Assembly (NCBI GenBank): GCA_025611195.1
Contig: GCA_025611195.1_4718.1
Source of the DNA: a phage
DNA length: 64,000 bases
Direction: 5' to 3' (one strand)
Notes under the pieces: model-generated
Databases searched by the model: none
Told to the model about the DNA's origin: nothing
The model's input: the letters and a program-made list of their open reading frames with translations, nothing else
Part shown: positions 1 to 64,000 of the stretch, one piece after another
How the letters are laid out: each line of letters starts with the position of its first letter
How positions within the stretch are numbered: position 1 is the stretch's first letter
Made by a program: the position numbers and the translations under genes

Positions 1-342
1 GATCCGTTTTGCCCCCTTTGCTTTTCCAAGTTCAATCGCACGTATTGCAGCATCCAACTCAGCCTGATTGTTCGTTACATTGAAACCCAAAGCCTCTAAC
101 TCATCCACGTATTCCTTGGGTTCGACAAGCACAGCGTCTTTAGGAAAGTTGAGTTTAGGGTCAACATAACCGTATTGTGTTGGTTTGGGCTTTCCACTTT
201 TTGAAGGTTCCAAGGTGCCTTTTATTTCTTTCACCATATCGTAGGTGTAGCCATGCACGCCATAGCCACCATACCCACTCGATGTTGGACGGGATCCTCC
301 ATCACAGTAGAAAACGGCACCAAGCTCAGTATTTCCTGCCAT
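1..342 (-). CDS. RNase H-like protein, N-terminal part (gene runs off the window start)
   Basis: Minus-strand ATG at 342..340, open to position 1; translation MAGNTELGAVFYCDGGSRPTSSGYGGYGVHGY...TNNQAELDAAIRAIELG resembles RNase HI catalytic motifs (DG[GS] and TNNxxEL). Not in the ORF track because it is truncated. Confidence 0.5.
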   Translation of the reverse strand, partial: MAGNTELGAVFYCDGGSRPTSSGYGGYGVHGYTYDMVKEIKGTLEPSKSGKPKPTQYGYVDPKLNFPKDAVLVEPKEYVDELEALGFNVTNNQAELDAAIRAIELGKAKGAKRI

Positions 343-392
343 TGTAAACCTCATTAATCATTGTCCGTATGATAGCCCAAAGTTGTACGGTA

Positions 393-944
393 TTACCGAT
401 TACCGTCAGTTGACGTTGGTTGATTGCGATCGATTTTCATTGACCGTAATTTTCCACCATTAGTTACACACTGATTGCGCTGTTCGACGGAGGTCAGACT
501 GTTACAGACATAATAAGTATCGATAAAACGCTCAACGCGTTCTTGAAACTTCCTCCCGGCAACTTGCTCTTTTTCAAAAGTTCGTAACGCACGATCGACC
601 TCACCTTGGAGAATCCGGTTCTGTTCAACCATACTGTCGATTAAACGGCCTCGCACTTCGTTCGATGTATAGAGTTGATGAATCAGTTCTCGGTTGGTGT
701 CTCGCGCATAGCGCAATGTTGTATTTTCCTGACGTAAACTATTCGCCTCAGCCATCAAGGTAAAGATTTTTTCGCCAGCAAATAACGTCACGATACCCAA
801 CACGATGAAAAAACCCGTAATCAAGAATATCGAGGACTGTCGAGCTCCATCTCGACGATAGCGTGTGGGTGGTCGCTTACTTCGCCGAAACAACTCGCGA
901 AGAAAAGGGAAAAGCCAGGGCAACGCCTTGAGTGTAGTAAACAT
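393..944 (-). CDS. hypothetical membrane protein (N-terminal TM helix plus coiled coil)
   Basis: ORF 393..1235 trimmed to ATG at 944 preceded by AAGGA; hydrophobic segment IFLITGFFIVLGIVTLFAG followed by heptad-rich region; upstream part of the ORF overlaps the long + gene. Confidence 0.45.
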   Translation of the reverse strand: MFTTLKALPWLFPFLRELFRRSKRPPTRYRRDGARQSSIFLITGFFIVLGIVTLFAGEKIFTLMAEANSLRQENTTLRYARDTNRELIHQLYTSNEVRGRLIDSMVEQNRILQGEVDRALRTFEKEQVAGRKFQERVERFIDTYYVCNSLTSVEQRNQCVTNGGKLRSMKIDRNQPTSTDGNR

Positions 945-998
945 GCGTGTGTCCTTGATAGTATGAAATTTCCAATACAACTTAACCGAGGACGTCGA

Positions 999-2339
999 AT
1001 GATTAGTATTTTTGGTTTTTATACGTACAAAGGGTACGCTAATAACCACCCAAAAACCACGGCGAAATTCGGTGAGTTCAGCCAGCATAGTGCTACGTTC
1101 AGTCGCGAGATCGGCATCTATACCAACACGGCGTACGCACGTACGACCCTGCTGGTATTGAATGCAGAAAACGAAGCTGGTGAAGCACAAACGCTGGATG
1201 ACAACACCGCAAATCAGATTCTTCAGGTTGGTCAATGGTTGCTGGAAAAAGCCTCATCGGGCGAAATCCAGGATGACAGAGACCAGGTTATCAGCTACCT
1301 AAAAGACGACTTCACAACGTATTTGGATTCTATCGACATCCCGACACCCACCACCGATGGGAAAGTCTATCTACCGGCGTGGATCAGTTTCAAGATAACC
1401 GCCACAGGTGATGTTGTCAAGATATGGCTGTCTGATAGCGTATTCCAAAGTCAATATCCAAAATACGAATATGAAGTCGTTCCTCCTGTTCCTAAGGATC
1501 AGTTAGACACCTTCTTCGAAGATCTGGCAACGTTGAAGAAACTGGTTGACAGTCGAAGTAGCGAGAAACTGACCGAAGAAATCAACGAGGTGCGCGACCA
1601 ATTCCCAGACACACAATTGTGGACGAAAACCTATAAAGCGTACGATTACACCGACGATTCGAAATACATCGATACCGATTGGACGGTGATTATCTACGGT
1701 GCAGCAGGTAACAATATTGATAATATCAAGGAGTTCCTGCAAAACTGGATTCTTAGCAATAGTACGCACGGACGCCCAGACTGGGAAATCGTTCTGCCAG
1801 ATCTTTTTATTCCGACAGAACACATCTTCATCCCGATCTGGAACCGTCACAGCGCTCCGGAGATGACCAATCAGGCACGTATCTATAGTCCCATCTTCGA
1901 TGATTCGTTGATGGATACCTACCTGAAAAACTTTGCTGATGGTTACGGTGAAACCGCCGAAGTCCGTAAATCGCTTCAAGCGGTGCCGACGCTATGGCGT
2001 TCGATCGGTTTCTTAAGTGTTGGTAACTCACGTAACCGTGATGGTAAACTTAAGTTCTACGATCGTTGGCCGCAATACGCGCTCATCAGCACAACCAGTA
2101 TTGATATTAACCGCATCGACGACGCGACACGTGAATTCATCACGTTCACTTACGAAATGCTGAAACTGGCGGAATCGCTTACTGAAGACGACCCGGTACC
2201 GTTGGGTTATAGTCGTGTTACGCGTGGTAGCAATAACTTCTTAGCGAAAAGCCACAACGATGTTCAGTATCTCTTCTTAACAAAAGAAGCGTTCCTGAAG
2301 AAAATGCCGGATGAAGCCGACACACCTGTTGGAGGTTGA
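999..2339 (+). CDS. hypothetical protein
   Basis: Long ORF 963..2339; ATG at 999 has GAGGA 6 nt upstream, ATG at 963 has no SD; no recognisable motif. Confidence 0.55.
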   Translation: MISIFGFYTYKGYANNHPKTTAKFGEFSQHSATFSREIGIYTNTAYARTTLLVLNAENEAGEAQTLDDNTANQILQVGQWLLEKASSGEIQDDRDQVISYLKDDFTTYLDSIDIPTPTTDGKVYLPAWISFKITATGDVVKIWLSDSVFQSQYPKYEYEVVPPVPKDQLDTFFEDLATLKKLVDSRSSEKLTEEINEVRDQFPDTQLWTKTYKAYDYTDDSKYIDTDWTVIIYGAAGNNIDNIKEFLQNWILSNSTHGRPDWEIVLPDLFIPTEHIFIPIWNRHSAPEMTNQARIYSPIFDDSLMDTYLKNFADGYGETAEVRKSLQAVPTLWRSIGFLSVGNSRNRDGKLKFYDRWPQYALISTTSIDINRIDDATREFITFTYEMLKLAESLTEDDPVPLGYSRVTRGSNNFLAKSHNDVQYLFLTKEAFLKKMPDEADTPVGG

Positions 2340-2341
2340 TT

Positions 2342-2968
2342 ATGGCTGTAACACGCATGACGCCAAGTCCCGGTGCGGTCGGGGTATTCACAGTATCCGC
2401 GCCGTTCTCCGTTGGTGCGTCAACGCTTTATACCGTTACAGCGTTGCGTAGATTCAGTGAAGTTATTGGTAGCGGAATCGATCTATTTAAGGAACTGTAC
2501 GAACCGTTATCGATAGACAAACCCACATTCGATGCGCATCTCGAAGCGAATGCTTATCTCGTTACGTTGCAACCGGATTACGGTGCGCCCGTACTGGTAC
2601 CCGATACGTATATCACATCGTACCCAAAGAACGATTCATTGCGGTATCGTCGCATTATTCTGGGTATCGATTTCGGGCCTCTTCCTCCAGGTCTTGACCT
2701 TTCGTATTTAACAACAATATTGAAAGGTAAGGCCAGTGATATTCTTGGTGTCGAACCTGAAGTTAAAATAATGGAAATCACTCTCGATGATACCGTTACA
2801 CAGGAACAACATCAGATAAACGAAGCCCGTCGTCAGGCTGCGATAAAAGAGCGAGATACCATTTACGCACGCTGTGAAACGCAAGAGAAGCAGATAACAG
2901 CTTTACTTGCAACCCAAAAGCAACTTATCAAATTGCTTCAGGACGCCGGAATCAATCCGACACCTTAA
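2342..2968 (+). CDS. hypothetical protein with C-terminal coiled coil
   Basis: ORF 2336..2968; ATG at 2342 preceded by GGAGG, stop of upstream gene overlaps (translational coupling). Confidence 0.5.
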   Translation: MAVTRMTPSPGAVGVFTVSAPFSVGASTLYTVTALRRFSEVIGSGIDLFKELYEPLSIDKPTFDAHLEANAYLVTLQPDYGAPVLVPDTYITSYPKNDSLRYRRIILGIDFGPLPPGLDLSYLTTILKGKASDILGVEPEVKIMEITLDDTVTQEQHQINEARRQAAIKERDTIYARCETQEKQITALLATQKQLIKLLQDAGINPTP

Positions 2969-2974
2969 CATATT

Positions 2975-3006
2975 CCCTCCTCCTTCCCTTACGGGTTGGA
3001 GGAGGG
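2975..3006. terminator. conserved two-tier GC hairpin (family copy, inverted orientation)
   Basis: CCCTCCTCC/GGAGGAGGG 9-bp stem enclosing CCC-TTAC-GGG; lies between convergent genes; A10 run at 3021..3030. Confidence 0.45.
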
Positions 3007-3041
3007 TTATGCCGTCAAGCAAAAAAAAAATGATAGTCACG

Positions 3042-3063
3042 GACCCTCCAATGAAGGAGGGTC
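3042..3063. terminator. GC hairpin
   Basis: GACCCTCC aatgaa GGAGGGTC, 8-bp perfect stem just downstream of the 3077 gene stop. Confidence 0.4.
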
Positions 3064-3076
3064 GTGACCGTCAGTT

Positions 3077-3778
3077 TTAGGATGTAGATAATCTCGCGTA
3101 CTTCTGGCGAACATGGTTCTTACGGCGAACTTCGTCATCCTCGTCACGCCATTCGAGGTAAGCAACGAATCGACGTAACTGTGCTGCTGTCATCGTTGAC
3201 GATCGGTCTTCTACATCTAGAACGACGTAACGAACGCCACCAACATCATCGCATTCAACGTAATTGAATACCATAAGACCATCACCGTATTCAACGACGG
3301 TAACTTCGAACCGTTTCTCGAACAAATAAAACAGTTCTGATTCGATGATCATCGGAATGACGCTTATATCAGCACGATCGAGGATTTCCATCATCGCCCG
3401 TAACGCGCGAGGAGTATGGCGAGCGAACTGACCGTTAAAACGTTCTCTCATCGCTTGTTCCACGCCATCTGTTTTTGTTCCAAACCAAGGACGTATTACA
3501 GATTTCGGTGGTGTAAGACGAAAGCGATATGCTTGTATAAACAACAGAATATCAGCGGCGTTAGGAAATTCTTCCTGGTCTTCGTATATCTTGCGGATAA
3601 TATCCGGAATCGTAACCATCAAGTATTTCTTATCGCCTCCCACTTTCTCGAGATTAGCAATATGCCCTTCTACTACCGGCTGGTAAACGAAATTATACCA
3701 ATGACGGTATCTTGCGGCACGCTGGTAGTTCGGGATAAAATTAAGAACAACATTCACTGCACGTTTTAACGGGTTCAT
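3077..3778 (-). CDS. hypothetical protein
   Basis: ORF 3077..3781; ATG at 3778 with GAAGGA upstream. Confidence 0.55.
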   Translation of the reverse strand: MNPLKRAVNVVLNFIPNYQRAARYRHWYNFVYQPVVEGHIANLEKVGGDKKYLMVTIPDIIRKIYEDQEEFPNAADILLFIQAYRFRLTPPKSVIRPWFGTKTDGVEQAMRERFNGQFARHTPRALRAMMEILDRADISVIPMIIESELFYLFEKRFEVTVVEYGDGLMVFNYVECDDVGGVRYVVLDVEDRSSTMTAAQLRRFVAYLEWRDEDDEVRRKNHVRQKYARLSTS

Positions 3779-3792
3779 CAAAAGGATCCTTC

Positions 3793-4206
3793 TTATGTTC
3801 TAATATGCACATCGTCAATCCCCTCGGTAATCCAGCCGATGGGAAGGACAATCGTTGTTATCGTGTTATGGGTGTAGGGATTAAGAAAATGGAAATAGTA
3901 ATTTTTGTTAGACTGTTCGATGCGCAGCTCGAGCTGCGCATCTTCAGGTAACCGCAACCAAGCACCGTACAGTTCATTAAACTTACGCTGAATTTTACCG
4001 GGGTTCATTGGAACCCTACGACCACGGTGGCGTAGCTGGCGTAATGATTCAATCAAACACTCAGAGATACCCATCACCGTTCCGTTATCGCTTGTATCAA
4101 TAACGATGAACTCATGTGACCCACGGCCATGATAGAATCCAGCAACAAGCGCAACGGCGACAACGACAACCGTACCGATACCTACGTACCAATAGTAAAC
4201 GTCCAT
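3793..4206 (-). CDS. small membrane protein
   Basis: ORF 3793..4227 trimmed to ATG 4206 (GAGG upstream); N-terminal hydrophobic helix VGIGTVVVVAVALVAGF. Confidence 0.45.
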   Translation of the reverse strand: MDVYYWYVGIGTVVVVAVALVAGFYHGRGSHEFIVIDTSDNGTVMGISECLIESLRQLRHRGRRVPMNPGKIQRKFNELYGAWLRLPEDAQLELRIEQSNKNYYFHFLNPYTHNTITTIVLPIGWITEGIDDVHIRT

Positions 4207-4217
4207 AACAGCCTCAC

Positions 4218-4751
4218 TTATGCCCAATAGTCGGCGAGCGGTTTCACCTTATTAATGGGTAACTGTACTTTACCGATGTTCTCTACATCCGCATCAGCGT
4301 AGAGAACGATTTTATCGTCGTCTCTTTCCCAACGAATAATAAATCGACCAGGAAGAAGATTACCCTGTTCAAGAGATGCTGTAACCTGTTGTGTTAAAAC
4401 AGACAACCAAGCAGGCATCAGTGTTGCAATATCTAAGTCATTTGACCACTCAGCACGTTGCTCCACTGGACGCAACATACGTTGGACGGTGCGTTGAACT
4501 GTTGCGGTGATATAGCCTTTATCTTCGTCACTGATTGGATCCGGACGAGACACGAAACGTTCAGCAGGCTTACGGGAAATATACTCATGTAGTTTGATGA
4601 GTGGTGTTGTCATAGTACTCGCTCCATCAGAATGTAATTGGGTAACCCGCAGGGTTGTCTGCATGTTATTCAGAAGCGCAAAAGCGCCATAAACAACAAC
4701 GATACCAAGTACAGCCAAAACAGAAATCATTAACGTGTATTGCATTGTCAT
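4218..4751 (-). CDS. small membrane protein
   Basis: ORF 4218..4793 trimmed to ATG 4751 (GAGGGG upstream); N-terminal TM helix LMISVLAVLGIVVVYGAFALL. Confidence 0.45.
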   Translation of the reverse strand: MTMQYTLMISVLAVLGIVVVYGAFALLNNMQTTLRVTQLHSDGASTMTTPLIKLHEYISRKPAERFVSRPDPISDEDKGYITATVQRTVQRMLRPVEQRAEWSNDLDIATLMPAWLSVLTQQVTASLEQGNLLPGRFIIRWERDDDKIVLYADADVENIGKVQLPINKVKPLADYWA

Positions 4752-4846
4752 CTTCCCCTCATACGCATCTTGAAGATTAGTTAAAAACAACAAAAGAAAA
4801 AACGATATAAAGCAAGGTCCTCTGATATCAGAGGACCTTGGATCAA

Positions 4847-5503
4847 TTAGCTTGCAGCATCTTCATTCGTATCAGGTTTGCTTCCCCCTAACAAACCGTC
4901 AAACAGACCCGTATGTTTCAGGTAGAAGAGAGCGATAGCGCCCATCGCTGCTGCGCTCGTCGCCGTTAACGCAACCCCAGCACGATACTGCCATTTACGG
5001 TCAGGCTTTTGATCAAGCGCCATACGACGCATGTATTCAGCCTCTGCTTCATTCCGATGAATTTCGGATTCTGCCAGACGGGCTAAGGTATCGCGGTCCA
5101 GGTTATCATAACGTACGTTCATGGTGGTTTCCTCTTGTTTGGAAGTTGATTGCTTGGTGAATTCTTGATCAACAGTCGTTTCGGTTGGTTCAAACGGCTG
5201 GTTGTTCATTTTCTGATCTTGATTGGTCATGATAGACTCCTTCGATTTTTGAGACGAAATTGATTTAAACCATCGTGGATGGAGGTATTCGGTTTTACAT
5301 GTACAGTTAAGTTTCTCGTGCATGAAAGCGTAAAAACGTTTTGCGCCTACACGTAAGGCTTTCAGCATTATCCATCCACGAGCACTCAAACGGTGTAGCT
5401 GTTGTGGTATATCTAGTTTCCTAGCCAAGCGAAAGTATCTTTCAATCACTTCGATAGGAAACCATTGTTGTTCCACATCGGTGAGACTGAAAGTCTTATC
5501 CAT
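4847..5503 (-). CDS. hypothetical protein with C-terminal transmembrane anchor
   Basis: ORF 4847..5530 trimmed to ATG 5503; C-terminal hydrophobic segment VALTATSAAAMGAIALFYL; strong internal AAGGAG+ATG at 5229 could mark a second start. Confidence 0.45.
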   Translation of the reverse strand: MDKTFSLTDVEQQWFPIEVIERYFRLARKLDIPQQLHRLSARGWIMLKALRVGAKRFYAFMHEKLNCTCKTEYLHPRWFKSISSQKSKESIMTNQDQKMNNQPFEPTETTVDQEFTKQSTSKQEETTMNVRYDNLDRDTLARLAESEIHRNEAEAEYMRRMALDQKPDRKWQYRAGVALTATSAAAMGAIALFYLKHTGLFDGLLGGSKPDTNEDAAS

Positions 5504-5527
5504 GATTGAAATCTCGCTGGCTTGCTT

Positions 5528-5551
5528 CACCTAGGTAATATAGCCGTGAAA
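5528..5551 (-). promoter_or_regulatory. conserved TATATTAC-containing motif (candidate phage promoter)
   Basis: Plus-strand CACCTAGGTAATATAGCCGTGAAA; about 25 nt upstream of ATG 5503 on the minus strand. Confidence 0.45.
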
Positions 5552-5652
5552 AATGTTGGAGTACATCGAATTCCACCACCGCGGCTATTTTATGGGCTAA
5601 GAGCCTAAACCAATCATCTTCGAAATCATCATCTACGAAACAGGAACCTATC

Positions 5653-6474
5653 ATGGATAAAGTATTTGTTTGTAAGCTGTTTACTAATGGCAATAGCCAA
5701 CCGATGTATCTGACCGATCCTGTTCTGGGTAATCGAAACAGCACCGTATTTAAAGAAGCTATCGATTACGCCAAAAACAAAGCCGTGAGAACACTGACGT
5801 CCGATGACTGTATCAATGGTATCACGTGGGCAGAGTTATTCGGCGATGCTGTTAGACACTTCATTCGGGATGCAAGAAAACAGGAAATCAGCCTCACGAC
5901 TATTGTTGTGCGCGAAAACGCAGAAATTTTATCAAACGTTTTGGTTGATTTTAGTGACGTTTACGTGTTTAATCCAGAGAACACTTTTGAACAATACCTT
6001 GCTGCCCTGAACAAACAGCTCGGTAAAGATATTCATCCCGAATTCGCCAAGTTAACGTATCAAGTACTTTTTAACGACGTCGATCCAAATACGAAGATCA
6101 ATACCAGCTTGTCGCCCCTGGTAAAGAAATACGGATCGGTTCTTGCTACAGCAACACCCGCCATCGATGGCGGTTATGATATCGAATTAGATGGTCCATT
6201 AAAAGAACAAGAACCTACTGGGGTTCGGGCAATACACCATACCCTCGTCGTTAAATCCGATGGTTGTGATGAGCATTACGCTATGACAAACGATGAAAAT
6301 AATCACCGTTTAACTCAAGCGATCGGTGTTCTACGTTATACCGAACCAACCACCGTAGACGATTATACTTCGACAACAACGCACACCACGTGTTTCATTT
6401 TCATTTATCCAAATGAAAGTGTGTACATTACTGACTGCTACGGCAACACTGTAGATAGCTTACGTCGTTATTAA
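5653..6474 (+). CDS. hypothetical protein
   Basis: ORF with ATG and AGGA upstream; followed by a UUCG-loop hairpin plus T-run. Confidence 0.55.
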   Translation: MDKVFVCKLFTNGNSQPMYLTDPVLGNRNSTVFKEAIDYAKNKAVRTLTSDDCINGITWAELFGDAVRHFIRDARKQEISLTTIVVRENAEILSNVLVDFSDVYVFNPENTFEQYLAALNKQLGKDIHPEFAKLTYQVLFNDVDPNTKINTSLSPLVKKYGSVLATATPAIDGGYDIELDGPLKEQEPTGVRAIHHTLVVKSDGCDEHYAMTNDENNHRLTQAIGVLRYTEPTTVDDYTSTTTHTTCFIFIYPNESVYITDCYGNTVDSLRRY

Positions 6475-6480
6475 TCATCG

Positions 6481-6505
6481 AGCCTGTCCTTCGGGGCAGG
6501 CTTTT
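6481..6505 (+). terminator. intrinsic terminator with UUCG tetraloop
   Basis: AGCCTGTCC-TTCG-GGGCAGGCT stem-loop followed by TTTTAT, 7 nt after the stop of 5653..6474. Confidence 0.6.
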
Positions 6506-6809
6506 ATGCTGCTAAATATCGGGAATAAGAATTAACAAAATAGGAAAATGGTGTGAATATAACACAAAGGAGGGAGATGATTATGTTACTCATTCTAATG
6601 GAGAGGGCGTTGCTGGCGGGTATATGCGCATTCTCTGTTAAACACGCTGTTGCTATCATGACTGAAGAAAGGCGTAATACGCATAATGTATTACGCTGAA
6701 AACAATGTCTGCATTAGTGTATGACGAGAAATCGTCGAGGCCCCCGTCTTCACGAGGGCCAACACCTATGCGCGACTATTTACCATCTACGAAACAAAGG
6801 GTTATAAAC

Positions 6810-7118
6810 ATGAGCAATTTGAATGTTGAATTTACTTCAACAACGCCTGTCATGAATGGCGTTGGTACTGAAACCAAGATCGTATTAGAACCCATTCCGG
6901 GGTTACGTGATCTCGGCGATTTTTACCAACTGATGCCACGTATACGGAAAGCCTTAAACAGCATCGATCTCGATTCTGATAAAGATTTCCAACACGATAC
7001 AGAAAATACCGATCATGTGCTGCTACCATCAGGAGTAGCAAAATTCACCTACACGCAAACATTGAAAGCCTCCGATGGTGAAATCCGTCGTTTTATTGTT
7101 GAAGTAGAAAGCGCATAA
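6810..7118 (+). CDS. hypothetical protein
   Basis: ORF 6705..7118; ATG 6810 has AAAGGG upstream, whereas ATG 6705 lacks an SD and would add a P/S/R-rich extension; start uncertain. Confidence 0.4.
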   Translation: MSNLNVEFTSTTPVMNGVGTETKIVLEPIPGLRDLGDFYQLMPRIRKALNSIDLDSDKDFQHDTENTDHVLLPSGVAKFTYTQTLKASDGEIRRFIVEVESA

Positions 7119-7122
7119 AAAC

Positions 7123-7154
7123 CATCCTCCCAACCCGTCAGGGAAGGGAGGATG
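7123..7154. terminator. conserved two-tier GC hairpin (family copy)
   Basis: CATCCTCCC/GGGAGGATG stem with loop AACCCGTCAGGGAA; between convergent genes. Confidence 0.45.
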
Positions 7155-7171
7155 AAATATGCCGTTATATG

Positions 7172-7801
7172 TTATTCAACAAATCCCGCGTTCAACAAAT
7201 TGTCGTAAACACGATTAGCGACATCAACAGGAGAATGTGTGTTACTGGTGTCTATACACAACGTTTTCGCGTCGCCGAGATAGTCCATAAAATCCATGTA
7301 ACGATAACGTCGTTTATTGAATGTCGCTTCATCGATGTTATCAAACATCTGATGTTTAGCGTGGCGAACACGGAACCGTCTTAAATACGTAGGATAGTCA
7401 ATATCCAGATAAACGTAGTAAGATGGCATGATAATCGACGGTAGGTTCGGCAACAACGCATCAAACAGCTTAACGTTAGCATCATTAACCTGATAAACGT
7501 ACGTCGAAGCAATCGAACGATCGCTAAGCACAGTCTTCCCTTCGTTAAGGGCTGGATGAATCACCTTATTGAAGAGATGATTCCGTTGCGACATCATCGC
7601 CAATAGTTCAGTTTCTGGATCGAATCTGTTCGTTGGCGTCTGATCTTCCAGGATAAGTTTACGAATCGCTTCTCCGTAGAGTGTACCGCCGGGTTCACGT
7701 ACAACACAGACATTGTTTAAACGACTGTGTAAAGACGAGATAACCGAACTCTTTCCTGAATAATCCAGACCTTCAATAACGATATATTTATTACGAGACA
7801 T
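7172..7801 (-). CDS. tmk: thymidylate kinase (dTMP kinase)
   Basis: P-loop KYIVIEGLDYSGKSS, REPGGT and LSDRSIASTYVYQ motifs match the Tmk family; ATG at 7801 with SD. Confidence 0.8.
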   Translation of the reverse strand: MSRNKYIVIEGLDYSGKSSVISSLHSRLNNVCVVREPGGTLYGEAIRKLILEDQTPTNRFDPETELLAMMSQRNHLFNKVIHPALNEGKTVLSDRSIASTYVYQVNDANVKLFDALLPNLPSIIMPSYYVYLDIDYPTYLRRFRVRHAKHQMFDNIDEATFNKRRYRYMDFMDYLGDAKTLCIDTSNTHSPVDVANRVYDNLLNAGFVE

Positions 7802-7817
7802 TCCCCGCTCCAATTAA

Positions 7818-8999
7818 CTATTTCGTTTTTGCCGTCAACGGTTGCGATACCGTAATCTCGACACGATTCTCATCGGTACGTTTAACGATGATAAGGTTGC
7901 GCTCGTCACCGAATGGTTCTGCTACCTTGGAAGCCTCTTTAAGATTTTCAAGAATCTCACCGAAAGCTTCAAATACCGCAAAACCAGAGCTAACATCAAT
8001 TCTTACTAAATGTACACGCATATCGTTTACGGTAACGGTGTCATCCGTCTTGAACCCGCAACAGGAGGGTAGACAGAACTGACCATTAACGCAGTTATCT
8101 AAGTATGCTTCACCGCCGAACATTTCTATTAACGTCACCGGTTTAAATGTTTTCTCTGGGAAAGCACTATTAAGGGTATCGTTTCCGTTCACGAACCAGA
8201 TCGTTACTTTATCTTCGGAATACGCTAGTCGGTACGGTTGGGTTGCGGACGCTTGCGCTTTATGCTGGTTAAATAACTTTGATTTTGTCGCAATCGCAGC
8301 ACGACCTTCGACGTCGAAGTACAGAACTTCATATCCAACACATCCGATAAACACGCGACGGTTATTAAGTTCCGGAATTCTGACTAATAATGCTTCACCG
8401 TTGTATCCAGTAGGAACAATACCGCGTAGGATGATAGATTCATTGTTCAATACCGAGTTATCTGCAGTGATACTTCGCATTACCGCTGGCGTCACTATTT
8501 TATCTGCGGTAGGTTCAGGTTGCTCAGCAATGCGGTCAAAAGGTTCGATGGTTACCGCGGGAACGAAGTATTCAACTATATGCTTGTTTTCAGCACCAAC
8601 GTCCATGACGGTGATCTGCAAACGCGTAGCATCCGAATTCAATGCCTGTCTCACACGTTCTGCATTAGGAGTATCGCGGTCAATATGAATCAAGGCTTTT
8701 ACCACACCGTCGTCTTCCAACCATCCTGTTAAAACGCGACCGACGATATCATTCACGTCACGAATCGGGAAGCGCAGTTCAGCGCCATCGAGCACTGCTT
8801 CGATTTTACTGCTAGTGACGGGCACCTTACCGTCGTTAAGATGTGCCAACAGACCGGTTAATGCATCTTCACTAACCGGATATTTTGTCGTTGTACTGAC
8901 CAACGGTACGATAAAACGATCTTCGCTGTATTTCTCTGCACCACAGATAACCGGGACTTGAGGGCATTGATCAACTAGGCCCCACTCAACAGTATTCAT
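7818..8999 (-). CDS. hypothetical protein
   Basis: 393-aa ORF, ATG with GAAGGA upstream; tightly packed in operon with tmk. Confidence 0.55.
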   Translation of the reverse strand: MNTVEWGLVDQCPQVPVICGAEKYSEDRFIVPLVSTTTKYPVSEDALTGLLAHLNDGKVPVTSSKIEAVLDGAELRFPIRDVNDIVGRVLTGWLEDDGVVKALIHIDRDTPNAERVRQALNSDATRLQITVMDVGAENKHIVEYFVPAVTIEPFDRIAEQPEPTADKIVTPAVMRSITADNSVLNNESIILRGIVPTGYNGEALLVRIPELNNRRVFIGCVGYEVLYFDVEGRAAIATKSKLFNQHKAQASATQPYRLAYSEDKVTIWFVNGNDTLNSAFPEKTFKPVTLIEMFGGEAYLDNCVNGQFCLPSCCGFKTDDTVTVNDMRVHLVRIDVSSGFAVFEAFGEILENLKEASKVAEPFGDERNLIIVKRTDENRVEITVSQPLTAKTK

Positions 9000-9031
9000 A
9001 ACGTTTTCCTTCTTGGGTTTTGTACATGTTG

Positions 9032-9646
9032 CTAACGGCGTTTTGTACCAACCTTCCCATTTCGATGGTCGTCAAGAATACGCCATTCTTCGAACAGGAG
9101 TTCAGCTGCGAAATAACCTACGGCGATGCTGTCTATCGCATGCTCATCAAGATTCGCTAACACAACACCGTTTCTGGGTGTGATGTTCATGAGGTTCAAC
9201 ACTTTCTGGCGAACATCGTCCTTACCGACACGGGACGTCATGATCCCAACGGCGCGTTTTGCGCTTCGGTTATCAACCCCTAAGAAAGACACCGTAGGGT
9301 CAAAATCGATAACCGTTGTCTGAATCGCTGAAAACAGTTCACTGAGCGCCATACCGCTTTGCTTGAAACGACCGATAAACGGTGTTTCACAAGCGACCGC
9401 TTGCGGTTGGTACTCTTGCAATAACGATGTCAGCGAACGACGATGTTCTTGGATACGTGCGGCACGGTTACCGTATCCAAGAGCAATATCGCCATCAGGA
9501 TCATATCGGCGTGAGGCGTGCCATGTCCCCGCATAAAGCAGTTCAATATCTTCGACACGCACGTCCAAACGCAGTAACGACGCACCGAGTGTATCGGTGC
9601 CAGGGTCGATTGCCAGAATATCGTAAGCGTATTCTGGTGGGATCAT
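9032..9646 (-). CDS. RuvC-like Holliday junction resolvase
   Basis: ILAIDPGTDTLGASL near N-terminus, acidic PQAVACETPF and LDEHAIDSIAVGYF segments resemble the RuvC catalytic core; start ATG 9646 overlaps the upstream stop (ATGA). Confidence 0.6.
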   Translation of the reverse strand: MIPPEYAYDILAIDPGTDTLGASLLRLDVRVEDIELLYAGTWHASRRYDPDGDIALGYGNRAARIQEHRRSLTSLLQEYQPQAVACETPFIGRFKQSGMALSELFSAIQTTVIDFDPTVSFLGVDNRSAKRAVGIMTSRVGKDDVRQKVLNLMNITPRNGVVLANLDEHAIDSIAVGYFAAELLFEEWRILDDHRNGKVGTKRR

Positions 9647-10455
9647 GGTGTTACAACAGCCTCTACTGACCACGGGAAGGTTTTCGCAATAACGCCTTCC
9701 AGGAAGCGTTCAACTTCGGCTTGCTCATACACCGAAAGCTTTTCAAACGGCGTTTGGTCCTCGGTTAAACCCACCGCATGAATAGGACCCAGATCTTTAA
9801 CCAGGGTAACTTCGCCTTTAACGCCTTCACGTTTAACGATAACCGCATGGTCATTAACCTTAGGGTCGTACAACACACGCATCATGGTTACCGCATCATC
9901 CGGTTCATAACCGAAATCGATCGCAACGCGAGCACTCGTCCCTTCTTCATCCAAGAGCTTGCTCAACGCTTTACAACGGTCTTCAATCCAATCCAACGCA
10001 ACCACGGTTTCTTGGCGTAGCTGAACCTCAACTTCTTTTCCTTGTTCGTCGATACGTTTCACGGTAACAAAATCACGCAATAAGCGGTCAGGAAGAAGGG
10101 AAGCGATAAGTTCAACGTTGGGTTCGGGTTTATCGTTTTCCAGAATGATGGTCGCTTGTGCGTCCAGATGTTCTTTAAAACGGATGTAACGTGTTAATCG
10201 CAGAACTTCATCCTGGGATTTTGCGTCTTCGGGAATAATCTCCGTCATGACGTTATAAATCTTTTCAGCGAACGTTGGAATTACGGTGATTGTAATTCGT
10301 GCTGGTGTACCACGCTCCTGGTACTCATCGGCTAACTTCTTTGCCATCCCGTTAAAGTAGGTCTGGAGAAACGGTTGTTGGGTTAAAAACATTTTCTCCA
10401 GATCGGAATAGCGATGCTTGCGCGCGTGGCCTAGCTTCTTCATGGGCTTTTTCAT
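9643..10455 (-). CDS. hypothetical protein (between SbcC-like and RuvC-like genes)
   Basis: ORF 9643..10458, ATG 10455 with AAGGA upstream; no Mre11/SbcD phosphoesterase motifs seen. Confidence 0.55.
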   Translation of the reverse strand: MKKPMKKLGHARKHRYSDLEKMFLTQQPFLQTYFNGMAKKLADEYQERGTPARITITVIPTFAEKIYNVMTEIIPEDAKSQDEVLRLTRYIRFKEHLDAQATIILENDKPEPNVELIASLLPDRLLRDFVTVKRIDEQGKEVEVQLRQETVVALDWIEDRCKALSKLLDEEGTSARVAIDFGYEPDDAVTMMRVLYDPKVNDHAVIVKREGVKGEVTLVKDLGPIHAVGLTEDQTPFEKLSVYEQAEVERFLEGVIAKTFPWSVEAVVTP

Positions 10456-10476
10456 CAACAGAAATCCTTATTTATC

Positions 10477-12933
10477 TTAAATAATCGTGACGTGTTCGTT
10501 ATACGTTTCAGGGAGGATGATGTTCGTTTTATCAAGAACCATACACTCAGCTTTACGGAATGATGCATGGTTGATAACATAGTGGCTGATGAACCACACT
10601 TGGCTTACGCGATGACCATCGACCAAACGACGAACAAAATCCATGGCATTAGATTGGTGCTGCGGATCAAATGTTGATGCGAATTCATCTAACATCAACG
10701 GATAATCCGTAAACCCCTTGTAATGCATCATCGCGATGATAAACGCGATATTGATAATTTCCTTTTGTCCCTTACTCCCATAAACAATATCTTTTCGCGG
10801 CGTCGGATACTTCTCAGTTAAAAGCGGAAAACGATAGTTCAATCCTTGCGCGTCGATAGCACACGGAAGTATCTGAAGTTGGTATTCCCAAATACTCGAA
10901 ATGATACCGTTCATGTATTCAACGAACGCGTTGATTGGACCAGCGATTGTTTCGGCAATCAATCCGTTGGATGGACTCAACTCATCCAGAACAAGTTGTG
11001 CGTAACTGAGCTGTTCTTCCACCTCTTTTTGCGTTGTTTCCAACTGAGCCAGAAGCTGCTGGTCGGTTTTAGCTTCCTGTAACTGCTGTTCGACATGACT
11101 TATCCGGCGAACCGTATCAGACATCGCAGCACGTAGTGATTTCGTGTAAAGATGCTGTAGATACTCCAACCACAGTTGCGTTAACGCTTTATCGCTACTA
11201 TCAGAACGTACCTGATCTTCCATAATCGCCGTAATGGTTTCCAATCTACCTTCCGTAGCTGTGATGGCTTGTGTTAACCGTTCAACGGTTGTTAACAACT
11301 CTGTCCTGTTCTTATAAAGCAGTTCTCGACGTTGCTGTAATGGTTCAACATCAACCGCTTGTACACGTTCGAGCATATCCTGAAGATGTTTACGTTCTTG
11401 CTCGGCTTGTGTATAACGCGCGAGTTTCTCGAATGCAAGCAACCAGTCGTTAATGATGCCAATACTGCGGAATCCTAAACCGTTTTTGCGGCCTTCTTCC
11501 AGCAGATTATCCCACATGGGTTTAATAGCGTAATAATCTTTCGTCCAACGCGTTAACTGACGATGCTGTTCCATCCAAAGCGTATAACGCTGCACCTTCT
11601 CATTAAGTTCGGCTAACGATTTCTCCTGTTCTTCAACCCAAGCGCGACCCTTCTGAATACGTTGTTCAATGCTCGCTTTGCTGGTCTTTTCTGTCTCACC
11701 AACATGAAAGCGATAATTGCATTTTGGACAGCTGGTCTGGGGTTGATGGTTAAGATGGTCAAGATGCGCTTCCAAATCGGCTAACGCGTGTTTCGCGTTA
11801 CGCAAACGCATTCGTGCCGCCTCTTCCTCCTTGATGTAAGCTTCAGCATCGTAAACATGATAGGTGTTGTCGGTATCAATCCATTCTTGCAATAGTTCCG
11901 TTAACGGAGCCTGAACTTGCGTGAGCTGTTGTAAACAAACCGCGGCGTCCAGATTCATCGTTAAAAGCTCACCTGGATGATCATGCTGAAGTTGTTCGTC
12001 CAAACAGGCAAGGCGGGCTTTAATCTGATCGATATCGCCTTCTCCAGACTGTTTCAACTGGTCAAGGATATTATCGATACCCAACAGCTCGTCAACCTGA
12101 CTTTCGAGTTTCGCATTCGCATTCGCGAGTTGCTCTCTTAGTTCAGCCAGATTCCGCTGTTCTTGTTGCGATGTTCCTCCTTGGTAACGAACAACCGCAC
12201 GAAGAAGCTCGCGATTAAAATGATGGGCACGTTGTGCGGATTCCAGAAGCTGTCGTTGATCAACATCGCTATCGAATAACGGCAATCCCATCATCGCTTC
12301 GAGCGCCGAGCGTTGCTGCTTTAACTCTGCTTCCAATCCCTGGTGGTCGGTTCCAGTGTATTTCGCTTCAATTCGCTGTGATGTTTCAACCAACTTATTC
12401 AATGTGTGCTCATTCACCGCTTTCAGTGAACGTACCTGTTGCTTAACAACCTGAAACAGCTCAAGCGCATAATCGACGTTAACCGGGCATATCTGCGTTA
12501 ATCGTTCGCGACGTTTCATCGGTCCCATTTCGGTGAACTGGTAAGCTGTTTCGTAACCTAACAACAAACGAATGGTGTCGTCATTAAGTTCGAAATGTTC
12601 TTCGATCAGTTTCCACTGGGCTGGTTGTGTGCCACCACCATTCAAGTTCTCACTGTCGTTAACGTAGAACTCGTGCTTAAACCCTTTTTCTAAACGACTG
12701 ATAAGACGGTATTGCTTATTACGGTGTTCGCAGCGGTACTCGTAATACCCGTCTTTATCAAAATCAGCGCGCTCGGGAACGGTTGGATACAGCAAAGGCA
12801 GTAGACTGCTCTTACCCGAACCATTACTACCTAGAATGAGTTGTACGGGATTATCTGGCCGGATGACCAGCTCCCGAATCATCCCGGTATCAAAACGATT
12901 GAATCCACGTAAGTGGAGATAGGTGCATCGCAT
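10477..12933 (-). CDS. SbcC/Rad50-like SMC-family ATPase
   Basis: N-terminal Walker A LILGSNGSGKSS, long central coiled coil with mid-protein CPKC zinc-hook, C-terminal Walker B LMLDEF and H-loop FISHY; start at 12933 or 12969 uncertain. Confidence 0.7.
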   Translation of the reverse strand: MRCTYLHLRGFNRFDTGMIRELVIRPDNPVQLILGSNGSGKSSLLPLLYPTVPERADFDKDGYYEYRCEHRNKQYRLISRLEKGFKHEFYVNDSENLNGGGTQPAQWKLIEEHFELNDDTIRLLLGYETAYQFTEMGPMKRRERLTQICPVNVDYALELFQVVKQQVRSLKAVNEHTLNKLVETSQRIEAKYTGTDHQGLEAELKQQRSALEAMMGLPLFDSDVDQRQLLESAQRAHHFNRELLRAVVRYQGGTSQQEQRNLAELREQLANANAKLESQVDELLGIDNILDQLKQSGEGDIDQIKARLACLDEQLQHDHPGELLTMNLDAAVCLQQLTQVQAPLTELLQEWIDTDNTYHVYDAEAYIKEEEAARMRLRNAKHALADLEAHLDHLNHQPQTSCPKCNYRFHVGETEKTSKASIEQRIQKGRAWVEEQEKSLAELNEKVQRYTLWMEQHRQLTRWTKDYYAIKPMWDNLLEEGRKNGLGFRSIGIINDWLLAFEKLARYTQAEQERKHLQDMLERVQAVDVEPLQQRRELLYKNRTELLTTVERLTQAITATEGRLETITAIMEDQVRSDSSDKALTQLWLEYLQHLYTKSLRAAMSDTVRRISHVEQQLQEAKTDQQLLAQLETTQKEVEEQLSYAQLVLDELSPSNGLIAETIAGPINAFVEYMNGIISSIWEYQLQILPCAIDAQGLNYRFPLLTEKYPTPRKDIVYGSKGQKEIINIAFIIAMMHYKGFTDYPLMLDEFASTFDPQHQSNAMDFVRRLVDGHRVSQVWFISHYVINHASFRKAECMVLDKTNIILPETYNEHVTII

Positions 12934-12960
12934 GCTATGATAATCCTTCTTCGATACCTT

Positions 12961-12976
12961 CTGAACCATGGTTCAG
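12961..12976. promoter_or_regulatory. perfect 16-bp palindrome CTGAACCATGGTTCAG
   Basis: In the divergent region between the SbcC-like gene and 13047..14135. Confidence 0.3.
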
Positions 12977-13046
12977 AATGCGAAGCTGAAGCCATACTTC
13001 AGCGTTATTTTCTATATCGTTATTTAAATCAGTAGGAGATTACAGC

Positions 13047-14135
13047 ATGAGCGATCTGGCAACAGACAACCGCACAAAAGGGAGTCAGTTAGCTCCAGAC
13101 AGCAACGTAAGCGTTTTCCGTATCTTTGCCTTGGGTACCGTTGCTGCCGACTTTTCCAATAAAAGTCTGGAGGAAGATCCGAACCAGGCGCTGGAGGTCT
13201 TTCTTGACGAGATGATGTCAGGTGCTGACGGGAAAGTTGAAGCGGCGGGAAGCGTGAAAGAAGTTAGTGCAACAGACGCTCAAGGGAACAGTTATACCGC
13301 AAAAGCGGCAACAACAACCAGCGTACAGTGTTACTGGTTACCCTTTGGTAGTAACCGGATGACAGCACCTAACTTGAGGAAAGGTCAGCGTGTGGTGGTC
13401 TGGCGTACTGCCGATGAAGAACAACTCTACTGGCAGCCCAAAGGAGGGGATAGTGAGCTGATGACCATGGAATCGGTTATCCTCACCGTCAGTGCACGTC
13501 CTAGCGCTAAGAAGGACCGTAAATCGATTTCAACGGAAGACTGCTATTACCTAATGGTTGATACCTTTCTTAAGAAAGCGGTTATCGGTACAAGCGCACA
13601 GCTTGGTGAAGTTACCCAAGTCTACATGGAACTTAATCTGGACGAGGGTTACTTACAGGTTGCGGACAGCGTCCATCAAAACCTACTATTGCTCCATTTT
13701 GTCGAGCATATGCTGCGATACCAAAACCAGGACGACAGCATTATCGACGTAACAAAAAAGAACATCACATTCCAATGCGAGGATACGCTCAAAGCAATCG
13801 CTAAGAACGATATCCGAATGAAAGCAAAAAATATTTATACGGAATGTGAGAACTTTGAACGTACCAGCAAAACAGAAAGCGTTACGAGTCAGAATGTTTC
13901 TTTGAAATGCGATCGCTACACCGCGCAAGTATCAGGACAAACCATATTCAAATGTCCGAATACGGTATTCACCGGAGCCGTGAGTTTCACTGGTGAAGAC
14001 GGAAACACGATGACATTGAACGGTAACTTCATACACGTCGCGGGATCTTGGCGTTCACCAAGCGGAACAAACGTGTACACTCACGACCACGGTGGTGTTA
14101 AATCCGGTAGTAGTAGAACCGACCCGTTTCAATAA
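13047..14135 (+). CDS. hypothetical protein (possibly structural)
   Basis: 362-aa ORF, AGGAG SD; beta-rich C-terminus ending in YTHDHGG; function not recognised. Confidence 0.5.
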   Translation: MSDLATDNRTKGSQLAPDSNVSVFRIFALGTVAADFSNKSLEEDPNQALEVFLDEMMSGADGKVEAAGSVKEVSATDAQGNSYTAKAATTTSVQCYWLPFGSNRMTAPNLRKGQRVVVWRTADEEQLYWQPKGGDSELMTMESVILTVSARPSAKKDRKSISTEDCYYLMVDTFLKKAVIGTSAQLGEVTQVYMELNLDEGYLQVADSVHQNLLLLHFVEHMLRYQNQDDSIIDVTKKNITFQCEDTLKAIAKNDIRMKAKNIYTECENFERTSKTESVTSQNVSLKCDRYTAQVSGQTIFKCPNTVFTGAVSFTGEDGNTMTLNGNFIHVAGSWRSPSGTNVYTHDHGGVKSGSSRTDPFQ

Positions 14136-14158
14136 AACAAAAAAGAAATATAACATAG

Positions 14159-14193
14159 CCTCCTTCCCCGGCCTTGGTGGCTAGGGAAGGAGG
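14159..14193. terminator. GC hairpin (family-like stem, different loop)
   Basis: CCTCCTTCCC/GGGAAGGAGG 10-bp stem; between convergent genes; A-rich run upstream. Confidence 0.45.
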
Positions 14194-14208
14194 ATTATAG
14201 TTTATTTA

Positions 14209-14598
14209 TTAACGCACTGCGTTCTGGATGATTTCTTTTCCGATCTTAACCAAAGCAGGTATCTGCACAGCGGTTGCGCCTCGATGACGAAACGCGGTCG
14301 TTAACGCGGTATCGATACTCACAGCACGTCCGTGGAGACGATCGAAATAGACTTGCGTGATTGCAGCAGCGTAATCCTTTCGCTGTTTCTTGGTTTGGTT
14401 TAATAGCGCCGCACTATGGCTAACGATGAAGTAAGCGATTAAGAAGAACGCCGCCGACCGCGAACCGGGTAGAAAACCTTGTCGCTTAGGAAGCATCTCA
14501 CAATCGCGAACAGTATTATCGTTCGCGAGCTCATCCATGTCAACGCAGCATAATTTTGCATAGGTGTGGAGATAGTGGGTAAAAGTTGAATTTAACAT
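14209..14598 (-). CDS. small hypothetical protein with one TM helix
   Basis: ORF 14209..14646 trimmed to ATG 14598 (GAGGA upstream). Confidence 0.45.
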   Translation of the reverse strand: MLNSTFTHYLHTYAKLCCVDMDELANDNTVRDCEMLPKRQGFLPGSRSAAFFLIAYFIVSHSAALLNQTKKQRKDYAAAITQVYFDRLHGRAVSIDTALTTAFRHRGATAVQIPALVKIGKEIIQNAVR

Positions 14599-14704
14599 GT
14601 TTCTTTCCTCGATTACAATGAGTTCAATGTATAGCTTAAACGTCACAGAACGACGTGTAGCGATTTGTTTTAATTTCTAAGGGGTTTCCTTATCTAAGAT
14701 TGAT

Positions 14705-15067
14705 TTAAAGCGTTCTGAAGAGTTCTGTATCGTTCTCGTCACGTAAACACGCTTCGTTCAACAATTCAGCTAACAACTTCGACCGAACTTCAACAAATGT
14801 CCTGAGGCGATGCTTCCATTCTAAACAGACGGTGTATGAACGATCTAACTTTTTGTGCTCGACGATAGATGCCGTGCAGTAGGTTTCGCGTTTATTCACA
14901 TCGTCCCAAACATCACGAATGATCGTCAAGCCTTTCTCAGTACATGTAAACGTTATAACGTAGTGATTGTTCGCTACTTCAACACGAACATCAGTAAATT
15001 CGTTTCGTAACGATGAGGTCTTAGTTAAACGATCAATAGCGAGCGATAAACCAACACGTTGTTGCAT
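14705..15067 (-). CDS. small hypothetical protein
   Basis: ATG 15067 with AGAGGGG upstream. Confidence 0.45.
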   Translation of the reverse strand: MQQRVGLSLAIDRLTKTSSLRNEFTDVRVEVANNHYVITFTCTEKGLTIIRDVWDDVNKRETYCTASIVEHKKLDRSYTVCLEWKHRLRTFVEVRSKLLAELLNEACLRDENDTELFRTL

Positions 15068-15068
15068 A

Positions 15069-15494
15069 TCAGATCCCCTCTTTCAGAATCTCATTAAGGC
15101 CGTCAGTAATCCAGTCGAACTTCGTCTTAATCATAGCTGGGGTCAATCCGTATACTTCCCACACAAGCTGTGGTTTATGTGTTCCATCGTCCAAACAAAG
15201 CACATCGATTGAGAGCATCATACCGCCCGTCAGTTTCATGTTCTCACAACTACGAAGATATGCGGATTCTAGCAATACTTTCCCTAACGCGGTGCAAGCA
15301 AACGTTAACCGGGAAGAATACATGTACGATGAAGTTTTACAGTAGGTTGCTGATATCGGTTGAATATGTTTGCGGAGTTTGGCGTCTTCACGTAAAAGCA
15401 GTAACGTGCGATGTAAACGCGTATGCTCGGTAACCGATGGGCTATATTCACCGATACGCTCTTCGACTACTGATTTAGGCCATTTAATTTCCAT
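15069..15494 (-). CDS. small hypothetical protein (MEIK- N-terminus)
   Basis: ATG with GAGGAAG upstream; abuts neighbouring genes. Confidence 0.45.
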   Translation of the reverse strand: MEIKWPKSVVEERIGEYSPSVTEHTRLHRTLLLLREDAKLRKHIQPISATYCKTSSYMYSSRLTFACTALGKVLLESAYLRSCENMKLTGGMMLSIDVLCLDDGTHKPQLVWEVYGLTPAMIKTKFDWITDGLNEILKEGI

Positions 15495-15509
15495 GTTATC
15501 TTCCTCGTA

Positions 15510-15953
15510 TTAACACTGTGTTCCATTCGATAAGCGGGTGGTATCAAAACGATCCAGTTGGTGTACAATGCTATCAGCAACACGATGCAAATAGTGTATT
15601 TTGTCCATTCGTGAAATCGCAGAAATCGTCCAGCAAGCCTCTGACGTCCAATAGGTGCCGTCTTCACTAAGGCTAACGTTATAAACTAACTTCGTCATCA
15701 CATTTCTCGCCTTATGCTCAGCAGACCAGAATATGTTTTCTAACACATCCTTCCCCGTTTGTGAAAACACGAACCCAAGCTTCACGTCGAAGTCGGATGC
15801 TTCAAGATTAACGCAGTGAAGATGATTCTCTAACGGCGCAAAAGAGGCTAAACGTTCCAGCGCATGTTGCAGTGTGGGATGATCGAGCTTTTCGAGATCA
15901 TCCACAGGTTGTTCAGGTACAATCGCGATCGATTTACAGAATTTAATTTCCAT
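15510..15953 (-). CDS. small hypothetical protein (MEIK- N-terminus, possible paralog of 15069..15494)
   Basis: ATG with AGAGGA upstream; same N-terminal MEIK start and similar length to neighbour. Confidence 0.45.
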   Translation of the reverse strand: MEIKFCKSIAIVPEQPVDDLEKLDHPTLQHALERLASFAPLENHLHCVNLEASDFDVKLGFVFSQTGKDVLENIFWSAEHKARNVMTKLVYNVSLSEDGTYWTSEACWTISAISRMDKIHYLHRVADSIVHQLDRFDTTRLSNGTQC

Positions 15954-16065
15954 GGTAGGTTCCTCTTGATAGTGGTTGATGATAGTAACGGGGACGGCGA
16001 TGTCCCCTTGGTTTCTTATTGCCCCGCCCGAACCCGATGGGGTACAGGCGGGTGATGTTGATGCG

Positions 16066-16473
16066 TTATAGCGGCATCAGACGTTCTTTAAGTTGGGTTA
16101 ACTTATTTGCAACGATGTTCTCAACGCCGATCATCTTGTTCATGTTGTCGAGGGTATCCTGCCAGATGAAAATATCCACGGAACCGGTTCCGACTAACGC
16201 GTTCTCAGGACGATGGTCACGGGTCACGTAGCGTGGTCTCTGCGGGCAGGTTTGTAACTCGATCCAAAGCGCATCTAACGGACCACGGTCCGTGACACCT
16301 AAGGCGAAGAATTCACCTCGTACGACCAGAACATCATCAGCCGTCCTGACGCGGGTTGATCCTTCGTACACCAATTCCATCTTTGCTCGACAGGCTGGGT
16401 TCTCGTTCCACGCCTGGACGGCATCGGCAAGGGCTATTGACGTTGCGGTGGTGTTCGTTTGATCATGTTGCAT
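16066..16473 (-). CDS. small hypothetical protein
   Basis: ATG 16473 with AGGAG upstream. Confidence 0.45.
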   Translation of the reverse strand: MQHDQTNTTATSIALADAVQAWNENPACRAKMELVYEGSTRVRTADDVLVVRGEFFALGVTDRGPLDALWIELQTCPQRPRYVTRDHRPENALVGTGSVDIFIWQDTLDNMNKMIGVENIVANKLTQLKERLMPL

Positions 16474-16550
16474 TCTAAGCTCCTGTAACGCTATCTAAGC
16501 GTCGTTTTAAGTTAAGGTATAGTTTCCCTTCCTTGGGTTCGTTTATTGCG

Positions 16551-16826
16551 TTACACGGCTTTACAGCTTGCGTAAACCACAACTGTTCCGTTGTTGATTG
16601 CCTCAACAACATCCTGGGTCAGTTTGGTCGCGAGTTTATTATCCGCACTCGGTACGTAATAACCTTCCCCTGTTTCAGTGACTAGGCGATAACGTACTAA
16701 TCCTACCGCACGCTCGACGCGTATCACCTTTTCAAGTTTGTATTTGATGATCTTCGTCAGGCTGACGGCGTCTGATGCGTAGATTGCTTTATAAACCTTG
16801 TTCTTTGCTGTCGGTTTCATCAACAT
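16551..16826 (-). CDS. small hypothetical protein
   Basis: ORF 16551..16889 trimmed to ATG 16826 (AAGGA upstream) to avoid overlap with the upstream gene. Confidence 0.4.
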   Translation of the reverse strand: MLMKPTAKNKVYKAIYASDAVSLTKIIKYKLEKVIRVERAVGLVRYRLVTETGEGYYVPSADNKLATKLTQDVVEAINNGTVVVYASCKAV

Positions 16827-16848
16827 GGTTTCTGTTTTCCTTGGTTTA

Positions 16849-17682
16849 TCACGATGCCAGGTCAGCGATATCCCAATGGGTATAACCAACCTCGCGGATG
16901 AGCTCTGCTGTTTCTTCGAACAGTGGGGTAGGGCTAATGACCGGTAACCATTTCCCCTCTCGGGTTATCTTGACTTCGACGGTCTGTAAGTTCGTGTTCC
17001 AACGAACATCATAAACCAGCGCATAGCCAAGAGGATGAACAAGTCCATCTTGGTTAAATGTCTCCAAAAGACCTCGTACGTCTTCTTCGTAGGATGTTTT
17101 CGACAAGACAGCACGTACTCGTCGCAGTCTCTTCGTGATAACCTTTCCCAGCTCGATGCTCTCCCAGCCTGTCATGACGCAAGGATTGTCATCACGACGA
17201 AGAGACCGAGAAATATAAATAGAATCGCTCGCGGTAAGGTGTACCCACCCAAGATCGCAGTATGCGACAGGTCGTGGTGATTCTCCTTCGATAACCGTCG
17301 GTTCATCCAACATCGCCACAACACCGCAGTCTGCGAACTCCGGCGATACTTCATCCAGCATCTTAATACGGCTTTCTTGGCCGGTATGGTCAGGATCAAC
17401 ATGCGCGTAGTAGTAATTAGGCTCTATCGCACGGTATTGCGCAATACGTCTACGGAAGTCAGGATCCTGCATTCCCAGCGGATGGTAATACGCAAGCTGT
17501 TGCTTTATACCATCCTTGATTACCAACAGAAGATCTTCGCGATCTGATGCGGGATCTTCCACCACGATGTATTTAACAATCGCTTTCAGGTTCTTAACGA
17601 TGTTATCCGGAAGTTTCTCGATATCTCGAGCATCGTAGACGCGGTTAACTACAGTGCTTACAAGGTGTTTTGATAGGCTCAT
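16849..17682 (-). CDS. hypothetical protein, paralog of 18039..18821
   Basis: C-terminal VHPLGYALVYDVRWNTNLQTVEVKITREGKWLPVISP aligns with VHPLGFAWVSEVRYNPRKKRVEAKVLNERWLPVVQP of the other gene. Confidence 0.5.
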   Translation of the reverse strand: MSLSKHLVSTVVNRVYDARDIEKLPDNIVKNLKAIVKYIVVEDPASDREDLLLVIKDGIKQQLAYYHPLGMQDPDFRRRIAQYRAIEPNYYYAHVDPDHTGQESRIKMLDEVSPEFADCGVVAMLDEPTVIEGESPRPVAYCDLGWVHLTASDSIYISRSLRRDDNPCVMTGWESIELGKVITKRLRRVRAVLSKTSYEEDVRGLLETFNQDGLVHPLGYALVYDVRWNTNLQTVEVKITREGKWLPVISPTPLFEETAELIREVGYTHWDIADLAS

Positions 17683-17751
17683 CGATGATCTCTCTTTGTT
17701 ATTTCTACCGATAACTCGGCATAAGGGGACAATGATGTCCCCATGTTCATG

Positions 17752-18042
17752 TTAACTCCCTCTGTGGCATGAAAACAGAGCGTCTAATTGCTCCCGTTGT
17801 TCTTTTAAGTATGCGGGAAGCTGGTCTTCCCGTACCGTTCCGATTTCCAACGTGATGTACCAGCGTTGTTCGGAAGCCTGCCATTGAAAACTGCTCTGTA
17901 ACCTCAGGATGTTGGGATCGTGTACCATGCTTGCGCTGTAACGGTTGAACCAATTCAGGTATTCTGCTTTCCCTTCCTCGTCGGCAACGTAACGCTGCAC
18001 GCTGTTCTTCCCTTTGTTCTCGTATCCTGTTGCACGTATCAT
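17752..18042 (-). CDS. small hypothetical protein
   Basis: ORF 17752..18096 trimmed to ATG 18042 (AGGAG upstream, ATGA overlap with upstream stop); an alternative frame 17747..18091 is also open. Confidence 0.4.
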   Translation of the reverse strand: MIRATGYENKGKNSVQRYVADEEGKAEYLNWFNRYSASMVHDPNILRLQSSFQWQASEQRWYITLEIGTVREDQLPAYLKEQREQLDALFSCHRGS

Positions 18043-18821
18043 GCGAACGTTTCTCCTGTAACGTGTTGTGGGCGTTGTAGCATGGTAGCATCCCATTGTA
18101 CGATCCGGCTCCGGCTTACCCGCATCATGATGGATTCATCGTCAAGCCCTGGTTGCACAACCGGTAACCAACGTTCGTTAAGCACCTTCGCTTCAACCCG
18201 TTTCTTGCGTGGGTTGTAACGCACCTCGCTAACCCAAGCGAATCCAAGCGGATGGACCACCCGTGGATAATACATGCGAAGCAATTGATGCATCCGATCC
18301 AGTACCTCCAGGTCAGCATCGGTCAGGTATGGTTTCACCATGGTAAGCTTTTTGGTGTAATACGTTCCGGTGGTATGATTGATCCAACCAGGAAGCACGT
18401 GATGGAACCCTACCTGTAATGGCGTATCCCCGTTCACCTTCAACCAACCGTATCGCCCTGTCGCACGTCCCTCATCGTAAGCAACTTGTGCAAGCTGATC
18501 GATGAACGCACGATCGGTGATCTCGATGCGTTCCACCCGTTCATCCAACGCACCGCGTACCACGAATCCGCTCGCGCTCATCCGCGCAGGATGCTGGCTG
18601 CGATGCGCGTACCAATTCTTGTTGCCGGTAAGCAGGTAAGGGTACGTGTGAGCACCCCGCCAAACAACCGTTCCGTTCGTCCCATCAACACAGTGTACAT
18701 ACATCCCATCTTGACCGTTGTTGTAGCATGCTACCTTCACGCATTCGTTTTGAACATCGCTCGGTAACGCCAGGTATTCACCTTCGGTAAACATGGTATC
18801 AAAAATGATTTCGTCGTTCAT
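18039..18821 (-). CDS. hypothetical protein, paralog of 16849..17682
   Basis: ATG 18821 with AGAGGA upstream; first gene downstream of the AT-rich region. Confidence 0.5.
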   Translation of the reverse strand: MNDEIIFDTMFTEGEYLALPSDVQNECVKVACYNNGQDGMYVHCVDGTNGTVVWRGAHTYPYLLTGNKNWYAHRSQHPARMSASGFVVRGALDERVERIEITDRAFIDQLAQVAYDEGRATGRYGWLKVNGDTPLQVGFHHVLPGWINHTTGTYYTKKLTMVKPYLTDADLEVLDRMHQLLRMYYPRVVHPLGFAWVSEVRYNPRKKRVEAKVLNERWLPVVQPGLDDESIMMRVSRSRIVQWDATMLQRPQHVTGETFA

Positions 18822-18911
18822 CTAAAAAAGATCCTCTGTTTTTCACGTTAATTAAACAACGTATTGATTTCTATTTAACGCAATACGAACATTGTACGTA
18901 TGCATCATGAA

Positions 18912-18929
18912 GGTAATATAGTCGTGAAA
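18912..18929 (-). promoter_or_regulatory. conserved TATATTAC-containing motif (candidate phage promoter)
   Basis: Plus-strand GGTAATATAGTCGTGAAA; about 90 nt upstream of the first gene of the small-gene cluster (ATG 18821). Confidence 0.45.
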
Positions 18930-19031
18930 GGATTTGCATTAAAGCAAGGGTTTTGTTTTAAGAAGGGATGGATTTAGAAGAGGTGTTTCAAGGAAGGTAA
19001 ACGAGGATAGGTATTTTGATTTAAGTAAGAT

Positions 19032-19396
19032 GTTATCTGTATTTGTTAAAAGTGTATTGTCTATGTTATCTTGTTTATCTTAGGTTATGTCTTATTGTTT
19101 AATCGTTTTATCTTTGTAGGTTAAATTGTTCTAGTTATCTTGTTGTATAAAGTAATTCAATAAGCTTATCTTCAAAATGATAAATAACTTGTGTTTATTG
19201 TACATGCTAATCAAAAAACCATTTGTGATACTCTTCTTCACGTTGTTCATCAGAGTATCTCGTCTATACTCATTGCATTCGTATACGACATAACCGTTAT
19301 ACGCTAACGCTACGCTTATAGCTTGATAACTCTAAGGATAAAAACATAAACTCGCTTCGCTCGTTTAGTTTTTCTTTTTCTTAGAGTTATCTTGTT
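19032..19396. repeat. iteron-like direct repeats (GTTATCTTGTT) in AT-rich non-coding region
   Basis: Exact 11-mer at 19065..19075, 19134..19144 and 19386..19396, plus at least four degenerate TTATCTT copies at 19032..19180. Confidence 0.5.
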
Positions 19397-19557
19397 GCTC
19401 GTCTCTAAAGGACTTCGCTCCTCCCCCGTCCCCCGAAGGGGCCGAGGTCGTGGAAATTTTACTTTCCAAATACATTTACAACATCTGTAAACTTTTACTC
19501 CAGGTACTTAATCTTATCATTAGAAATTATAAAGAGAAGAATAAACACAAACATAAA

Positions 19558-19589
19558 CCTTCCTCCAACCCAACAGGGAAGGAGGAAGG
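19558..19589 (-). terminator. conserved two-tier GC hairpin (family copy)
   Basis: CCTTCCTCC/GGAGGAAGG stem, loop AACCCAACAGGGAA; directly after stop of 19603..20496. Confidence 0.45.
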
Positions 19590-19602
19590 GGATTAATTAA
19601 AA

Positions 19603-20496
19603 TTATTCGGAAACGTTGTAACCGAATACCGCTTTACCGTAGGTGTGAGTACCGTCAGCTAATGACAGCACCAACACGTGGTTGTACGTAGCGTTAACGC
19701 CTTTATCGGTGGAATCGGTGGTAGCACCGTTATAGACGAAAGTAGCCGTTTGCAGATTGGCTTTCAGCTCGGTGATGATCTCGTCGCCCACACCCGTCTG
19801 CTCTTTGATCAGCGTGGTCAGGTTACCTGCCAGGCTTTCATCGATCTTGGTTTCGTTACTGGTAATCGCCTGTAAACCTGCGGTGTAGGTACTGAAGTCT
19901 AACGGATAGGTTAACAGACGCGCTGAGGTCTTGGTGCCATCGCCTTCATCAACGTAGGTTAAGTTACCCAGGTTGGTAACCTTGATGATGTTGGACAGAT
20001 CCAGCGTGGTGTTATAAACCTTAACTTGAACAGAACCGTACCAAGCCAGCGAATCTTCTTTGGCTTTCAGGGTGATCGTCTGGATACCATGATCGTCGAA
20101 GGTAACCGGCGTAGCTAACGTATCGGCTTTGATGTCTTTCGCTTTATCCAGGAACTTCTCACCGGAAGGTGTGATCATACCGTAGCGTTGAGCTACAAGG
20201 TCAACCACATCACCGATGGTGGTGTTTTTATTAACGTTAACGCGTACGGCGATCTTCTGGAACCACTTAGCCAGATCCAGACGATGATAGGTAACATCGC
20301 GGTCATTGAAGTAAGGAGTACCTTCACCAGGGCTAAGCGTTAAAGTTGCATCTGGAGCAGAATCGCTTTTGGATTTAAGAACGTATTTAAGGTCGGTGGG
20401 TTTGAAGTTGGCACCCGTATCGGCGTTGAGTGTGTTAATCTCATCAACGATAAGTTGCCAAGGTGTTTTTAAAGTAAGTGATACTTGAGCTGTCAT
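19603..20496 (-). CDS. putative virion structural protein (YxRxDL / LAW[TY]GSV paralog family)
   Basis: Motifs YHRLDLAKWF and SLAWYGSVQVKVY shared with 20643, 31567, 33389 and 34251 genes; fairly host-adapted codons; GAGGAAG SD. Confidence 0.55.
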   Translation of the reverse strand: MTAQVSLTLKTPWQLIVDEINTLNADTGANFKPTDLKYVLKSKSDSAPDATLTLSPGEGTPYFNDRDVTYHRLDLAKWFQKIAVRVNVNKNTTIGDVVDLVAQRYGMITPSGEKFLDKAKDIKADTLATPVTFDDHGIQTITLKAKEDSLAWYGSVQVKVYNTTLDLSNIIKVTNLGNLTYVDEGDGTKTSARLLTYPLDFSTYTAGLQAITSNETKIDESLAGNLTTLIKEQTGVGDEIITELKANLQTATFVYNGATTDSTDKGVNATYNHVLVLSLADGTHTYGKAVFGYNVSE

Positions 20497-20533
20497 TTTC
20501 TTCCTCGATGGTTGTTACATTACTCTCAAAAGA

Positions 20534-20547
20534 TGTAAACGTTTACA
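20534..20547. promoter_or_regulatory. perfect 14-bp palindrome TGTAAACGTTTACA
   Basis: Centred in the 146-bp divergent region between two codon-optimised structural genes (19603..20496 and 20643..21185), flanked by TATATA runs. Confidence 0.35.
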
Positions 20548-20642
20548 GAAATTAATATATCTTTATATATAAAATGTAAATACTATGGAGAACGACTCCG
20601 ACTCTCCTTTTCGACCATCAAAAAATCAGAGGATACATAATC

Positions 20643-21185
20643 ATGGCCTTAGACTTTAACAAAGCAGCCAAATCCCTTCTGCTTGATCTTATCAACACCA
20701 AAGCAACCCGCCCACTGACTGAAGAAGAACTGCAGTTCGGTACTCCGGGAGCATCTTCCGAACATGAAAAGAACACCGTTATCCAGCTGGATGCTGCAGC
20801 TGAAGCAGCTAACCTGCAGGGTACTCAGCAGTTCTACTACGATCGTCTGGCTCTGTCCGAAGTTTTCGCTGATGTAACCAGCGATGTTACTTTCGAACTG
20901 CCGCACGGCACTGACAGCATTAAGGCTTCCGAGCTGGTAAGCAAGCTGGTCACCAAATTCGGTCTGGCTTCCCTGACCGGTGAAATCAATGAAGAAACCT
21001 TCCAGCTGTCTGCTGGCACTGTTGGTGAAGTAACCCTGACTGCGATCGAGGGTGGTCTGGTATATACCGGCACCCTGCAGGTTGCACTGACCTACGCACC
21101 AGCACCGAAAGACGAACTGGCAACCGTTCTGGCGAATAACGTAGCTGAAGGTTTCGTGAAACCTGAAGTTGCTGTCGTTGGCTAA
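20643..21185 (+). CDS. abundant small structural protein (short member of the same paralog family)
   Basis: Strongly biased codon usage (CTG, GGT, ACC, GAA) like the capsid gene; motifs FYYDRLALSEVF and GGLVYTGTLQVALTY; GAGGA SD; double stop codon. Confidence 0.6.
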   Translation: MALDFNKAAKSLLLDLINTKATRPLTEEELQFGTPGASSEHEKNTVIQLDAAAEAANLQGTQQFYYDRLALSEVFADVTSDVTFELPHGTDSIKASELVSKLVTKFGLASLTGEINEETFQLSAGTVGEVTLTAIEGGLVYTGTLQVALTYAPAPKDELATVLANNVAEGFVKPEVAVVG

Positions 21186-21384
21186 TAAGCACGTAGAGCA
21201 ATAGTATGGGTTTTGTACAGCTCGGCTATTGCTCTTCTACAATTTGGTTGTAACAATCTGCGTGGTTGCACGCTTATCTTTCTCAATGAGCGCTTCATAC
21301 GAAGCGTGGTGTTGAAAGGGTTGTGGATCTCCTCAAGCGGCCAGGGACCCAGACCAACCTGAATAAACACAAACACATGTTAAG

Positions 21385-21416
21385 CCCCTCCTCATCCGTT
21401 ATTGGGTGGGGAGGGG
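21385..21416. terminator. GC hairpin with U-rich tail
   Basis: 13-bp stem CCCCTCCTCATCC/GGGTGGGGAGGGG (two G-U pairs), loop GTTATT, then TCTTATACGTCTTTAT; between convergent genes. Confidence 0.45.
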
Positions 21417-21479
21417 TCTTATACGTCTTTATGCGTTCCGTTCGTTCTGGAGCGTTTTAGGACGGTTTATGATGGTGTT

Positions 21480-22115
21480 TTACTCAACACTGAACCCGTT
21501 CAAGATGATCGCTTCATAACGCTTACGTTCACGACGTTTGCGTGCCTGCCAACCGTAGATGAATTTCTCATCTTTCTCGCGTCGCTCTGCTAACTCGATG
21601 TAATAAGTGCTCTGCATATCCAGCATCGCATCGATGAGATAATCCTTACCGGTTGCACCACGCTTAGCGATGTATGCGTCGAGCGCGCTTAACGTCGCAG
21701 GTCCCATCAAACCGTCGGCGTTGATATTTTTCCAGTAAGTTTGGCGGTTGTTCATGACGTTCAGATAACGCTGGAGGTTCTTAACCGGAACGGTTTTGCC
21801 TGCGTTGATACCCAGGTCAAAGAGACGATCAGCCAAGAACACGGAACGTTTCATGACCTCATCAAGCTTCATCTTATCCCAGAAGTGGGTCTTGTAGATA
21901 AAGAACGCCATTTCCGTGGTAAGGTTACGCATGTTACCGTCCCAGCCGAATTTCGTTTTCAGCGTGGTTTTGTATTGATCGGCGAGTGTTTTCGTAATGC
22001 CGTGGTTCGTGATTCCGCCCGAATCATCGGGATCGTCGACGTAACCTGCTTCGATGCTAGTTTTGTCACGAATTATGAATTCGCAAGTAAAATCTTTTTC
22101 AGTAATCTTAGCCAT
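21480..22115 (-). CDS. endolysin (GH108-type lysozyme with C-terminal peptidoglycan-binding domain)
   Basis: N-terminal EAGYVDDPDDSGGITNHGIT matches the GH108 catalytic motif; GAGGAG SD 5 nt before ATG. Confidence 0.75.
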   Translation of the reverse strand: MAKITEKDFTCEFIIRDKTSIEAGYVDDPDDSGGITNHGITKTLADQYKTTLKTKFGWDGNMRNLTTEMAFFIYKTHFWDKMKLDEVMKRSVFLADRLFDLGINAGKTVPVKNLQRYLNVMNNRQTYWKNINADGLMGPATLSALDAYIAKRGATGKDYLIDAMLDMQSTYYIELAERREKDEKFIYGWQARKRRERKRYEAIILNGFSVE

Positions 22116-22241
22116 TAGAACTCCTCATTTAAATAACGATTTAGAGGAACAGGAAGGGTCTAGAACGCGATAAACGATTTAACCCAGGCAAACCCTAGAT
22201 TAAACTTTTCGAAGCGTTACAACGCGTTCTAGAACGCTGAA

Positions 22242-24290
22242 TTAAATACCCTTGGTTCCTTTCACGTGATGTGCAATTTCTTCAACCATTGCACGCAGGG
22301 CACGAAGTTGTTGGTCGTGTTCATACCAACCGCCTAACAGAACCCCGCTATACACCATGGTGTCAAGACTTAACAGCCCTTTATCTGATACGTTGATCAT
22401 TTCCGGGAACTGTTCTTGAACACGCTGTGCGATAACACCGATCTTCTCGACATCAGGATCGTAGTTGTGACGGAAACGAGCGAGTCCGCTATGTGCCATC
22501 TCACGTAAACGATCACTGAAAGATTCCGGATGGTCTTTCAGATAACGGATGTCATGTTTACTGCGTTCATCAGAACGGATGTATGCGTTAGGAACATCGA
22601 TGTTGCTGTTGAAGTACAGCGCACTACCGCCACCGGCAGAGTTCCCCCAATAGAAGCTGGTTAAGATGCTACCCCCGTTACCTGTAACGTGCACCGTGCT
22701 GCCTACACGGGTTCCCCCACTACCATCAACGAAGACAAGCTTGTTCCCGCTGTAAGAACCCCAGAACAAACGGCTGTCGATGATGTTTGTTGCAGCGAGG
22801 CGAGCGTTACGTGGTGTAGAATACACGGTGTTAACATCTTGCTGTGCTTGCGCATCGGAAGCGATACCGTAGTTCTGAACATTCCCTAAGCCTACCTGGG
22901 CTTTGTTAACGGCGTGAGGGTTATCCCGACGGTTAGCGTGAGCATTAACCAGATCGCCCGCCAGTTTTTGAATAGCCCAGTTGGTAGATTGTGGCGTCAT
23001 ATAGCGGTTAGTTGCAGAACCACCTTGCGCTTCAGCTTGGTTAGCAGTTGGATAGTTCTCAACGCTTCCCAACCCTACCTGTGCTTTAGACACTTGGTGC
23101 GGGTTGTTCTTGTCGGCGATGTGCGCATTAAGCGGAACTAACGCGAAGGTCTCAATGGACGCTTTGGTGGTGTTCGGTGCCATTAATCGGTTAGCTGCAA
23201 CACCCGCACGCGCTTCTTCTTCAGAAGCCATCGGATAGTCTTGCACATTCCCTAACCCAACCTGCGCCTTGGTTACTCTGTGTGGGTTGTTGTAATCGGC
23301 TTTATGCGCATTAAGTGGAATCAATGCGAACTGTTCAATCGCTGCAACGGTACGTAGCGGTGTCATGAAACGGTTGTTCGCTGTTCCGGCTTTCGCCTCA
23401 TCATCCGAAGCGGTCGGGAAGTTATCAACGTTCCCAAGGTTAACCTGTGCTTTGGTGACGCTATGTGGGTTATCTCGACGGTTAGCATGCGCGTCGACTA
23501 GATCGCCCGCCAGTTTAGCAATCGCCCATCCAACCGTCTGTGCTGTCATGTATCGGTCAGGTGCGGTACCGGCTTCTGCCTCCGCCTTGTTTGCGGTAGG
23601 ATAGTTCTGTACGTTACCTAGTCCGACTTGGGCTTTTGTTACTTCATGCGGGTTATCGGTACGGTTAGCGTGCGCGTAATGCAGATCGGTCAGATCTTTA
23701 TCCGCTGCTTGCATGTCTTTGCGTAACTGATCGATTGCCGCCCAGAGACGGTTATCGGACGCAGCATCACCGATGAGTATTGCGGCTTTTAGCGAATAGA
23801 TCGCTAAGCAAAGATGTTCGGTACCGTAGATAGCACTAACGTGGTGGATGTGTGGTTCAGGCGGATAAAGTTCCGGTTTGTTCTTGATGTCGTCCCAGTT
23901 GATCGGACGATCGTCAAGTTTGAGTTCTTCGATAGCCTGATACAACGCATCAATAAGACTTACGTAAACACCACCGATGATACGATAGTCGTTAACTAAT
24001 GTACCCTCGATGTCATCGTTGATGATGGCGATGGCCGCACAGATTTCTTTACCAGCGTAAAGCGTAGCGTCCTGATACAAGAAAATGGGTTTGTAATCCA
24101 CGCCGCGTACCAGTGTCTTACCGGTAAGCTTTTCGGTGATAACCAGACTTTCGGTGAAGAACGGTCCGCCATCGAGGGCGTAACATTTATTCTCGGTTCG
24201 TGGAACGGTGTGCTCTTCACCAACGATGTGGTTGCTATCGAGCGTGCCGGTCCAGTCCTCGGGGTACTTCAGGGTAATTGGTGTTGACAT
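22242..24290 (-). CDS. tail fibre protein with C-terminal intramolecular chaperone (S74-like) domain
   Basis: Five NPHxVTKAQVGLGNVxNY repeats; C-terminal ~110 aa beginning SDERSKHDI resembles the self-cleaving chaperone domain of fibres/endosialidases. Confidence 0.8.
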   Translation of the reverse strand: MSTPITLKYPEDWTGTLDSNHIVGEEHTVPRTENKCYALDGGPFFTESLVITEKLTGKTLVRGVDYKPIFLYQDATLYAGKEICAAIAIINDDIEGTLVNDYRIIGGVYVSLIDALYQAIEELKLDDRPINWDDIKNKPELYPPEPHIHHVSAIYGTEHLCLAIYSLKAAILIGDAASDNRLWAAIDQLRKDMQAADKDLTDLHYAHANRTDNPHEVTKAQVGLGNVQNYPTANKAEAEAGTAPDRYMTAQTVGWAIAKLAGDLVDAHANRRDNPHSVTKAQVNLGNVDNFPTASDDEAKAGTANNRFMTPLRTVAAIEQFALIPLNAHKADYNNPHRVTKAQVGLGNVQDYPMASEEEARAGVAANRLMAPNTTKASIETFALVPLNAHIADKNNPHQVSKAQVGLGSVENYPTANQAEAQGGSATNRYMTPQSTNWAIQKLAGDLVNAHANRRDNPHAVNKAQVGLGNVQNYGIASDAQAQQDVNTVYSTPRNARLAATNIIDSRLFWGSYSGNKLVFVDGSGGTRVGSTVHVTGNGGSILTSFYWGNSAGGGSALYFNSNIDVPNAYIRSDERSKHDIRYLKDHPESFSDRLREMAHSGLARFRHNYDPDVEKIGVIAQRVQEQFPEMINVSDKGLLSLDTMVYSGVLLGGWYEHDQQLRALRAMVEEIAHHVKGTKGI

Positions 24291-24303
24291 AACCTGGAGG
24301 TCC

Positions 24304-26907
24304 TTATAACGTGACTGTACCTAATTTGGTTGTCTTATTGAGATTGATGACAGAAATCTGGGTATCGCTGGTCGTAATCGTCCCGATGTTAACGCGCTGC
24401 CCTTTATCATCTTCTTGCTTGTGGATGGTTAACTCCAATTCTAACTGGTCGCCATTAGGAACAACGGAAACGTACCATGTTTTATTACCTGGTGAGCTAT
24501 TATAGTCTTTTAGGTTATAATGGCCTTTAGGTAGGGTCATGACTTTACCAGCAAACAAGCAAGTGATGTCTTCGTTGATGTAGATATCGTAACCGGAAGC
24601 AGCAACGACCGTAGAAACCATGTAACGGTTTTTAACAGCGAGAGCTTTATATTCCGCAACGGAATTGCCGACAACACTAAAGACTTGACCGCCATTACCC
24701 ATCACCGTAGAGACTGCGGCATCAACATAACCGATTCCCCACACCGGATGTACGTTCCAACGATAGCCGCTTGACTGTAGGTAAGCATACAAACCTTCAA
24801 ATGCGATGGTTGTCCAGTTCCCATCGTTTTGTCGTCCAGCTCGGAACTGATAGGTGTTCTGGTTCCCTGCAGACTGACGTAAATACGGAACATGTCCAGC
24901 AACAAGCCACCCATCACTCACCTTCTTGTAAGCTAATACACCCCAGGCGGCATTCTGACTGTAGATATTTGTTGAATCGGGGTCTTCGACATAACCCAGC
25001 AGTTTGGTTACGCCCGTCACCGTAATAGCGCCTTTACGTGCGGATACGGTAACCTCCGCAGCGATTCGTCCATGTACGCGTGTGCTGGTATTACAGCCAG
25101 CAACAAACAGAATACACGGTGCGTTTGTACCATCTGGAGGTACGGCTAACGCATGCTGCCACCGACTGACGCCAGACACCTTGTTTCCGGTATATGCGTT
25201 CCACACGAGCTGTCCGCCTGCTTGCAGGTTGGCTGCGGTTATGCTGATGGCTTCACCGGAAGGTGCGAGTTTGGTGGCGTCGTATCCGATTTTACCGGAT
25301 AAGTTTGAATCAGTTAAATAAGACCCGCTAACTACCGTATTGTCATCGCTTAAATGTACGGTTAGGAAAGGTCGCGACATTTGACCTGCGCTAACCACCA
25401 CGTTGTTGGAAGGCGGAAAACCGTAAACGTCAATACCTTCTCCCTGATAACGGTAATCGAGATTCCAGTCATAGGTCACTAGACGAGCCTCAAAATTACC
25501 CTGTCCACCACCCGTACGTGAGTTAACGAAAACCTTGTTTTTAGAAAAGAAACCCAGGTAACCATGGGACGCGAGTGCACCTACGATGCGATCCCCGACG
25601 TTTTTCCAGTATGAGTCGTACTGTATTCCACCAGTAGGACCGAGTTTGGCGAGTTCGTCGAACACATTTCCAGAGAAACCGTTGATGGTGTACGATCGCG
25701 CTTGGGGGGCGGATAAATTGTCGTTTTGGATAATGGCTACCTGACCGCGTTCGTTGATTTCGATATTCCCGGTACCGTTACCCGAACGCCATTGCCAGAA
25801 ACCATCGTTATACTCACTTGTTCCATCGGTTGTAGTAGATGGTCCTACCCAGTCTATCCCGCTATCTGTTGACACGTATGTGGATTGTCCAGCGCCCGGG
25901 TTCATGCTGTAACTGTTGTTGGCGGTTTCAAAATCGAGATAGAACTGATGTAGCCCGTTCTTTTGCTGGTTTTTGCGGTTGTTCGTCCACCATGCCGAAG
26001 CAATCAGAATACGTGCTTTAGTACCTTTGGTTGCTGCGAGCATACGAATCTGAGCACGCCAGACGGTTTGACCGATCCCATCAGAAGGGAAATCGTTAGT
26101 AGTTATGCGGTTGCAGACAATCATCTCGGCACTGTTGCTTATCGCCGTTCCTTCTATCGTTCTACCGCTAATATTCGTAAGCTGTGTAGCCGCTACGCTG
26201 CCACCGCTGGGACCGATGGAAGATTTGGTTACGGTATAAACATTTAAGTAGAGTTTATAACTGTTAGTGCCAGCGATAGCGATGTAGATTTTACCGTTAA
26301 TTTCCCAACAGCAGATATGCGGTGATGTATCAACAAAGTTGGCAAGACTACCATCAAGATACATGGCGACATGTTTGGATGCGTCAAACGTTCCGTCTGT
26401 CAACGCGATAAACATTTTAGGGCTGCTACCGTCTTCAAAAGCAGCTTGACCTAACATGATACCGTTCTGGTGACAGTATATCACCGTAGGAATACGATCG
26501 AGCGTTGCGGGCTCATAGCGGCGGCTGGTTGGAATAACTTCAGTGATCTGTCCGTTTTGATTTGTTTTACAGATAACGTAGTAAACCCCTTTCTTTACGC
26601 TGTTCGTTGCCGAACGCAGTAACACGATGGTACCATCGGATTCACGGCATACGCCGTAACGACGGTATTTGTCGTTTAGACAGATAGCACCATCAGCGGA
26701 GCCTTCGATTGCCAGAGGAAAATAACTTTGATCCCCAACCTGTTCGATATCGGTTACGCCGATATCGATGTATTTTTCCATCTCGGTGTCGAACTCAGCG
26801 GTACTATAGGCACCGAGATCGCTCGCCTTTAGTCCCGTTGGGTTGTCGCGACTGGCGATACGTGTATTAACGCTACTCACCAGTTCACTGAACTTTTTCA
26901 TTGCCAT
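24304..26907 (-). CDS. large tail/receptor-binding protein
   Basis: 867-aa G/S/T/N-rich ORF between the fibre genes; N-terminus carries RDNPTGLKASDLG, a single fibre-repeat-like motif. Confidence 0.55.
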   Translation of the reverse strand: MAMKKFSELVSSVNTRIASRDNPTGLKASDLGAYSTAEFDTEMEKYIDIGVTDIEQVGDQSYFPLAIEGSADGAICLNDKYRRYGVCRESDGTIVLLRSATNSVKKGVYYVICKTNQNGQITEVIPTSRRYEPATLDRIPTVIYCHQNGIMLGQAAFEDGSSPKMFIALTDGTFDASKHVAMYLDGSLANFVDTSPHICCWEINGKIYIAIAGTNSYKLYLNVYTVTKSSIGPSGGSVAATQLTNISGRTIEGTAISNSAEMIVCNRITTNDFPSDGIGQTVWRAQIRMLAATKGTKARILIASAWWTNNRKNQQKNGLHQFYLDFETANNSYSMNPGAGQSTYVSTDSGIDWVGPSTTTDGTSEYNDGFWQWRSGNGTGNIEINERGQVAIIQNDNLSAPQARSYTINGFSGNVFDELAKLGPTGGIQYDSYWKNVGDRIVGALASHGYLGFFSKNKVFVNSRTGGGQGNFEARLVTYDWNLDYRYQGEGIDVYGFPPSNNVVVSAGQMSRPFLTVHLSDDNTVVSGSYLTDSNLSGKIGYDATKLAPSGEAISITAANLQAGGQLVWNAYTGNKVSGVSRWQHALAVPPDGTNAPCILFVAGCNTSTRVHGRIAAEVTVSARKGAITVTGVTKLLGYVEDPDSTNIYSQNAAWGVLAYKKVSDGWLVAGHVPYLRQSAGNQNTYQFRAGRQNDGNWTTIAFEGLYAYLQSSGYRWNVHPVWGIGYVDAAVSTVMGNGGQVFSVVGNSVAEYKALAVKNRYMVSTVVAASGYDIYINEDITCLFAGKVMTLPKGHYNLKDYNSSPGNKTWYVSVVPNGDQLELELTIHKQEDDKGQRVNIGTITTSDTQISVINLNKTTKLGTVTL

Positions 26908-26919
26908 TATTCACCTCGA

Positions 26920-27405
26920 TTAAATAGGCGAGTCGGGAAGCTGACCATCATCGATCTCGATGGCGGCCACCTTACGTGTCGCAGCAAGATGTGATGTACC
27001 CTGGACTTTGTTCCAGGTACCGATACGCATGGTGTTTTTGTAGCTGCTATCGCTATCGTTCAGCGTGTAAACAAAACCGCTATCGGTTACGGCAAGATAG
27101 ATCCAGCCTACAGACTCACTGATACCCGACACGTCCAAAGTTGTTGCTGGCACCGTCCCTACCACCGTGTTGTATTCCGCTGTACCTTGGCCAATGCTGA
27201 TCCGCCCGTTGCTGTAACTGGCTGCCGGAAGCGTTTTATTTCGACTGAAGAAAAGAAACGGAAGGTAACGCTGGGTAACAAGCGGTGCAAGTTTAGGAGC
27301 CACTTCGGTCTTAGTGTAGACATCTGTTTGTTCTGGCGTTACCTCGTGAGGGTTCTTTTGGGTAAGATACGTTCCCCATTCAGAAAGCAGTGTTGATAGC
27401 TTCAT
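26920..27405 (-). CDS. small tail-fibre-associated protein
   Basis: N-terminal KNPHEVTPEQTDV resembles one fibre repeat; lies in the fibre module. Confidence 0.5.
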   Translation of the reverse strand: MKLSTLLSEWGTYLTQKNPHEVTPEQTDVYTKTEVAPKLAPLVTQRYLPFLFFSRNKTLPAASYSNGRISIGQGTAEYNTVVGTVPATTLDVSGISESVGWIYLAVTDSGFVYTLNDSDSSYKNTMRIGTWNKVQGTSHLAATRKVAAIEIDDGQLPDSPI

Positions 27406-27409
27406 GCGG

Positions 27410-27919
27410 TTACCCCATGTAACGTTTTTGGCCGAGGATGAAGACTTTGTTAAATACCACCGAAGTGATTCCTGATGCGTTACAGCTTACCTGCCCGACG
27501 CGAATTGCTGTTGACGTATCGACCCCAGCACTACTCTGCCAGCTCCAATCAATCGATCCGTCTTTCTGATGAATGAAAAGATAACCGGTTTTGTTCGCCC
27601 AGTCGGAAGTAAGATTTTTGATGTCTAACGTTCCTTTCGCCAGAATATAGTCGGTACCGGCGATCATGACGGGGATTTCAGGATACGAGATTACCGTACC
27701 GCTAGCGGTAACGTTGCTGATGCGATCACTACGGATATCGGTACAATCACCGAAATACGCTACGGGGAGTATCCCCTTAGGTAGCTTTTTGTCGATTCTC
27801 GTATCGATCGTGCTTTTATCGGGTGCGTCGATTTGCGCTGCAGTGACTTGGTTAGGGTTATCCTTCCTTGCATACCACGTCGTCATGCGAGCACCCAACT
27901 CACTCATTTTTGTGCCCAT
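27410..27919 (-). CDS. small tail-fibre-associated protein
   Basis: ORF 27410..27925 (GTG) trimmed to ATG 27919 with AGGA upstream; N-terminal RKDNPNQVTAAQIDA motif. Confidence 0.5.
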   Translation of the reverse strand: MGTKMSELGARMTTWYARKDNPNQVTAAQIDAPDKSTIDTRIDKKLPKGILPVAYFGDCTDIRSDRISNVTASGTVISYPEIPVMIAGTDYILAKGTLDIKNLTSDWANKTGYLFIHQKDGSIDWSWQSSAGVDTSTAIRVGQVSCNASGITSVVFNKVFILGQKRYMG

Positions 27920-27976
27920 TTTCACGTCCTATCGAAAAATAAAAAGAAGGAAAGGTGGGTAGAACCCACCCATCCA

Positions 27977-30130
27977 TTATAACGTTTCGAAGTCTTTTGC
28001 CTTGATGACCGCGTTGAAGTTGGCAAGGAATTCCTTAAGTAATGCTTGGAAAACATCGCGGAACGCCGCGTTCGTCTTCAAGCTGGTTAAATAATCGTTC
28101 TTAAGGTAATCACTAAGCTTACCGATCTTCTGCATTGTCACGCCTTCATCGTTCTCTCCGGGTTCCTGGCTATTGATATTAGCCCACTTGATCCCTTCGA
28201 GATCGCCATCAGCAAGGAAGTTAGCTGGCGTCTCATCATCGTTAAGGATTTTGATCGTGTCGCTGGATTCAATACCACCGTAAGCTTCCAGAAGCTGGTT
28301 GACGGTCAACTTATTGACGTTGATTGAACCATTAGCACCATCGATACCGAGTCCGGTACCCGTGATAGACGTTGCTGAAAGATCGATTGGTCCGGTTAAC
28401 TTACCCCCATTGATAGGGAGCGCACCGACTTGTTCGGCTGTGTGCGTGTGATCTGCTAACGCCGCGAACGCTGCAATCGACTTGTAAGTCGAGTACGGTG
28501 TCATGTACGCCGTCTGGTTAGTCCTGTCAGCAGCTTGCACATCGGTGGCGACAGCAAAGTCCTGTACGTTCCCTAACCCCACTTGTACCTTGGTTACTTC
28601 ATGCGGGTTACTCTTATCGACAACGTGTGCTGCAAAACCATCACCTGCTAAAGCGATGATCGCTGCTTTTGTCGCAGCCGGTGTCATATAGCGGTTGGTC
28701 GCTACACCTGTTTGCGCTTCCACATCAGAAGCAACAGGGTAGTTCTCAACACTCCCCAACCCAACCTGGGTTTTCGTTACCCTGTGCGGGTTCTCGGTAT
28801 TTGCGATGTGGCTACTGAACCCTTGACCAGCCATTTGCTCGATCGCGTAACGAACAAGTATTGGTGTCATGTACTTGTTGTTAGCCTGACCGTCGATCGC
28901 TTCTTGGGTAGTAGCAACCCCAAAGTTCTGCACACTTCCCAGACCGACTTGGGCTTTTGTCACCCCATGCGGGTTATTGGTGTTACCGATATGTTCGGTT
29001 ACGGTTGGGGTGATTAACGCTGCGATAGCGGCGGCTGTGGTCGCAGGCGTCATGTATTTGTTGTTAGCAACACCCGCACCAGCTTCCCCATTAGACGCTA
29101 CACCATAGTTCTGTACGTCCCCCAGCCCTACCTGTGCTTTCGTAACAGCATGAGGGTTGTTATTATCCTCGGTATGGGTTGTTAACGTAGCGTTGACATG
29201 ATCGATGCGTGTACTTAAGCCGTCCGTGATTGCCTTGATTGCTGCTCGTACACCCGCTGGAGTCGTGTACAGATTAGTGGCTGTACCGGTAACGGTTGTA
29301 TTATCATCGGCTACACCGTAGTTCTCAACGTCTCCGAGTCCCACCTGGGCTTTGGTCACCTTGTGTGGGTTGTTGCGGTTACTGATGTGTGCGGCGGCAC
29401 TATCACCACTAAGGTTAGCGATCATCTTGCGCGTCATCGCCAACGTCATGTACAGATTTTCACCGACAGTTTCCAGATCGCTCTCAGTCGCTGTTGTGAA
29501 ATTCTGCACATTCCCTAAGCCCACCTGGGCTTTCGTAACGCCGTGGGGATTATCGCGTCGATTCTCATGCTGTACTAACGCAGTCATTGCTTTATTGAAC
29601 CCTTCTTCAAGCGGTTCTTTCAATGACTCGATTGCAGCCACCACATCGTCCCACGTCATTGTGTCGGTTTCGACATTATGTTGGTGGTTGATTGGTGGGA
29701 ATACAGAAGGAACGTCGGCAACCTTTTCCCAGAACGTAACACGAGGATCGTAAAGGTTGTTGGCTAAAACGTTAAGAATTTGTTGTTGATCAAGTGTAAA
29801 CTCACCCCCCAGTGAATAGTAGTTCAGTTGCAACTGTCCACTGAATGCGGTGTCCAACAGCATGATGGAACCGTATAATTCCAGGCCGGTCAGCGCAGCC
29901 ATGGCACGGAAGGGGTGAGTGCATAAAAAGTCAACGCCTTCTTCCAGATACGCGTTTGTTTCAGGGTTGTAGATCTTTAACCCATTACGAAAATAGGGTG
30001 CGTATTTAGGAACGAGAAAGTTAAATCCGGTCCCCGTGGAAGGACGGACAGTGACGAGTTCTTCTGGAACCCATGCGCCATCCAAATTCCCCTGCGGGTT
30101 ATACGGAAGGCGTTTAATTTCATCTGTCAT
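27977..30130 (-). CDS. tail fibre protein
   Basis: Six NPHxVTKAQVGLG(N/S/D)V(Q/E)N(F/Y) repeats; N-terminal region similar to that of the 22242..24290 fibre; no chaperone domain. Confidence 0.8.
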   Translation of the reverse strand: MTDEIKRLPYNPQGNLDGAWVPEELVTVRPSTGTGFNFLVPKYAPYFRNGLKIYNPETNAYLEEGVDFLCTHPFRAMAALTGLELYGSIMLLDTAFSGQLQLNYYSLGGEFTLDQQQILNVLANNLYDPRVTFWEKVADVPSVFPPINHQHNVETDTMTWDDVVAAIESLKEPLEEGFNKAMTALVQHENRRDNPHGVTKAQVGLGNVQNFTTATESDLETVGENLYMTLAMTRKMIANLSGDSAAAHISNRNNPHKVTKAQVGLGDVENYGVADDNTTVTGTATNLYTTPAGVRAAIKAITDGLSTRIDHVNATLTTHTEDNNNPHAVTKAQVGLGDVQNYGVASNGEAGAGVANNKYMTPATTAAAIAALITPTVTEHIGNTNNPHGVTKAQVGLGSVQNFGVATTQEAIDGQANNKYMTPILVRYAIEQMAGQGFSSHIANTENPHRVTKTQVGLGSVENYPVASDVEAQTGVATNRYMTPAATKAAIIALAGDGFAAHVVDKSNPHEVTKVQVGLGNVQDFAVATDVQAADRTNQTAYMTPYSTYKSIAAFAALADHTHTAEQVGALPINGGKLTGPIDLSATSITGTGLGIDGANGSINVNKLTVNQLLEAYGGIESSDTIKILNDDETPANFLADGDLEGIKWANINSQEPGENDEGVTMQKIGKLSDYLKNDYLTSLKTNAAFRDVFQALLKEFLANFNAVIKAKDFETL

Positions 30131-30162
30131 GATGCGCCCTTTACAAGTTGTTAGTAAGTGTG

Positions 30163-30180
30163 GGATACCCTGGGGTATCC
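30163..30180. promoter_or_regulatory. 18-bp palindrome GGATACCCTGGGGTATCC
   Basis: Between divergent starts of the fibre gene (30130) and 30235..31515; AATATTACTGTAAC lies 20 nt downstream. Confidence 0.3.
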
Positions 30181-30234
30181 TGTGTTAACAGCGGTAAAAT
30201 ATTACTGTAACTATAAAATAAGGGGGCCTCTCCC

Positions 30235-31515
30235 ATGTATACATTGGTAAAAACTTACGGATTACCCGTAGGTTCCGGCACGGCCTGGACAGCACTTGAG
30301 GCGGGTGAAAGTGTCCTGAGTACGTTGTTCTCAGCGTATCAAAAACTCAAGATCCAGGTTCATGAAAGCTATGCTGACCAGCAACAAGTTATTGATCTGT
30401 ACACATTTCAATCCGAGCTTCAAAACAGCAATGACACGCTCAATGCGTGGTTGAAAGCGAAATCGGATGCGCACACCAACCTTCGAGGACAGCCTGGTGA
30501 GCTGTCGATTAAAACCCACAAGCTTTATTGTCACGACGTTATTACCGTAGGCTTTCTCCCTAAAGTCGGTAATAGCGGTTATCATCCGAGCAACGCGATC
30601 CCTGAGTCGGAACGTACCGATATCCTGTTGACGAAAGCGGATACGAATTACGAAAATATCGGCAAACATTGCTTGTTCACCGTAGGCGGTTATGTTCATC
30701 CTCATGTTTACGGTAAAGACGTCGGTGTCTATATCCAGGGTGGGTTCGAGACAGCACAGCGTAGCCAAGAAAACGATATCGGCATGATTGATTTTAGTCG
30801 TATCGGGAGTTTGGAAATCCACGCTATCACAGAAGAGATGCTTGCTGATTCCACGAAGCTCTTGCCGTATAAGGACGAGATGTACTTACGGCTACCACGC
30901 AAGGTCGCCGAAGATGAAACCGTCGCGCTTGTGTTCGGGGGATATCTACACCTTCTTGACGATTGTTACACGATCGTTAGTGACACGACGGCAAAAATAA
31001 ACTGCAGAAACATGTTTCTGTATGAAAGATACTTCCGCTCCCGCAAATACCTTGATTTAACGTCTCTTGGTATTCTGTTGAACGAAGAAGACCCGCAGTC
31101 CGATATTGTTGCCAATCGTTTACTGTCTGATAAGACTTTAAAAGCATGGGTGACACACCCCTGCAGTTTCTGGGTGTATATCAAAGCAACATCGATTCAG
31201 GTTACACAAGAACCTTTACCACGAAGTGGTGTACCAGGACAATATTTCTTAGGTAAGAAACCGGAAGGACTGATTCGAGCTGACCTCGGTGAGTTACCGG
31301 CTTACGTGCAGACCTATGAAAAACCGTTATGGGTACTTCACTCACGCTGGGGACTTCGTAAGAACATGTTGTTTGAAAACACGTTGTACAAACATACACG
31401 CGTTAAGCGGCTTAACGATACACCTTATCTTCACCAGGTCTGGTTGGAAACGCACGCGACGTTGCAGACAGTACATAAGCTCGAATTGATCGATTCCAGT
31501 CAGAAAAACAAATAA
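30235..31515 (+). CDS. hypothetical protein in tail module
   Basis: 426-aa ORF, ATG with AAGGGGG upstream; only + gene within the tail module. Confidence 0.5.
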   Translation: MYTLVKTYGLPVGSGTAWTALEAGESVLSTLFSAYQKLKIQVHESYADQQQVIDLYTFQSELQNSNDTLNAWLKAKSDAHTNLRGQPGELSIKTHKLYCHDVITVGFLPKVGNSGYHPSNAIPESERTDILLTKADTNYENIGKHCLFTVGGYVHPHVYGKDVGVYIQGGFETAQRSQENDIGMIDFSRIGSLEIHAITEEMLADSTKLLPYKDEMYLRLPRKVAEDETVALVFGGYLHLLDDCYTIVSDTTAKINCRNMFLYERYFRSRKYLDLTSLGILLNEEDPQSDIVANRLLSDKTLKAWVTHPCSFWVYIKATSIQVTQEPLPRSGVPGQYFLGKKPEGLIRADLGELPAYVQTYEKPLWVLHSRWGLRKNMLFENTLYKHTRVKRLNDTPYLHQVWLETHATLQTVHKLELIDSSQKNK

Positions 31516-31525
31516 ACAAACATAA

Positions 31526-31557
31526 CCCTCCTCCAACCCATCAGGGAAGGAGGAGGG
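31526..31557. terminator. conserved two-tier GC hairpin (family copy)
   Basis: CCCTCCTCC/GGAGGAGGG stem, loop AACCCATCAGGGAA; between convergent genes. Confidence 0.45.
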
Positions 31558-31566
31558 AATATGTTG

Positions 31567-32472
31567 TTATGCCACGTATAACGTTAGATAACCGTCGATG
31601 AGCGTATTCATCACACTGAGTTGAAGTACAACAGCTTTACGAGCGTCTGTACGTACACCAAATGGTAGTGTTTTGAAATGCTCTGGATCGGCTATTACTT
31701 TCGCATTCTGCAAGTTGAGCGGTCCAGGTATTGACGACAATACCCAACGATCGTTGGCCGTAAGACCGTCGATCTCTTCAGAGAGACCCAATTGCAGTGC
31801 GTTCATTTCTGCGATTAATGCCTCCGATTGTGTATCACCTGAGGTTAACGTATACCCATCAGTAAGTGACGTTAGAACATCATCAGACATGAACCAGTTG
31901 TACGAAACAATAGCGCCTGGGAGTTTATCACTATCTCGATCGATGAGATAATTCAACCCAGCCAACATATTGTTGCGAATGAGGTTGTTGAGGTCGTTAT
32001 GTCCTGAAGTTAACTCAACAAGTAATTGACCAACCCATACTTGGTTACCAGGTTTAGGTGTTATCGCAACATGTATCGGTGATTTGGATTTATCCAGATC
32101 CGCGTCGACAATCTCGGTTTTATTGAGAAGGATACCGTACGTTGATGCTAAGACAGGTAATATCTCAGAGACCTTGGTCAGCGCGTCTAAGGTTTCGATC
32201 TCGATGGGCCAGCGGTGCTGGCCACCAGACCAAATACCCAGTTTACCAAGATCAACGCGGTTATAATAGATGTCGACAGAGTTCACCAGCCCTGAACCTG
32301 GTTGGGGATGCACAGTTAACTTGCTGTTACGCTTGTACCCTGTGCTTTCAGAAGCCTCACCGATAACCAGTTTATCCAGCGTTACGCCTCGAGCATCGAA
32401 ATCGCTATGCTTTCGAATCAGCCGAAAGAGGATTTCTTTCGATTCTAACCCTAGGATTTCACTGTACTCCAT
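31567..32472 (-). CDS. putative structural protein (paralog family)
   Basis: Motifs YYNRVDLGKL, NQVWVGQLLVELT and ANDRWVL...LNLQNAKV shared with 33389 and 34251 genes. Confidence 0.55.
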   Translation of the reverse strand: MEYSEILGLESKEILFRLIRKHSDFDARGVTLDKLVIGEASESTGYKRNSKLTVHPQPGSGLVNSVDIYYNRVDLGKLGIWSGGQHRWPIEIETLDALTKVSEILPVLASTYGILLNKTEIVDADLDKSKSPIHVAITPKPGNQVWVGQLLVELTSGHNDLNNLIRNNMLAGLNYLIDRDSDKLPGAIVSYNWFMSDDVLTSLTDGYTLTSGDTQSEALIAEMNALQLGLSEEIDGLTANDRWVLSSIPGPLNLQNAKVIADPEHFKTLPFGVRTDARKAVVLQLSVMNTLIDGYLTLYVA

Positions 32473-32487
32473 TTAACACCCCTTAGG

Positions 32488-33372
32488 TTACGGTAGGATT
32501 TCTGCGCCTGTCGGGCCTGCCTTACGAGCTTCCAACGCACCAAGGTCGTATTTCAACGTCAGCGTATCGTTGGTGGTAAATAGGTTGTGGTAAGTCGAAA
32601 TCAGATCGGTAACCTGTGCGCCTACGATTTCGTTCATGTCGAAGGTAGAACCTTGACCATCTTCAGCACGAACGATTTTGTCACCAGCAGAGACCATCCC
32701 AATTTCAGAAATAACCGCGTACTCTTCACCACCTTCGGTGAGTTTAGCCACATTGAGATATTCGTTAATATCCCATGGTGTCCAGACCAAAGAGACCTTA
32801 CAGCTATAATCGTAGTACTCTCCGGTCGCCACCAGAATTCCTGTTGTTGGAATATCCGGTCGGGGCGGGTTGAGGTTCTTGTCGGTTGGATGCCATTCGA
32901 TGGTCTGAGCAACACCATCGATGTACTTGGTATACCGCATGGAGCGGACAACGTTATCGAAATCGATACGACGACCGTAATAACAGATGTACTTTTTACC
33001 GTTTTCCAGCGTCTCAATACGACGTAACCCAAATTTAGCGCGTTCGTCTGTGGTCAAATCGTTACCAACTTCACGCATCACGAAAGGTTTGATTTTCCAT
33101 GGTGAAAGATCGCTTGCTTCGTGAGCGATCGGCATCGAGGAAGGGATGCCGTTAGCGTTGCGGATGAATTCGTGACCTTGGTTGCCGATACAGAAGTAAC
33201 GTACAGCAGGATTACCCTCGGGGTAAATCTTTGATTGAATCTGAAGCTTTTCGTTCAAGGTGCTGTGTTCTTCCCACGCATGAGGAAGACCGAGCGTAAG
33301 GTTCGTTTGTACTTGACCGCCGATAATCGTACGGACGATACGATCGGTAGCACGGATTTGTGTAGAAGCCAT
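32488..33372 (-). CDS. putative structural protein
   Basis: 294-aa ORF embedded between paralog-family genes; no recognised motif. Confidence 0.5.
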   Translation of the reverse strand: MASTQIRATDRIVRTIIGGQVQTNLTLGLPHAWEEHSTLNEKLQIQSKIYPEGNPAVRYFCIGNQGHEFIRNANGIPSSMPIAHEASDLSPWKIKPFVMREVGNDLTTDERAKFGLRRIETLENGKKYICYYGRRIDFDNVVRSMRYTKYIDGVAQTIEWHPTDKNLNPPRPDIPTTGILVATGEYYDYSCKVSLVWTPWDINEYLNVAKLTEGGEEYAVISEIGMVSAGDKIVRAEDGQGSTFDMNEIVGAQVTDLISTYHNLFTTNDTLTLKYDLGALEARKAGPTGAEILP

Positions 33373-33388
33373 GTCTTTTCCTATTTAA

Positions 33389-34240
33389 TCAGTTATATTG
33401 CATCAACAGGATACCGCCGTAGTTCGTGCAGTAATCTTGGCTAAGCGTAACGATAACAGCGTTAGCGAACGCAGGGTTAACAGGATAACCCTGTGCGATA
33501 AGTTCTGTTGTTTTACCGGTTGCGAGTACGGTAGCCCCGTAAAGGTTGTTTTCGTCTTCACGGCCGTTATAAACCCATGGGGTTGGTGCAACGTTGTTGA
33601 ATAAGCTGACCATTGCGCTTAGGTTACCACCAACCTTTAACCCGGCAAGATCGGAACGGATTGCCGTGCAGTCTATAGCGTAACTGTAGACCAATGCCTG
33701 GATACGATTTGCGGTGTAGTACGGGAAATTGAGACCGGTCATCACCGAAGTCTTCATCATCCCCGCAATATCGTGGGCACTATCGAGGAGGTAGAATGTA
33801 ACACTTCCCGTCCAAGCCAATCCGGTGTTTTTCAATTCTACGACATGAGGGAATGGGTATTCATCACCTCGTACAATCGGAGAATCGACGCAGCTATCCT
33901 GATCGATAACGATTCCGTACGTCGATTGGATCAGAGGGATAAGATCGTGCGTTGTTTTAACCCCGGCGTCGATAGCAAGCTTCGGTTCCATTCCCAAGAA
34001 GAAGTCTTGGATAGGGATACGATCGTACCACACGTAGCTGCTTTCACGGTATTGTGCTGGCGTTACTGTTGCCGAAGGCGATACCTTAGCGCGGGTGTTC
34101 CGTTTATACGCGTGGTTTCCGTTTTCAGCAGCATCCGTGATCTCAAGCGCATCGAAGTTAAAGTCGAAGTCAGGATTGGCTGCCTGAATAAGTTCGGCGA
34201 CCAGTACTTTAGGACTTTTGTTTAACAATTTCTGACTCAT
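33389..34240 (-). CDS. putative structural protein (paralog family)
   Basis: Motifs WYDRIPIQDFF, GLAWTGSVTFYLL and YCTNYGGILLMQYN. Confidence 0.55.
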   Translation of the reverse strand: MSQKLLNKSPKVLVAELIQAANPDFDFNFDALEITDAAENGNHAYKRNTRAKVSPSATVTPAQYRESSYVWYDRIPIQDFFLGMEPKLAIDAGVKTTHDLIPLIQSTYGIVIDQDSCVDSPIVRGDEYPFPHVVELKNTGLAWTGSVTFYLLDSAHDIAGMMKTSVMTGLNFPYYTANRIQALVYSYAIDCTAIRSDLAGLKVGGNLSAMVSLFNNVAPTPWVYNGREDENNLYGATVLATGKTTELIAQGYPVNPAFANAVIVTLSQDYCTNYGGILLMQYN

Positions 34241-34250
34241 TGTTTATTCC

Positions 34251-35198
34251 TTAGCCTTGTTCTTCTGGAGAACGACCCTGGAGGCTTGCGGTATGTCCGT
34301 CGACGTTGTAATAGAAAATCAATGGACCGCCGACAGCAGTACAGTAGTTTTCATCCAGACTGATCTCGATACCGTATTGGTAACCCGCTCGTGCTGGAAT
34401 ACGTCCGCCTAACTCGCCGTTGAAAGCCACTTTAGCGTTATACAGGTTATACGGTGCGATGTTGTCGTCTAATACCCAACGGTCGGCGGTCATTTCAGCC
34501 AGAAGATCGGCGACCACCACATCGCTAATGACTGTACCTGTTACCAGCGAAGCCAGCTGCTCACCGTAATCGGAAGTATTGCGACTGTAACTGTAGATCT
34601 CACCGCTAGCGCGTACGCCCTGTCCGAAGAACTTAAGACCATCAAGCTCTTTGATTGCGATAATATCATCAAGATTCGGTACACGCGATTTCATCAAGAT
34701 ACGAACACTTCCCGTCCAAGCCAGGCAACTAGATACGACACGGAGCAATTGTCCGTTAACGGTATCCCAGTTAAGTTCGTCGTTGACAATTTCTTCTGCG
34801 GTAAGGCCGAGACCGAAACGTTCTTTGATGATAGGCCAGATATCACGCATCTTGGTGGCATCTGGCGCATCGATAAGAATAGGTGCTACGTTACGTAGAT
34901 ACGCACCGATGTTAATACGATCGTAATACAGCGTCGTCGAACCTTCATAATCGTCTAACTCGGTAAGCTTAGCGGTTGCTGTTGCCGTAATCTGGGTATC
35001 ACGCTCGTAGGCGCTTTGGTTGGTGGTTGGTGTCCCTAAAACCAATAATTCAGGGGTTAGAACATGTTCTCCGTTCTGAGGTGGGTTATCGTGGTTGATA
35101 AGACCATACACGAGATCGGATGAGGGTAAAGAGACGTCGACCGGGTAAAGTTCGGTGTCGTCAATAGTTGTTACCGTATCACTCACGGTGACCTCCAC
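34251..35198 (-). CDS. putative structural protein (paralog family)
   Basis: Motifs YYDRINIGAYL, CLAWTGSVRILMK and YCTAVGGPLIFYYN; start is GTG at 35198, or GTG at 35186 which has GGAGG upstream. Confidence 0.5.
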   Translation of the reverse strand: MEVTVSDTVTTIDDTELYPVDVSLPSSDLVYGLINHDNPPQNGEHVLTPELLVLGTPTTNQSAYERDTQITATATAKLTELDDYEGSTTLYYDRINIGAYLRNVAPILIDAPDATKMRDIWPIIKERFGLGLTAEEIVNDELNWDTVNGQLLRVVSSCLAWTGSVRILMKSRVPNLDDIIAIKELDGLKFFGQGVRASGEIYSYSRNTSDYGEQLASLVTGTVISDVVVADLLAEMTADRWVLDDNIAPYNLYNAKVAFNGELGGRIPARAGYQYGIEISLDENYCTAVGGPLIFYYNVDGHTASLQGRSPEEQG

Positions 35199-35245
35199 GC
35201 CAGGAATTAATTAAAAAAGACTTTACGATTTGCTGCACTATCACG

Positions 35246-37657
35246 TTAAGCGTCCTCGATAGGCAAAGGTTTAACAATCAAACGATTGAGCGGATTCGAT
35301 AGACGCATACTGATAGGCTTATACGCAACATGATTCGTCTCACTTAGAACCGCTGACCTGAAACGACCATTCACCTGTTTGTAGATTGGTTCTATCCAAA
35401 GACCTCGAAGGTCATGTTTGCGGAAACGCTGTTCGAACGGTTTGATCGGGTTTATAGTCAGCCCATGCAACGACTCCGACAGTAAACGCTCACGAAGATC
35501 GCGTGGTGCCCGACCTGGGAACGGCGCAAGCCACAAACCATCGAGTGGGTTTTTACGGAAACGTAACGAGATAGGATCACTGACGACTTGTGCCCAATAT
35601 TGCGTACTGAATCGAACGGTTTGAGTATTCTCGTAACCGCTACAATCGCACCAGGTTGGTTTCGGAGGCGCTTCCAAACTTTCAACCGCTGATTCACGCC
35701 AGTTCGTCATCGGGTTGTTATCATGTACGAATTTGATAACTTCCGTAGCCTGGTTATCCGTATCGTGAACGTTTGCTTGCGCCCAGTCTTCCCACAGTTC
35801 TTCACTACCGCGTACTAAACTCGAACCAAGACGAACGGCGATTTTGTTTAGCGGCTTGATTGGATCGCTGTTGATTGTCTGGATAAAATGGATGGTGTAA
35901 CTGCTCAATGTCTTAAGCAGCTGCAGCATTCCGTATTGAATATCCTTAAGACTGGTGACATCTTCCAAATCTTGACCGGTGGCCTTTGTGAAGATATCGA
36001 GAGCTAGGATTCCCGCCTCTTCTTGACTGATTGCGTCAAGCTCCCAATCCATCGCTAAGAACCATTCCTTGTAAAGCTGACCGATACCGAAGTCGACACC
36101 AACATCCATGTAGAAATTTTCAACGATCGCTTCAGCCATGCCTCGAGCTTGATAATGTTCTTGGAGCTGGTACATGAACTGATGACGACGCCAGCCTTGG
36201 TAAATCTCGGTAACGACGTTGAGAAACTCTTCAGTACTGACGACCGCACGCAGCGTCACTTGCTTATCCAAACACCACCAGATCAGTTTATCGGGAATGA
36301 TAGCAGGATCGGTAATGCTGCGGAGATGGTCGAATGTCGGTAGCGTCAATACCCGGACATGGTTAGCATGTATCTTAGGTACTTCAATCAGCGTCATGCC
36401 CATCGAATAGTTAAGCAAGTACAAGAACAGCTTGTATGCATCTTTCATCGACATCGTCATGGTATCACCCGTCACCGGGTTGGTTGTCGTTAACCGTGAC
36501 TGATACATGCCTATTGCGCTAAGATGGATCCATTCATTCAGTAGGAAATCATACTTAGGATACAATTCACTGTCTGTAAGGTCTTCCGCTTCACTTTCCA
36601 ACACCTTGGTCGTTAAGGTGTTGTTGTCGTGCATCGACATCTTCTCTATTGTGCGGTTAAGCTCGGTATAATACTCTGCTTCGTTATCCCGCGCTAAAGG
36701 GAACTGTTGCTGCATCACGGTGGTGACCTTACGTCTTACCGTACCGTTGCCGACGATCTCTTGAAGGTTAAGCGGTTTACGCTCCATGTAAACTGTAGGT
36801 TTTAACGTCTGAGGTATCTCGGAAGCGTCTTGTTTGATCGAGAACGCACCGATTGGAATTCCACGTTCGGTTAATACCTTTTGAATGAGCTTATCGTAGT
36901 TTTCCGTTCTGCCCATGTTTCTTTCAACGTAAGCGATGTTACGATAGAACCAGAGCATTTGGGATTCGGTCATGTATCGCTCGAAACGATCGAGACCTTG
37001 ATGGCTTGCCAGATAACTCCAGATATGGAAGCTATGGGCATAATGGGTATGACAGTTTTCCCAACGAATACCTTTTATCATCTCAGGTATTTGTGTGAAT
37101 AGGATGGCGTATAACGCAGGCCAATGAAGCATATCGACGCTTTCATACGCCGGATGTTCCCAACGTCTAAAGTAGTCGTCGATTTCCTGCTGTAACCGTG
37201 GAATAAGGTTGGCCTCGCGCGATTCAACCTCTCGTGTATCGTACCAGAGAATCTCATGATTGCGTGCCGCAATTGCTTTCTCGATATCGATGGGGTTAAG
37301 GATACCCAAGATCAACATACGTTGTTCCGGGTACCGCGCAATTAAACGATTGAAATAATCTCCACCATACGCGTACTCCCTTGCCGTCATGCGGTGCCGT
37401 AACATGTTTTCCTTGGTGAACTCGATCTCTTCGAGCGTATCCAGGGAATTTACGGTCATCATTGTCTGACAAGGATGATACTCGCCAGCGAGATTCATGT
37501 AGTATAACCACGTGCGTGGGTCGTCCCCGACGGCCATCTGGTAGACTTCGGAAACCTTGAGGTTTAACCGTTCTGCCGTGATGTCGCTTTTAATAATCAG
37601 GGTGTCCGTTAGACGCTGCACGCTTTCCGAATAAAGCTGATAGTCAGTGTTGGACAC
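35246..37657 (-). CDS. large hypothetical protein with C-terminal RFRK...GLW repeats
   Basis: ORF 35246..37726 (TTG); GTG at 37657 has GGAGGA 6 nt upstream and avoids overlap with the divergent + gene; start uncertain. Confidence 0.5.
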   Translation of the reverse strand: MSNTDYQLYSESVQRLTDTLIIKSDITAERLNLKVSEVYQMAVGDDPRTWLYYMNLAGEYHPCQTMMTVNSLDTLEEIEFTKENMLRHRMTAREYAYGGDYFNRLIARYPEQRMLILGILNPIDIEKAIAARNHEILWYDTREVESREANLIPRLQQEIDDYFRRWEHPAYESVDMLHWPALYAILFTQIPEMIKGIRWENCHTHYAHSFHIWSYLASHQGLDRFERYMTESQMLWFYRNIAYVERNMGRTENYDKLIQKVLTERGIPIGAFSIKQDASEIPQTLKPTVYMERKPLNLQEIVGNGTVRRKVTTVMQQQFPLARDNEAEYYTELNRTIEKMSMHDNNTLTTKVLESEAEDLTDSELYPKYDFLLNEWIHLSAIGMYQSRLTTTNPVTGDTMTMSMKDAYKLFLYLLNYSMGMTLIEVPKIHANHVRVLTLPTFDHLRSITDPAIIPDKLIWWCLDKQVTLRAVVSTEEFLNVVTEIYQGWRRHQFMYQLQEHYQARGMAEAIVENFYMDVGVDFGIGQLYKEWFLAMDWELDAISQEEAGILALDIFTKATGQDLEDVTSLKDIQYGMLQLLKTLSSYTIHFIQTINSDPIKPLNKIAVRLGSSLVRGSEELWEDWAQANVHDTDNQATEVIKFVHDNNPMTNWRESAVESLEAPPKPTWCDCSGYENTQTVRFSTQYWAQVVSDPISLRFRKNPLDGLWLAPFPGRAPRDLRERLLSESLHGLTINPIKPFEQRFRKHDLRGLWIEPIYKQVNGRFRSAVLSETNHVAYKPISMRLSNPLNRLIVKPLPIEDA

Positions 37658-37684
37658 GATCGGTCCTCCAAGGAGCCAGTGTAA

Positions 37685-40591
37685 ATGAACGATATAAATA
37701 AAGGGCGCGTCGCCCTCGAACGTCAAATGAGCAATAATGACGTTGCGAAGGCACTCATGAACAAATTTGTCGCTCCTGCTCCGCAGTCACGTCTTTATAA
37801 TACACGTGATGCGGAAGGAGCGAGCGGTCGTTTCGGGTTAGTTGTTCCCGACCAAATGACGATGAACACGGTTACGCGTGCGACCGCGACAAACATCGAG
37901 GATAATAAAAACATTCTCGAGCTGTTCCCTGAACTTAAACGCGTGATGCAGATCTACGTTGCCGCGTTGACGAACCCTAACGATCTTAAGACGGTCGAGA
38001 TGTTTATCGATAGCGAAGATTTCCCCGGTAGGGTCGCAGAAATCGTTCAGCCGATGATCGATACCATCGACACGCATTTTAAGAATATCTATAAAATAAA
38101 GACGCTTATCCCTCGTATCATCGAAGACGTCTTCTTTATCAAGGGCAGTTATAACTTCGTTGTTCTGCCAGAAAGCACGCTCGACCGCGCTATTAACGGT
38201 AACGGTCAACTGAAACTTGAAGAATACGGATTTAGAGACAACCACTTTGCAAGTTGGGGGCTTTTAGGTAACGATAGTCGCAAACGTCACGAAAATCAAT
38301 TACCTTCGACGGTTTCGATGGAAGATTATTTCTCAGGCGTTAATGAAACCATACCGTACGATCCCGTTGTCCGTATAGACAGCATTAAGTTTACCAATAC
38401 CCTGCTTCGTGATAAGGACGGTAAATTCATTGAAGCGAAGATCGATATTCCGGATATGGTTACGGTTGTCGATAACCCGGATATCCTCCGTATGCCTATT
38501 TTGCATCAGCGTCGAGCAGCGACAGCGGTGCAGCGTGCGTTACGCGCGAACACATTAGGAGGTAGTGGTTTGGTAACGCTGTCGGGTGATCCAACCCAAA
38601 CCGCTAACCGACGCGAGCTAACGCAAGAGCAGGTTAACGAGATTTGGAATAAACTCAACATCCAACGCCACACTAAGGTATCTCCCGTTTACGCGTTGGC
38701 AACCCCAGATACACTCGATCGTCAAAGTGTTGGTCACCCCGGCGTGATGCATGTACCGCCTGAGGCATTAGAACCAGTACATGCGCCAGGTGATCCGGAG
38801 AACCATATCGGGTATTTAGTTCAGTTGGATGAGTTTGGTTATCCGGTGCGTTTGGTTGAAGATGCGGCGTATTACAAACAGTTGGAAGGTCGGTTGTCGA
38901 AGATCACCGCGGATATCGCAGGTACTTCAAGCAACGGCATGGCGAGCGAGATGATCGGCGCGGCCAAGAACATGGTCCAAGGTACGTCATGTAATCAAGT
39001 AGACATGTCGGCCTTCGTATCGTCGTACGAATCATTGATGCAGCGCTACATTGTTGAACGTATCGTCAACGGTTATCTTGGTAGTGCGGTGGAGATCGGT
39101 GCGACATCATCGTTTTACCTATCGATGCTTGCTCGCAGTCTCGCCCACAAGCAGACTCGTGTTTTGTTTATTCCTCGTGAGATGGTGACATACATCGCTT
39201 ATGAATACAACAAATACGGTATCGGTCGTTCACTGCTTGAAAGTACGAAGATGATCTCGTCGCAACGAGCCATGCTCATGGTTCAAGAACTGATGGCGAA
39301 AATCAAAAGTTCGTTGAACTATACGACGCTAAGCGTAATGCTTGAAGACACCGACAGAAACCCGGTCGATACCGTCGAACAGGCATTACATAGTTTCGCT
39401 CGCGTCTACCAGTCTGGTTTCCCGTTGGGTGAAACTAACCCAATGGATATCATCAACGCGTACGAACGAAGCTCGATTCGATTGAAGGTTGAGGGGAATA
39501 ACCCACGCTTCCCGAAATTGAATACAGATGTCAGCGTTGAGCAGCGTAACTATCAGTCTCCTGATAACGAATTGATGGATCGTTACCGCCGTGACCATTT
39601 CATGGGTTTGGGAGTTTCTCCAGAGATTATCGATACTTCCTACCAATCTGAATTCGCGGCTTCTGTGATTACCGCCAACGCGATGCAAGAGAAGCAGTTC
39701 ACGGTTTGTCGTGAGGTTATCACGAACGGCTTAACTGATCACATCAAGAAGTACACGGCTTACAGTCCTGTATTGTTGACGTCGCTACGAAACACGGTTC
39801 GTGCGAACATGTCTAAGCTCTCCCAAGCACAATTGAAACAGCTTTTTGGTAGCGATTTCGAAAACGGCGTTATTCGTAACGTTAATGCTTATCAGGAGAT
39901 CGACGACCAGTCAGCAACAATGGACCTGGATTATTCTAAACCGGAAGTTCAGGAAGTTATTGCCGATGCTTATGTATCCATGTTCTTAAACAGTCTGCAG
40001 GTGCGTTTACCGAACAGCAATGCTCGCCGCCTTGAAGATCAGGTACGTGAATATAATCAGTACAAGGAAGCGATTACAGCGCAACTTGATGATTATTTAA
40101 CCCCTGATTACGTCATGGGTCTGGGTGGGGTTGATGAAACAACACTGCAGATGATCCGCGCATGCATTATTGGTACCGCGATGCGTACGTGGGCAAAAGA
40201 GAACAACTTCAATCAGGAGCTGGCTGATCTCTTCAGTCTTGACGATAAGAAGAATGCCGTGCAAGATTGGAAACGTGCATCCATGGAGCATATTGAAATC
40301 ATGGGTAAATGCATGGGTGATTTTGCATTGTATATTCAGAATCTGACGAAGAAGATTGAAGAGAAGATGGGGGATCAAGCACAGGACGGCAGCGTTTCAT
40401 CTGATGGTTCTTGGTCGTCTGATTCAAGTAGTGATACCGGTTCTTCTGATGACTTTGGTGGTGATGATTTCGGGGATACCGATTTCGATACCGAAACGAT
40501 GGAGGAAACCTCAACAGAGGAGACAACCACGTCTGAGGATACGACTACCGACACAACGTCAGAAGACGAGACTTCAGGTGATATTGTCTAA
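37685..40591 (+). CDS. large hypothetical protein with acidic S/T/D/E-rich C-terminal tail
   Basis: 968-aa ORF, AAGGAG SD before ATG 37685; last ~70 aa are almost entirely S, T, D and E. Confidence 0.55.
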   Translation: MNDINKGRVALERQMSNNDVAKALMNKFVAPAPQSRLYNTRDAEGASGRFGLVVPDQMTMNTVTRATATNIEDNKNILELFPELKRVMQIYVAALTNPNDLKTVEMFIDSEDFPGRVAEIVQPMIDTIDTHFKNIYKIKTLIPRIIEDVFFIKGSYNFVVLPESTLDRAINGNGQLKLEEYGFRDNHFASWGLLGNDSRKRHENQLPSTVSMEDYFSGVNETIPYDPVVRIDSIKFTNTLLRDKDGKFIEAKIDIPDMVTVVDNPDILRMPILHQRRAATAVQRALRANTLGGSGLVTLSGDPTQTANRRELTQEQVNEIWNKLNIQRHTKVSPVYALATPDTLDRQSVGHPGVMHVPPEALEPVHAPGDPENHIGYLVQLDEFGYPVRLVEDAAYYKQLEGRLSKITADIAGTSSNGMASEMIGAAKNMVQGTSCNQVDMSAFVSSYESLMQRYIVERIVNGYLGSAVEIGATSSFYLSMLARSLAHKQTRVLFIPREMVTYIAYEYNKYGIGRSLLESTKMISSQRAMLMVQELMAKIKSSLNYTTLSVMLEDTDRNPVDTVEQALHSFARVYQSGFPLGETNPMDIINAYERSSIRLKVEGNNPRFPKLNTDVSVEQRNYQSPDNELMDRYRRDHFMGLGVSPEIIDTSYQSEFAASVITANAMQEKQFTVCREVITNGLTDHIKKYTAYSPVLLTSLRNTVRANMSKLSQAQLKQLFGSDFENGVIRNVNAYQEIDDQSATMDLDYSKPEVQEVIADAYVSMFLNSLQVRLPNSNARRLEDQVREYNQYKEAITAQLDDYLTPDYVMGLGGVDETTLQMIRACIIGTAMRTWAKENNFNQELADLFSLDDKKNAVQDWKRASMEHIEIMGKCMGDFALYIQNLTKKIEEKMGDQAQDGSVSSDGSWSSDSSSDTGSSDDFGGDDFGDTDFDTETMEETSTEETTTSEDTTTDTTSEDETSGDIV

Positions 40592-40622
40592 ACGGATGTA
40601 AAAAAAAATAACACATAGTTAA

Positions 40623-40657
40623 CCTTCTCCCCAACCCGATGAGGGAAGGGGAGAAGG
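40623..40657. terminator. conserved two-tier GC hairpin (family copy)
   Basis: CCTTCTCCCC/GGGGAGAAGG stem, loop AACCCGATGAGGGAA; A9 run at 40600..40608; between convergent genes. Confidence 0.45.
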
Positions 40658-40673
40658 GCTATGCGCTATTTAA

Positions 40674-40952
40674 TTATTTTCGAGAGGTTAACCACGATTC
40701 AATTGCGGTGAGGTTGCATTTCAGTTCACGCCAACTAGGGTGTGGTGGGATCACAGCACCTTTGTCGATTACGGTTAGCTGAACCTGGTACTTCTGTTGC
40801 ATACGCGCTACCGTATCGCTTACCGAGAGGAAAAGCTGGTAACGTTCGTACGCTGTCAGTTCGCGGTCCTGATAAACCGCGTAGGTGGCTAACGTAACTT
40901 CGCGTAAGTCCTTTGCGTCTACAGAGACGGTGATGAGTTTATATTGACTCAT
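40674..40952 (-). CDS. small hypothetical protein
   Basis: 92-aa ORF between hairpin element and the Q/P/Y-rich gene. Confidence 0.45.
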   Translation of the reverse strand: MSQYKLITVSVDAKDLREVTLATYAVYQDRELTAYERYQLFLSVSDTVARMQQKYQVQLTVIDKGAVIPPHPSWRELKCNLTAIESWLTSRK

Positions 40953-41014
40953 ACGGTTTCCTTATCGACTAGGGTATTGCAAACTACAATACCCGTCATC
41001 GGATGATAACTTAA

Positions 41015-43573
41015 TTACTGCTCTTCACGTTCCAACAGATACTCGGAAGCGGTAATACCGTTTACCGTACGTACTGCTTTCAGACGAGTATCATCACTCA
41101 GAATCACGGTAACAGACTGCAGACCTTTTACTTTGGTCTCGAAGGTCTTGAATACCTGATCCAGCATACGAGCAATGCTTGGGTTGGTTGCAGCCGATGC
41201 GTGAGTGTAACCATTCTGGTTCAGCTTCAGAATCTTGGCGTTGGTTGGTACACGAAGAACAACATGCGGACGCATTGCGAACACACTGTGGTTAAACCAG
41301 TAAGCATCGTTACTATCTTCGTCGGTGACGATGTCTGGATTAACACGCATGTCTTCGGTAGCCGCGTCTGCCAAACGACGTTCGATTTCGTCAGCATCCA
41401 GAGAGCCGTCCTTCTCCAGTTCTGCACGATACTCACTCATGGCAACCAGATGACGTTCACGATTCGCTGCAGATTTTTCGTGAGCGGCTTTCAGGTAGTC
41501 ATGCATGTTGTACAGTTCTGCTATGGAAAGACGAATGTTCCACTGACCTTCGCCGTCACGATTGCAGTAGAGACACTTCAGCATGTTGACCCAGGTGTAG
41601 TAGCAATTGGAGAACTCATCTTCAATGAACTTTTGATCCATTTTAAGATCGTGAATCAGCCAACCGGACAGTTCTCCGATATCATCAACGAAGCTAGAGA
41701 TGGTGGTTTCAGAGAAGTTCTTCGGTACGATACGTTTGATCAGCTTGTTAACGTCTTTGGTCATGCTATCGTTCAGGAAATGCCAAATACGCAGAGGGAT
41801 GACGTCACGATACTGTTGCATGATCTGACGATAAGCTTTGATATCGTCGCTACGACCTTTATCAATAGACAACGCGTCCAGGAATTCATGGATAGCATCC
41901 AGCTCTTTGTCGGTATAGGTTCCCAGATAGGAATTGACCGTGGCAAGGAATGCTAATGCGTCGTTTTGGTTGACGTCAGTGTTGGTCTGCTGAATGATCG
42001 CTACTGCAGCTTTGGTTTCAGCATCCTCAACGCTTGACGCTGCGATCGCGTCGGTAACAGTAAACAGTTTCATTTCGCGCTGTTCGCCGACAACGATCGG
42101 TTCACGTTGAATCGGTTTGTTAAGACTAACGCGAACAACTTCTGCTTGCGCGATACGATCCAGTTTTACCATTTCCTGCTCTGCCATACGACGAGCGGTT
42201 GGATCTGATTCAAGTTCGATGTATTCCACTTCTTCCTCCGTGAGGGATGTAATGTCAACAATGGTTTCATGAAGAATTCCGTTTTCGTCGATACGTGCTC
42301 GACGAGCGAAGTGTCTGAAGTCATACAACGTTGGCCAGCGACAATTCGGCGCGTAGTCTTTGGCCTTCAAACGCATCTGCATAAATTCTTCATGTTGAAC
42401 AACACGACCGTAACGCTTAGCATCTTCGGTCGCATCAATTGGATTAACGGTCTTTGTTACCGTAGCGGAACGAGCCGTACGAATGGGTTCCGGTTTAGTC
42501 TGCACAGGTTCAGGTTGAACGGATTTCTGTTGTCCGGCCTTAACATGCCATTCGGGTTCTTCGTACCGTTCAGCAAATTGCTCGGCTGCTGCAAAGATAT
42601 CATTGATGCCACCAATATCTCCTTCTGGGTTCGTCGAATATACCCGTGGTTGCGGTGCCTCATAACGCGGCGCTGCGGTAGCAGGTGCGTCATTAACGAT
42701 AGGATCGTCATCACCAACATCGTACAAACGGTTGAACGCACAATCCTTCGAATCGATATACGATGGAGCTTGTGGTTGGATAACCGTCGGTCGAGGCTGT
42801 GCGCCGTATCCCGGCATTGTTGGAGCCATACCACGCATAACTGCCGGGTTAGGTTGGTATTGTGGTTGTGGGTAGGTTCCACCATACGTGGGATATGCGG
42901 GCTGTTGCGGTTGACCGTACCCACCGCCAACCATCGCATTTGCTTGCGGCCCACGGTAAGTCATCCCCAGTTGCATTACCTGCTGCTTCAGACCACGGGA
43001 CTTCTGCGCTATTTGCGCTAGACTCCCACTTTTATTTAGCTGCGTGTACTTATTCGCGGCTTCCGGGTTAATGCGCGATAATTCAATCGCACGATAATAT
43101 TCCGGGTATTGATTGGCTTCAAAGAGCCAGGTTACGAGGTGATACAGCGCAACTGTGCTCACAGCAGCAGAGACGATCTGGTCGTTGGACGCATTCTGCG
43201 GCATCGGGTTGATGTAAGAGAATACGTTCCAACAACAGTCTTCAACAAGCGATTCCATCATCATATCGTTATTGGTGTAACGTGCGACGAACTCGGTTTG
43301 TATTTTATCCTGTTGGGCGAAGTCTTTCAGGACATTGAAGACGGCTTGACGGATTTTGACGATCGTCGCTTCTTGGGTGATGAAGTTATAGTTCTGCTGA
43401 TATGATGGTTGTTGGTACTGTGGTTGTTGATAGGTGTTATTCGGGTATGCGCCGTACGGTGGTTGCTGGTACTGTTGCTGGCGAACCTGCTCAGCCGCAT
43501 AATTAATCGTGCTCGCATAAGGGTTTTCGCTGTAGCCCATTTGCTGATACATGTTGTTACTGCCATTATACAT
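41015..43573 (-). CDS. large protein with Q/P/Y-rich low-complexity regions
   Basis: 852-aa ORF; N-terminus and a central segment are QQPxYG-type low complexity. Confidence 0.55.
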   Translation of the reverse strand: MYNGSNNMYQQMGYSENPYASTINYAAEQVRQQQYQQPPYGAYPNNTYQQPQYQQPSYQQNYNFITQEATIVKIRQAVFNVLKDFAQQDKIQTEFVARYTNNDMMMESLVEDCCWNVFSYINPMPQNASNDQIVSAAVSTVALYHLVTWLFEANQYPEYYRAIELSRINPEAANKYTQLNKSGSLAQIAQKSRGLKQQVMQLGMTYRGPQANAMVGGGYGQPQQPAYPTYGGTYPQPQYQPNPAVMRGMAPTMPGYGAQPRPTVIQPQAPSYIDSKDCAFNRLYDVGDDDPIVNDAPATAAPRYEAPQPRVYSTNPEGDIGGINDIFAAAEQFAERYEEPEWHVKAGQQKSVQPEPVQTKPEPIRTARSATVTKTVNPIDATEDAKRYGRVVQHEEFMQMRLKAKDYAPNCRWPTLYDFRHFARRARIDENGILHETIVDITSLTEEEVEYIELESDPTARRMAEQEMVKLDRIAQAEVVRVSLNKPIQREPIVVGEQREMKLFTVTDAIAASSVEDAETKAAVAIIQQTNTDVNQNDALAFLATVNSYLGTYTDKELDAIHEFLDALSIDKGRSDDIKAYRQIMQQYRDVIPLRIWHFLNDSMTKDVNKLIKRIVPKNFSETTISSFVDDIGELSGWLIHDLKMDQKFIEDEFSNCYYTWVNMLKCLYCNRDGEGQWNIRLSIAELYNMHDYLKAAHEKSAANRERHLVAMSEYRAELEKDGSLDADEIERRLADAATEDMRVNPDIVTDEDSNDAYWFNHSVFAMRPHVVLRVPTNAKILKLNQNGYTHASAATNPSIARMLDQVFKTFETKVKGLQSVTVILSDDTRLKAVRTVNGITASEYLLEREEQ

Positions 43574-43608
43574 TTCTTACGATCCTTTTTATTTTATTCG
43601 GTTATGTG

Positions 43609-45405
43609 TCAATCGATTATGTCACGATCGTTAATTTCTACAATTTCTTCATCGAATCGACCGACGTCTTTCTTCAAGCCTGCATTTGTTGCTGCAACGT
43701 CATTTGCGATTTGTGGGGTAATGATTAACCGACCGCGTTCATCGATAGGTGCGTACATACTGAACTTCTGACGTCCGGTTGGTTCGGAGTGTGGAAGATT
43801 CAGATAGCTTGCGCAGAACGGGATGGAACCACTCACCAAACGACTCTCGTCAGCCAACGCAGCACCGCCTGCATTTTGGCTCTGGAGAACAACATGCGTG
43901 CTCACTTTGAACAGCATGCAATCGCCCGGTGACTGAATCGATGTTGCCACTTTCTCACGCTTATCACGATTGCTCTGGATATTGAGAATCGCTTCCGTTG
44001 CAACTTGATTGCGCAACGCCTTCTGTACATCGCGATTGGTCATCTCTTTACGGTTGTTCTGTCGTTTACCACGTTCCGTGGTTTTAAGATGGAACCCCAG
44101 TTTAAAGATGCTTTTACGCACATCCTCCATGACGTATTCCAACACCATCAATTCCTTACCGAACATCGTCGTGGTATCAACACGACTCATTTCGATAGTA
44201 ACGTTGTCAATCAGATACGCCATAAATTCGTAGAAGTCGTCGCAAGGAATATTTTCCTGTTTGAACTTCTTCTGTTGAATTTCATCAACGTAAAGATCGA
44301 GACTGTCGATGTGGTGGTTTACATCACGCAACAAACGCGCATCCGCATTGTTGTTATTAAAGATAATCAAACCGAGTAATGTACGCCAATGGTCTGGCGC
44401 ATTAGCGAACTCTTCAACCGGATAGTCTTCCGGGAAACGATCGTAATAACGGTCGATGAGATATAAGAACGCGCCGACAAGGCCAAGAACAATACGTTCC
44501 GTACCTCCACGTCTTACAGCGATTTGAATATCGGGATGTTTATAACGTACAGCGTTAGCGCTACGGCTTTTACCGCTTTTGCTGATACTAAAGCCTTTAG
44601 GAATAACCCCCATGGTGCGATAGATTACCCATTGGTCGCGCGGAAAATCGCGTTCAGCAAGATTCCGTCCGGTGACGGCTTCGACGCCAGCAAAACGTCG
44701 GAAACATTCACCCACCCCATACTTCGCAAAGAGATAGTGACCCAGTGTGGTTACGCTGGTGTGGTTGATGTTGTCACCGTTCACTTTACTTTGTTTGGTA
44801 AGATGATAGATTTGCGACCAGGGTAACGACAGGTAATGACGATAATCGATACCCGTTGGTGTATCATTGCTCAGGAACTGATACGGTGTACGTTTAACCG
44901 TGATTTTGTCACGCGGAAGCATGATGAACGCCATGTCTTTCGTGTAACTGATTACAGGGTCAGCGAGCACTGCACTGAGAATGAAGTTCGCACCACGTAG
45001 ACGCATTTTACCACCCTGACCTACCGCGGGCAATAGGAGAGGATGTCGGATAATGCAGTAGTCCTTTCCTGGTTCGCGGCGGTCACCTGATTCCATCGCA
45101 CCATACCAGCGGAATTCTAGCATCACCATAAACACGTCGGAAGGTGCAAGGTCGAAGGTCAGCTTACCGCTATCCTTCCCTTTGGTTTTCTTTCCTCCGC
45201 TTAAGTAGTGGAACTGTTCGCGGGCCATACAACGACGCAGGCCATGATACACCAGATCCTTAGGTAAACTATCTTTGCTGTTCCGCCAAAGACGATCAAC
45301 ATAGGACTCAACATCTTGCATCTTATCGACGACGATGTTGCGTGCTATCTTCTCGTTCATCTTCGGTGCAAGCTCAGCGACAGCTTTGCAGAATCTAGGA
45401 TCCAT
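43609..45405 (-). CDS. hypothetical protein
   Basis: 598-aa ORF with no internal stops. Confidence 0.55.
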   Translation of the reverse strand: MDPRFCKAVAELAPKMNEKIARNIVVDKMQDVESYVDRLWRNSKDSLPKDLVYHGLRRCMAREQFHYLSGGKKTKGKDSGKLTFDLAPSDVFMVMLEFRWYGAMESGDRREPGKDYCIIRHPLLLPAVGQGGKMRLRGANFILSAVLADPVISYTKDMAFIMLPRDKITVKRTPYQFLSNDTPTGIDYRHYLSLPWSQIYHLTKQSKVNGDNINHTSVTTLGHYLFAKYGVGECFRRFAGVEAVTGRNLAERDFPRDQWVIYRTMGVIPKGFSISKSGKSRSANAVRYKHPDIQIAVRRGGTERIVLGLVGAFLYLIDRYYDRFPEDYPVEEFANAPDHWRTLLGLIIFNNNNADARLLRDVNHHIDSLDLYVDEIQQKKFKQENIPCDDFYEFMAYLIDNVTIEMSRVDTTTMFGKELMVLEYVMEDVRKSIFKLGFHLKTTERGKRQNNRKEMTNRDVQKALRNQVATEAILNIQSNRDKREKVATSIQSPGDCMLFKVSTHVVLQSQNAGGAALADESRLVSGSIPFCASYLNLPHSEPTGRQKFSMYAPIDERGRLIITPQIANDVAATNAGLKKDVGRFDEEIVEINDRDIID

Positions 45406-45444
45406 TACTCACTCCTTTCAGAAAGTTGCTTAAGCAGATTAAAG

Positions 45445-46881
45445 TTACTTTTTCGATGACGTCTTCTCAAGAATCTTGAAAAAGGTCATACCTATACCGA
45501 CAACGGCCGCAGTTATACTCGCAGCGGCTTTCCAAACATCGACGTTACGTTGACGTCGCGCTTCTTCCGCTTCACGTTGTCTTTTTGCCTCTTCATCACG
45601 TCGACGTATCTCAGCAGCAAACTCGTCGTGCTTACGTTTGGCTTCTTCGTCTCGACGACGAAGTTCAGCGACGAATTCTTCATGTTTGCGTTTGGCCTCG
45701 TCATCACGACGTTTTAAATCAGCTTGATAATCTTCGTGTATTTGTCTACGTAGATCATCTTGACGTTTCATTTCGGCTTGGTGTTGTTCCATCCTACGTT
45801 TTGATTCGTCTCTAAGCTGATCGAGTTCGGCTTTGTGTTGTTCATCGCGCAGCTTTGCGTCGGCGCGATGCGCTTCGTGCATCTGTGCGATAACCGCCTT
45901 GTGTTCATCCGCCATACGCCGCATTTCAGCCATCACCCCTTTAAGGGTTTCTTCTGATGACTTACGTTCATAGCTACGCTGGTCGAAATCATTTTTGTAG
46001 GCTTCTTTTTGGATGGGGTCGCGCCAATGCAATGCCGATTCACGTGTCGGAAAAACATTATACTTCCACATCTCTTTTTCCAAATCTTCGACCGGTACGA
46101 AGACGGAGTCGTTATTCCCGAAGGTAACCAACATACCTGGCGCGCCTGCTCCATTCGTTGGTTTTATTTCGAACGCTTTCCCCAGCACGTTAACCCATAG
46201 GCTATACGGATTATGAAAGTCGGGCGGCGTCCAATGGATAGTGAGTTGCGTTCCGAGAATCCGGAAACCCTCTGTCTTTCCTGTCAAGCTCCGCGCACAT
46301 GTTGCGATGTAGGGGTGATCAATCCCTTTCGTAACATGGTCTGCGCTTTTGTATTCTCCTTTAACTTTTACGATTGCCACGTTGATTTGCGCGACATAAA
46401 TAGGTTGATTAAAGTTCAACGTGTTGAGGTCAATTTGACATATCTCATCCAGCGTATCGTACCAGTCTTGCTGGTCTAATAGACGCGGTATTTTCTCTGT
46501 GTTAACGGTGCGATGGATATGCGGTTTCCTTATCGCATAACCGGTGCCGTTTTTAACGCGGAGTATATCCCGACGTCTACCCGCGTAGACGAAGTTTCTG
46601 AATGCACCATTCGCATTAGATATGTCATGGCTGTCAACTATTACAGGACTACGAAATTTTGAACGTCGTACGATCCTGAATGTATTGCCGTCCTCAACTC
46701 TACCAGGAATGTACTGGAACATATTGTCGGAGGTGATAACCAACACGGTATGGCCGGATTCATTAATACATGCCCACCCTAATTCCAGGTCATACAACGG
46801 TTCAGCATAACCGTCAATGCGATATGCGTGCGTACCATCCCACGGTTCGAACGCGGTATCACATATTGGCATGGAGGGCAT
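45445..46881 (-). CDS. coiled-coil protein with tandem RRRDEEAKRKHEEF repeats and C-terminal TM anchor
   Basis: ORF 45445..46887 (TTG) trimmed to ATG 46881 with GGAGG upstream; about three 18-aa charged repeats then hydrophobic AAASITAAVVGIGMTFF. Confidence 0.5.
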   Translation of the reverse strand: MPSMPICDTAFEPWDGTHAYRIDGYAEPLYDLELGWACINESGHTVLVITSDNMFQYIPGRVEDGNTFRIVRRSKFRSPVIVDSHDISNANGAFRNFVYAGRRRDILRVKNGTGYAIRKPHIHRTVNTEKIPRLLDQQDWYDTLDEICQIDLNTLNFNQPIYVAQINVAIVKVKGEYKSADHVTKGIDHPYIATCARSLTGKTEGFRILGTQLTIHWTPPDFHNPYSLWVNVLGKAFEIKPTNGAGAPGMLVTFGNNDSVFVPVEDLEKEMWKYNVFPTRESALHWRDPIQKEAYKNDFDQRSYERKSSEETLKGVMAEMRRMADEHKAVIAQMHEAHRADAKLRDEQHKAELDQLRDESKRRMEQHQAEMKRQDDLRRQIHEDYQADLKRRDDEAKRKHEEFVAELRRRDEEAKRKHDEFAAEIRRRDEEAKRQREAEEARRQRNVDVWKAAASITAAVVGIGMTFFKILEKTSSKK

Positions 46882-47031
46882 CGTCAACCTCCATCAGATT
46901 GAAAACTATCACGCATAATGCATTTCCCTTTTCTTGTTCTTATCAAGCCGACAGCCGACGGTTTCAGCATCGTCCCTAGCGCGAGAACGACCTTACGTGT
47001 TGTCTATGCCTTATTAATCGCAGGCGTCTGT

Positions 47032-47055
47032 CACCTAGGTAATGTAAGCGTCAAA
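47032..47055 (-). promoter_or_regulatory. variant of the conserved motif (candidate promoter)
   Basis: Plus-strand CACCTAGGTAATGTAAGCGTCAAA; about 150 nt upstream of ATG 46881. Confidence 0.35.
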
Positions 47056-47089
47056 TTTTTTCTATTTATAACGATAAACGGCATAGAAA

Positions 47090-47119
47090 CCTCCCCCAAC
47101 CCTTACGGGCTGAGGGAGG
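47090..47119 (-). terminator. GC hairpin (family copy, inverted orientation) in capsid-gene 3' region
   Basis: CCTCCC/GGGAGG stem enclosing CCC-TTAC-GGG; a second hairpin CCGGA..TCCGG lies at 47140..47155. Confidence 0.4.
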
Positions 47120-47218
47120 CTGACTTATGTATCACGGTGCCGGATGAATGTCCGGTGCAATGAAACCATCCGCAACGTTGTCGTCAAGAATATCATCCAA
47201 CGAAGCAGCTACGGTAGT

Positions 47219-49441
47219 TCAGTTAGTCTGAACCGGCAGCTTGATGTTTTCAGTGTAGACCTTACGCAGGTTCACAACGTTAATCAGACCCAGCAGCGGG
47301 CAGTTGTTAACGAAGCGGCAGCGAGGCTGAACCATGGTTTCTTTAGAAACCTGACCGTTACGGGTAACCTGAGCAACAGATACCAGTTCCGGTACATACA
47401 GGAACATACCGAAGGTCAGCGGATCCGGAGAACCCTGGATACCACGAGACAGGGTCACGAAGATCTTATCACGCAGCAGGACGTTCGGGTTATCTACAAC
47501 CACGAAGTTGAAGCTTACACCAACGGTACGGAAATCACCATCGGTCTGCAGGAACTGCGGGATGTAGTTGTCGGTTGCTACTACGCAACGCGGTTTCTCA
47601 TCAGCGTTGGAAGACAGCAGCTGCAGAGCTGGCTGATAACCAGACTCGGAGTACATGCGATATGCCATCTCACGAATCACGTTCATGATCGCAGCGGACA
47701 CTTCGGCACGACGTTCTGCAGTGGTGGTACCCTGAACAGATTTCGCCAGGTCCAGATTGATTTCTTCGAACCACGGACGGATCAGGTAACGACCGAAACC
47801 TTCGATCTGGATATCACCGAACTGACGGAAGCGAGAGGTCGCAACCGCTTTCAGTGCATCTTTGTAGCTGAACAGTTTCTCAACCATCAGGTTGTCGAAA
47901 CGTGCGTTAGCAGCTTGGATCAGAACGTCCAGGTCAGCAGCGTTTTCTTCCCAATCCAGCGGACGAGGAATAGAGAACGGAGCCAGCAGGCCGATTGCGT
48001 AACGTTCTTGCTTCATGTTGAAGTCAAGGTGTTTACCACGTTCACGACGGTTGCTGTTGTTACGGCGAATACGCAGTTCGTAACCAACCAGTTTGAAGCT
48101 CAGGTCGTCAGCCAGGTCTTTAAATTCTTGGCTCTTACGCGGCTGTTCGATGTTGTCCTGATCAACCAGGCGATACAGTTCAGCGTTAGCACCGTTAACA
48201 CGCAGACCTGCTTTCTCTACGTTGGAAGAACCGTAAACTTCGATAGCCAGCTGAGCAGCAGATTTCGCATCGATGATGTCCTGCAGCGCTTCAGCTTTCG
48301 CGCCTTTAACGTCAACGGTGTTCTCATCAACGAAGATGGAGTGGGTGTCGAACGCCAGGGTCATTTTGCGGAAGTCGCCTTCCAGGGATTTCTGGAAACC
48401 GTTGGTAATCAGACCGGATACGTCGAACGGAACGTAAGAGGTCTTGCTGTGCTTGGCTGATTTGATTTCCACCAGGATTTTGGTCAGCGTGATCTGAGCA
48501 TCCAGCGCGTCGGTGTTGTCGCTGTAACCGTTAGCCAGAATGCTATCGTCTTCAGCGATACCGATCATGTCGATCAGTTTATCAACAGCCAGGTAAGACG
48601 TTTTGTAAGTTACGCCTTTGATCTCGATGTCGCGCGGAGCAACGATAGTTTTGTCAACGAAGTACTGCGCGTTAGCATCGTCAGCACGATAGATCGGATG
48701 CAGATCGGTCACGTCGTTGGACAGAACGTCGTTGTACATGAACGCATCCAGCAGCGGACGACGTACCCAATCAGCCGGAGTACCGTCAGCGTTACGACGC
48801 AGGTGGTTGAACACCAGCGGACGACGGAAAGATACATCATAACCGATCTGGTTCGGAGCCAGAACGATGGTGTTGTACAGTTCGTTACCCATGCGGCTCA
48901 GACGAGAAGCCTTCACGTTGAACACAACGGAGTACGGCATCATGTCACGCAGTTCTTTCTGGTCGTAGGACAGCTGAACCAGTTCTTCAGATTCGCAACC
49001 GCAGGAATCAGCAGCCATCATGACGAAGTTAGAGCTGTCAACTTCACGGCCAGACGGAGTGGTGCTGATGTTCATGGAACGTGCTTGTTTAGCATATTCC
49101 ACCGGGTTGCCATGAGCCAGCATGATCAGTGCTGCTGCACGAGCCTGCTGTGCGTTCATGGTGAACAGCTGTTCTTCAATACGCTGCTTCTCTTCCGGAG
49201 TGGTGGTTTCGAAGCCCAGCATGGACAGAACCGGTTCTTCTGCTTTACGGATGTCGCTGCTGAAGCTCTTAACATCCATATCGTTAACCAGTTTGTCCAT
49301 GGATTTGAAATCAACCTTAGAAGCAGATTCCATAGACAGGAAGGTGTTCTCCAGACCTTTGTCTGCTGGTTTGCTACCATTAGCGGTCAGGAACTGGCGA
49401 GTGGCCGCGACCTGTTGGCTAAGAAGGGTTTTATCATTCAT
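47219..49441 (-). CDS. putative major capsid protein (jumbo-phage type)
   Basis: 740 aa, strongest host-optimal codon bias in the window, AAAGGA SD; size fits phiKZ-like capsid proteins; the assignment is inferred, not motif-proven. Confidence 0.6.
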   Translation of the reverse strand: MNDKTLLSQQVAATRQFLTANGSKPADKGLENTFLSMESASKVDFKSMDKLVNDMDVKSFSSDIRKAEEPVLSMLGFETTTPEEKQRIEEQLFTMNAQQARAAALIMLAHGNPVEYAKQARSMNISTTPSGREVDSSNFVMMAADSCGCESEELVQLSYDQKELRDMMPYSVVFNVKASRLSRMGNELYNTIVLAPNQIGYDVSFRRPLVFNHLRRNADGTPADWVRRPLLDAFMYNDVLSNDVTDLHPIYRADDANAQYFVDKTIVAPRDIEIKGVTYKTSYLAVDKLIDMIGIAEDDSILANGYSDNTDALDAQITLTKILVEIKSAKHSKTSYVPFDVSGLITNGFQKSLEGDFRKMTLAFDTHSIFVDENTVDVKGAKAEALQDIIDAKSAAQLAIEVYGSSNVEKAGLRVNGANAELYRLVDQDNIEQPRKSQEFKDLADDLSFKLVGYELRIRRNNSNRRERGKHLDFNMKQERYAIGLLAPFSIPRPLDWEENAADLDVLIQAANARFDNLMVEKLFSYKDALKAVATSRFRQFGDIQIEGFGRYLIRPWFEEINLDLAKSVQGTTTAERRAEVSAAIMNVIREMAYRMYSESGYQPALQLLSSNADEKPRCVVATDNYIPQFLQTDGDFRTVGVSFNFVVVDNPNVLLRDKIFVTLSRGIQGSPDPLTFGMFLYVPELVSVAQVTRNGQVSKETMVQPRCRFVNNCPLLGLINVVNLRKVYTENIKLPVQTN

Positions 49442-49590
49442 TGAAAGTATCCTTTACAGAATTAACTTATATAAGTCGGTCGATAGACCATAGCGTACAC
49501 GCGTGCATGCGCCACTATAGTATCAGTAAACACTTACCGTTATTGAGGTTGTGATACAACACTAAAAATGCCGCATAACTTTTCCCTACG

Positions 49591-50211
49591 TCACAAACGA
49601 CGCAGGCGATAATGGATGGAACGATTGGTGCAATATGAACGGAACAGCGGCAATTGCGCAACTTCCGCAAGACTCATATTAATTCGCAGATGTTCAATAA
49701 CGGCGCTGTAGTTATCAGCAATACGATCGCTCAATAACTCTTCTGCCAATAAAGGAAGACAATCGACAACAATCGCGATCACATCCTCATTAACATAACG
49801 CACCCGAACACTCAACGGACGTTTGTCTGGGCTGTAAGTTGGATCCGCCAAACGACGTTCAATATCACGCGGATAGCTCGTCAGTAAATGGTAATAACCA
49901 TTGTCATAACGATTGATGTACTCACACAGCACATCAACATTCTTCTCCGACGGCAAACCTGTTTCGTCATAGTGATACGCAAACATACCACCAAGTAGGT
50001 TGTTAAGATGTACCGCAGGGTTCGCTTGTTCGTGTTCTTTCGTGATGAAGAAAGGCACGTTTTGGGCTGCGAAATAAAAACCTACATCATTGGGCGATAG
50101 TATGCCGAAAAGACTTTTAGGATCCAACAGCACCTGTAAGTCATCACGCGCATTTCGAATAATCGCGTGTTCTACCCAATTCGGAACGACGAGATATCGG
50201 AGTTCCTTCAT
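49591..50211 (-). CDS. hypothetical protein
   Basis: 206-aa ORF immediately upstream of the capsid gene promoter region. Confidence 0.5.
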   Translation of the reverse strand: MKELRYLVVPNWVEHAIIRNARDDLQVLLDPKSLFGILSPNDVGFYFAAQNVPFFITKEHEQANPAVHLNNLLGGMFAYHYDETGLPSEKNVDVLCEYINRYDNGYYHLLTSYPRDIERRLADPTYSPDKRPLSVRVRYVNEDVIAIVVDCLPLLAEELLSDRIADNYSAVIEHLRINMSLAEVAQLPLFRSYCTNRSIHYRLRRL

Positions 50212-50250
50212 TATGATTACCTCTTTGCAAGTATCGAAAGGATTGAGTCG

Positions 50251-51861
50251 ATGGACCCAAAACAGATAGCCATTAAGATTATTACGTTACTGTTTCGTAA
50301 CGCACAATTGAACCATCCCGATCCCAGTACGATCGACCATGTTAAATCCGTCTTAGATAAAGTCGAACCCCCGAAAAACCATCTCGCTACGGACATAGAT
50401 AGAGAGGTTTTCAACAACCTGATGAATACCATTCATTGGATGCTGGAACAACCGTTATCGGAACCTTTCGACAAACAACAGTTGTTACAAAGGATACGTT
50501 TAGATTGCCTTGAGCAAAGCAATCTTTACGAGATTCTTGCCGACGGACTGTACGATATCGAAGACGATGCTCATATCAGTAAGGTCTGTTCGCTTTATTA
50601 CAACGAATTGCGTAACCTGGTTACCCGCCGTCGTGTTTTCGAAACCTTTAGAAACACGTACATGGATATCAGTAACGGGCGACTTGGGGATAAAGAATTT
50701 TTCGATGCGATGGCGAATTTGAAATTATCGCTTGATAGTATCGAAATGGATACCGAAAATCCCGAAGAGATGTCGTGTATGGTTGATGGCTTTATTGCCG
50801 ACAGCGAAGACGATATCGAGAAAGTCGAACGCATGTTCGTCAAAGCGATGGAACGTAACAGTCCTGAAGGTGGGTTTGTAACCGGCTGGCAAGGTTTTAA
50901 TAAAATGTTGGGGTCGGTCGGCGTTTTACGTCGCGGTACCTTAGGACTGATTGGTGCAATGCAGCACCGAAATAAATCGGGTGTGTTGTTAAAACTGTTC
51001 ACGCATCTGGCATTGTACAATAAACCTCATTTCTTTTTTCCGGAGCGAGCAAAGAAAGCATTACTGATTCATTTGTCAACAGAAAACGAAGTAGAAGAAA
51101 ACACGCTTCAGATATACAAGAACATGCGAGAACAGGAAACAGGCGAATATGTCGATATTCGTAAGATTGACCCTCGCGAGGCATCACGTTATGTGTTGAA
51201 GGTGTTCAACGATGCGGGTTTCTCTGTTTGTATGCGCCGTGTTGACGGGATGAGTTACAAACAACTCGCTAATCTCATCGACCATTTCGAACGCATGGGT
51301 TATGAGGTCATGGCGTTGTTCATTGACTATCTGAAAATGTTCTCATCGGAAGGGCTGGATAGAAATGGACCGACCGGCGCATGGCTACAAGAACTCTTCA
51401 ACAAAGTCCGTAACCTCTGCAGTGTTAAACGTATTTTAGGTATGACCGTACACCAGCTGTCATCCGACGCGAAGATGCGCGCACGTGATGGTAACGACGA
51501 AGAGTTTGTTGACCAGGTCGCAGGCTTAAGTTACTGGGATGGTTGTAAAGGGATTGACCGTGAGATCGATCTTGAAGTGATTGTTGATATCGTTAAGGAA
51601 CCGGGTAAACGTCAAAGCTGGCAAGTCTTTGCATTAGGGAAGGACCGTCAACCGGATAACGGTTCAACAAAACCTGAGGATAAACATTTCACAATGCCAT
51701 TCCAAACCATCGGGATGCTTCCTGATGATTACGGTAAGAAAGCAGTATACTGCCGTAAGGTTGGTGGACAACCGGTCTCCGAGGGAGGTAAAGGTCCGTG
51801 GAACAAATTCGATGAAAATGCAGCACCGAGTAATGAATTACAATTTGATTTAGAATTTTAA
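50251..51861 (+). CDS. hypothetical protein with degenerate P-loop/RecA-fold-like motifs
   Basis: ORF 50167..51861 trimmed to ATG 50251 (AAAGGA upstream); segments GAMQHRNKSG, ALFIDYLKMF and TVHQLSS weakly resemble DnaB-type helicase motifs. Confidence 0.5.
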   Translation: MDPKQIAIKIITLLFRNAQLNHPDPSTIDHVKSVLDKVEPPKNHLATDIDREVFNNLMNTIHWMLEQPLSEPFDKQQLLQRIRLDCLEQSNLYEILADGLYDIEDDAHISKVCSLYYNELRNLVTRRRVFETFRNTYMDISNGRLGDKEFFDAMANLKLSLDSIEMDTENPEEMSCMVDGFIADSEDDIEKVERMFVKAMERNSPEGGFVTGWQGFNKMLGSVGVLRRGTLGLIGAMQHRNKSGVLLKLFTHLALYNKPHFFFPERAKKALLIHLSTENEVEENTLQIYKNMREQETGEYVDIRKIDPREASRYVLKVFNDAGFSVCMRRVDGMSYKQLANLIDHFERMGYEVMALFIDYLKMFSSEGLDRNGPTGAWLQELFNKVRNLCSVKRILGMTVHQLSSDAKMRARDGNDEEFVDQVAGLSYWDGCKGIDREIDLEVIVDIVKEPGKRQSWQVFALGKDRQPDNGSTKPEDKHFTMPFQTIGMLPDDYGKKAVYCRKVGGQPVSEGGKGPWNKFDENAAPSNELQFDLEF

Positions 51862-51887
51862 ACGCAAAAAAAAAAGATTGTACGGTT

Positions 51888-51919
51888 CCCTCCTCCAACC
51901 CGTAAGGGAAGGAGGAGGG
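51888..51919. terminator. conserved two-tier GC hairpin (family copy)
   Basis: CCCTCCTCC/GGAGGAGGG stem, loop AACCCGTAAGGGAA; A10 run at 51866..51875; between convergent genes. Confidence 0.45.
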
Positions 51920-51934
51920 TTATGACCGCGGTGG

Positions 51935-52261
51935 TTAACTTATCGTCATAAATTCGCTTGGTGAGAATTTCCAACCATTCTCATTGAGAAGTGTGTTGAG
52001 TTTCGCTGCGACGATAAGCCATGCATGCATAGCCGTTATGTCGTATTGGCGATTCACTCGACGTTGGTTTTCGATATTGATTTGCTCCTGTTCAGTGATG
52101 TTTGGATAGAGTGAGATAGCGCTGGGCTTACCCAACGCGCTAGTCATCACCGCAGTACATTCACTGATAATGTTGTTTAAGTGGTAGTTGTATACCGTTC
52201 CACGCATGACGCGATGACGGCATTCGATAATAGCGTCGTAAATGATTTCTCGAGTAATCAT
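51935..52261 (-). CDS. small hypothetical protein
   Basis: 108-aa ORF following a hairpin element. Confidence 0.45.
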   Translation of the reverse strand: MITREIIYDAIIECRHRVMRGTVYNYHLNNIISECTAVMTSALGKPSAISLYPNITEQEQINIENQRRVNRQYDITAMHAWLIVAAKLNTLLNENGWKFSPSEFMTIS

Positions 52262-52267
52262 GATAAC

Positions 52268-52669
52268 TTAAAACATACGTTCGTTTTTAGCACGTGCGGC
52301 CATTACCAGATCGTAGATACCCGCGGTTCGTAAACATTCGTCGTAGTAACGATGTGCGCCTTCCTCAGCCATCCATGATAACCCACGACTATCCGCAACA
52401 ATAACCAATTTGTTATTGTTGAATGCACACACAACACGGTAAGTCGCGTTGTTATTCGGATCGCGAGTGATCAGTTCATAGACACCGTTAACAGGTTTAC
52501 TGAATTCGCCATTTAACGGGACGAGTTCGGTAGTACCTTCAGCAAACGTTACGTTGATCGGAGAAGGATCTTTAGCGATAACAGTATATTCCACATTGTG
52601 TTCTTTACTGGTCATAATGCCGAAGTAAGAACTGATAGGAGAACGCGGTACACTAAGAATATTAAACAT
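52268..52669 (-). CDS. small hypothetical protein
   Basis: ORF 52268..52771 trimmed to ATG 52669 with AAGAGGA upstream. Confidence 0.45.
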   Translation of the reverse strand: MFNILSVPRSPISSYFGIMTSKEHNVEYTVIAKDPSPINVTFAEGTTELVPLNGEFSKPVNGVYELITRDPNNNATYRVVCAFNNNKLVIVADSRGLSWMAEEGAHRYYDECLRTAGIYDLVMAARAKNERMF

Positions 52670-52739
52670 GAAAGTTGTCCTCTTAATTGGATATAAATTG
52701 TTGAGTTTGTGATTGGGAAATGAAAACGTTGTTTCGGTT

Positions 52740-53312
52740 TTAGACGATGAGTGACCAGGTGGTAAGCACACCGCTTGCGAATTCGAGCTTAAGACGTTTA
52801 CCGATAAGTTGTTGTTGAATCATCTTTTCAGTGATACGTCGATCTTGCTGAACCGCTTTATCAAACGCTTCTTTCGCTTCGGCTTGGTAGAAGTTCGTTT
52901 CTTCGTTGTCGTCGATCTCTTCGAGAGCGTCATCGTCGATGTCAGCAAGTTTCACTCGACCGTTTTCATCAGGTTGTTCTGCAGGCTCATTGTCATAAGG
53001 CGTGTCTTTTGTTGGTGCGACACGATGATGCAACTCGACCTGTGTTAACATGATCTCCATCTCACCATCGATAGGGATGATTTCATCGGCGCAGCCGTTT
53101 TCGGTCAGCTCTCGACTTTCCAGTAATGTCGTGGTGACAGAGAACACCTCTTCAACAGGAACCTCATCATCGTCGATAGTGTTAACCGTATTGCTGGTAA
53201 CTTCGGCAACGACCATCAAATCGAATGCGTGAGGATCACCTGGCATTTTGATTCCTGGAAGTTTGTTGAGGTACCAAGGATCGAGAATCATGATTTCTGG
53301 ATTAAACATCAT
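52740..53312 (-). CDS. acidic hypothetical protein
   Basis: 190-aa D/E-rich ORF with GAAAGG upstream of ATG. Confidence 0.45.
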   Translation of the reverse strand: MMFNPEIMILDPWYLNKLPGIKMPGDPHAFDLMVVAEVTSNTVNTIDDDEVPVEEVFSVTTTLLESRELTENGCADEIIPIDGEMEIMLTQVELHHRVAPTKDTPYDNEPAEQPDENGRVKLADIDDDALEEIDDNEETNFYQAEAKEAFDKAVQQDRRITEKMIQQQLIGKRLKLEFASGVLTTWSLIV

Positions 53313-53383
53313 TTTACCTTTCTATGTTAGGTGGATTGCGGATAGAAGAATCAATGCATAAACTAATTTAAGTTTGTTAAGGT

Positions 53384-54286
53384 TTACTTAGCCTTTGAGT
53401 TATGCGGACTAACATGCTGTTGTACTCGTTGGATTGTATCGTAGTACGGGTTAGATTGGTTGAACATGTTGTTGTGTGGGGGATAGCCATATGGCGCATT
53501 TTGCCTTGTTGGTGAGAAACCTTGTTGAGAAGGACGGTTTGAATTAACCGCGAGTACGTAGTAAACCAAATTTTGACGGTCGAATGTTCCTTCGTTTTTG
53601 AAAGTGTCGGCGTAGGCTTTTACCGCTGGAGTGAGCCTATCACCATCGGCTGTAATAATTGTACCGTCTGGGTAAACTTCCCGAACGACGCACCATGTTC
53701 CGATGAGAACATCTTTAGGTGCTGTATTACCATATCCGGTTGTAACGGTAAGGTAAGTATCGAACCCTTCAGAACAACAAGGATGACGATAGATGGGTCC
53801 TGTCATTTCCGTTCTATCGGTATCGCTACATTGTTCTATTGAGAGCGATGATGTGTCGGTTTTGAAATTGTCAAATTCTTTCTTTAAGTCGATTACGGGT
53901 TCTTTCGTATAGTACTTCTTGATTGCTTTGACGTAAAGATCAGGAACGGTTGTCAGCAATCCGTTATACCTGATTCTCAGGTTTTCGAGTAATCCAAAGA
54001 TGCTCGCGCATGCCTGTTCGCGAGGTTTTGTAAGATAAGAGATCCCCTCAGGAACGCTGGGATCTTTGAGAAAGAAGATTGCGTTATTGTCGTTGTGCGA
54101 TGCGTTGAAGAAAACGATTGATTCGATATATACGGAGCATAGGCTGTCATTGGCGTCGTCAGATAACACCCAGATGCACTCATCGGTCGTCTTGTTTAAA
54201 AGTTCTGTTTTGTCGACCAAACGTTGTTTCATTGCGAGGAAATGTGCCTGTTGTTCAGCAGTTAATTCACGATAAATAGTGGTCAT
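53384..54286 (-). CDS. hypothetical protein, paralog of 54372..55145
   Basis: ORF 53384..54364 trimmed to ATG 54286 (AAGGAG upstream); shared segment YRHPCCSEGFDTYLTVTTGYG...WCVVREVYPDGTIIT vs YIHPECHTTYDRYLTITGG...WRMIREIYPDGRIVT. Confidence 0.5.
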   Translation of the reverse strand: MTTIYRELTAEQQAHFLAMKQRLVDKTELLNKTTDECIWVLSDDANDSLCSVYIESIVFFNASHNDNNAIFFLKDPSVPEGISYLTKPREQACASIFGLLENLRIRYNGLLTTVPDLYVKAIKKYYTKEPVIDLKKEFDNFKTDTSSLSIEQCSDTDRTEMTGPIYRHPCCSEGFDTYLTVTTGYGNTAPKDVLIGTWCVVREVYPDGTIITADGDRLTPAVKAYADTFKNEGTFDRQNLVYYVLAVNSNRPSQQGFSPTRQNAPYGYPPHNNMFNQSNPYYDTIQRVQQHVSPHNSKAK

Positions 54287-54371
54287 GTTGGGCTCCTTGA
54301 TTACGATAAGGATGATTGCGGTTTTGTGGGTTTGGTAGGGCCCTAAACAAAGGAACCCTACCAATATTAGG

Positions 54372-55145
54372 TTAATCAGGATCGGCGTAGAAATGGTGAG
54401 GATAGCCGGAGTACGATCCTGCGTTACCGGCTATGGATTCTTTCTGGGAATCGACGACGAGCGCATAGAACTGTCGGGAATTTGTTAGCGTTGAGAAATA
54501 AGCGGAAAGGACTTTTTCATTCAATGCATCACAAGGTAGGCAGGTGCGACCGCAAAACGTCACGATACGGCCGTCAGGATAGATCTCACGAATCATTCTC
54601 CACTCACCGATATCCACTGGTGATGGCGCTGCTACACCACCTGTTATCGTTAAGTAACGATCGTACGTGGTATGGCATTCAGGATGAATATAGATCGGCT
54701 TGTTCGTTTCGACAGGTTCCGAAGTATCTCGACGACTAAGAAGCTCAACGACTTCAAGATAAATCGTTGGTAGATCGCGGAGAATACCGGTGCTACGACG
54801 TTTCTTTGTGATTCGCGGACGAATCTCGTTGAGAGCGTATTCGAGCTTACGTTCAGCTTCGTACGCATCGAGTTTTATCAAGCGACCCGGTTCATCGGAA
54901 TGATCCTGAGTTACGTAAACGAAATACGTGTCGCCTTTTGCAGCGTGAAAGATTCGAGCGACCTTAAATGTTTCTACGGTACGATAACCAAGGCGCGATT
55001 GATTTTCCACAGGAGAAAATATCCAATGCCGTCCTTCGTCAGCCTCAACAATTTCGTTGAAACTATCTGTCTGTTCTGGGACCTGGTAGTCAGCCAGTAA
55101 TGTGTCGAGAGCATCATCAGCCAGTTTGATGTAAATATCTGTCAT
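54372..55145 (-). CDS. hypothetical protein, paralog of 53384..54286
   Basis: ATG 55145 with GAGGA upstream; preceded by the TATATTAC-type motif and a palindrome. Confidence 0.5.
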   Translation of the reverse strand: MTDIYIKLADDALDTLLADYQVPEQTDSFNEIVEADEGRHWIFSPVENQSRLGYRTVETFKVARIFHAAKGDTYFVYVTQDHSDEPGRLIKLDAYEAERKLEYALNEIRPRITKKRRSTGILRDLPTIYLEVVELLSRRDTSEPVETNKPIYIHPECHTTYDRYLTITGGVAAPSPVDIGEWRMIREIYPDGRIVTFCGRTCLPCDALNEKVLSAYFSTLTNSRQFYALVVDSQKESIAGNAGSYSGYPHHFYADPD

Positions 55146-55201
55146 GTTTGTATCCTCGGTTATTAAGAGAAATTTACAGTGATAACAGTAAGCGTTGTTA
55201 T

Positions 55202-55225
55202 CACCTAGGTAATATAGTCGCGAAA
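55202..55225 (-). promoter_or_regulatory. conserved TATATTAC-containing motif (candidate promoter) overlapped by a palindrome
   Basis: Plus-strand CACCTAGGTAATATAGTCGCGAAA; about 57 nt upstream of ATG 55145; inverted repeat GTGATAACA-N8-TGTTATCAC at 55179..55204. Confidence 0.45.
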
Positions 55226-55259
55226 TAAACTGGAGTAATGCGCTTAAGACAGCATAAAC

Positions 55260-55291
55260 CCCTCTCCCAACCCGTCAGGGAAGGGAGAGGG
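55260..55291 (-). terminator. conserved two-tier GC hairpin (family copy)
   Basis: CCCTCTCCC/GGGAGAGGG stem, loop AACCCGTCAGGGAA; immediately after stop of 55296..56663. Confidence 0.45.
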
Positions 55292-55295
55292 AATA

Positions 55296-56663
55296 TTAAA
55301 CGGTTGGACGAACGGTATTGTCTTTTTCTGGTGCGATCCATAACGTGACCGTACCATGGCATGTCCACTGTGGTTCACGTACAGAAGAACCCGCCATCGT
55401 TACAGCGCAATCGGTACGCATGATGACCCCATATGCTTCGCAGAGGTTGTTATCCTGCATCCACACAACTTTAGCGGGCATACCGGGATACAACAGATCC
55501 ATGTTTGCGTATTCCCACACCAACTGCATTGTTCTACCGCGTAATCCAGCAGTATTGCTTATTTCACGCCATCGGTTATCGGTTACGCGTCCCATCCCTT
55601 TCGCCACCTTCACGTTATCGCTACGCTCTTCAGTTACGTACTCGCTAACGTTTACGGTACGACTGATTATGGTATCGCCCCCCTTTGATAATGTCATCCC
55701 CTGACTCATCTGACTTGCCGAAACAAAACGCCCACCCGCATTACCTAACAACGAAGCCGCGTTATTGACGTCGCTTACCGACGCCCCTCTCGTACATGCA
55801 ATTTCCACGTATTTGTCGCGATTGATCCAGGTCTTGTCCATACCCGGAAACATATCGGCAGGATAGTTGTAAAAGATAGCTGTACGTCGACCGTCAGAGA
55901 AACGGGTTTCGTCGTATAAGGGGTAGATATACAGATACGGGGATTGATAATAACAACCGACATCTGCTGAATAAATACCAACCTGGTTCTGGATTTTATC
56001 TACGAGATCCATCGCATTGGTACCGTGTGGAAGAATAAGCAACTTGAATGGGTTGTCGTTATTCGGTGCAACGATATCCACACCCTGCATTTTGAATCCG
56101 GTGTCAGCTTCAACCGCAGAAAGTATCTTGCTGAATTCAAGGCGCAACACATCCAGCACTTTCGATCCAGTATAGTTCTCACCGGTTTCTGATTGCATGA
56201 AGCTTTCAAGAACAGGATCGAACAGTTGAAATTGAAGATCGACCATTTGTTCGTAGTCTTTCTTCGAAGAATCGGTTGCGGTACGTTCGTCGGTAGCAGA
56301 CATACGACTGTCTACGGTTGTTAAACAGACCGCCCGGTAGACATAAGCCTGTGCGGCATCGTCTACGGTTTGGCGTTGTCCGCGCATCAGGCTGTACGCC
56401 TGCACGATGATGCGCATTTTAAGTTGTTGTTGGTACGGTAGAATGTATTTTCCGTAACTGCCTGGTGGAAACTTTACAGAGATATAAAGTTCATCCCCTG
56501 CGTTACGTTCATAGTCTCGATACGTGTGGACTTGAGTCACTAAAGGAACAGACACCGTCATTGACGGCGTGATTAATTCCGCGGTGACTTTATACGCAAC
56601 AGCAACAGCTTCCTGCGCAAACGTACCGATATACCGTCCTAACGGCGTCTGTTTGTAATCCAT
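55296..56663 (-). CDS. putative virion protein
   Basis: 455-aa ORF in a tightly overlapping run of long minus-strand genes near the capsid gene. Confidence 0.55.
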   Translation of the reverse strand: MDYKQTPLGRYIGTFAQEAVAVAYKVTAELITPSMTVSVPLVTQVHTYRDYERNAGDELYISVKFPPGSYGKYILPYQQQLKMRIIVQAYSLMRGQRQTVDDAAQAYVYRAVCLTTVDSRMSATDERTATDSSKKDYEQMVDLQFQLFDPVLESFMQSETGENYTGSKVLDVLRLEFSKILSAVEADTGFKMQGVDIVAPNNDNPFKLLILPHGTNAMDLVDKIQNQVGIYSADVGCYYQSPYLYIYPLYDETRFSDGRRTAIFYNYPADMFPGMDKTWINRDKYVEIACTRGASVSDVNNAASLLGNAGGRFVSASQMSQGMTLSKGGDTIISRTVNVSEYVTEERSDNVKVAKGMGRVTDNRWREISNTAGLRGRTMQLVWEYANMDLLYPGMPAKVVWMQDNNLCEAYGVIMRTDCAVTMAGSSVREPQWTCHGTVTLWIAPEKDNTVRPTV

Positions 56664-56665
56664 GT

Positions 56666-57271
56666 TTAACGACCCCGTTGCTGTTGTTGAATGATGAATT
56701 CTTCGATCTTCGTGCCACGGAATTCGCTGTGACGAACTGCTTGCAGCTGCTCTTCAACGGTTGGACCAGCGTGGAGACCACCACGACGTGCACGGTTGAT
56801 GCCGATGCGACGACGTTGACCGATTTCACGCAAACGTGAAGATAATCCGCTCATTTCGGTTGGGTCTTTAATACGACCGCGTGCAACGTTCCACAGACCA
56901 CCCATGAACTCTTCGAGAATACGACTGGCTTCGAGAGATGGTACGCGTGCGTTAGGATCGTTTTCGAGATTGTATTTAACGTATTCCGTGTGTTCCAGAA
57001 GAAGCATGAACATCTTCATGGCGTTCACGTCAGGATTTGCAATACGCATAGGGACACCACGAGAATGCTTCTCAGCAGCCTGCGGTACGGTGAGCTGTGC
57101 GGGCACCTCTTCGTTCATGGTCATATCGTCGATTTCTGCAACCCCTGAAGAGTAGACACCGCTGACCTCATTGGTGTAATTGTCCACCATGAATTTACGG
57201 GGAATCCAGAATTCGAATTTACGTTCAAATAGACGTTTGGTTGGAGTATCTTTAACGTGTTGTAGACTCAT
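56666..57271 (-). CDS. hypothetical protein
   Basis: 201-aa ORF whose stop overlaps the next start. Confidence 0.5.
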   Translation of the reverse strand: MSLQHVKDTPTKRLFERKFEFWIPRKFMVDNYTNEVSGVYSSGVAEIDDMTMNEEVPAQLTVPQAAEKHSRGVPMRIANPDVNAMKMFMLLLEHTEYVKYNLENDPNARVPSLEASRILEEFMGGLWNVARGRIKDPTEMSGLSSRLREIGQRRRIGINRARRGGLHAGPTVEEQLQAVRHSEFRGTKIEEFIIQQQQRGR

Positions 57272-58584
57272 GGCTCAATAGCTCCTGCTCGTAACAGCAT
57301 AATAACGAACGGTGTGAAATAATAACGGTCCAGCGGAGAAAGCAACGGTAATGCGTCAACCATCTGTTTCAGTGCTGGGTGACTGATCGCTTTCTCATCG
57401 ACCATATCACGCACCATACTCTCAATGATTGTCATTGGGGCTTGGTTGCGATAGAAAGCCTCTGTGAAAACATAGTACGGATCGTCTGCTACCGATGGAA
57501 ATAACGGAACGTCGTCATACTCCATCGATGTATGATTGGTCACCAATGGGTTTGTCGGCGGTGTGTTTTCAGGCACAGCCAACTCTTTACCTACGTCTTC
57601 ACCGAGCGACGTGGTCGCAGGCCACATACAGAATCGCGCCCCGCTAAAACGAATCCCACCTGCAGCTGGGTACTGATAGAAACGCTTTGTTGACAACAGT
57701 GTGAATTTCACCGTCAACCGCGCCTCGTCTTCCCGACGTCCGTCCATGACCCATTCAAAGACAGAAATCGCGTTCGCTTCCTGGCTATCATCTACATTAA
57801 GACGTCCGAAGTTCCATGAGGGTTTTCCTTCAAGCGACGACCATAATTTCGTAAACGCGTTAACACACCAGGGGTCGTAGGTTGCAGCATCTTGACCAGG
57901 AACAAGCAGCGTGTTTAATTCACGGCTGTAAAATTCGTGGTAATACGCGTGACAAAGTCCCAGCGCACGACGGAGATAATCATACTTACGATTGTATTTC
58001 TCCGTTGCCATTACGGGATGTTTTCCGTGCTTTAACTGGTCTTGGTCGTACAGTGTATCCTCAACGATTTTCGCTTCCAGTTCGATAAGCTGTTTTTCGT
58101 CAAGAATACGCTGGAAGGAAATATCGCATTCGTAAGCCGGTGCTAAGCTGATGTTCTTCGGTGTGATTCTGGTGATAGTGTACACCGCGATACGATGATC
58201 GAGACCGGAGATTAACAGCATGTTACCTAAAAGAGGAACCGATACTGCCGGAAGTATACACGTACCCTCGGATTGAAAACGTGCGGTACCGTTGTCGTAC
58301 GACGGCGTCAATGACGACATTAACTTGATAGGGTAATGTCTGATACGACGGTACTGTTGTTCGGCGATATCGCGGTTAGCTTGAAAACTGCTTTGTTCAT
58401 CATCACGACCGAGAATCTGTTCGTAATAATCACATTCTACGGAATAACCGGATGCGTAATTCACCAGTCCGATTTGACTATTGTATTGCTCATCCACCAC
58501 CGCAGAACGATAAACATCGTCGCGAGCCTTCGCAGGCTGTTGGGGGTTGATGATGGGTTTCGCGGGCTTCTTAGCGAGCGCCAT
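57268..58584 (-). CDS. putative virion protein
   Basis: 438-aa ORF overlapping both neighbours by a few nt. Confidence 0.55.
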   Translation of the reverse strand: MALAKKPAKPIINPQQPAKARDDVYRSAVVDEQYNSQIGLVNYASGYSVECDYYEQILGRDDEQSSFQANRDIAEQQYRRIRHYPIKLMSSLTPSYDNGTARFQSEGTCILPAVSVPLLGNMLLISGLDHRIAVYTITRITPKNISLAPAYECDISFQRILDEKQLIELEAKIVEDTLYDQDQLKHGKHPVMATEKYNRKYDYLRRALGLCHAYYHEFYSRELNTLLVPGQDAATYDPWCVNAFTKLWSSLEGKPSWNFGRLNVDDSQEANAISVFEWVMDGRREDEARLTVKFTLLSTKRFYQYPAAGGIRFSGARFCMWPATTSLGEDVGKELAVPENTPPTNPLVTNHTSMEYDDVPLFPSVADDPYYVFTEAFYRNQAPMTIIESMVRDMVDEKAISHPALKQMVDALPLLSPLDRYYFTPFVIMLLRAGAIEP

Positions 58585-60136
58585 AGCGTTTCACTCCTAC
58601 GATGGTACCGACAAGAATTCTCGGTACGAATAAACTACGATGTTTGAACCATGAAGCGGTTGTTGGGATACGTTTGATGGCTTCGATAAGCCCGATTAGC
58701 GTATAACATCCCCGGCTGTTCTTCTTAGGCCAGTACTTTTTATCTAAACCTAATACCGCAAACAGTTCATCCACCAGATTGGGATAACAACACAACGCTT
58801 CAAGCGTCTCAACCTGTAACTGACTTAAATCTAACAGTATCGCCAGACGAACGTGGTAATCACTCCGTAAGTCTAACTGATCTTTCGCTTCAAGATCACC
58901 AACGTCGGTTAATGTCCACGCGTCTCTTGCGTAGCGGTATTTACCCTTCCAAACCTCAAGGAAAAAAGGAGATTGGTAATGGCATTTTGACCATTCTGGG
59001 TACTCGCGGAACCACCGAACAAGATCGGGATGGAATTCACCTTCTTCGGCTAACGCGTCCAACGTCACCAACAGGTTAGGTTGTTCAGGATCGATAGCGA
59101 GTAGCGCGGTGAAAAGCGTGCTTGATGGAAGCTCGGTCTCCACGCTCGATGGTGGCAGCCATTCATCCAAATCGGGATACCGATACGCTTGAATCGATGC
59201 ACCCTGTTCCGGCAAGAACGAATCACGAAGAATGTCCTGATACTGCACCACCATACCACCACGACGTGCACGGGATTTATCACGCACCGAGAGGCTCGGT
59301 TTGTAAAGGTACTCTTCGGGGAGTATCTGTTGGTGTACTTGAACCGGATACCGTGCTACGATGTGTGTTGGTGTGTCGTACGTGTAACGGTAAGAGAATG
59401 TAGCGTTGTACGAAGAACTGTTCTCATTCTTCTCTGGCTTCGGAGCGTCAGTGAAATCAAATTGACCAGAGATCTCTTCTTGCATTTCCCTGATAACCAA
59501 TTTAACGCTCTTACCGTCACCTGCGACTGTCGTCATGGTGGTTGCACGGTTGTCGAACCCGTCTCTAAGGTATTCGCTGAACTTATCCTTGTAACCCGCT
59601 ATTGCTTCTCGGTGTGTGTGAATAACTTTTAACAGCATGAGAAACTGTGTAGGGATCGCATAGCTGTATTCAGCACTGAGAAACGCGGCAACATGCTGAC
59701 TTGTGAGCAAACGTTTCATGTCGTACCACCAACGTTCGGCGGTGACCTGATCCTCGAACCGTTTGGTGATCTGCATGGTCGCAACCATCGTACTGTAAAC
59801 AGGTACTAGCGATACGCCAAGGTTACGGTCTTCAAATACTGGAAGACTGTTTCGTTTGTAAACGGTATCGTACATGGACGCCTGTTCTTCAGGAACAACG
59901 TTAAGCTCGATTTGGATAAACCCGTCAGCAGGCCCTTTTACATCCTGATCAACAACTTGCGGCGGTTGCTCGTTCGCAGCGCTCATTTTAGCGTGAAGAG
60001 CTTCCCCTCGAAAAAGAATATTCTCGCGATTGTAATCCCACCCGCAAAGCTCGCTGATCTGCCGTAATACCGCGATTGCAACTGGACGTGTTACCGTCGC
60101 GTATACGTCATTGATTTTTCGATCAAGTTTAGGCAT
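58571..60136 (-). CDS. putative virion protein
   Basis: ORF 58571..60163 trimmed to ATG 60136 with GAGGA upstream, overlapping the upstream stop. Confidence 0.55.
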   Translation of the reverse strand: MPKLDRKINDVYATVTRPVAIAVLRQISELCGWDYNRENILFRGEALHAKMSAANEQPPQVVDQDVKGPADGFIQIELNVVPEEQASMYDTVYKRNSLPVFEDRNLGVSLVPVYSTMVATMQITKRFEDQVTAERWWYDMKRLLTSQHVAAFLSAEYSYAIPTQFLMLLKVIHTHREAIAGYKDKFSEYLRDGFDNRATTMTTVAGDGKSVKLVIREMQEEISGQFDFTDAPKPEKNENSSSYNATFSYRYTYDTPTHIVARYPVQVHQQILPEEYLYKPSLSVRDKSRARRGGMVVQYQDILRDSFLPEQGASIQAYRYPDLDEWLPPSSVETELPSSTLFTALLAIDPEQPNLLVTLDALAEEGEFHPDLVRWFREYPEWSKCHYQSPFFLEVWKGKYRYARDAWTLTDVGDLEAKDQLDLRSDYHVRLAILLDLSQLQVETLEALCCYPNLVDELFAVLGLDKKYWPKKNSRGCYTLIGLIEAIKRIPTTASWFKHRSLFVPRILVGTIVGVKRYGAR

Positions 60137-60512
60137 CGATGTCATCCTCGCTAATTTCACCATATCCTTGTTGTCGATATCCGGTATAATGAATCAGACT
60201 GCTCTGTAGAAGCTCTTTAACGAGCCCTAGACGCGTTTTATCTGCTTCATTGGACGTTTCCATTAATGTTTCTATTTCGTTGTTTAAAACAGCGTATAGC
60301 GCTTCTAACGGCAATCCTTGGATGATTGGTTTGCTGGTGCCTTCTGGCAATGCCGCAACAGGAATCTGCACGACGGTTTCATGCGCAGTATGCGGGTTAA
60401 TACGACAAATATACATACCTGGTACTGAATGTCGCGGGCACGCCGCTACCAAGCATGTCTGTTGTTGCGCACCGTTAAGTGCGAGTGGTAGAAATTTTGC
60501 TTCACGTCTCAT
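60129..60512 (-). CDS. small hypothetical protein
   Basis: 127-aa ORF. Confidence 0.45.
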   Translation of the reverse strand: MRREAKFLPLALNGAQQQTCLVAACPRHSVPGMYICRINPHTAHETVVQIPVAALPEGTSKPIIQGLPLEALYAVLNNEIETLMETSNEADKTRLGLVKELLQSSLIHYTGYRQQGYGEISEDDIDA

Positions 60513-60563
60513 CGCAGATTCCTGTTTGAAAGATAAGATATCACATGATGGTCGACAGCATAA

Positions 60564-60585
60564 AGCCCACCCCGAAGGGCGGGCT
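60564..60585 (-). terminator. hairpin with UUCG tetraloop (minus strand)
   Basis: Minus-strand AGCCCGCCC-TTCG-GGGTGGGCT followed by TTATGCTG, 16 nt after stop of the 1127-aa gene. Confidence 0.45.
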
Positions 60586-60600
60586 GTTTATGCGCACGGA

Positions 60601-63600
60601 TTACTTGTAGGCACCGCAGTGTGCTTTGATGAGGAAAAGCACCGCTTGCATCGGTTTATTGAACTGTTGCCATAACGTCAATGCCGGATGGAACAACCAA
60701 TCTTCCAGGCCAAGAACAATACCGTAGTTAACGACATTATTAACATCGTTCTCAACGTTGAGTTCGCTATCCAGGAATTTATCGATTGAACGCAGGGCCT
60801 GCATGGCGTTGTCAGCAATAAGCCACGCTTCATGCGCTTCACGAGCCGCACGGAGCAATGCTTCCAGTTCGCTGGTGCTGGCTACCGGTAACTCCTCACT
60901 GGTGAGGTCGTCAGAAACCGTAAACTGGCGATTGATACCGGTGTAGATCCACTGCATCAGTTTCGCCGCTTCCTCGTTCGGGTTGTTACGTGTTGTCGCA
61001 TAGGTCGCGCTCATCTTCACGATATGCGTTTCACCAAGATACGCTTTGGACCCAACGCCTTTACGATCGCTGTCTTTCCACGGCTGTACGGTAGCGACCA
61101 TGAGCTTATCCCATTTCTGAATAGGAATACGCTTCAGACCAACAACCGATCCGGCGGATGTTTCGGACTGGTTGCTCTTCCGCACTTCGCCGAGTTCACG
61201 ATCGATAGCAACGATTAATTCACGCGTCATGTTACCAAGCATTTTGATTTCACCCAACGCAGCGATAAGCTTCTTCACATCGGTAATCGGTTCACCACCG
61301 ATGGTAAGATGACGGATGAAACGTTTCAGAATAATCCGTTCTGCTGCTGGGTTACCGCGACGCGCTTTAGCCAACGCTTGCTGTGTTTCGGCGAACAGCT
61401 TATCCCATGGAGCCGTAGCGGCGGTATAGTAACGGTGGTTGGTTTCAATCCAGTTACCGATACGGTTGACCGCACTCTTAACGGTATCCATGAATCCTTC
61501 CATCGCAATTTCGGTAGCTTCGACGTTACCCTGGAAGTTATCAGGACCGATCTCGCGTGCCGCTACCAGAATACCTTCCACCGCACTCACCGCATGCCGA
61601 CCGATAGCCAGATTTCGCTGTGCTTCTTCAGCACGCTCAACGAATTCCACCACTGCAGGATCGTCAACGATTTCCGCCTCGACAACAACACGTGTACCCG
61701 CATCACCTTCCAATGTCTCGATAGTGACAACCGGATCGTTTTCACCAGCAACATCCTGGTACTCTTCCTGTTTGAGTTCGCCGTTATCGGCCGCTGCGAC
61801 AGCGGTGAGTATACGGACGGTAACATCACCGAGTTCTTTCGCAGCGAATCCGTAGACGGTGCATGCTGTTGTCGCAAAGTTCATCAGTGCGCGTGTGCGT
61901 TTAACGATGTAGCCAACGCCGTAGTCACTACCGTTCTTATCGAGGTCGCGGATTAACCGTTCAGCTGTCTCCTGAAGTTGTGTAGCTGCTTTCAGAAGGT
62001 CTTCGTTAAACAGTTTCGTTGACGCATCGATCAGCATATCAACGCTAACGTTAGACGGTACGGCATCATCCTGCTGTTTCATGGCGCTAAGTTCGTCGCG
62101 GAACTTACGGATACCGTCTAAAGCGGCGTCGGCACTATGTCCGAACGCGGCCACGCCAGACATTGTTGTTGCTGTCAGCATGTCCGTATCAGCGTTTGGA
62201 CTTTCGCCTTCTTTAAGATCCTTCAGCTGGTCGAAGAACTTACGGGATGCTTCAGCGATACGTTTGCTGTCTTTTACCGCGTTTACGATTTTATCGACGG
62301 ATTTAGCATCGTTCGCAAGCAGCGTATCGAGTTTGTTCCATTCGACGTTGACTTTCTTTTCATCCGAAGTATTACTCGGTGGAGGAAGCAGTTTCATCAC
62401 CGGTGCTGTGCGTTGTTCTTTGGTCAGCTTGTTGGCCTTCCCTTCGATTTTTTTCTTATTAACACCAAAGAGATTTTTCAAACGCGCCACGAGGGCTTTT
62501 AAGAACTTCGCGACCGCTTCGTAAACCGATTTCAGAATCTGTTTAAAGCGACCCGGCTGCTTTTCCCCGTCTTCCAGATTAAGATCGCTGTTCAGCGCGA
62601 CATCAAGCTGTTTGTACGATTCCATGATGTATTCGTCTTTGATTTCAGGACGAATCTCGAAGCTTTCCATCGGACCTTCAGCCGGACGGAATTCCATTTT
62701 CAGTTCGCCTTGCAGAGTAGGGTCGACAATGGCGATCGCTTCACCCTGACCATCAGCGTTAAAGCGTTCAGCGTAACGAGTACGACGAACAATAACACTC
62801 TTATCCCCATCAAGACGACGTACCACCATGGTGCCAGGAATGTACGGTTGTTCTGTTTCAATGACGGTAACATCTGTCTCACCTTCACCGAGAATAACCG
62901 ATGCGCGCTGTTCAACAACAGGAACATCTAATACACCACGGGCTTCCAGCTCTTGATGAATTTCGAACGACTCTTGTTTCAGATCTTTATCTTCTTCGTT
63001 TTCGTCGTCTTCATCGTCACCTTTGGTGTTTTCATCACCCTCGGTGGTTTTGGTGTCGGCAGCATCAGCATCGGCGTCTGCGTTGGTGGGTTCTTCGGAC
63101 GCAGGTTCGGCGGTGCCGTCCTCGGTAGGCGTTTCATCAGCGTTATCGACATCAACATCGCCTTGCAGTTCTGTTTCCTGAGCAACTGCTTCGGCTTTCT
63201 GCTCGCCGGTATTACCGTCATTAGCGTCGACAGCAGGTTGTTCGTCAGCGACGGTATCTTCAACCTTTTCTACTTTCTCTACGACACGTTTAATCACAGT
63301 GACTTTGATGGGTTCTTCCGTTGTTTTGGTTTCTGGTACCGCATCGGCTACCGCAGGTGCTGTTTCAACAACAGGTTCTGCTTCTTCCGGTTCGACGACA
63401 CTACCTTTAACACCCTCGGTAGTTTCCGCAGGTTGTGCTGCCTGTTCGATTTGTGTTGGGTTGGTTGGATCGATGGCGTTAGCCGCATCCTGAATCTTGT
63501 TCTTCAGGTTATCGCGGTCAGCGTTAACGGTCGGGTCATTGGTCACTTTCGGTGCCGGTGTTTCGGTCGGTGCGTTTGCCGGATACGGGTTCTTCGGCTC

Positions 63601-63984
63601 TTCACCAGGTGCGGTTGGTACCGCGATCAGAACGAACGGTTGAACATCGTTACCGTCTTCCATGGTCACGCCACCGTTGCTCGGTGTGAAACGAATTCGT
63701 AAACTACCATCGATAGGACGGGTCACAATAACAGCACGCACGACATCCTCACCGTTTTCATCCGTGCTACGAATCACACGAACGGCGTCATCAACAGTAG
63801 CCCCTTCCTCGAGCGTATCTGATTCGATCGTCGCTTCGATGCTGTCTGGCCGTGCCGCTGTAGGTAATGCGATCACTTGCTCTTCTTTATCGGTAGAAAG
63901 CGTTGCTTTGACTTCGATGGGTGTATCGCCGCTTTCCAGGTTAAGATGCGACTTACGCATCAGATCAGCTAACGATTTTTTCAT
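60601..63984 (-). CDS. giant acidic protein (possible head/internal protein)
   Basis: 1127-aa ORF with AGAGGA upstream; central ~200 aa are extremely E/D/T/P/A-rich. Confidence 0.55.
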   Translation of the reverse strand: MKKSLADLMRKSHLNLESGDTPIEVKATLSTDKEEQVIALPTAARPDSIEATIESDTLEEGATVDDAVRVIRSTDENGEDVVRAVIVTRPIDGSLRIRFTPSNGGVTMEDGNDVQPFVLIAVPTAPGEEPKNPYPANAPTETPAPKVTNDPTVNADRDNLKNKIQDAANAIDPTNPTQIEQAAQPAETTEGVKGSVVEPEEAEPVVETAPAVADAVPETKTTEEPIKVTVIKRVVEKVEKVEDTVADEQPAVDANDGNTGEQKAEAVAQETELQGDVDVDNADETPTEDGTAEPASEEPTNADADADAADTKTTEGDENTKGDDEDDENEEDKDLKQESFEIHQELEARGVLDVPVVEQRASVILGEGETDVTVIETEQPYIPGTMVVRRLDGDKSVIVRRTRYAERFNADGQGEAIAIVDPTLQGELKMEFRPAEGPMESFEIRPEIKDEYIMESYKQLDVALNSDLNLEDGEKQPGRFKQILKSVYEAVAKFLKALVARLKNLFGVNKKKIEGKANKLTKEQRTAPVMKLLPPPSNTSDEKKVNVEWNKLDTLLANDAKSVDKIVNAVKDSKRIAEASRKFFDQLKDLKEGESPNADTDMLTATTMSGVAAFGHSADAALDGIRKFRDELSAMKQQDDAVPSNVSVDMLIDASTKLFNEDLLKAATQLQETAERLIRDLDKNGSDYGVGYIVKRTRALMNFATTACTVYGFAAKELGDVTVRILTAVAAADNGELKQEEYQDVAGENDPVVTIETLEGDAGTRVVVEAEIVDDPAVVEFVERAEEAQRNLAIGRHAVSAVEGILVAAREIGPDNFQGNVEATEIAMEGFMDTVKSAVNRIGNWIETNHRYYTAATAPWDKLFAETQQALAKARRGNPAAERIILKRFIRHLTIGGEPITDVKKLIAALGEIKMLGNMTRELIVAIDRELGEVRKSNQSETSAGSVVGLKRIPIQKWDKLMVATVQPWKDSDRKGVGSKAYLGETHIVKMSATYATTRNNPNEEAAKLMQWIYTGINRQFTVSDDLTSEELPVASTSELEALLRAAREAHEAWLIADNAMQALRSIDKFLDSELNVENDVNNVVNYGIVLGLEDWLFHPALTLWQQFNKPMQAVLFLIKAHCGAYK

Positions 63985-64000
63985 AAAGCGTTATTCCTCT

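Follow-up and report, generated by a model that had tools for sequence, protein, structure and literature searches.

The window, a stretch of 64,000 nucleotides of phage DNA (GenBank assembly GCA_025611195.1), is about 94% identical to its relative Escherichia phage Goslar and, judging by its sequence, belongs to a nucleus-forming jumbo phage of the Goslar type (Chimalliviridae). As originally predicted, it contains an ORF of 968 amino acids (aa) on the plus strand and one of 1127 aa on the minus strand, and the major capsid protein (MCP) gene does lie near them (Table 1). Each of the two proteins carries a strongly acidic segment, and these segments are the most acidic 60-aa spans among the 56 putative genes of the window (net charge -24 and -22, median -7.5); in 5000 shuffles of the same protein, the acidic value was reached for neither of them. 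Both acidic stretches are real and belong to two distinct virion proteins, whose identities and location in the virion are practically certain. Since these proteins have already been characterised, the finding is largely ordinary, and the new points are minor ones, namely that the acidic portal tail is found throughout the family, and that the larger protein has two invariant motifs and a helical cassette that is hypervariable.

Table 1. Features discussed in the text, with their positions in the window; residue numbers refer to the encoded proteins.
Feature	Position	Strand	Basis or remark
Portal protein gene, 968 aa	37685..40591	+	ortholog of Goslar gp36, homolog of phiKZ gp129
Acidic S/T/D/E C-terminal tail of portal, residues 895-968	40367..40588	+	composition, shuffles, homologs
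Portal residues 924-968	40454..40588	+	counterpart of the part unmodelled in the Goslar cryo-EM structure (model ends at 923)
MCP gene (context)	47219..49441	-	PHROG 3231; PDB 11bt / 36za_A0
Gene of the 1127-aa packaged head-internal protein, Goslar gp53 ortholog	60601..63984	-	nucleotide identity, synteny
E/D/T/P/A-rich region, residues 125-345 (221 aa)	62950..63612	-	composition, disorder prediction
Invariant motif 1, KNPYPANAPTE.PAP.VTN.PT, residues 131-152	63529..63594	-	directly after the conserved G-E-E129 site
Invariant motif 2, VDANDGNTGE.KAE..A.ETEL.G, residues 252-275	63160..63231	-	invariant alignment columns
Hypervariable charge-conserved acidic core, residues 276-335	62980..63159	-	charge, homolog alignment
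Helical cassette, allelic and hypervariable, residues 545-735	61780..62352	-	allele classes, entropy, pLDDT
Conserved all-helical C-terminal domain, residues 786-1127	60604..61629	-	PF12699-like fold, by fold search only

Both proteins had been proposed to be head-internal or ejection proteins. This holds for the 1127-aa protein, which is the ortholog of Goslar gp53, but had to be rejected for the 968-aa protein, which is the dodecameric portal, a fixed structural component. The latter aligns along its whole length with PDB 11ed_J ('Portal Protein gp36') and over its residues 5-921 with PDB 36za_o8, and hits phiKZ gp129 (9xpe_M) with E = 1e-75 and PHROG 3004 with 5.7e-161. Its gene shares 94.4% nucleotide identity with Goslar gp036, and the protein is about 98-99% identical to Goslar gp36 (PDB 11ed, 36za; 99% in the P0115 cluster, 98.7% over residues 1-900 by tblastn to Goslar). 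The two are collinear over the full length, acidic tail included, and their tails differ only in a few exchanged residues and one that is missing relative to Goslar. In the wing/stem/clip/crown architecture of the Goslar portal, residue 923 is the last of the crown (preprint 10.64898/2026.04.21.720040); its model starts at residue 5, and therefore the N-terminus is retained.

The predicted S/T/D/E-rich end of the portal was fully borne out, the last 74 residues being 73% S/T/D/E, with zero K/R and a net charge of -24. Acidic, K/R-poor tails were present in all the 16 related portals examined (nine metagenomic and seven from cultured phiKZ-like phages), with 15-36 D/E within the last 60 residues, even though these portals diverge to 24% identity (metagenomic) and to about 21-28% (cultured phages). 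Across the phiKZ-like lineage, then, the composition of the tail is conserved, while its sequence is not. Neither of the two structural papers, on Goslar gp36 and phiKZ gp129, discusses the acidic tail, and its peptides, which are undetectable by tryptic mass spectrometry (MS), were not found.

In contrast, the C-terminus of T4 gp20 is only mildly acidic (16 D/E, 8 K/R) and lacks the strongly acidic, nearly K/R-free tail of the phiKZ-like portals. In T4, the gene directly after the portal gene encodes the prohead-core protein gp67, which ends in a D/E run and whose net charge of -25 over 60 aa is comparable to that of both acidic segments described here. The T4 parallel draws partly on the acidic internal peptides of that phage. 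As for T7, the last 42 residues of the portal are disordered, and were proposed to become ordered upon contact with core proteins (PMC6702177), a role that the acidic tail may share. These likenesses to T4 gp67 and to the T4 and T7 portal C-termini are to be read as analogies only; homology of low-complexity sequences cannot be shown.

The last 45-75 or so residues of the portal would form a K/R-free, intrinsically disordered acidic tail that projects from the crown into the inside of the capsid, and the tails would together surround the inner opening of the channel with 12 x about -17 to -24 charges. Such a ring might act as an electrostatic brush that prevents the packaged DNA from sticking to the entrance of the channel. 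Alternatively, while the prohead is assembled, core or internal proteins might dock on the tail with their basic surfaces, as suggested for the disordered crown C-terminus of the T7 portal.

The gene for the 1127-aa protein shares 93.9% nucleotide identity with Goslar gp053, and the protein has its nearest database relatives at 92-97% identity. Goslar gp53 (YP_009820738) is of the same length class and has the same module order, and its differences from the protein encoded here (hereafter also gp53) concentrate in the acidic core, as indels, and in the helical cassette. About 330 copies of Goslar gp53 are present in purified virions (preprint 10.64898/2026.04.21.720040), where MS gave 63.2% coverage with 132 peptides. 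In the window, the gene is the last and largest of an array of PF12699 inner-body/ejection paralogs that is syntenic over four lineages, i.e. with phiKZ gp92-97, RAY gp295-299 and a metagenomic sister clade. This last position comes after the PF12699 paralogs and is followed by a small ORF and then by the genes of the tail terminator and the stopper. The abundance of the ortholog in virions and the array slot, which is that of phiKZ gp97, both support the head-internal location that had been predicted.

The authors of the Goslar study placed gp53 in the PF12699 'inner body' family on the basis of InterPro/SeqHub annotation and AlphaFold3 (preprint 10.64898/2026.04.21.720040). It should be noted that Pfam hmmscan did not detect PF12699 in the 1127-aa protein or in Goslar gp53 (for the former there was no match even at E <= 10), that local profile and hhalign comparisons of gp53 with the PF12699 paralogs stayed at noise level, and that an exhaustive phmmer search of 1.84 billion representatives matched gp53 to no proteins other than those of the Goslar-like group and of a single sister clade. 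A PF12699-like fold of the C-terminal domain is nevertheless suggested by a Foldseek search against BFVD, whose top 25 or so matches are nearly all phiKZ-like virion proteins (380-620 aa; probability ~1.0, TM-score 0.3-0.5). They include a RAY protein that matches gp297 in length, and gp297 passes PF12699. The query model of this domain is weak (pLDDT 47, pTM 0.48) and, since both AF2 models are of low confidence (pLDDT 39 and 47), the fold evidence is soft.

From its N-terminus on, gp53 appears to consist of a beta-rich part, the first conserved motif, a P/A/T/E linker, the second conserved motif and the hypervariable, charge-conserved acidic core; a second beta-rich part, the allelic helical cassette and the conserved helical PF12699-like domain would follow. 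What had been described as an acidic centre is real in composition (62% E/D/T/P/A in residues 125-345, compared with 42% in the whole protein; net charge -45), but is located in the N-terminal third to half rather than in the exact centre. It is predicted to be disordered, with no predicted secondary structure and the lowest pLDDT (22-29) at residues ~171-333. Its description as low-complexity applies to the acidic bias but not to the region uniformly, because the two embedded motifs are invariant between clades that are only about 30% identical. Motif 1 occurs nowhere else in GenBank phages, and motif 2 holds a conserved candidate protease site, V-A-Q-E270, at the start of the acidic core. 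The core itself contains 27 D/E and 3 K/R (net charge -24). Across 108 Goslar-like homologs, indels are concentrated here, with gap fractions of up to 0.38; the aligned block 271-335 is 50-70 aa long, and its 12 commonest variants contain 24-30 D/E and 0-2 K/R.

Could the acidic segments be functionless, i.e. neutrally drifting disordered linkers and tails that arose through slippage during replication and a biased composition, and that persist because they lie outside folded domains? The indel hot-spot at gp53 residues 271-330, the lack of sequence conservation in the portal tails, a weak tandem repeat (9 nt x 3.2) in the DNA encoding the D/E run, and the lack of an acidic segment in RAY gp299 would all agree with this. 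However, the DNA is barely repetitive, the commonest core variants keep their D/E and K/R counts over the whole length range, the two motifs are invariant at 30% overall identity, and the tail is strongly acidic and nearly K/R-free in 16/16 very divergent portals, which is not so in T4 gp20. Neutral drift therefore appears quite unlikely.

Proteolytic processing of the two segments during maturation had also been predicted. In its fullest form, this would mean that both of them are propeptides, or belong to head-internal or ejection proteins that undergo processing, and that the prohead protease cuts them out at S/A-x-E, after which they leave the capsid. Phages of the phiKZ type do process many head proteins at S/A/G-x-E, including the portal, the MCP and PF12699 paralogs (PMC10052503). 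In addition, the MCP model of the mature Goslar capsid (PDB 11bt / 36za_A0) starts at S158, just past G-C-E150/S-E-E153/LVQL, and this loss of the first 157 residues implies that the maturation protease is active. Conserved A-x-E270 and S-F-E341 flank the acidic core of gp53, and the Goslar portal tail contains S-T-E and S-E-E sites. The portal, however, is a fixed component of the virion, and the propeptide lost by its relatives is N-terminal, not C-terminal: it comprises 254 aa in SPN3US gp81 (PMC10052503), and phiKZ gp129 reportedly loses a long one as well, whereas the Goslar-type portal keeps even its N-terminus.

As for gp53, the S/A/G-x-E motif is not enriched in the 1127-aa protein (24 observed, 24.3 expected), and two Goslar peptides located N-terminal of the acidic core, residues 84-96 and 202-220, gave areas of 11,000 and 79,000, within the range of the C-terminal peptides (541-287,000). 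Peptides of the removed MCP propeptide, in contrast, gave 1,260-2,160, about 2-3% of the MCP mean. The comparable intensities of N- and C-terminal gp53 peptides argue against simple removal of an N-terminal propeptide, as does the coverage of gp53, which exceeds the maximum of 57% attainable from residues 481-1125 alone. Expulsion of the acidic segments as propeptides is, on the whole, unlikely.

Processing of either segment was not established, and the published Goslar peptides starting A to ELK included no semi-tryptic one that would mark a cleavage site. Conserved S/A/G-x-E sites are located at the module borders of gp53. Among them, G-x-E129 and A-x-E270 are each conserved in 15/15 sequences, and the latter, with V at P4 and A at P3, fits the cleavage logo of SPN3US gp245 (PMC10052503).

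The interpretation that we favour as a whole, and regard as reasonably probable, is that of a portal with an acidic tail and a gp53 ortholog with an acidic spacer. The disordered acidic region of gp53 would be a charged spacer that separates an N-terminal part, associated with the capsid, from a helical cargo part. The prohead protease would probably cut at the conserved border sites E129, E270 and E748; the N-terminal fragment would remain in the head instead of being expelled, and the helical part would leave with the DNA on ejection. The model for this is provided by analogy with phiKZ gp93 and gp162, PF12699 proteins cut by gp175, in which proteolysis separates the N-terminal region from a helix-rich domain; the cleaved N-terminal fragments stay bound to the inner capsid wall, and the helix-rich domain either joins the inner body or leaves by ejection (PMC11297242). 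That N-terminal peptides of gp53 are retained fits this behaviour, but is equally well compatible with uncleaved gp53. Furthermore, gp53 differs from gp93 and gp162 in being 2.5 times larger, in having a long acidic spacer and no assigned density in Goslar capsids, and in that its cleavage is only proposed. This cleaved-but-retained spacer mechanism is thus put forward tentatively, at somewhat less than an even chance.

The same last and largest position of the array is occupied by phiKZ gp97 (816 aa) and RAY gp299 (780 aa), neither of which shows detectable sequence similarity to gp53. The former has a net charge of -151 and an acidic low-complexity region of about 460 aa which fills its N-terminal part, whereas in gp53 the acidic region follows a beta-rich N-terminal module; phiKZ gp97 is reportedly packaged, proteolysed and ejected. 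RAY gp299, described as an injected internal head protein, passes the PF12699 cut-off but has no strongly acidic segment, and therefore such a segment is not universal among the positional counterparts. Relative to both, gp53 has the allelic helical cassette as an extra module.

The acidic region of gp53 might instead act after ejection, as a polyanion that mimics DNA or serves as a decoy: in or at the early infection vesicle, it would protect the incoming genome or bind away those defence proteins of the host that recognise DNA. The hypervariability of the neighbouring cassette would then be the outcome of an arms race with sensors by which the host detects ejected proteins. In favour of such a role, the acidic positional counterpart phiKZ gp97 remains with the phage DNA and nucleus after its ejection, phage factors that are ejected trigger the Juk defence system, which is found together with inner-body proteins in the cell, and the N-terminal part of gp53 is apparently retained in virions. 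However, injection in Goslar was shown only for gp58, gp60 and gp61, in phiKZ the N-terminal parts of gp93 and gp162 remain at the wall of the capsid, and none of the known DNA mimics was found to be similar, so that a post-ejection role appears very unlikely. The variation of the cassette, which would also suit such a role, is considerable: it forms the entropy peak along gp53 and occurs as three allele classes that are 29-51% identical, within proteins that are at least 86-93% identical elsewhere. The cassette is also the sole confidently predicted part of the full-length model (pLDDT 56-87), and in the sister clade a helical module of about 290 aa is present in one, two or three copies.

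The open reading frames (ORFs) encoding the 968-aa and the 1127-aa protein were both found in the window (see table), and each of the two proteins carries a strongly acidic segment. In the 1127-aa protein, the residues E, D, T, P and A make up 62% of residues 125-345, with a net charge of -45 and a peak of acidity at residues 276-335 (net -24). The final 74 residues of the 968-aa protein consist to 73% of S, T, D and E, contain no K or R, and have a net charge of -24. When the 56 putative genes of the window were compared for their most acidic 60-residue stretch (median of maximum net negative charge, 7.5), these two proteins occupied the top two places, and none of 5000 shuffles of either protein equalled its acidic value; the presence of both segments is therefore confirmed. 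The first of them had originally been assigned to the centre of the 1127-aa protein, and in this respect the description needs to be amended, the segment lying in the N-terminal third to half. The best-supported reading of the data is that these are two unrelated acidic, disordered and charge-conserved segments, located in two known virion proteins.

Coordinates of the features discussed in the text (window positions unless L009, Goslar DNA, L010, phiKZ DNA, or L011, T4 DNA, is named)
Feature	Residues	Position (nt)	Strand	Remarks
968-aa ORF		37685-40591	+	ORF present
1127-aa ORF		60601-63984	-	ORF present
Motif 1, KNPYPANAPTE.PAP.VTN.PT	131-152	63529-63594	-	1127-aa protein; invariant in the alignment of Goslar-like and sister-clade proteins
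Motif 2, VDANDGNTGE.KAE..A.ETEL.G	252-275	63160-63231	-	1127-aa protein; invariant in the same alignment
Helical cassette	545-735	61780-62352	-	1127-aa protein; three discrete alleles, 29-51% identity
Goslar gp038 homologue		41015-43573	-	852 aa
Goslar gp046 homologue		52740-53312	-	190 aa
Region absent from Goslar		53384-55145	-	~1.8 kb; two ORFs (326 and 257 aa)
Goslar gp53		L009 118-3495		undetected by PF12699
phiKZ gp97		L010 12883-15333		undetected by PF12699
T4 gene 67		L011 7782-8024		just downstream of portal gene 20

The DNA of the two genes is ~94% identical to that of gp036 and gp053 of Escherichia phage vB_EcoM_Goslar, with which they are also collinear; Goslar, of the Chimalliviridae, is a jumbo phage that forms a nucleus. 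The 968-aa protein matched the PDB entry 11ed_J, 'Portal Protein gp36' of Goslar, over residues 1-968 (2140 bits) and a second Goslar virion entry, 36za_o8, over residues 5-921; further matches were obtained with the phiKZ portal gp129 (9xpe_M, E = 1e-75) and with PHROG 3004 (5.7e-161). It thus shows the full-length similarity to an experimentally demonstrated portal dodecamer protein that defines the portal class. The Goslar cryo-EM preprint describes the ~99%-identical Goslar protein as a ring of 12-fold symmetry at a single vertex of the capsid, composed of wing (residues 5-519 and 643-777), stem/clip (520-642) and crown (778-923) domains (10.64898/2026.04.21.720040). Because of these four matches and of the Goslar structure, the 968-aa protein is the portal, and not the head-internal or ejection protein that had been predicted.

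The acidic tail past residue 923 is the sole part of the Goslar portal left unmodelled by cryo-EM (10.64898/2026.04.21.720040), and it is discussed neither in that preprint nor in the phiKZ 'structural atlas' (PMC13250141). The comparison was extended to nine metagenomic homologues (down to 24% identity) and to the portals of RAY, PA7, RP12, an SPN3US-like Seoulvirus, EL, OBP and CR5, the DNA of the PA7 portal being 99.9% identical to that of phiKZ gp129. An acidic, nearly K/R-free C-terminal tail was present in every portal compared, both in the nine metagenomic and in the seven cultured ones, the final 60 residues of these phiKZ-like portals containing 15-36 D/E and 0-3 K/R; no sequence alignment of the tails was possible between any of these. 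The end of T4 gp20, which is cited as a structural relative in the Goslar preprint (10.64898/2026.04.21.720040) and in the phiKZ atlas (PMC13250141), is only mildly acidic (16 D/E, 8 K/R), so the acidic tail is not generic to portals.

In T4, the gene that directly follows the portal gene encodes the prohead-core protein gp67, whose C-terminal end is a run of D and E (net -25 per 60 aa); the T4 portal has no such tail. In T4 the D/E run belongs to a separate protein, and in phiKZ-like phages it is the portal that carries a similar one, a difference that could reflect either a functional analogy or a fusion/fission event. In T7, the disordered 42-residue C-terminus of the portal has been suggested to become ordered upon contact with the internal core (PMC6702177). 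The phiKZ-like tails might form an electrostatic brush where the channel opens inwards, made of 12 chains with about -17 to -24 charges each, and this brush could keep DNA away, serve as a dock for internal proteins, or both; in either case the tail would act at the crown. In a less probable reading, the lineage-wide tail may tether the internal protein cargo and organise it at the portal, and by analogy it may be the functional counterpart of the separate acidic core protein of T4.

The original prediction also implied that the acidic segments are processed during maturation. The portal of SPN3US (gp81) does lose a 254-aa propeptide, cut at an A-x-E site, but this is N-terminal (PMC10052503), and a long N-terminal propeptide is reportedly also lost by the portals of phiKZ and 201phi2-1 (PMC10052503). 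In contrast, the Goslar-type portal retains its N-terminus in the mature virion, which is a clear difference within the lineage: the cryo-EM model begins at residue 5 (10.64898/2026.04.21.720040), and N-terminal peptides 66-86 were detected in the virion data. As for the C-terminus, no tail peptide was found among the peptides starting with A to ELK in Goslar Table S4, because the terminal tryptic peptide, of ~78 aa and devoid of K and R, is too long and acidic to be observed. There is no evidence for processing of the portal tail, the propeptide of the relatives being at the opposite end of the protein.

The 1127-aa protein belongs to a narrow sequence family. No match at E <= 10 was found in Pfam (nor was there any for the 968-aa protein), the sequences of the PDB contained no relative, and the match to phrog_12254, which is the phiKZ gp96 family, was weak (E = 2.7e-4). 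BLAST-level and exhaustive HMMER searches limited the family to Goslar-like phages (109 clusters, 79-97% identity) and to one sister clade, whose proteins are 1089-1670 aa long and ~30% identical over the last third. When the C-terminal domain of gp53 and the region bearing the motifs were used as tblastn queries against 50,697 phage records, Goslar itself was the only hit, and an exhaustive phmmer search with residues 480-1127 against 1.84 billion representatives retrieved 3 clusters only.

Gene order was decisive for placing this protein. The order is gp63-62-61-60-59-[58...54]-53-52-51-50 in Goslar, gp87-88-89-90-91-[92...96]-97-98-99 in phiKZ, and gp290-294-[295...298]-299 in RAY, and a metagenomic contig of the sister clade reads PhiKZ_gp91 - PF12699 - x - x - PF12699 - large protein - small ORF - terminator - stopper, where PF12699 is the Pfam family of phiKZ-like internal head proteins (phiKZ_IP). 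The large protein closes the array of inner-body paralogues in each of the four, and the 1127-aa protein lies within the inner-body operon, after the homologues of gp87-91 and before the tail terminator and stopper.

The gathering score of the PF12699 model, 27 bits, was reached by Goslar gp58 (82 bits), by phiKZ gp93, gp94 and gp95 (192-253 bits) and by RAY gp295, gp297, gp298 and gp299 (33-257 bits), and was approached by Goslar gp54 and gp57 (~21 bits); the 1127-aa protein gave no match to it at E <= 10, nor did Goslar gp53 at E <= 1. The current model is likewise absent from Goslar gp55 and gp56 and from phiKZ gp97. These three proteins and Goslar gp53 are listed in the literature as PF12699 proteins, and since the Pfam model detects none of them, the published assignments rest on structure prediction and synteny. 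Comparison of the gp53 family with the PF12699 paralogues of phiKZ and Goslar by hhalign and hmmsearch gave noise-level scores.

The AF2 model of residues 740-1127 is all-helical and weak (pLDDT 47, pTM 0.48), and with this weak query Foldseek matched, in BFVD, almost exclusively phiKZ-like virion proteins of 380-620 aa, at probability ~1.0, TM-score 0.3-0.5 and E = 2e-4 to 1e-2. The source phages include RP31, RP12, RAY, Eowyn, PS119XW, Phabio, 201phi2-1, Psa21, Moabite and PhiPA3, and one of the matches is a 456-aa RAY protein equal in length to gp297, which passes PF12699. A PF12699-like fold of the C-terminal domain is thus suggested by the model as likely, but not proven. The full-length model (pLDDT 39) retrieved nothing from BFVD at E <= 0.001; it shows no secondary structure at residues ~171-333, where its confidence is lowest, and only the helical cassette is folded confidently (pLDDT 56-87).

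The acidic region had been described as low-complexity, which holds only in part, because it is not uniform: motifs 1 and 2 lie inside it and are invariant between clades that are only ~30% identical. The two motifs were not found elsewhere among GenBank phages, and each of them adjoins or contains a conserved S/A/G-x-E site. Among 108 Goslar-like sequences, the variation clusters in two parts of the protein, namely an acidic block of residues 271-335 and the cassette. The former is an indel hot-spot, 50-70 aa long, in which the commonest variants have 24-30 D/E and 0-2 K/R; since these counts are steady, it is the charge, and not the sequence, that is conserved. That the acidic segments are the result of functionless drift is disfavoured by this conservation of charge and by that of the motifs. 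Tandem-repeat DNA was considered as a source of the indels and discarded, as the DNA is barely repetitive and contains only a weak 9-nt x 3.2 array.

The cassette is carried by proteins that are otherwise at least 86-93% identical (~108 Goslar-like phages). In the sister clade, a helical module of ~290 aa occurs in one, two or three tandem copies, in proteins of 1089, 1380 and 1668 aa respectively. Such a pattern points to an exchange of modules or to diversifying selection, in a protein that is packaged in abundance. Two possible internal relationships were rejected, each with an hhalign probability <1%, namely an internal repeat formed by the beta-rich segments (residues 55-130, 360-450 and 740-790), with M-E-[S/D] at the end of each, and an origin of the cassette and the C-terminal domain by duplication.

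The virion location of the protein is known from its Goslar orthologue: LC-MS/MS of Goslar virions, not of the present phage, detected gp53 at ~330 copies, with 132 peptides and 63.2% coverage (10.64898/2026.04.21.720040). Proteases of the phiKZ type (gp175 of phiKZ, gp245 of SPN3US) cut on the C-terminal side of S/A/G-x-E. Goslar clearly has an active maturation protease, because the major capsid protein (MCP) lacks its first 157 residues, the model beginning just after G-C-E150/S-E-E153/LVQL. A search for cleavage motifs, which had been proposed as a check on processing, gave 24 S/A/G-x-E sites in the 1127-aa protein against 24.3 expected from composition, and no enrichment in the acidic or N-terminal region. 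Six candidate sites are invariant in both clades (E129, E270, E748, E825, E1031 and E1052), and three of them are at module borders, G-E-E129/PKNPYP, V-A-Q-E270/TELQG and A-G-E748/NDPVVT. The E270 site starts the acidic core and agrees with the logo of the SPN3US protease gp245 in having V at P4 and A at P3.

Among the peptides of Goslar Table S4, which are listed alphabetically from A to ELK, gp53 is represented on both sides of the acidic core, with areas of 11,000 for residues 84-96, 79,000 for residues 202-220 and 541-287,000 for C-terminal peptides. The removed MCP propeptide gave modified peptides only, with areas of 1,260-2,160, that is ~2-3% of the mean MCP peptide area in the same data. 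It therefore appears that virions keep the N-terminal part of gp53 that precedes the acidic centre, which speaks against a propeptide expelled in the classic way. No semi-tryptic cleavage products of gp53 were found among the same A to ELK peptides, most of them being expected to start with later letters. Complete removal of both acidic segments as propeptides is accordingly disfavoured, on the one side by these MS intensities and on the other by the identity of the 968-aa protein as a portal.

Retention of the gp53 N-terminus is compatible with no cleavage, but also with the precedent of phiKZ gp93 and gp162, in which cleavage by gp175 leaves the N-terminal fragments on the inner capsid wall, bound by beta-strand augmentation, while the helix-rich domains are released (PMC11297242). 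By this analogy, the acidic region of gp53 may be a charged spacer with embedded recognition motifs and candidate protease sites, which would join an N-terminal part kept in the head to the helical cargo, whose fold would be PF12699-like.

A precedent for acidity in this position is offered by phiKZ gp97, the positional counterpart of gp53, which is far more acidic than the gp53-type protein (net charge -151) and in which the N-terminal ~460 aa are rich in E, D, T, V, A and P. It is reported to enter the virion, to undergo proteolysis during packaging, to be ejected together with the DNA and to stay with the phage nucleus (10.1101/2022.09.17.508391, 10.1101/2024.03.24.586471). The general idea that, in large myoviruses, a large acidic segment is the mark of a processed head-internal or ejection protein hence finds support for the family of the 1127-aa protein, and fails for the portal. 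The N-termini of the other inner-body paralogues are only moderately acidic, and a strongly acidic segment is lacking from RAY gp299. Transfer into the host has been described for Goslar gp58, gp60 and gp61 (10.64898/2026.04.21.720040), as well as for phiKZ gp97.

The ejection of gp97, the existence of defence systems that sense ejected factors, and the allelic cassette of gp53 together suggest, by analogy, a possible but less probable role for the gp53-type acidic region, i.e. as a decoy or anti-defence element acting after ejection. In this fast-evolving protein, the polyanionic disordered region may be a DNA-like decoy or a shield for the incoming genome, and the cassette may be under diversifying selection by host sensors of ejected proteins, such as those of the Juk and Avs types. 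The combined proposal, in which gp53 is an ejected host-interface protein with a decoy or shield region and a swappable cassette, and the portal tail is a cargo anchor, is in our opinion rather improbable.

For annotation purposes these results change little: both segments resolve to known Goslar virion proteins, and because the identities of both were already known from the work on Goslar, novelty is low. The additions are modest and testable, namely the lineage-wide portal tail, the two gp53 motifs, the retained gp53 N-terminus and the allelic cassette. What the abundant packaged PF12699-type proteins do is still termed a key unsolved question of chimallivirus biology, and these four features could help explain how internal cargo is anchored, processed and released.

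Some other features of the window were observed. The homologue of Goslar gp038 gave a sub-threshold match to Pfam Cas9_C_2 at residues 730-791 (18.5 vs 27 bits), which is probably noise, and has no family in PHROG. The two ORFs of the region absent from Goslar had no match in Pfam, PHROG or further GenBank phages; at the same position, Goslar contains only the 189-nt gp047, and the region is an insertion or replacement between the homologues of gp046 and gp048. Finally, the third most acidic segment of the window is found in the gp046 homologue, a protein with no assigned family, near residue 76 (net -16 per 60 aa, 20 D/E).

Follow-up and report, generated by a model that had tools for sequence, protein, structure and literature searches.

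The locus studied here encodes an 852-aa phage protein with two stretches rich in glutamine, proline, tyrosine and glycine, which raises the question of what this protein is and what such stretches may contribute to it. The window in which it lies, namely, the whole 64,000-nt stretch of DNA that was analysed, shows about 93% nucleotide identity to the Escherichia coli chimallivirus Goslar. Our analysis indicates that the protein is very probably the Goslar-lineage ortholog of PhiKZ gp124, also termed JADA, and that its Q/P/Y-rich stretches represent the disordered tether of this family plus an extra N-terminal tail, most likely giving reach and weak multivalent contacts. The protein family is already known, and the Goslar-type protein adds a further member to it.

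Gene and genomic context

The open reading frame runs on the minus strand and ends with a stop codon at 41015-41017. Its ATG, at 43573, is preceded by an AAGGA ribosome-binding site, and the upstream gene, which is on the same strand, ends only 35 nt before it. The product is the equivalent of Goslar gp38 (Goslar_00038, QBO63831), with 93.2% nucleotide and 95.7% amino-acid identity. The two genes that define the locus are:

43609..45405, minus strand: nvRNAP beta subunit (Goslar gp39, PhiKZ gp123 homolog), from its match to phrog_2943 'polymerase' (E 7e-120)
41015..43573, minus strand: complete gene of the probable JADA ortholog (Goslar gp38 equivalent), from the ORF listing, the identity to Goslar and the ribosome-binding site

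The upstream neighbour is also homologous to the RAY 'nvRNAP beta subunit 1', and tblastn located it in 274 records of jumbo phages, under the annotation nvRNAP beta. A JADA-type gene directly downstream of nvRNAP beta, on the same strand, was likewise present in every one of about 20 other jumbo-phage loci examined, and this arrangement has been reported to be invariant (PMC12931631).

With respect to the protein itself, tblastn against 50,697 phage records returned Goslar as the sole match, and a single-sequence, word-indexed search of a database of 5.8 billion proteins returned four close homologs. Two family-profile, word-indexed searches of the same database had 8 and 2 proteins among the matches listed, small numbers that possibly reflect candidates taken up by Q/P-rich word matches. 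An exhaustive HMMER search with aa 273-852 against 1.84 billion representatives recovered only P0001 and P0005 (38% identical). Scans against Pfam and PADLOC, and of the full-length protein against PHROGs, gave nothing meaningful, and a match to Cas9_C_2 (E 0.0018) was dropped as it fell below the family cut-off. At the DNA level, we found no tRNA genes within the 64,000-nt window, and a scan for sigma-70 promoters and terminators gave a signal no greater than shuffle expectation; the sigma-70 scan is uninformative for this locus because nucleus-forming phages transcribe with their own polymerases.

Homology to PhiKZ gp124

The name JADA covers PhiKZ gp124 and Pa36 gp316 (PDB 9RP3; Muralidharan et al., Mol Cell 2026, PMC12931631). 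Nucleus-forming jumbo phages (Chimalliviridae) make this essential non-virion protein early and in large amounts. It consists of an N-terminal domain (residues 1-170), a disordered linker (170-270) and a C-terminal domain (270-721), which forms a rigid homodimer in the structure solved for the PhiKZ type (PMC12931631).

The relationship of the window protein to this family is supported as follows. First, hhalign matched the Goslar lineage to an alignment of the PhiKZ, 201phi2-1, RAY, Proteus10, KpHz_2 and RSL2 sequences at 99.06% (E 1.8e-18, 346 columns), with aa 407-835 of the window protein placed against 368-708 of PhiKZ. Second, a family profile from which the Goslar lineage had been left out scored 24.6 bits on aa 410-829 of the window protein, and 47.2 bits on P0005. 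Third, the C-terminal domain alone matched phrog_15010, which is the PhiKZ gp124 family (E 0.0024). Fourth, among 350,542 PDB chains searched with Foldseek, 9rp3_A and 9rp3_B came first (E 2.7e-4 and 5.5e-4; probability 0.99), followed at E 0.13 by the next chain; with TM-scores of only 0.21-0.24, and a query model with a pLDDT of 51.5 and a pTM of 0.29, this match would support relatedness rather than a verified fold. Fifth, the RAY gp4 column (FDH98_gp004) in supplementary file 3 of Prichard et al. 2023 holds Goslar_00038 together with PHIKZ124, 201phi2-1p204 and PhiPA3 gp140.

The similarity is remote. When the lineage profile was compared with the PDB, 9rp3_A was its best sequence match, albeit a weak one (E 1.2), and neither direct phmmer nor hmmsearch with the near-identical lineage alignment returned 9RP3 as significant in the PDB. 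No sequence homology was detectable by hhalign between the N-terminal domain and that of PhiKZ or RAY (probability 3%), and in the C-terminal domain the identity to the functionally studied orthologs is only 12-18%. The function of the Goslar-type protein is transferred from PhiKZ-type orthologs, because experiments exist for those alone: dimerisation is known from Pa36 JADA only, and essentiality, localisation and early expression from the PhiKZ, Pa36 and Churi orthologs only.

The window protein and PhiKZ gp124 share the position after nvRNAP beta, the three-part layout and the homologous C-terminal domain, as well as the motifs W..P.P..YD...DG, T..VN...I..F..D..EL..Y and P.L...T.DG. They differ in that the window protein is 131 residues longer, begins with a Q/Y/N/P segment of 63 aa that is absent from PhiKZ gp124, has a Tyr/Pro/Gln-rich rather than a Gly/Met/Gln-rich linker, and contains within its C-terminal domain a helical insertion, lineage-specific in the family alignment, that spans roughly aa 670-760 and adds about 80 aa. 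The architecture is also shared by Erwinia phage RAY gp4 and its Proteus phage 10 homolog (phrog_11639), which have the same position and layout and both uncharged Q/P-rich segments, with the Tyr of the Goslar lineage replaced by Met in RAY and by Phe in Proteus phage 10. These two proteins match PhiKZ gp124 at 97.3% in hhalign, and the window protein only at E 0.007 in pairwise BLASTP.

JADA belongs to the essential proteins shared across the nucleus-forming phages, and it is also a pattern sensed by bacterial Avs5 immunity. The placement of the Goslar-type protein brings this family to the main E. coli model chimallivirus, which already has established genetics and cryo-tomography of its early-infection vesicle.

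Domain layout

The following features could be delimited within the gene:

43385..43573, minus strand: N-terminal low-complexity segment, aa 1-63, Q/Y/N/P-rich and almost uncharged, from composition, shuffles and a pLDDT of 27-34
42953..43384, minus strand: predicted N-terminal helical domain, aa 64-207, from an AlphaFold2 helical bundle (helices 58-201) with a pLDDT of ~60-70
42758..42952, minus strand: central low-complexity segment, aa 208-272, P/G/Q/A/Y-rich and 3% charged, from composition and lineage conservation
42434..42757, minus strand: acidic Pro/Ala-rich stretch, aa 273-380, 28% charged, with a net charge of -8 and a pLDDT of 23-34
41018..42433, minus strand: C-terminal domain, aa 381-852, a homolog of the domain through which JADA dimerises (PDB 9RP3), from hhalign, profile and Foldseek matches

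Thus, a helical domain (aa 64-207), a low-complexity and low-pLDDT region (aa 208-380) and a C-terminal domain (aa 381-852) follow one another as they do in JADA, and the central segment is the positional counterpart of the JADA disordered linker (residues 170-270). The acidic stretch is probably disordered as well, with the exception of one short helix at aa 323-337, and the C-terminal domain may already begin within it. The sequence-only reading of this DNA had described the parts next to the Q/P/Y-rich segments as ordinary globular sequence; they belong to a characterised family with a solved structure, which that reading had not recognised.

The two AlphaFold2 models obtained are poor overall (mean pLDDT 44.6 and 51.5), and their low confidence is explained by alignments of only 9-10 sequences. 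In the full-length model the segments and the linker have a pLDDT of 22-34, the N-terminal helical domain of 60-70 and the C-terminal domain of up to 80. The low values of both segments would be consistent with disorder, without being strong evidence for it. We infer that the two Q/P/Y-rich segments are intrinsically disordered.

Composition of the low-complexity segments

Residues 8-63 consist of 27% Q, 20% Y, 11% N and 11% P, with 5% charged residues and one aromatic residue about every five positions. Residues 208-272 consist of 22% P, 15% G, 15% Q, 11% A and 11% Y, with 3% charged residues. In the densest 30-aa window, 24 of the 30 residues are Q, P, Y or G; shuffling this protein 20,000 times gave no more than 20, and therefore the enrichment is not due to chance. 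The description of an 852-aa protein with two such segments, from which this study departed, was thus sound. No tandem DNA repeats were found in the region encoding the segments, and a recent origin by slippage was rejected on this ground. Each of the four close relatives from the 5.8-billion-protein database retains both segments.

Such a composition had been called unusual in phage proteins. This holds in general, but not within the JADA family: nearly all of the positional orthologs sampled have a low-complexity linker, of either an uncharged Q/P/G type with Y, M or F, or an Arg/Asp/Gly-rich type. The latter, in the form of Arg/Gly/Asp-rich linkers with interspersed Tyr, was found in RSL2, Centimanus, Moabite, Totoro and P0011. 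From member to member, the linkers differ widely in length and composition. An N-terminal low-complexity segment is present only in some clades; ones similar to that of the window protein occur in RAY gp4, Proteus phage 10, P0006, P0007 and Vibrio 2 TSL-2019, whereas PhiKZ gp124 has no comparable segment, and most of it is missing in P0005. The two linker types are those that drive multivalent interactions in eukaryotic condensate proteins, among them proteins of RNA granules and transcription hubs. Their occurrence throughout the family is not described in the JADA paper.

Possible role of the segments

The following has been published on the orthologs. By mass photometry, Pa36 JADA is a discrete soluble dimer, held together by its folded C-terminal domain, and its fluorescent fusion gathers into foci at the EPI (early phage infection) vesicle, which is the compartment that nucleus-forming phages build first, but is diffuse without infection (PMC12931631). 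The same protein activates three Pseudomonas aeruginosa Avs5 clades. Neither phase separation nor self-association through low-complexity segments is described in that work (PMC12931631). In PhiKZ, phage transcription at 30 min is strongly disturbed when PhiKZ124 is knocked down by antisense (PMC12571901). Transposon insertions were obtained in none of the PhiKZ genes longer than 2,154 bp, a limit that orf124, at 2,166 bp, exceeds. Co-purification of PhiKZ gp124 with host DnaX or FtsZ complexes is a second-hand claim, as cited in PMC11849849 (Van den Bossche 2014).

We propose that the central Q/P/Y-rich segment would act as the inter-domain tether of the family. Each dimer would present four Tyr-studded, uncharged segments, and because of this the segments most likely provide flexible reach together with weak multivalent contacts. 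Such contacts could concentrate the protein, and the partners bound by its domains, at the vesicle or the nascent nucleus, where early transcripts would emerge. The sequence-only reading had considered conceivable a scaffolding role, or one in a compartment for replication or assembly. This finds support in the EPI-vesicle foci of Pa36 and in the low-complexity linkers of the family. The phase separation that the same reading had named finds none in the behaviour of the Pa36/PhiKZ-type protein, which is diffuse outside infection and dimerises through the folded C-terminal domain. This diffuse state, the clean dimer and the wide variation of the linker also speak against the weak-contact role proposed here.

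If the tether were needed for the vesicle foci, this would explain how the protein is concentrated there, and would mark a site open to variation by the phage while the C-terminal domain sensed by Avs5 stays unchanged. A bolder version, which we regard as unlikely, is that the tether is the functional core of an essential 'hub' protein, whose dimers coat the early-infection vesicle or the nascent nucleus with a condensate-like layer that captures early transcripts, ribosomes or new nvRNAP subunits. If true, a bacterial virus would offer an independent case of gene expression organised by low-complexity domains around a nucleus-like compartment.

Selection on the segments and alternative explanations

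That the segments are passive entropic spacers, which allow the domains to move independently and owe their composition to a lack of constraint, is possible, although we lean against it. The behaviour of JADA agrees with spacers: the cryo-EM map, at 2.1 Å, does not show the linker, the protein is a soluble dimer that is diffuse in uninfected cells, and the C-terminal domain by itself causes toxicity and suffices to activate Avs5 (STAND/Sir2) (PMC12931631). The patterns of change are less favourable. In comparison with Goslar, non-synonymous change is 2-7 times faster in the segments than in the folded domains, as spacers would allow, but dN/dS is 0.09 for the N-terminal segment and 0.21 for the central segment, both well under neutrality. 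Clades differ greatly in linker length and composition, and P0005, the closest distant relative, is almost devoid of the N-terminal segment; however, linkers remain within two compositional classes that retain aromatic residues, Met or Arg, with no drift to arbitrary polar sequence. In P0003 and P0004 the central segment is 88-89% identical where the N-terminal domain is only 76-78% identical, and all but one of the eight residues of its GYGQPQQP core are unchanged throughout the lineage, also in P0005. The absence of tandem DNA repeats, by which the segments are not recent slippage products, also counts against mere spacers. The dN/dS values indicate that both segments are under purifying selection in the Goslar lineage.

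A different possibility is that the protein is packaged in the virion and ejected, the segments serving packaging or passage through the tail. Goslar gp38 is present in CsCl-purified virions (26 peptides, 28% coverage), where its copy number was estimated at ~25 (range 17-39), near the estimate of ~16 for the portal, an observation that is awkward for a purely non-virion role. The gene is moreover located between the major capsid and portal genes. We nonetheless consider ejection improbable. The same virion dataset contains the intracellular proteins PhuZ (~170 copies) and chimallin (~126 copies), so that abundant non-virion proteins do co-purify, and gp38 is neither among the 28 modelled structural proteins nor mentioned in the text of that paper. 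In 201phi2-1 and RAY, the ortholog has no annotation beyond 'hypothetical', while genes next to it are marked with notes on virion mass spectrometry. Expression points in the same direction: the Churi ortholog is among the non-structural proteins expressed at 15 min, and by 10 min newly synthesised PhiKZ gp124 is abundant.

Finally, the sequence-only reading had mentioned amyloid-like assemblies. Self-templating amyloid- or prion-like assemblies of the kind formed by Q/N-rich yeast prion domains are extremely improbable, and less likely than flexible segments with weak contacts: the N-terminal segment, with 38% Q+N, 20% Tyr and almost no charged or aliphatic residues over ~56 residues, does resemble prion-like domains, but proline, which strongly disfavours cross-beta structure, is spread throughout both segments (11% in the N-terminal and 22% in the central one), the PhiKZ-type ortholog remains soluble, dimeric and diffuse even on over-expression, and P0005 does without most of the N-terminal segment.

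Likeness to other low-complexity proteins

For the weak-contact tether preferred here, two analogies may be drawn. The low-complexity domains of the eukaryotic FET family (FUS-like) and RGG-box proteins could be seen as similar, being of the Tyr-studded Q/G/P/S or the Arg/Gly-rich type; the phage segments are shorter (about 55-130 aa), contain much more proline, and occur with no recognisable RNA-binding domain. The linker of bacterial SSB is likewise an uncharged Gly/Gln/Pro-rich tether, which joins a folded oligomeric domain to a distal interaction element, and the SSB chain 7f2n_A was the second PDB match of the lineage profile, at aa 212-242, with a non-significant E of 5.4. This likeness is one of composition only, as the phage protein has no homology to SSB, no OB fold and no acidic tip, and Tyr is far more frequent in its segments. 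GQPQQP is found in the linker of E. coli SSB, and a contribution of this linker to cooperativity and phase separation has been reported.

Two low-complexity segments in the product of 41015-43573

The gene under study encodes an 852-residue protein; an AAGGA ribosome-binding site precedes its ATG, and 35 nt separate the ORF from the stop of the same-strand upstream gene. The low-complexity segments were delimited by sliding-window composition analysis.

Table. The JADA-type gene, its product and neighbouring genes.
41015-43573 (-): JADA-type gene, 852 aa (ORF listing)
aa 8-63: N-terminal low-complexity segment; Q 27%, Y 20%, N 11%, P 11%; charged 5%
aa 208-272: central low-complexity segment; P 22%, G 15%, Q 15%, A 11%, Y 11%; charged 3%
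aa 273-380: acidic, Pro/Ala-rich stretch, after the central segment
Following 472 residues: C-terminal region of ordinary composition
37685-40591 (+): portal, equivalent of Goslar gp36, which was modelled by cryo-EM
43609-45405 (-): beta subunit of the non-virion RNA polymerase (nvRNAP); phrog_2943, E 7e-120
45445-46887 (-): equivalent of Goslar gp40, immediately upstream of the nvRNAP beta gene

Q/P/Y/G residues fill 24 positions of the densest 30-residue window; 20,000 shuffled versions of this protein reached 20 at most. The composition is thus extreme, and the two Q/P/Y-rich segments pointed out by the sequence-only reading are real and correctly located. Aromatic residues within aa 8-63 are spaced by about five positions, and no tandem repeats were found in the coding DNA. 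Two 250-aa ORFs opposite the gene, 41201-41956 (+) and 42269-43021 (+), are most likely spurious shadow ORFs.

A highly divergent member of the JADA family

The gene corresponds to Goslar_00038 (gp38, 'hypothetical protein'; 93.2% DNA and 95.7% protein identity) of Escherichia phage vB_EcoM_Goslar, a nucleus-forming jumbo phage, and its neighbours agree with the Goslar map, the major capsid gene lying further upstream. Only four close relatives (79-99% identity) were found in a collection of 5.8 billion proteins, all four keeping both low-complexity segments, and when 1.84 billion representatives were scanned exhaustively with HMMER, one extra relative came up, P0005 (38% identity), which matches the window protein at E 8e-100.

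Since sequence searches fail in this family, which diverges extremely fast, its members were identified by gene position. In every chimallivirus locus fetched (RAY, KpHz_2, PhiPA3, PhiKZ, 201phi2-1, RSL2, Centimanus, Proteus phage 10, Moabite, Vibrio 2 TSL-2019, SPN3US, Derbicus, phiKp_32, Yong MS31, Halocynthia phage, EL, AVP1, RP31 and Totoro), the nvRNAP beta gene is followed on the same strand by a gene for a protein of 516-911 aa. The PhiKZ gene at that position is gp124, essentially identical in sequence to PDB 9RP3, 'Gp316/JADA'. The JADA gene, named by Muralidharan et al. (Mol Cell 2026; PMC12931631), lies invariantly downstream of an nvRNAP subunit gene (PMC12931631), and the window gene has this position and orientation. 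A family HMM detects the positional equivalents of RP31, Halocynthia phage and AVP1, and weakly that of EL, but not those of SPN3US, Derbicus, phiKp_32, Yong MS31 and Vibrio 2 TSL-2019, homology being demonstrated for part of the positional set only.

Profile-profile comparison (hhalign type) of the Goslar lineage (window protein and P0002-P0005) with a JADA set (PhiKZ gp124, 201phi2-1 gp204, RAY gp4, Proteus phage 10, KpHz_2 and RSL2) gave a probability of 99.06% (E 1.8e-18, 346 columns), pairing aa 407-835 of the window protein with residues 368-708 of PhiKZ gp124. An HMM of eleven C-terminal domains, with zero Goslar-lineage sequences, scored the window protein at 24.6 bits over aa 410-829 (E 6e-4) and P0005 at 47.2 bits (E 8.5e-11), the E-values being for a nominal one-million database. 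The C-terminal domain alone matched phrog_15010, the PhiKZ gp124 family, at E 0.0024, and in the family alignment motifs are shared, while an insertion, about 80 residues long, is found in the Goslar lineage only. Independently of these comparisons, Prichard et al. (2023), in their table of homologs, assign Goslar_00038, PHIKZ124 and 201phi2-1 gp204 to the column of RAY gp4. Searched against the whole PDB, the lineage profile had 9rp3_A as its best match, at a non-significant E of 1.2, and sequence comparison found no link between the N-terminal helical domain and that of PhiKZ or RAY.

Both AlphaFold2 predictions were of poor quality (mean pLDDT 44.6 and 51.5) because their alignments held only 9-10 sequences. 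With such a low-confidence model, Foldseek ranked 9rp3_A and 9rp3_B first and second among 350,542 chains (E 2.7e-4 and 5.5e-4, probability 0.99; next match E 0.13), with low TM-scores of 0.21-0.24; this model-based ranking supports relatedness to 9RP3, short of proving the fold. The data show the identity, context and layout of the gene and the homology of its C-terminal domain, and the window protein is a highly divergent, newly placed member of a known, recently characterised family.

A low-complexity tether across the family

The central segment occupies the position of the JADA disordered linker. The N-terminal segment is extra, and is shared by RAY gp4, Proteus phage 10, the metagenomic relatives P0006 and P0007, and one Vibrio phage; it is absent in PhiKZ gp124 and nearly absent in P0005. 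Nearly all of the 25 positional orthologs surveyed have a low-complexity stretch in their N-terminal part; under the survey threshold, that of phiKp_32 and Yong MS31 lies further downstream and EL ORF081 has none. The stretches fall into two types.

Table. The two types of low-complexity stretch.
Type 1, uncharged, Q/P/G-rich with Tyr: Goslar lineage, KpHz_2, P0009
Type 1, uncharged, Q/P/G-rich with Met: RAY, P0007, PhiKZ
Type 1, uncharged, Q/P/G-rich with Phe: Proteus phage 10
Type 2, Arg/Asp/Gly-rich with scattered Tyr: RSL2 ('RGRGRDRDYDRDDRGGRDRDRR'), Centimanus, Moabite, Totoro, P0011

In RSL2, Centimanus, Moabite and Totoro, the type-2 linker lies at aa ~100-280 of the gene after nvRNAP beta and is of mixed charge (~37-54% charged), with RG/RGG and RD repeats; its position is that of the Q/P-rich linkers, but its composition is completely different.

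Estimates of dN/dS against Goslar, from small counts, were 0.09 for the N-terminal segment, 0.21 for the central one and 0.03-0.04 for the folded domains. The central segment keeps 88-89% identity in relatives that reach only 76-78% in the N-terminal domain, and seven of the eight positions of its GYGQPQQP core are invariant, P0005 included. Judged from these sequence comparisons, the segments are constrained within the Goslar lineage. Linker composition, phase separation and condensates are absent from the discussion of the JADA paper (PMC12931631); the new element is a family-wide, two-type, selectively constrained low-complexity tether.

The JADA ortholog of PhiPA3 (NC_028999, 10649-12770) looks split or mis-annotated: gp140 (261 aa) has the N-terminal domain and ends within a G/S/M-rich linker, and an unannotated plus-strand ORF, 11190-12740, is the C-terminal domain (43% identity to PhiKZ gp124). 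The overlapping gp141, annotated on the opposite strand, is probably spurious, and the low-complexity region is likely to contain a frameshift or sequencing error.

Possible role of the tether

JADA is diffuse before infection and then gathers in foci at the early phage infection (EPI) vesicle, activates Avs5 defence systems via its C-terminal domain, and has a suggested role in early transcription (PMC12931631). Two further studies agree with this picture. Antisense knock-down of PhiKZ124 strongly perturbed phage transcription at 30 min (PMC12571901). All PhiKZ genes longer than 2,154 bp lack transposon insertions (PMC12676376), and orf124 measures 2,166 bp. For the window protein, early expression, essentiality, dimerisation, vesicle foci, the transcription effect and Avs5 sensing are transferred from these orthologs.

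The segments are probably disordered tethers, such that a dimer with four Tyr-rich uncharged arms would gain reach and weak multivalent contacts, which would help the protein to accumulate at the vesicle or the nascent nucleus. That the segments are passive spacers is a serious rival to such contacts. A virion role for gp38 is suggested by a single dataset, Goslar virion proteomics, in which gp38 was represented by 26 peptides and estimated at about 25 copies per virion. PhuZ and chimallin are also in that dataset, each at over 100 copies, so it is simpler to suppose that abundant intracellular proteins were carried over. The sequence-only reading, which likened the segments to phase-separating or amyloid-like proteins and called a scaffold or compartment role conceivable, is supported in part: association with a compartment agrees with the ortholog foci, but strong self-condensation fits poorly, and amyloid is unlikely, given that both segments are proline-rich and that the PhiKZ-type protein stays diffuse in uninfected cells and is a clean dimer when purified. 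The tether offers a testable handle on how an essential JADA protein is positioned at the early-infection compartment.

Observations on other genes of the window

The last ~60 codons of the portal gene encode a long Ser/Asp/Thr/Glu-rich acidic low-complexity tail (…SSDGSWSSDSSSDTGSSDDFGGDDFGDTDFDTETMEETSTEETTTSEDTTTDTTSEDETSGDIV), which would fall outside the assigned domains, given a crown at residues 778-923 (Goslar cryo-EM paper).

The gp40 equivalent contains a long Arg/Glu/Lys/Asp coiled coil in which 'RRRDEEAKRKH(D/E)EF.AE' recurs as near-repeats. At its C-terminus a hydrophobic helix (AAASITAAVVGIGMTFFKIL) precedes a basic tail, an arrangement similar to a tail anchor. Goslar gp40 is grouped with PhiKZ gp122 and RAY gp1 in the Prichard table, and both of these also have a C-terminal hydrophobic helix. 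Knock-down of PhiKZ122, as with PhiKZ124, strongly perturbed phage transcription (PMC12571901). The adjacent genes for the gp40 equivalent, nvRNAP beta and JADA may work together at the lipid vesicle as a single functional module.

Two adjacent paralogous ORFs at 53384-55145 (-), of up to 326 aa and 257 aa, have in common the core motif 'IY.HP.C...YD.YLT.TGG' and tails containing Tyr and Pro. The first, without a match in PHROGs or PADLOC, holds the window's only other comparable uncharged Q/N/P/Y-rich segment of at least 30 aa. Only 48% of the surrounding 3.4-kb stretch is matched by Goslar (megablast), and the pair may lie in DNA that has been inserted or replaced in comparison with that phage.

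Follow-up and report, generated by a model that had tools for sequence, protein, structure and literature searches.

What could a protein with a globular head, a long charged helix and a hydrophobic C-terminal end do in a nucleus-forming phage, when its gene lies between those for the major capsid protein (MCP) and a subunit of the non-virion RNA polymerase (nvRNAP)? In nucleus-forming phages, the genome moves out of a lipid vesicle into a nucleus walled by protein, and both the attachment of the two compartments and the hand-over are stated questions of the field (review; Armbruster preprint). No candidate for a vesicle–nucleus attachment factor has been proposed in the literature that we surveyed. 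Here we analyzed such a gene, gp40, in a 64,000-nt stretch of phage DNA (contig GCA_025611195.1_4718.1, hereafter the window), for which a sequence-only reading had described a membrane-anchored coiled-coil protein built from tandem charged repeats.

The gene, its family and its head domain

The ORF shares 96.7% nucleotide and 98.1% amino acid identity with Goslar_00040. Judged from this sequence match, the gene is an allele of gp40 from a nucleus-forming, Goslar-like jumbo phage (chimallivirus) of Escherichia coli, and its description as a phage gene was borne out. An in-frame TTG at 46887 was considered as the start and rejected; it disagrees with the Goslar annotation and is an unlikely start because it lies inside the Shine-Dalgarno region. 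The protein consists of three parts, a head of ~305 aa, a stalk of ~141 aa, and a C-terminal hydrophobic helix followed by a short basic tail (Table 1).

Table 1 Features of the gp40 locus, in window coordinates.
Feature	Position	Strand	Basis or remark
gp40 CDS	45445..46881	minus	ORF list; ATG start, 478 aa + stop; matches Goslar_00040 coordinates
Shine-Dalgarno GGAGG	46888..46892	minus	six nt before the gp40 ATG; direct sequence reading
N-terminal beta-rich globular head, residues 1-305	45967..46881	minus	AF2 recurrent strands; family-defining
Motif RSYERKSSEE (R302-E311), head/stalk junction	45949..45978	minus	motif shared with orthologues
Charged alpha-helical stalk, residues 306-446	45544..45966	minus	7.8 in-register 18-residue repeats; autocorrelation, register table, AF2
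Stalk units 5-7, best conserved, seen in the sequence-only reading	45544..45705	minus	DDEAKRKHEEFVAELRRR / DEEAKRKHDEFAAEIRRR / DEEAKRQREAEEARRQRN
Direct repeat, upstream copy, 17/18 nt, GAACAACACAAAGCCGAA (coding strand)	45826..45843	minus	repeat family D6
Direct repeat, downstream copy, 17/18 nt, GAACAACACCAAGCCGAA	45772..45789	minus	partner of the 45826..45843 copy
C-terminal hydrophobic helix AAASITAAVVGIGMTFF, residues 452-468, putative tail anchor	45478..45528	minus	best hydrophobic window
Basic C-terminal tail KILEKTSSKK, residues 469-478	45448..45477	minus	[IL][LV]EK common to P0015, PhiPA3 and PA1C orthologues
Early-promoter-like motif TTTGACGCTTACATTACCTAGGTGA	47031..47067	minus	~150 nt upstream of the gp40 start; one of four window copies
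Terminator hairpin, 14-bp, GC-rich	47089..47120	minus	ends the late major-capsid transcript; separates gp41 from gp40
gp39, nvRNAP beta-type subunit (PhiKZ gp123 homologue)	43609..45405	minus	PHROG 2943 match, E=7e-120; tblastn matches to PhiKZ gp123 and others

gp40 belongs to cg35, a core gene family that is both restricted to and universal in Chimalliviridae. The family equates Goslar gp040 with PhiKZ gp122 and RAY gp001* (Prichard 2023, Table S3), where we took the asterisk to mean chimallivirus-unique, by analogy with the genome-figure legend of the same study; PhiPA3 gp138 and 201phi2-1 gp202 are also members. The order of MCP gene, gp40-type gene and nvRNAP beta-N subunit gene was found in the window and in Goslar and is conserved in 11 further lineages; it was seen in PhiKZ, Eowyn, PCH45, PhiPA3, RSL2, FLC9, Ea35-70, pTD1, SEGD1, PA1C and metagenomic relatives. 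In all lineages compared, the gp40-type gene lies directly 3' of the major capsid gene, and the gap to the nvRNAP gene is 10–50 nt across the family.

Besides this position, the relatives share an architecture: all syntenic orthologues examined comprise a head, a charged helix of ~40–196 aa (lengths estimated from motif positions) and a hydrophobic or amphipathic C-terminal end. Stalks are by far longest in the Goslar lineage, with an estimated ~149–196 aa from head motif to anchor versus ~40–105 aa elsewhere. This lineage also differs in that its stalk carries a regular 18-residue repeat placed after, not before, the ERS.ERK.SSE motif. In PCH45, RSL2, FLC9 and SEGD1, the motif ERS.ERK(D)SSE stands immediately before the C-terminal anchor, whereas in Goslar-type proteins the repeat array is inserted between the two.

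Sequence searches reached little of this family. Searching Pfam, NCBIfam and PHROGs gave no meaningful family for gp40, only a sub-threshold FUSC match in Pfam and two weak matches to uncharacterised PHROGs, and comparing the gp40 profile with the PhiKZ, PhiPA3, Eowyn and PCH45 proteins by hhalign gave a weak match (E=0.002, probability 14%). An exhaustive HMM search of 1.84 billion representatives with a head-domain profile retrieved three clusters only, indicating that sequence methods cannot bridge to the PhiKZ-type orthologues. The sole addition from a second, word-indexed search with a mixed-lineage alignment was the PhiKZ gp122 cluster, and a scan of IMG/VR recovered Goslar-like contigs only.

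The head itself had no match in Pfam, NCBIfam or the PDB, the last of which was searched both by structure, with Foldseek, and by sequence profile. AF2 models were of low confidence (pLDDT 55 for the full-length protein and 51 for the head only), with recurrent strands. When the pLDDT-51 model was compared with BFVD by Foldseek, the best 31 matches were all uncharacterized jumbo-phage or unnamed proteins, with E values down to 3.6e-10 but TM-scores of only 0.2–0.3. Four of these had the lengths of syntenic or gp122-like genes (Eowyn, 357; RSL2, 209; 201phi2-1, 345; Deimos-Minion, 331). The motifs NES.H, LW.NVLGKA..I and VFPT.E.A are common to the head relatives.

Stalk repeats, length variants and the C-terminal helix

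About three 18-aa repeats had been noted from the sequence alone. The repeats exist, but these three (units 5–7) are the clearest part of a longer array: arranged in rows of 18, the whole segment of residues 306–446 keeps register, giving 7.8 units. BLOSUM autocorrelation over residues 311–447, compared with 500 shuffles, yielded z values of 10.3, 6.5 and 3.5 at lags of 18, 36 and 54, respectively. AF2 predicted a single continuous helix over residues 310–475, with pLDDT of 71–90 over residues 320–440. One repeat corresponds to five helical turns (~2.7 nm), so the stalk would measure ~21 nm if fully helical.

The stalk does not form the canonical heptad expected of the proposed coiled coil. 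Its hydrophobic period peaked at 3.65 rather than 3.5 residues in Fourier analysis (power 45.1 versus 14.8), and its core-like positions follow an 18-residue 4-3-4-3-4 pattern. Charged residues (D/E/K/R) make up 55% of the stalk and hydrophobic ones (LIVMFYW) 16%, with a net charge of about 0; among i,i+4 pairs, opposite charges amount to 0.28 and like charges to 0.04. This charge pattern and the unbroken AF2 helix resemble the ER/K SAH domains of myosin VI and X and of caldesmon. Unlike these, the gp40 stalk has a conserved hydrophobic stripe (Phe/Leu/Ile/Met at repeat positions 11 and 15, with Ala at 4 and 13, every 18 residues), and its charge content is below that of classic SAHs. Judging from sequence features, either a charged single helix or a coiled coil of non-canonical type is possible for the stalk; the stripe would also be compatible with a dimer or trimer that runs straight, without supercoiling, in place of a single helix.

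The expectation that repeat number varies among relatives proved right for the stalk and wrong for the three repeats that had suggested it. Natural Goslar-like alleles encode proteins of 460, 478, 489 and 507 aa, and 28%-identical homologues have 413 and 406 aa. The length differences all fall within the helical stalk and consist of in-register 18-aa units plus one 11-aa indel, all in frame, so that the stalk ranges from 6.8 to 9.4 units in Goslar-like phages, with 3.6 units in a distant homologue. By contrast, the number of units 5–7 is invariant in every Goslar-like allele, the indels lying further N-terminal in the stalk. The natural alleles are recombinant mosaics in which heads and stalks have been reshuffled by recombination. 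Because the stalk varies by ~7 nm among near-identical phages, it need not set a precise spacing, a point against the tether reading discussed below.

At the DNA level, the stalk is not prone to slippage in the usual sense, contrary to the sequence-only reading. Three 54-nt copies at 45583–45744 share 67–70% identity, and weaker in-register copies reach 45876, identity over the DNA copies ranging from 60 to 70%; adjacent stalk units are 33–70% identical in nucleotide sequence, and exact matches at lag 54 extend to at most 9 nt. Tandem Repeats Finder detected nothing at the locus even at a score of 30, which indicates that the repeat exists in the protein and not as a clean tandem array in the DNA. 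The codons have also diverged, since identical residues share a codon in 19 of 46 cases, compared with 22.4 expected from codon usage. A contingency locus operating by slippage was rejected on this divergence of the DNA copies. Only one indel shows a visible substrate: the 54 nt missing from the 460-aa alleles are bracketed by the 17/18-nt direct repeat. Even if gp40 had no tethering role, it would be a clear natural case of a rod domain gaining and losing five-turn units as wholes, long after its DNA repeats diverged.

Residues 452–468 form the only strongly hydrophobic window of gp40. The segment comprises 17 uncharged residues (KD17 1.82) with W-K and K flanks and ends 10 residues from the C-terminus. 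The hydropathy scan revealed neither a hydrophobic segment nor a signal peptide at the N-terminus, which is polar, so the protein would be expected to stay in the cytoplasm. The layout is that of a tail anchor: the one hydrophobic segment falls within the last ~30 residues, and there is no other TM segment. The region is well kept: residues 448–478 are 93–97% identical in all Goslar-like alleles, the 17-residue uncharged run persists in the 27–30%-identical homologues P0015–P0017, and the anchor and last repeat are conserved in homologues at 28% overall identity.

The C-terminal transmembrane helix proposed from the sequence alone thus stands as a hydrophobic helix, but membrane spanning is borderline (Eisenberg <H> 0.63; simple Hessa 19-residue sum +2.8 kcal/mol). 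The anchors of P0015 and P0017 score slightly better than that of gp40, and the PhiKZ and PhiPA3 orthologues fail (Hessa sum ~9). In PhiKZ, PhiPA3 and PA1C, the C-terminus is amphipathic and has no membrane-grade hydrophobic run; spanning therefore cannot be a conserved property of the whole cg35 family. For gp40 itself, we consider a transmembrane helix plausible but borderline.

The conserved charged tail, ILEK..KK, would need to cross the bilayer if the anchor spans it, a feature that counts against a membrane anchor.

Early expression and the transcription unit

In published Goslar RNA-seq data comparing ChmA knockdown with control at 30 mpi, gp040 changed by log2FC +0.94/+1.09/+0.85 and gp039 by +0.94/+1.09/+0.74, while the MCP gene gp041 changed by −4.0/−3.9/−4.4. 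gp040 behaves like gp039 and gp038 in being expressed without a phage nucleus, which makes it an early gene of the EPI-vesicle stage. Early expression is a further likeness between Goslar gp040 and its PhiKZ relative. PhiKZ122 reads were near their maximum at the first time point, peaked at the second and then fell; they stayed high under chmA knockdown, like those of the nvRNAP gene PHIKZ074, and PhiKZ122 mRNA falls while MCP mRNA rises.

The flanking DNA contains an early-promoter-like motif and a terminator hairpin (Table 1). The TTTGACGCTTACATTACCTAGGTGA motif is invariant in four diverged relatives. When window ORFs are mapped onto the Goslar gene map, the blocks downstream of its window copies are those expressed independently of the nucleus in the Goslar RNA-seq. 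Pairing in the hairpin is kept through substitutions in relatives, and the hairpin family is repeated in the window (D4/D5). A search of the gp41–gp40 intergenic region against Rfam yielded no match. Downstream, gp39 starts 39 nt past the gp40 stop and is co-regulated with gp40 in the Goslar RNA-seq.

Phenotypic data exist for PhiKZ. Two antisense oligomers against PhiKZ122 each weakly cut plaquing, ChmA was weakly reduced, and phage transcription was strongly perturbed at 30 min (Gerovac 2025). The PhiKZ gp123 gene begins 10 nt downstream of gp122, and the weak knockdown phenotype could be polar on gp123 (nvRNAP). Our literature search, in which subscription journals were poorly covered, found no functional study of Goslar gp40, PHIKZ122, or membrane or tail-anchored proteins of nucleus-forming phages.

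A possible membrane-to-shell tether and its alternatives

Proteomic data link a cg35 protein to the shell, if thinly. GFP pulldowns with ChmA and with ChmB both contained PhiPA3 gp138, the former with a single peptide, and ChmA miniTurboID labelled it as well (Enustun 2023). EPI vesicles accompany more than 95% of ChmA shells, and the EPI vesicle rotates with the nucleus (Armbruster preprint; review), indicating that the two are physically attached. We regard gp40 as a candidate tether on four grounds: its family spans the Chimalliviridae and is confined to them, its expression falls in the vesicle stage, its ~21-nm stalk ends in a membrane-type anchor, and one of its orthologues was detected close to ChmA/ChmB. 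Our leading reading, to which we assign a probability of roughly 0.4, is that gp40 may be an early tail-anchored tether from a lipid membrane, either the EPI vesicle or the inner membrane, to the chimallin shell. The head would bind the shell (ChmA/ChmB), the stalk would serve as a spacer tolerating length changes, and the protein would thereby tether the membrane to the nascent phage nucleus. It would also be a candidate for the factor by which the EPI vesicle stays attached to the surface of the nucleus, both while the genome is handed over and afterwards.

A more specific version, speculative and on balance doubtful, makes gp40/cg35 the connector between the EPI vesicle and the nascent chimallin shell: expressed early and tail-anchored in the vesicle, it would nucleate or capture ChmA/ChmB ~20 nm away. 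If this were true, gp40 would fix the site of nucleus assembly and of genome hand-over, making it the first organelle tether of the tail-anchored kind known to be encoded by a phage, like a golgin or KASH protein. The idea is accessible to experiment. Goslar has a tractable host in E. coli, genes of such phages can already be knocked down by CRISPRi-ART and antisense methods, and the natural alleles with differing unit numbers offer a ready-made ruler of stalk length.

In a rather unlikely alternative, the C-terminal helix would not enter lipid but would dock into the chimallin lattice or another shell protein, and the head would project ~20 nm, where it might capture capsids, ribosomes or mRNA, or PhuZ filaments. 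To our knowledge, no 20-nm projections have been described in cryo-ET of Goslar nuclei, which counts against this arrangement. The C-terminal run in Goslar-like phages, Eowyn, RSL2, FLC9, SEGD1 and P0015–P0017 (10–17 uncharged residues, rich in Ala/Gly/Val/Ile and flanked by Trp/Lys) is, moreover, typical of membrane anchors. On the other hand, the Pseudomonas-phage orthologues are amphipathic only, yet PhiPA3 gp138 is labelled by ChmA-miniTurboID and appears in the ChmA/ChmB pulldowns. The conserved [IL][LV]EK after the hydrophobic run suits a protein contact better than a lumenal tail, and ChmA subunits are joined via their C-terminal regions, according to a review.

It is unlikely that gp40 is instead an early factor of the host inner membrane unrelated to the nucleus, tail-anchored there to recruit translation or nvRNAP assembly to the membrane, to exclude superinfection, or to remodel membrane for vesicle biogenesis. 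Such a role would leave the ChmA/ChmB proximity of PhiPA3 gp138 unexplained, and the confinement of gp40-type genes to phages that form a nucleus speaks for a function tied to that compartment. The early expression in Goslar and PhiKZ, the tail-anchor architecture and the tight family-wide linkage to the nvRNAP subunit gene are all compatible with it. The E. coli C-tail-anchored proteins ElaB, YqjD and YgaM, ribosome binders in which a Gly/Ala-rich anchor is combined with a charged helical part, lend it further support. Like these DUF883 proteins, gp40 lacks a signal peptide and has a charged helical cytoplasmic part and a Gly/Ala-rich anchor followed by a few basic residues; it differs in having no Pfam DUF883 match, a much larger head and stalk, and a phage origin.

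The position of the gene directly 3' of the major capsid gene in all lineages suggested that gp40 might act as a membrane tether on which procapsids are nucleated or held at the inner membrane, functionally like the T4 membrane-bound head-assembly chaperone. Capsids of chimalliviruses assemble on the inner membrane, according to Prichard 2023 and a review, and ChmB, a bait that recovered PhiPA3 gp138, also binds portal and capsids (Enustun 2023). We consider this reading very improbable. gp40 is set apart from the capsid gene by a conserved terminator and an early-promoter-like element of its own, gp040 is expressed without the nucleus while MCP drops 16-fold, PhiKZ122 mRNA declines as MCP mRNA rises, and the PhiKZ and PhiPA3 proteins carry no virion-protein annotation, unlike their neighbours. 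A capsid-assembly role was rejected on this evidence of timing and transcription units.

That gp40 is an ordinary repeat-containing hypothetical protein, with fast-evolving neutral or contingency repeats and an incidental hydrophobic C-terminus, would fit its lack of a database family annotation and its freely varying stalk length but is very improbable, given a family-wide core gene in fixed position, an anchor and last repeat conserved at 28% overall identity, repeats kept at the protein level while codons diverged, and indels that are all in frame and in register. A lysis role, a sub-case of this reading, was rejected on topology and early timing, the neighbours being capsid and RNA polymerase genes. 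Phage i-spanins of the lambda Rz type are likewise membrane-anchored proteins with a charged helical region, but their N-terminal TM segment, periplasmic coiled coil, partner o-spanin (lipoprotein) gene and late expression are all absent for gp40.

For the preferred reading, a membrane-to-shell tether, the comparison lies with eukaryotic systems. Golgins such as giantin and golgin-84 and KASH/nesprin proteins are tail-anchored coiled-coil tethers that bridge a membrane to a compartment tens of nanometers away. gp40 resembles them, as a functional analogy only, in its cytoplasmic head, long helical rod and single C-terminal anchor that would be inserted post-translationally. There is no sequence or fold relationship between them; the gp40 stalk is non-heptad and far more charged, and both membrane insertion and tethering are putative for gp40, whereas golgins and KASH proteins are established tethers of this type.

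Identity and gene family of gp40

The window shares 96.7% DNA identity with Escherichia phage vB_EcoM_Goslar, a nucleus-forming jumbo phage of the Chimalliviridae. The ORF studied here (gp40, 478 residues) matches Goslar_00040 at 98.1% protein identity, and its sequence is that of an already known gene annotated in Goslar as 'hypothetical protein'. It lies on the minus strand between the genes for the major capsid protein (gp041) and a beta-type subunit of the non-virion RNA polymerase (nvRNAP; gp039). Many assemblies in NCBI, ENA and Logan that carry the label E. coli, Salmonella enterica or Shigella contain complete Goslar-like genomes as 236-248 kb contigs (protein clusters P0001, P0003 and P0010), suggesting that a strictly lytic Goslar-like jumbo phage is frequently carried by or co-isolated with enterobacterial isolates.

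Sequence searches beyond Goslar-like proteins returned two distant clusters and nothing further. The slot between the capsid and nvRNAP-subunit genes is filled in every chimallivirus lineage examined (PhiKZ gp122, PhiPA3 gp138, PA1C, Eowyn gp144, PCH45, RSL2 ORF116, FLC9 gp91, Ea35-70 gp001, pTD1 gp064, SEGD1 gp077). All its occupants are built alike, with a head, the motif G-h-F/Y-x-T-x-E-E-A, a charged helix that varies in length and an extreme C-terminus that is either hydrophobic or amphipathic. Exactly this set is given as core gene cg35 in Table S3 of Prichard et al. 2023 (Goslar gp040 = PhiKZ gp122 = RAY gp001*); the asterisk denotes a gene unique to chimalliviruses in the genome-figure legend of that paper, and we read it in the same way in the table. 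The profile-profile match to the family was weak (E=0.002). The best 31 BFVD matches of the low-confidence head model were only uncharacterized jumbo-phage or unnamed proteins (E down to 3.6e-10), 4 of them with the lengths of syntenic genes or of ones annotated gp122-like; structure and sequence-profile searches of the PDB with the head gave no match. We assign gp40 to cg35, the PHIKZ122 family. In PhiKZ, PhiPA3 and relatives of the 413-aa type, a further small gene of 150-179 aa separates the capsid and cg35 genes; at this junction Goslar-like phages have only a 338-nt non-coding gap.

Features of the gp40 locus, related elements in the window and extra small genes in relatives
Feature	Position	Strand	Remarks
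gp40 ORF	45445-46881	minus	ATG start at 46881; GGAGG six nt upstream
Major capsid gene (gp041)	47219-49441		gp40 neighbour; PHROG 3231, E=6.5e-165
nvRNAP beta-type subunit gene (gp039)	43609-45405		gp40 neighbour; PHROG 2943, E=7e-120; homologue of PhiKZ gp123
Promoter-like motif TTTGACGCTTACATTACCTAGGTGA	47031-47067	minus	~150 nt upstream of gp40 start
TTTCACGaCTATATTACCTAGGTGA motif copies	5527-5563, 18905-18941, 47031-47067, 55201-55237	minus	intergenic
GC-rich hairpin, 14 bp	47089-47120		capsid gene end; pairing kept through substitutions in relatives
CCCTCCTCCAACCC-GTAA-GGGAAGGAGGAGGG hairpins	2973-3011, 7121-7154, 19556-19589, 31524-31562, 47087-47125, 51886-51924, 55258-55291
Extra small gene, relatives' loci L013/L014	3734-4942
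Extra small gene, relative's locus L002	4494-4946
Extra small gene, relative's locus L005	3447-3980

The repeat stalk, its length variation and the C-terminal helix

gp40 can be divided into a head (residues 1-305), a stalk of 18-residue units (306-446) and a hydrophobic helix. Autocorrelation of the repeat region (z=10.3, 6.5 and 3.5 at lags 18, 36 and 54) confirmed the tandem 18-aa repeats noticed in a sequence-only reading. That reading counted about three, which are the last three units; the array runs longer, with the register held across the entire 306-446 when set in rows of 18 (7.8 units). The ~54-bp DNA repeats it placed at about 45580-45750 exist as three copies of 54 nt at 45583-45744, but these are only 67-70% identical, with weaker in-register copies as far as 45876, and Tandem Repeats Finder reported no tandem repeat in gp40 DNA.

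AlphaFold predicted a single, unbroken helix over 310-475 (pLDDT 71-90 over 320-440), and modelled the beta-rich head poorly (pLDDT 51-55). The stalk consists of 55% D/E/K/R and 16% LIVMFYW with a net charge of ~0, and opposite charges make up 28% of i,i+4 positions versus 4% for like charges. Repeat positions 11 and 15 are recurrently apolar, and Ala recurs at positions 4 and 13. A canonical heptad coiled coil was rejected: hydrophobicity has its Fourier peak at 3.65 residues, not 3.5, and the coiled coil proposed from the sequence is not established. Because one unit equals five ideal-helix turns (18/5 = 3.6), the stalk may instead be an ER/K-like single alpha-helix or a straight non-heptad bundle, ~21 nm long if helical throughout and gaining ~2.7 nm per unit.

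The sole strongly hydrophobic window of gp40, AAASITAAVVGIGMTFF (452-468), stops 10 residues short of the C-terminus, with W-K and K on its flanks and then ILEKTSSKK; a hydrophobicity scan of the protein found no N-terminal signal-like segment. The single C-terminal transmembrane helix suggested earlier is retained as a hydrophobic segment, and as a membrane anchor it is putative. An ERS.ERK(D)SSE motif stands immediately N-terminal to the anchor in PCH45, RSL2, FLC9 and SEGD1, but at the stalk start in Goslar-type proteins, a placement suggesting that the 18-residue array expanded between motif and anchor in the Goslar lineage.

Comparison of repeat number among relatives, the check proposed with the original observation, revealed alleles of 460, 478, 489 and 507 aa in public assemblies, with heads at least 90% identical and 6.8, 7.8, 8.4 and 9.4 units per stalk. 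More distant homologues have 413 and 406 aa (27-30% identity over the head), with 3.6 units in the 413-aa protein. The flanking genes are constant in length (206, 740 and 598 aa), and all length differences fall within the stalk, in register: an 18-aa deletion in 460-aa alleles, an 18-aa insertion in 507-aa alleles and an 11-aa indel separating two stalk types. Alleles of 489 and 507 aa, whose lengths differ by precisely one unit, coexist in a single 90%-identity cluster. The 54-nt deletion is bracketed by the two copies of a 17/18-nt direct repeat, spaced 54 nt apart (45772-45789, 45826-45843), on which slipped or illegitimate recombination could plausibly have acted. Each of two head types is found with each of two stalk types; therefore, intragenic recombination reshuffles these modules. 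In one 507-aa allele, for example, the head matches the window at 98% identity but the stalk at only 74%.

The expected length variation by slippage or recombination was borne out in that unit number varies and recombinant mosaics exist, but the three units originally flagged never vary in number among alleles, and a slippage-prone locus was rejected. Adjacent units share at most 9 nt in a run (lag 54), and their identical residues use the same codon in 19 of 46 cases, versus 22.4 expected from codon usage. The stalk repeats are old and maintained by selection on the protein; units are gained or lost occasionally in evolution rather than by a hypermutable switch.

Two large minus-strand ORFs (22242-24290 and 27977-30130), which correspond to Goslar gp25 and gp29 and are annotated YomR-like / Peptidase_S74, share a second, larger repeat system at 22846-23711 and 28533-29552, with copies 60-75% identical at a period of 183 nt (61 aa). 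The two genes are paralogous and probably fibre-like.

Early transcription of gp40

The motif TTTGACGCTTACATTACCTAGGTGA upstream of gp40 shows no change among relatives in which coding DNA identity is only ~85%. The four copies of its consensus, TTTCACGaCTATATTACCTAGGTGA, lie upstream of the four nucleus-independent blocks among gp001-050 (gp004-001, gp021-014, gp040-037 and gp047-044, by our own ORF-to-Goslar mapping). Within the Goslar genome, an exact match is confined to the gp040 copy, and the gp047 copy lies inside annotated gp047. The motif resembles the AT-rich early-promoter consensus of PhiKZ, TATATTAC, and in Goslar-like phages it probably serves as the early promoter for the virion RNAP.

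Near-identical GC-rich hairpins at gene ends look like a common intrinsic-terminator design; those at 47087 and 55258 each precede an early-promoter-like motif by ~20 nt when read along the direction of transcription. The gp40 5' leader (46979-47064, minus strand) contains blocks 100% conserved in relatives with only ~85% identical coding DNA; it had no Rfam match, and its predicted structure showed little covariation. One relative (L008) has a 51-nt insertion in this leader. At 53384-55145, two ORFs (326 and 257 aa) stand where Goslar has just the 62-aa gp047, and the window-Goslar coordinate offset rises by ~1.7 kb, which looks like an accessory-gene replacement within an early block.

Goslar RNA-seq has compared knockdown of the nuclear-shell protein ChmA, which leaves the genome in the early membrane (EPI) vesicle, with a control at 30 mpi in three replicates (Armbruster et al. 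preprint, Supplementary Table 2). The log2 fold changes were +0.94 / +1.09 / +0.85 for gp040, +0.94 / +1.09 / +0.74 for gp039 and +0.97 / +1.17 / +0.81 for gp038, versus -4.0 / -3.9 / -4.4 for the capsid gene gp041. In PhiKZ, PHIKZ122 reads over the time course were 3405, 4255, 2580, 2200 and 945, and stayed high under chmA silencing, like those of the nvRNAP gene PHIKZ074; the major capsid gene rises late (Gerovac et al. 2025). This behaviour, together with the terminator and promoter layout, indicates that gp40 belongs to the early genes of the vesicle stage, is co-expressed with the nvRNAP subunit and stands outside the capsid module.

A candidate tether between membrane and nuclear shell

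More than 95% of Goslar ChmA shells are associated with EPI vesicles (Armbruster et al. preprint), and published Goslar work holds vesicle and nucleus to be attached 'in some manner' because the vesicle rotates with the nucleus. gp40 is predicted to be cytoplasmic and is made early, its head carried on a helical rod ending in a tail-anchor-like helix. We infer, with a probability of about 0.4, that it is a membrane-inserted, tail-anchored tether binding ChmA or the second shell protein, ChmB. It would insert post-translationally into a cytoplasm-facing bilayer (EPI vesicle and/or inner membrane), and its head would engage ChmA/ChmB, tethering membrane to shell. Stalk length ranges from 18 to 26 nm in near-identical phages and from about 6 to 29 nm over the whole family; such free variation favours a length-tolerant spacer over a precise ruler.

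The anchor comprises 10-17 uncharged residues in enterobacterial, Ralstonia and Burkholderia phage proteins, and merely an amphipathic helix in the PhiKZ, PhiPA3 and PA1C orthologues. Docking of the anchor into the protein shell, not lipid, would better fit these Pseudomonas-phage tails, and we regard it as rather unlikely overall. PhiPA3 gp138 came down with both ChmA and ChmB in GFP pulldowns and was labelled by ChmA-miniTurboID, with modest support (one peptide in the ChmA pulldown; Enustun et al. 2023). PHIKZ122, classed as 'core genome, uncharacterized' in an antisense screen, gave a weak plaque phenotype with each of two oligomers and a weak ChmA-level effect, and its knockdown was among those strongly affecting phage transcription at 30 min (Gerovac et al. 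2025); these effects may be polar on gp123, 10 nt downstream. That gp40 is an early inner-membrane factor without relation to the shell is unlikely. A capsid-assembly anchor is improbable, contradicted by timing and transcription-unit structure, and an ordinary neutral repeat protein or lysis factor is most improbable; gp40 failed a spanin test.

A literature search on gp40 and its orthologues, with most subscription-journal papers outside its coverage, returned no paper assigning a function or noting the tail anchor. The new element is the reading that a core early gene of the Chimalliviridae encodes a tail-anchored protein whose modular stalk of five-turn repeats differs by whole units among natural alleles; this makes vesicle-nucleus attachment a specific, testable hypothesis. 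In mechanism, such a protein would come closest to eukaryotic tail-anchored rod-like tethers (golgins and KASH proteins), and in topology it would resemble the small C-tail-anchored proteins of E. coli, in both cases by analogy and not by homology.
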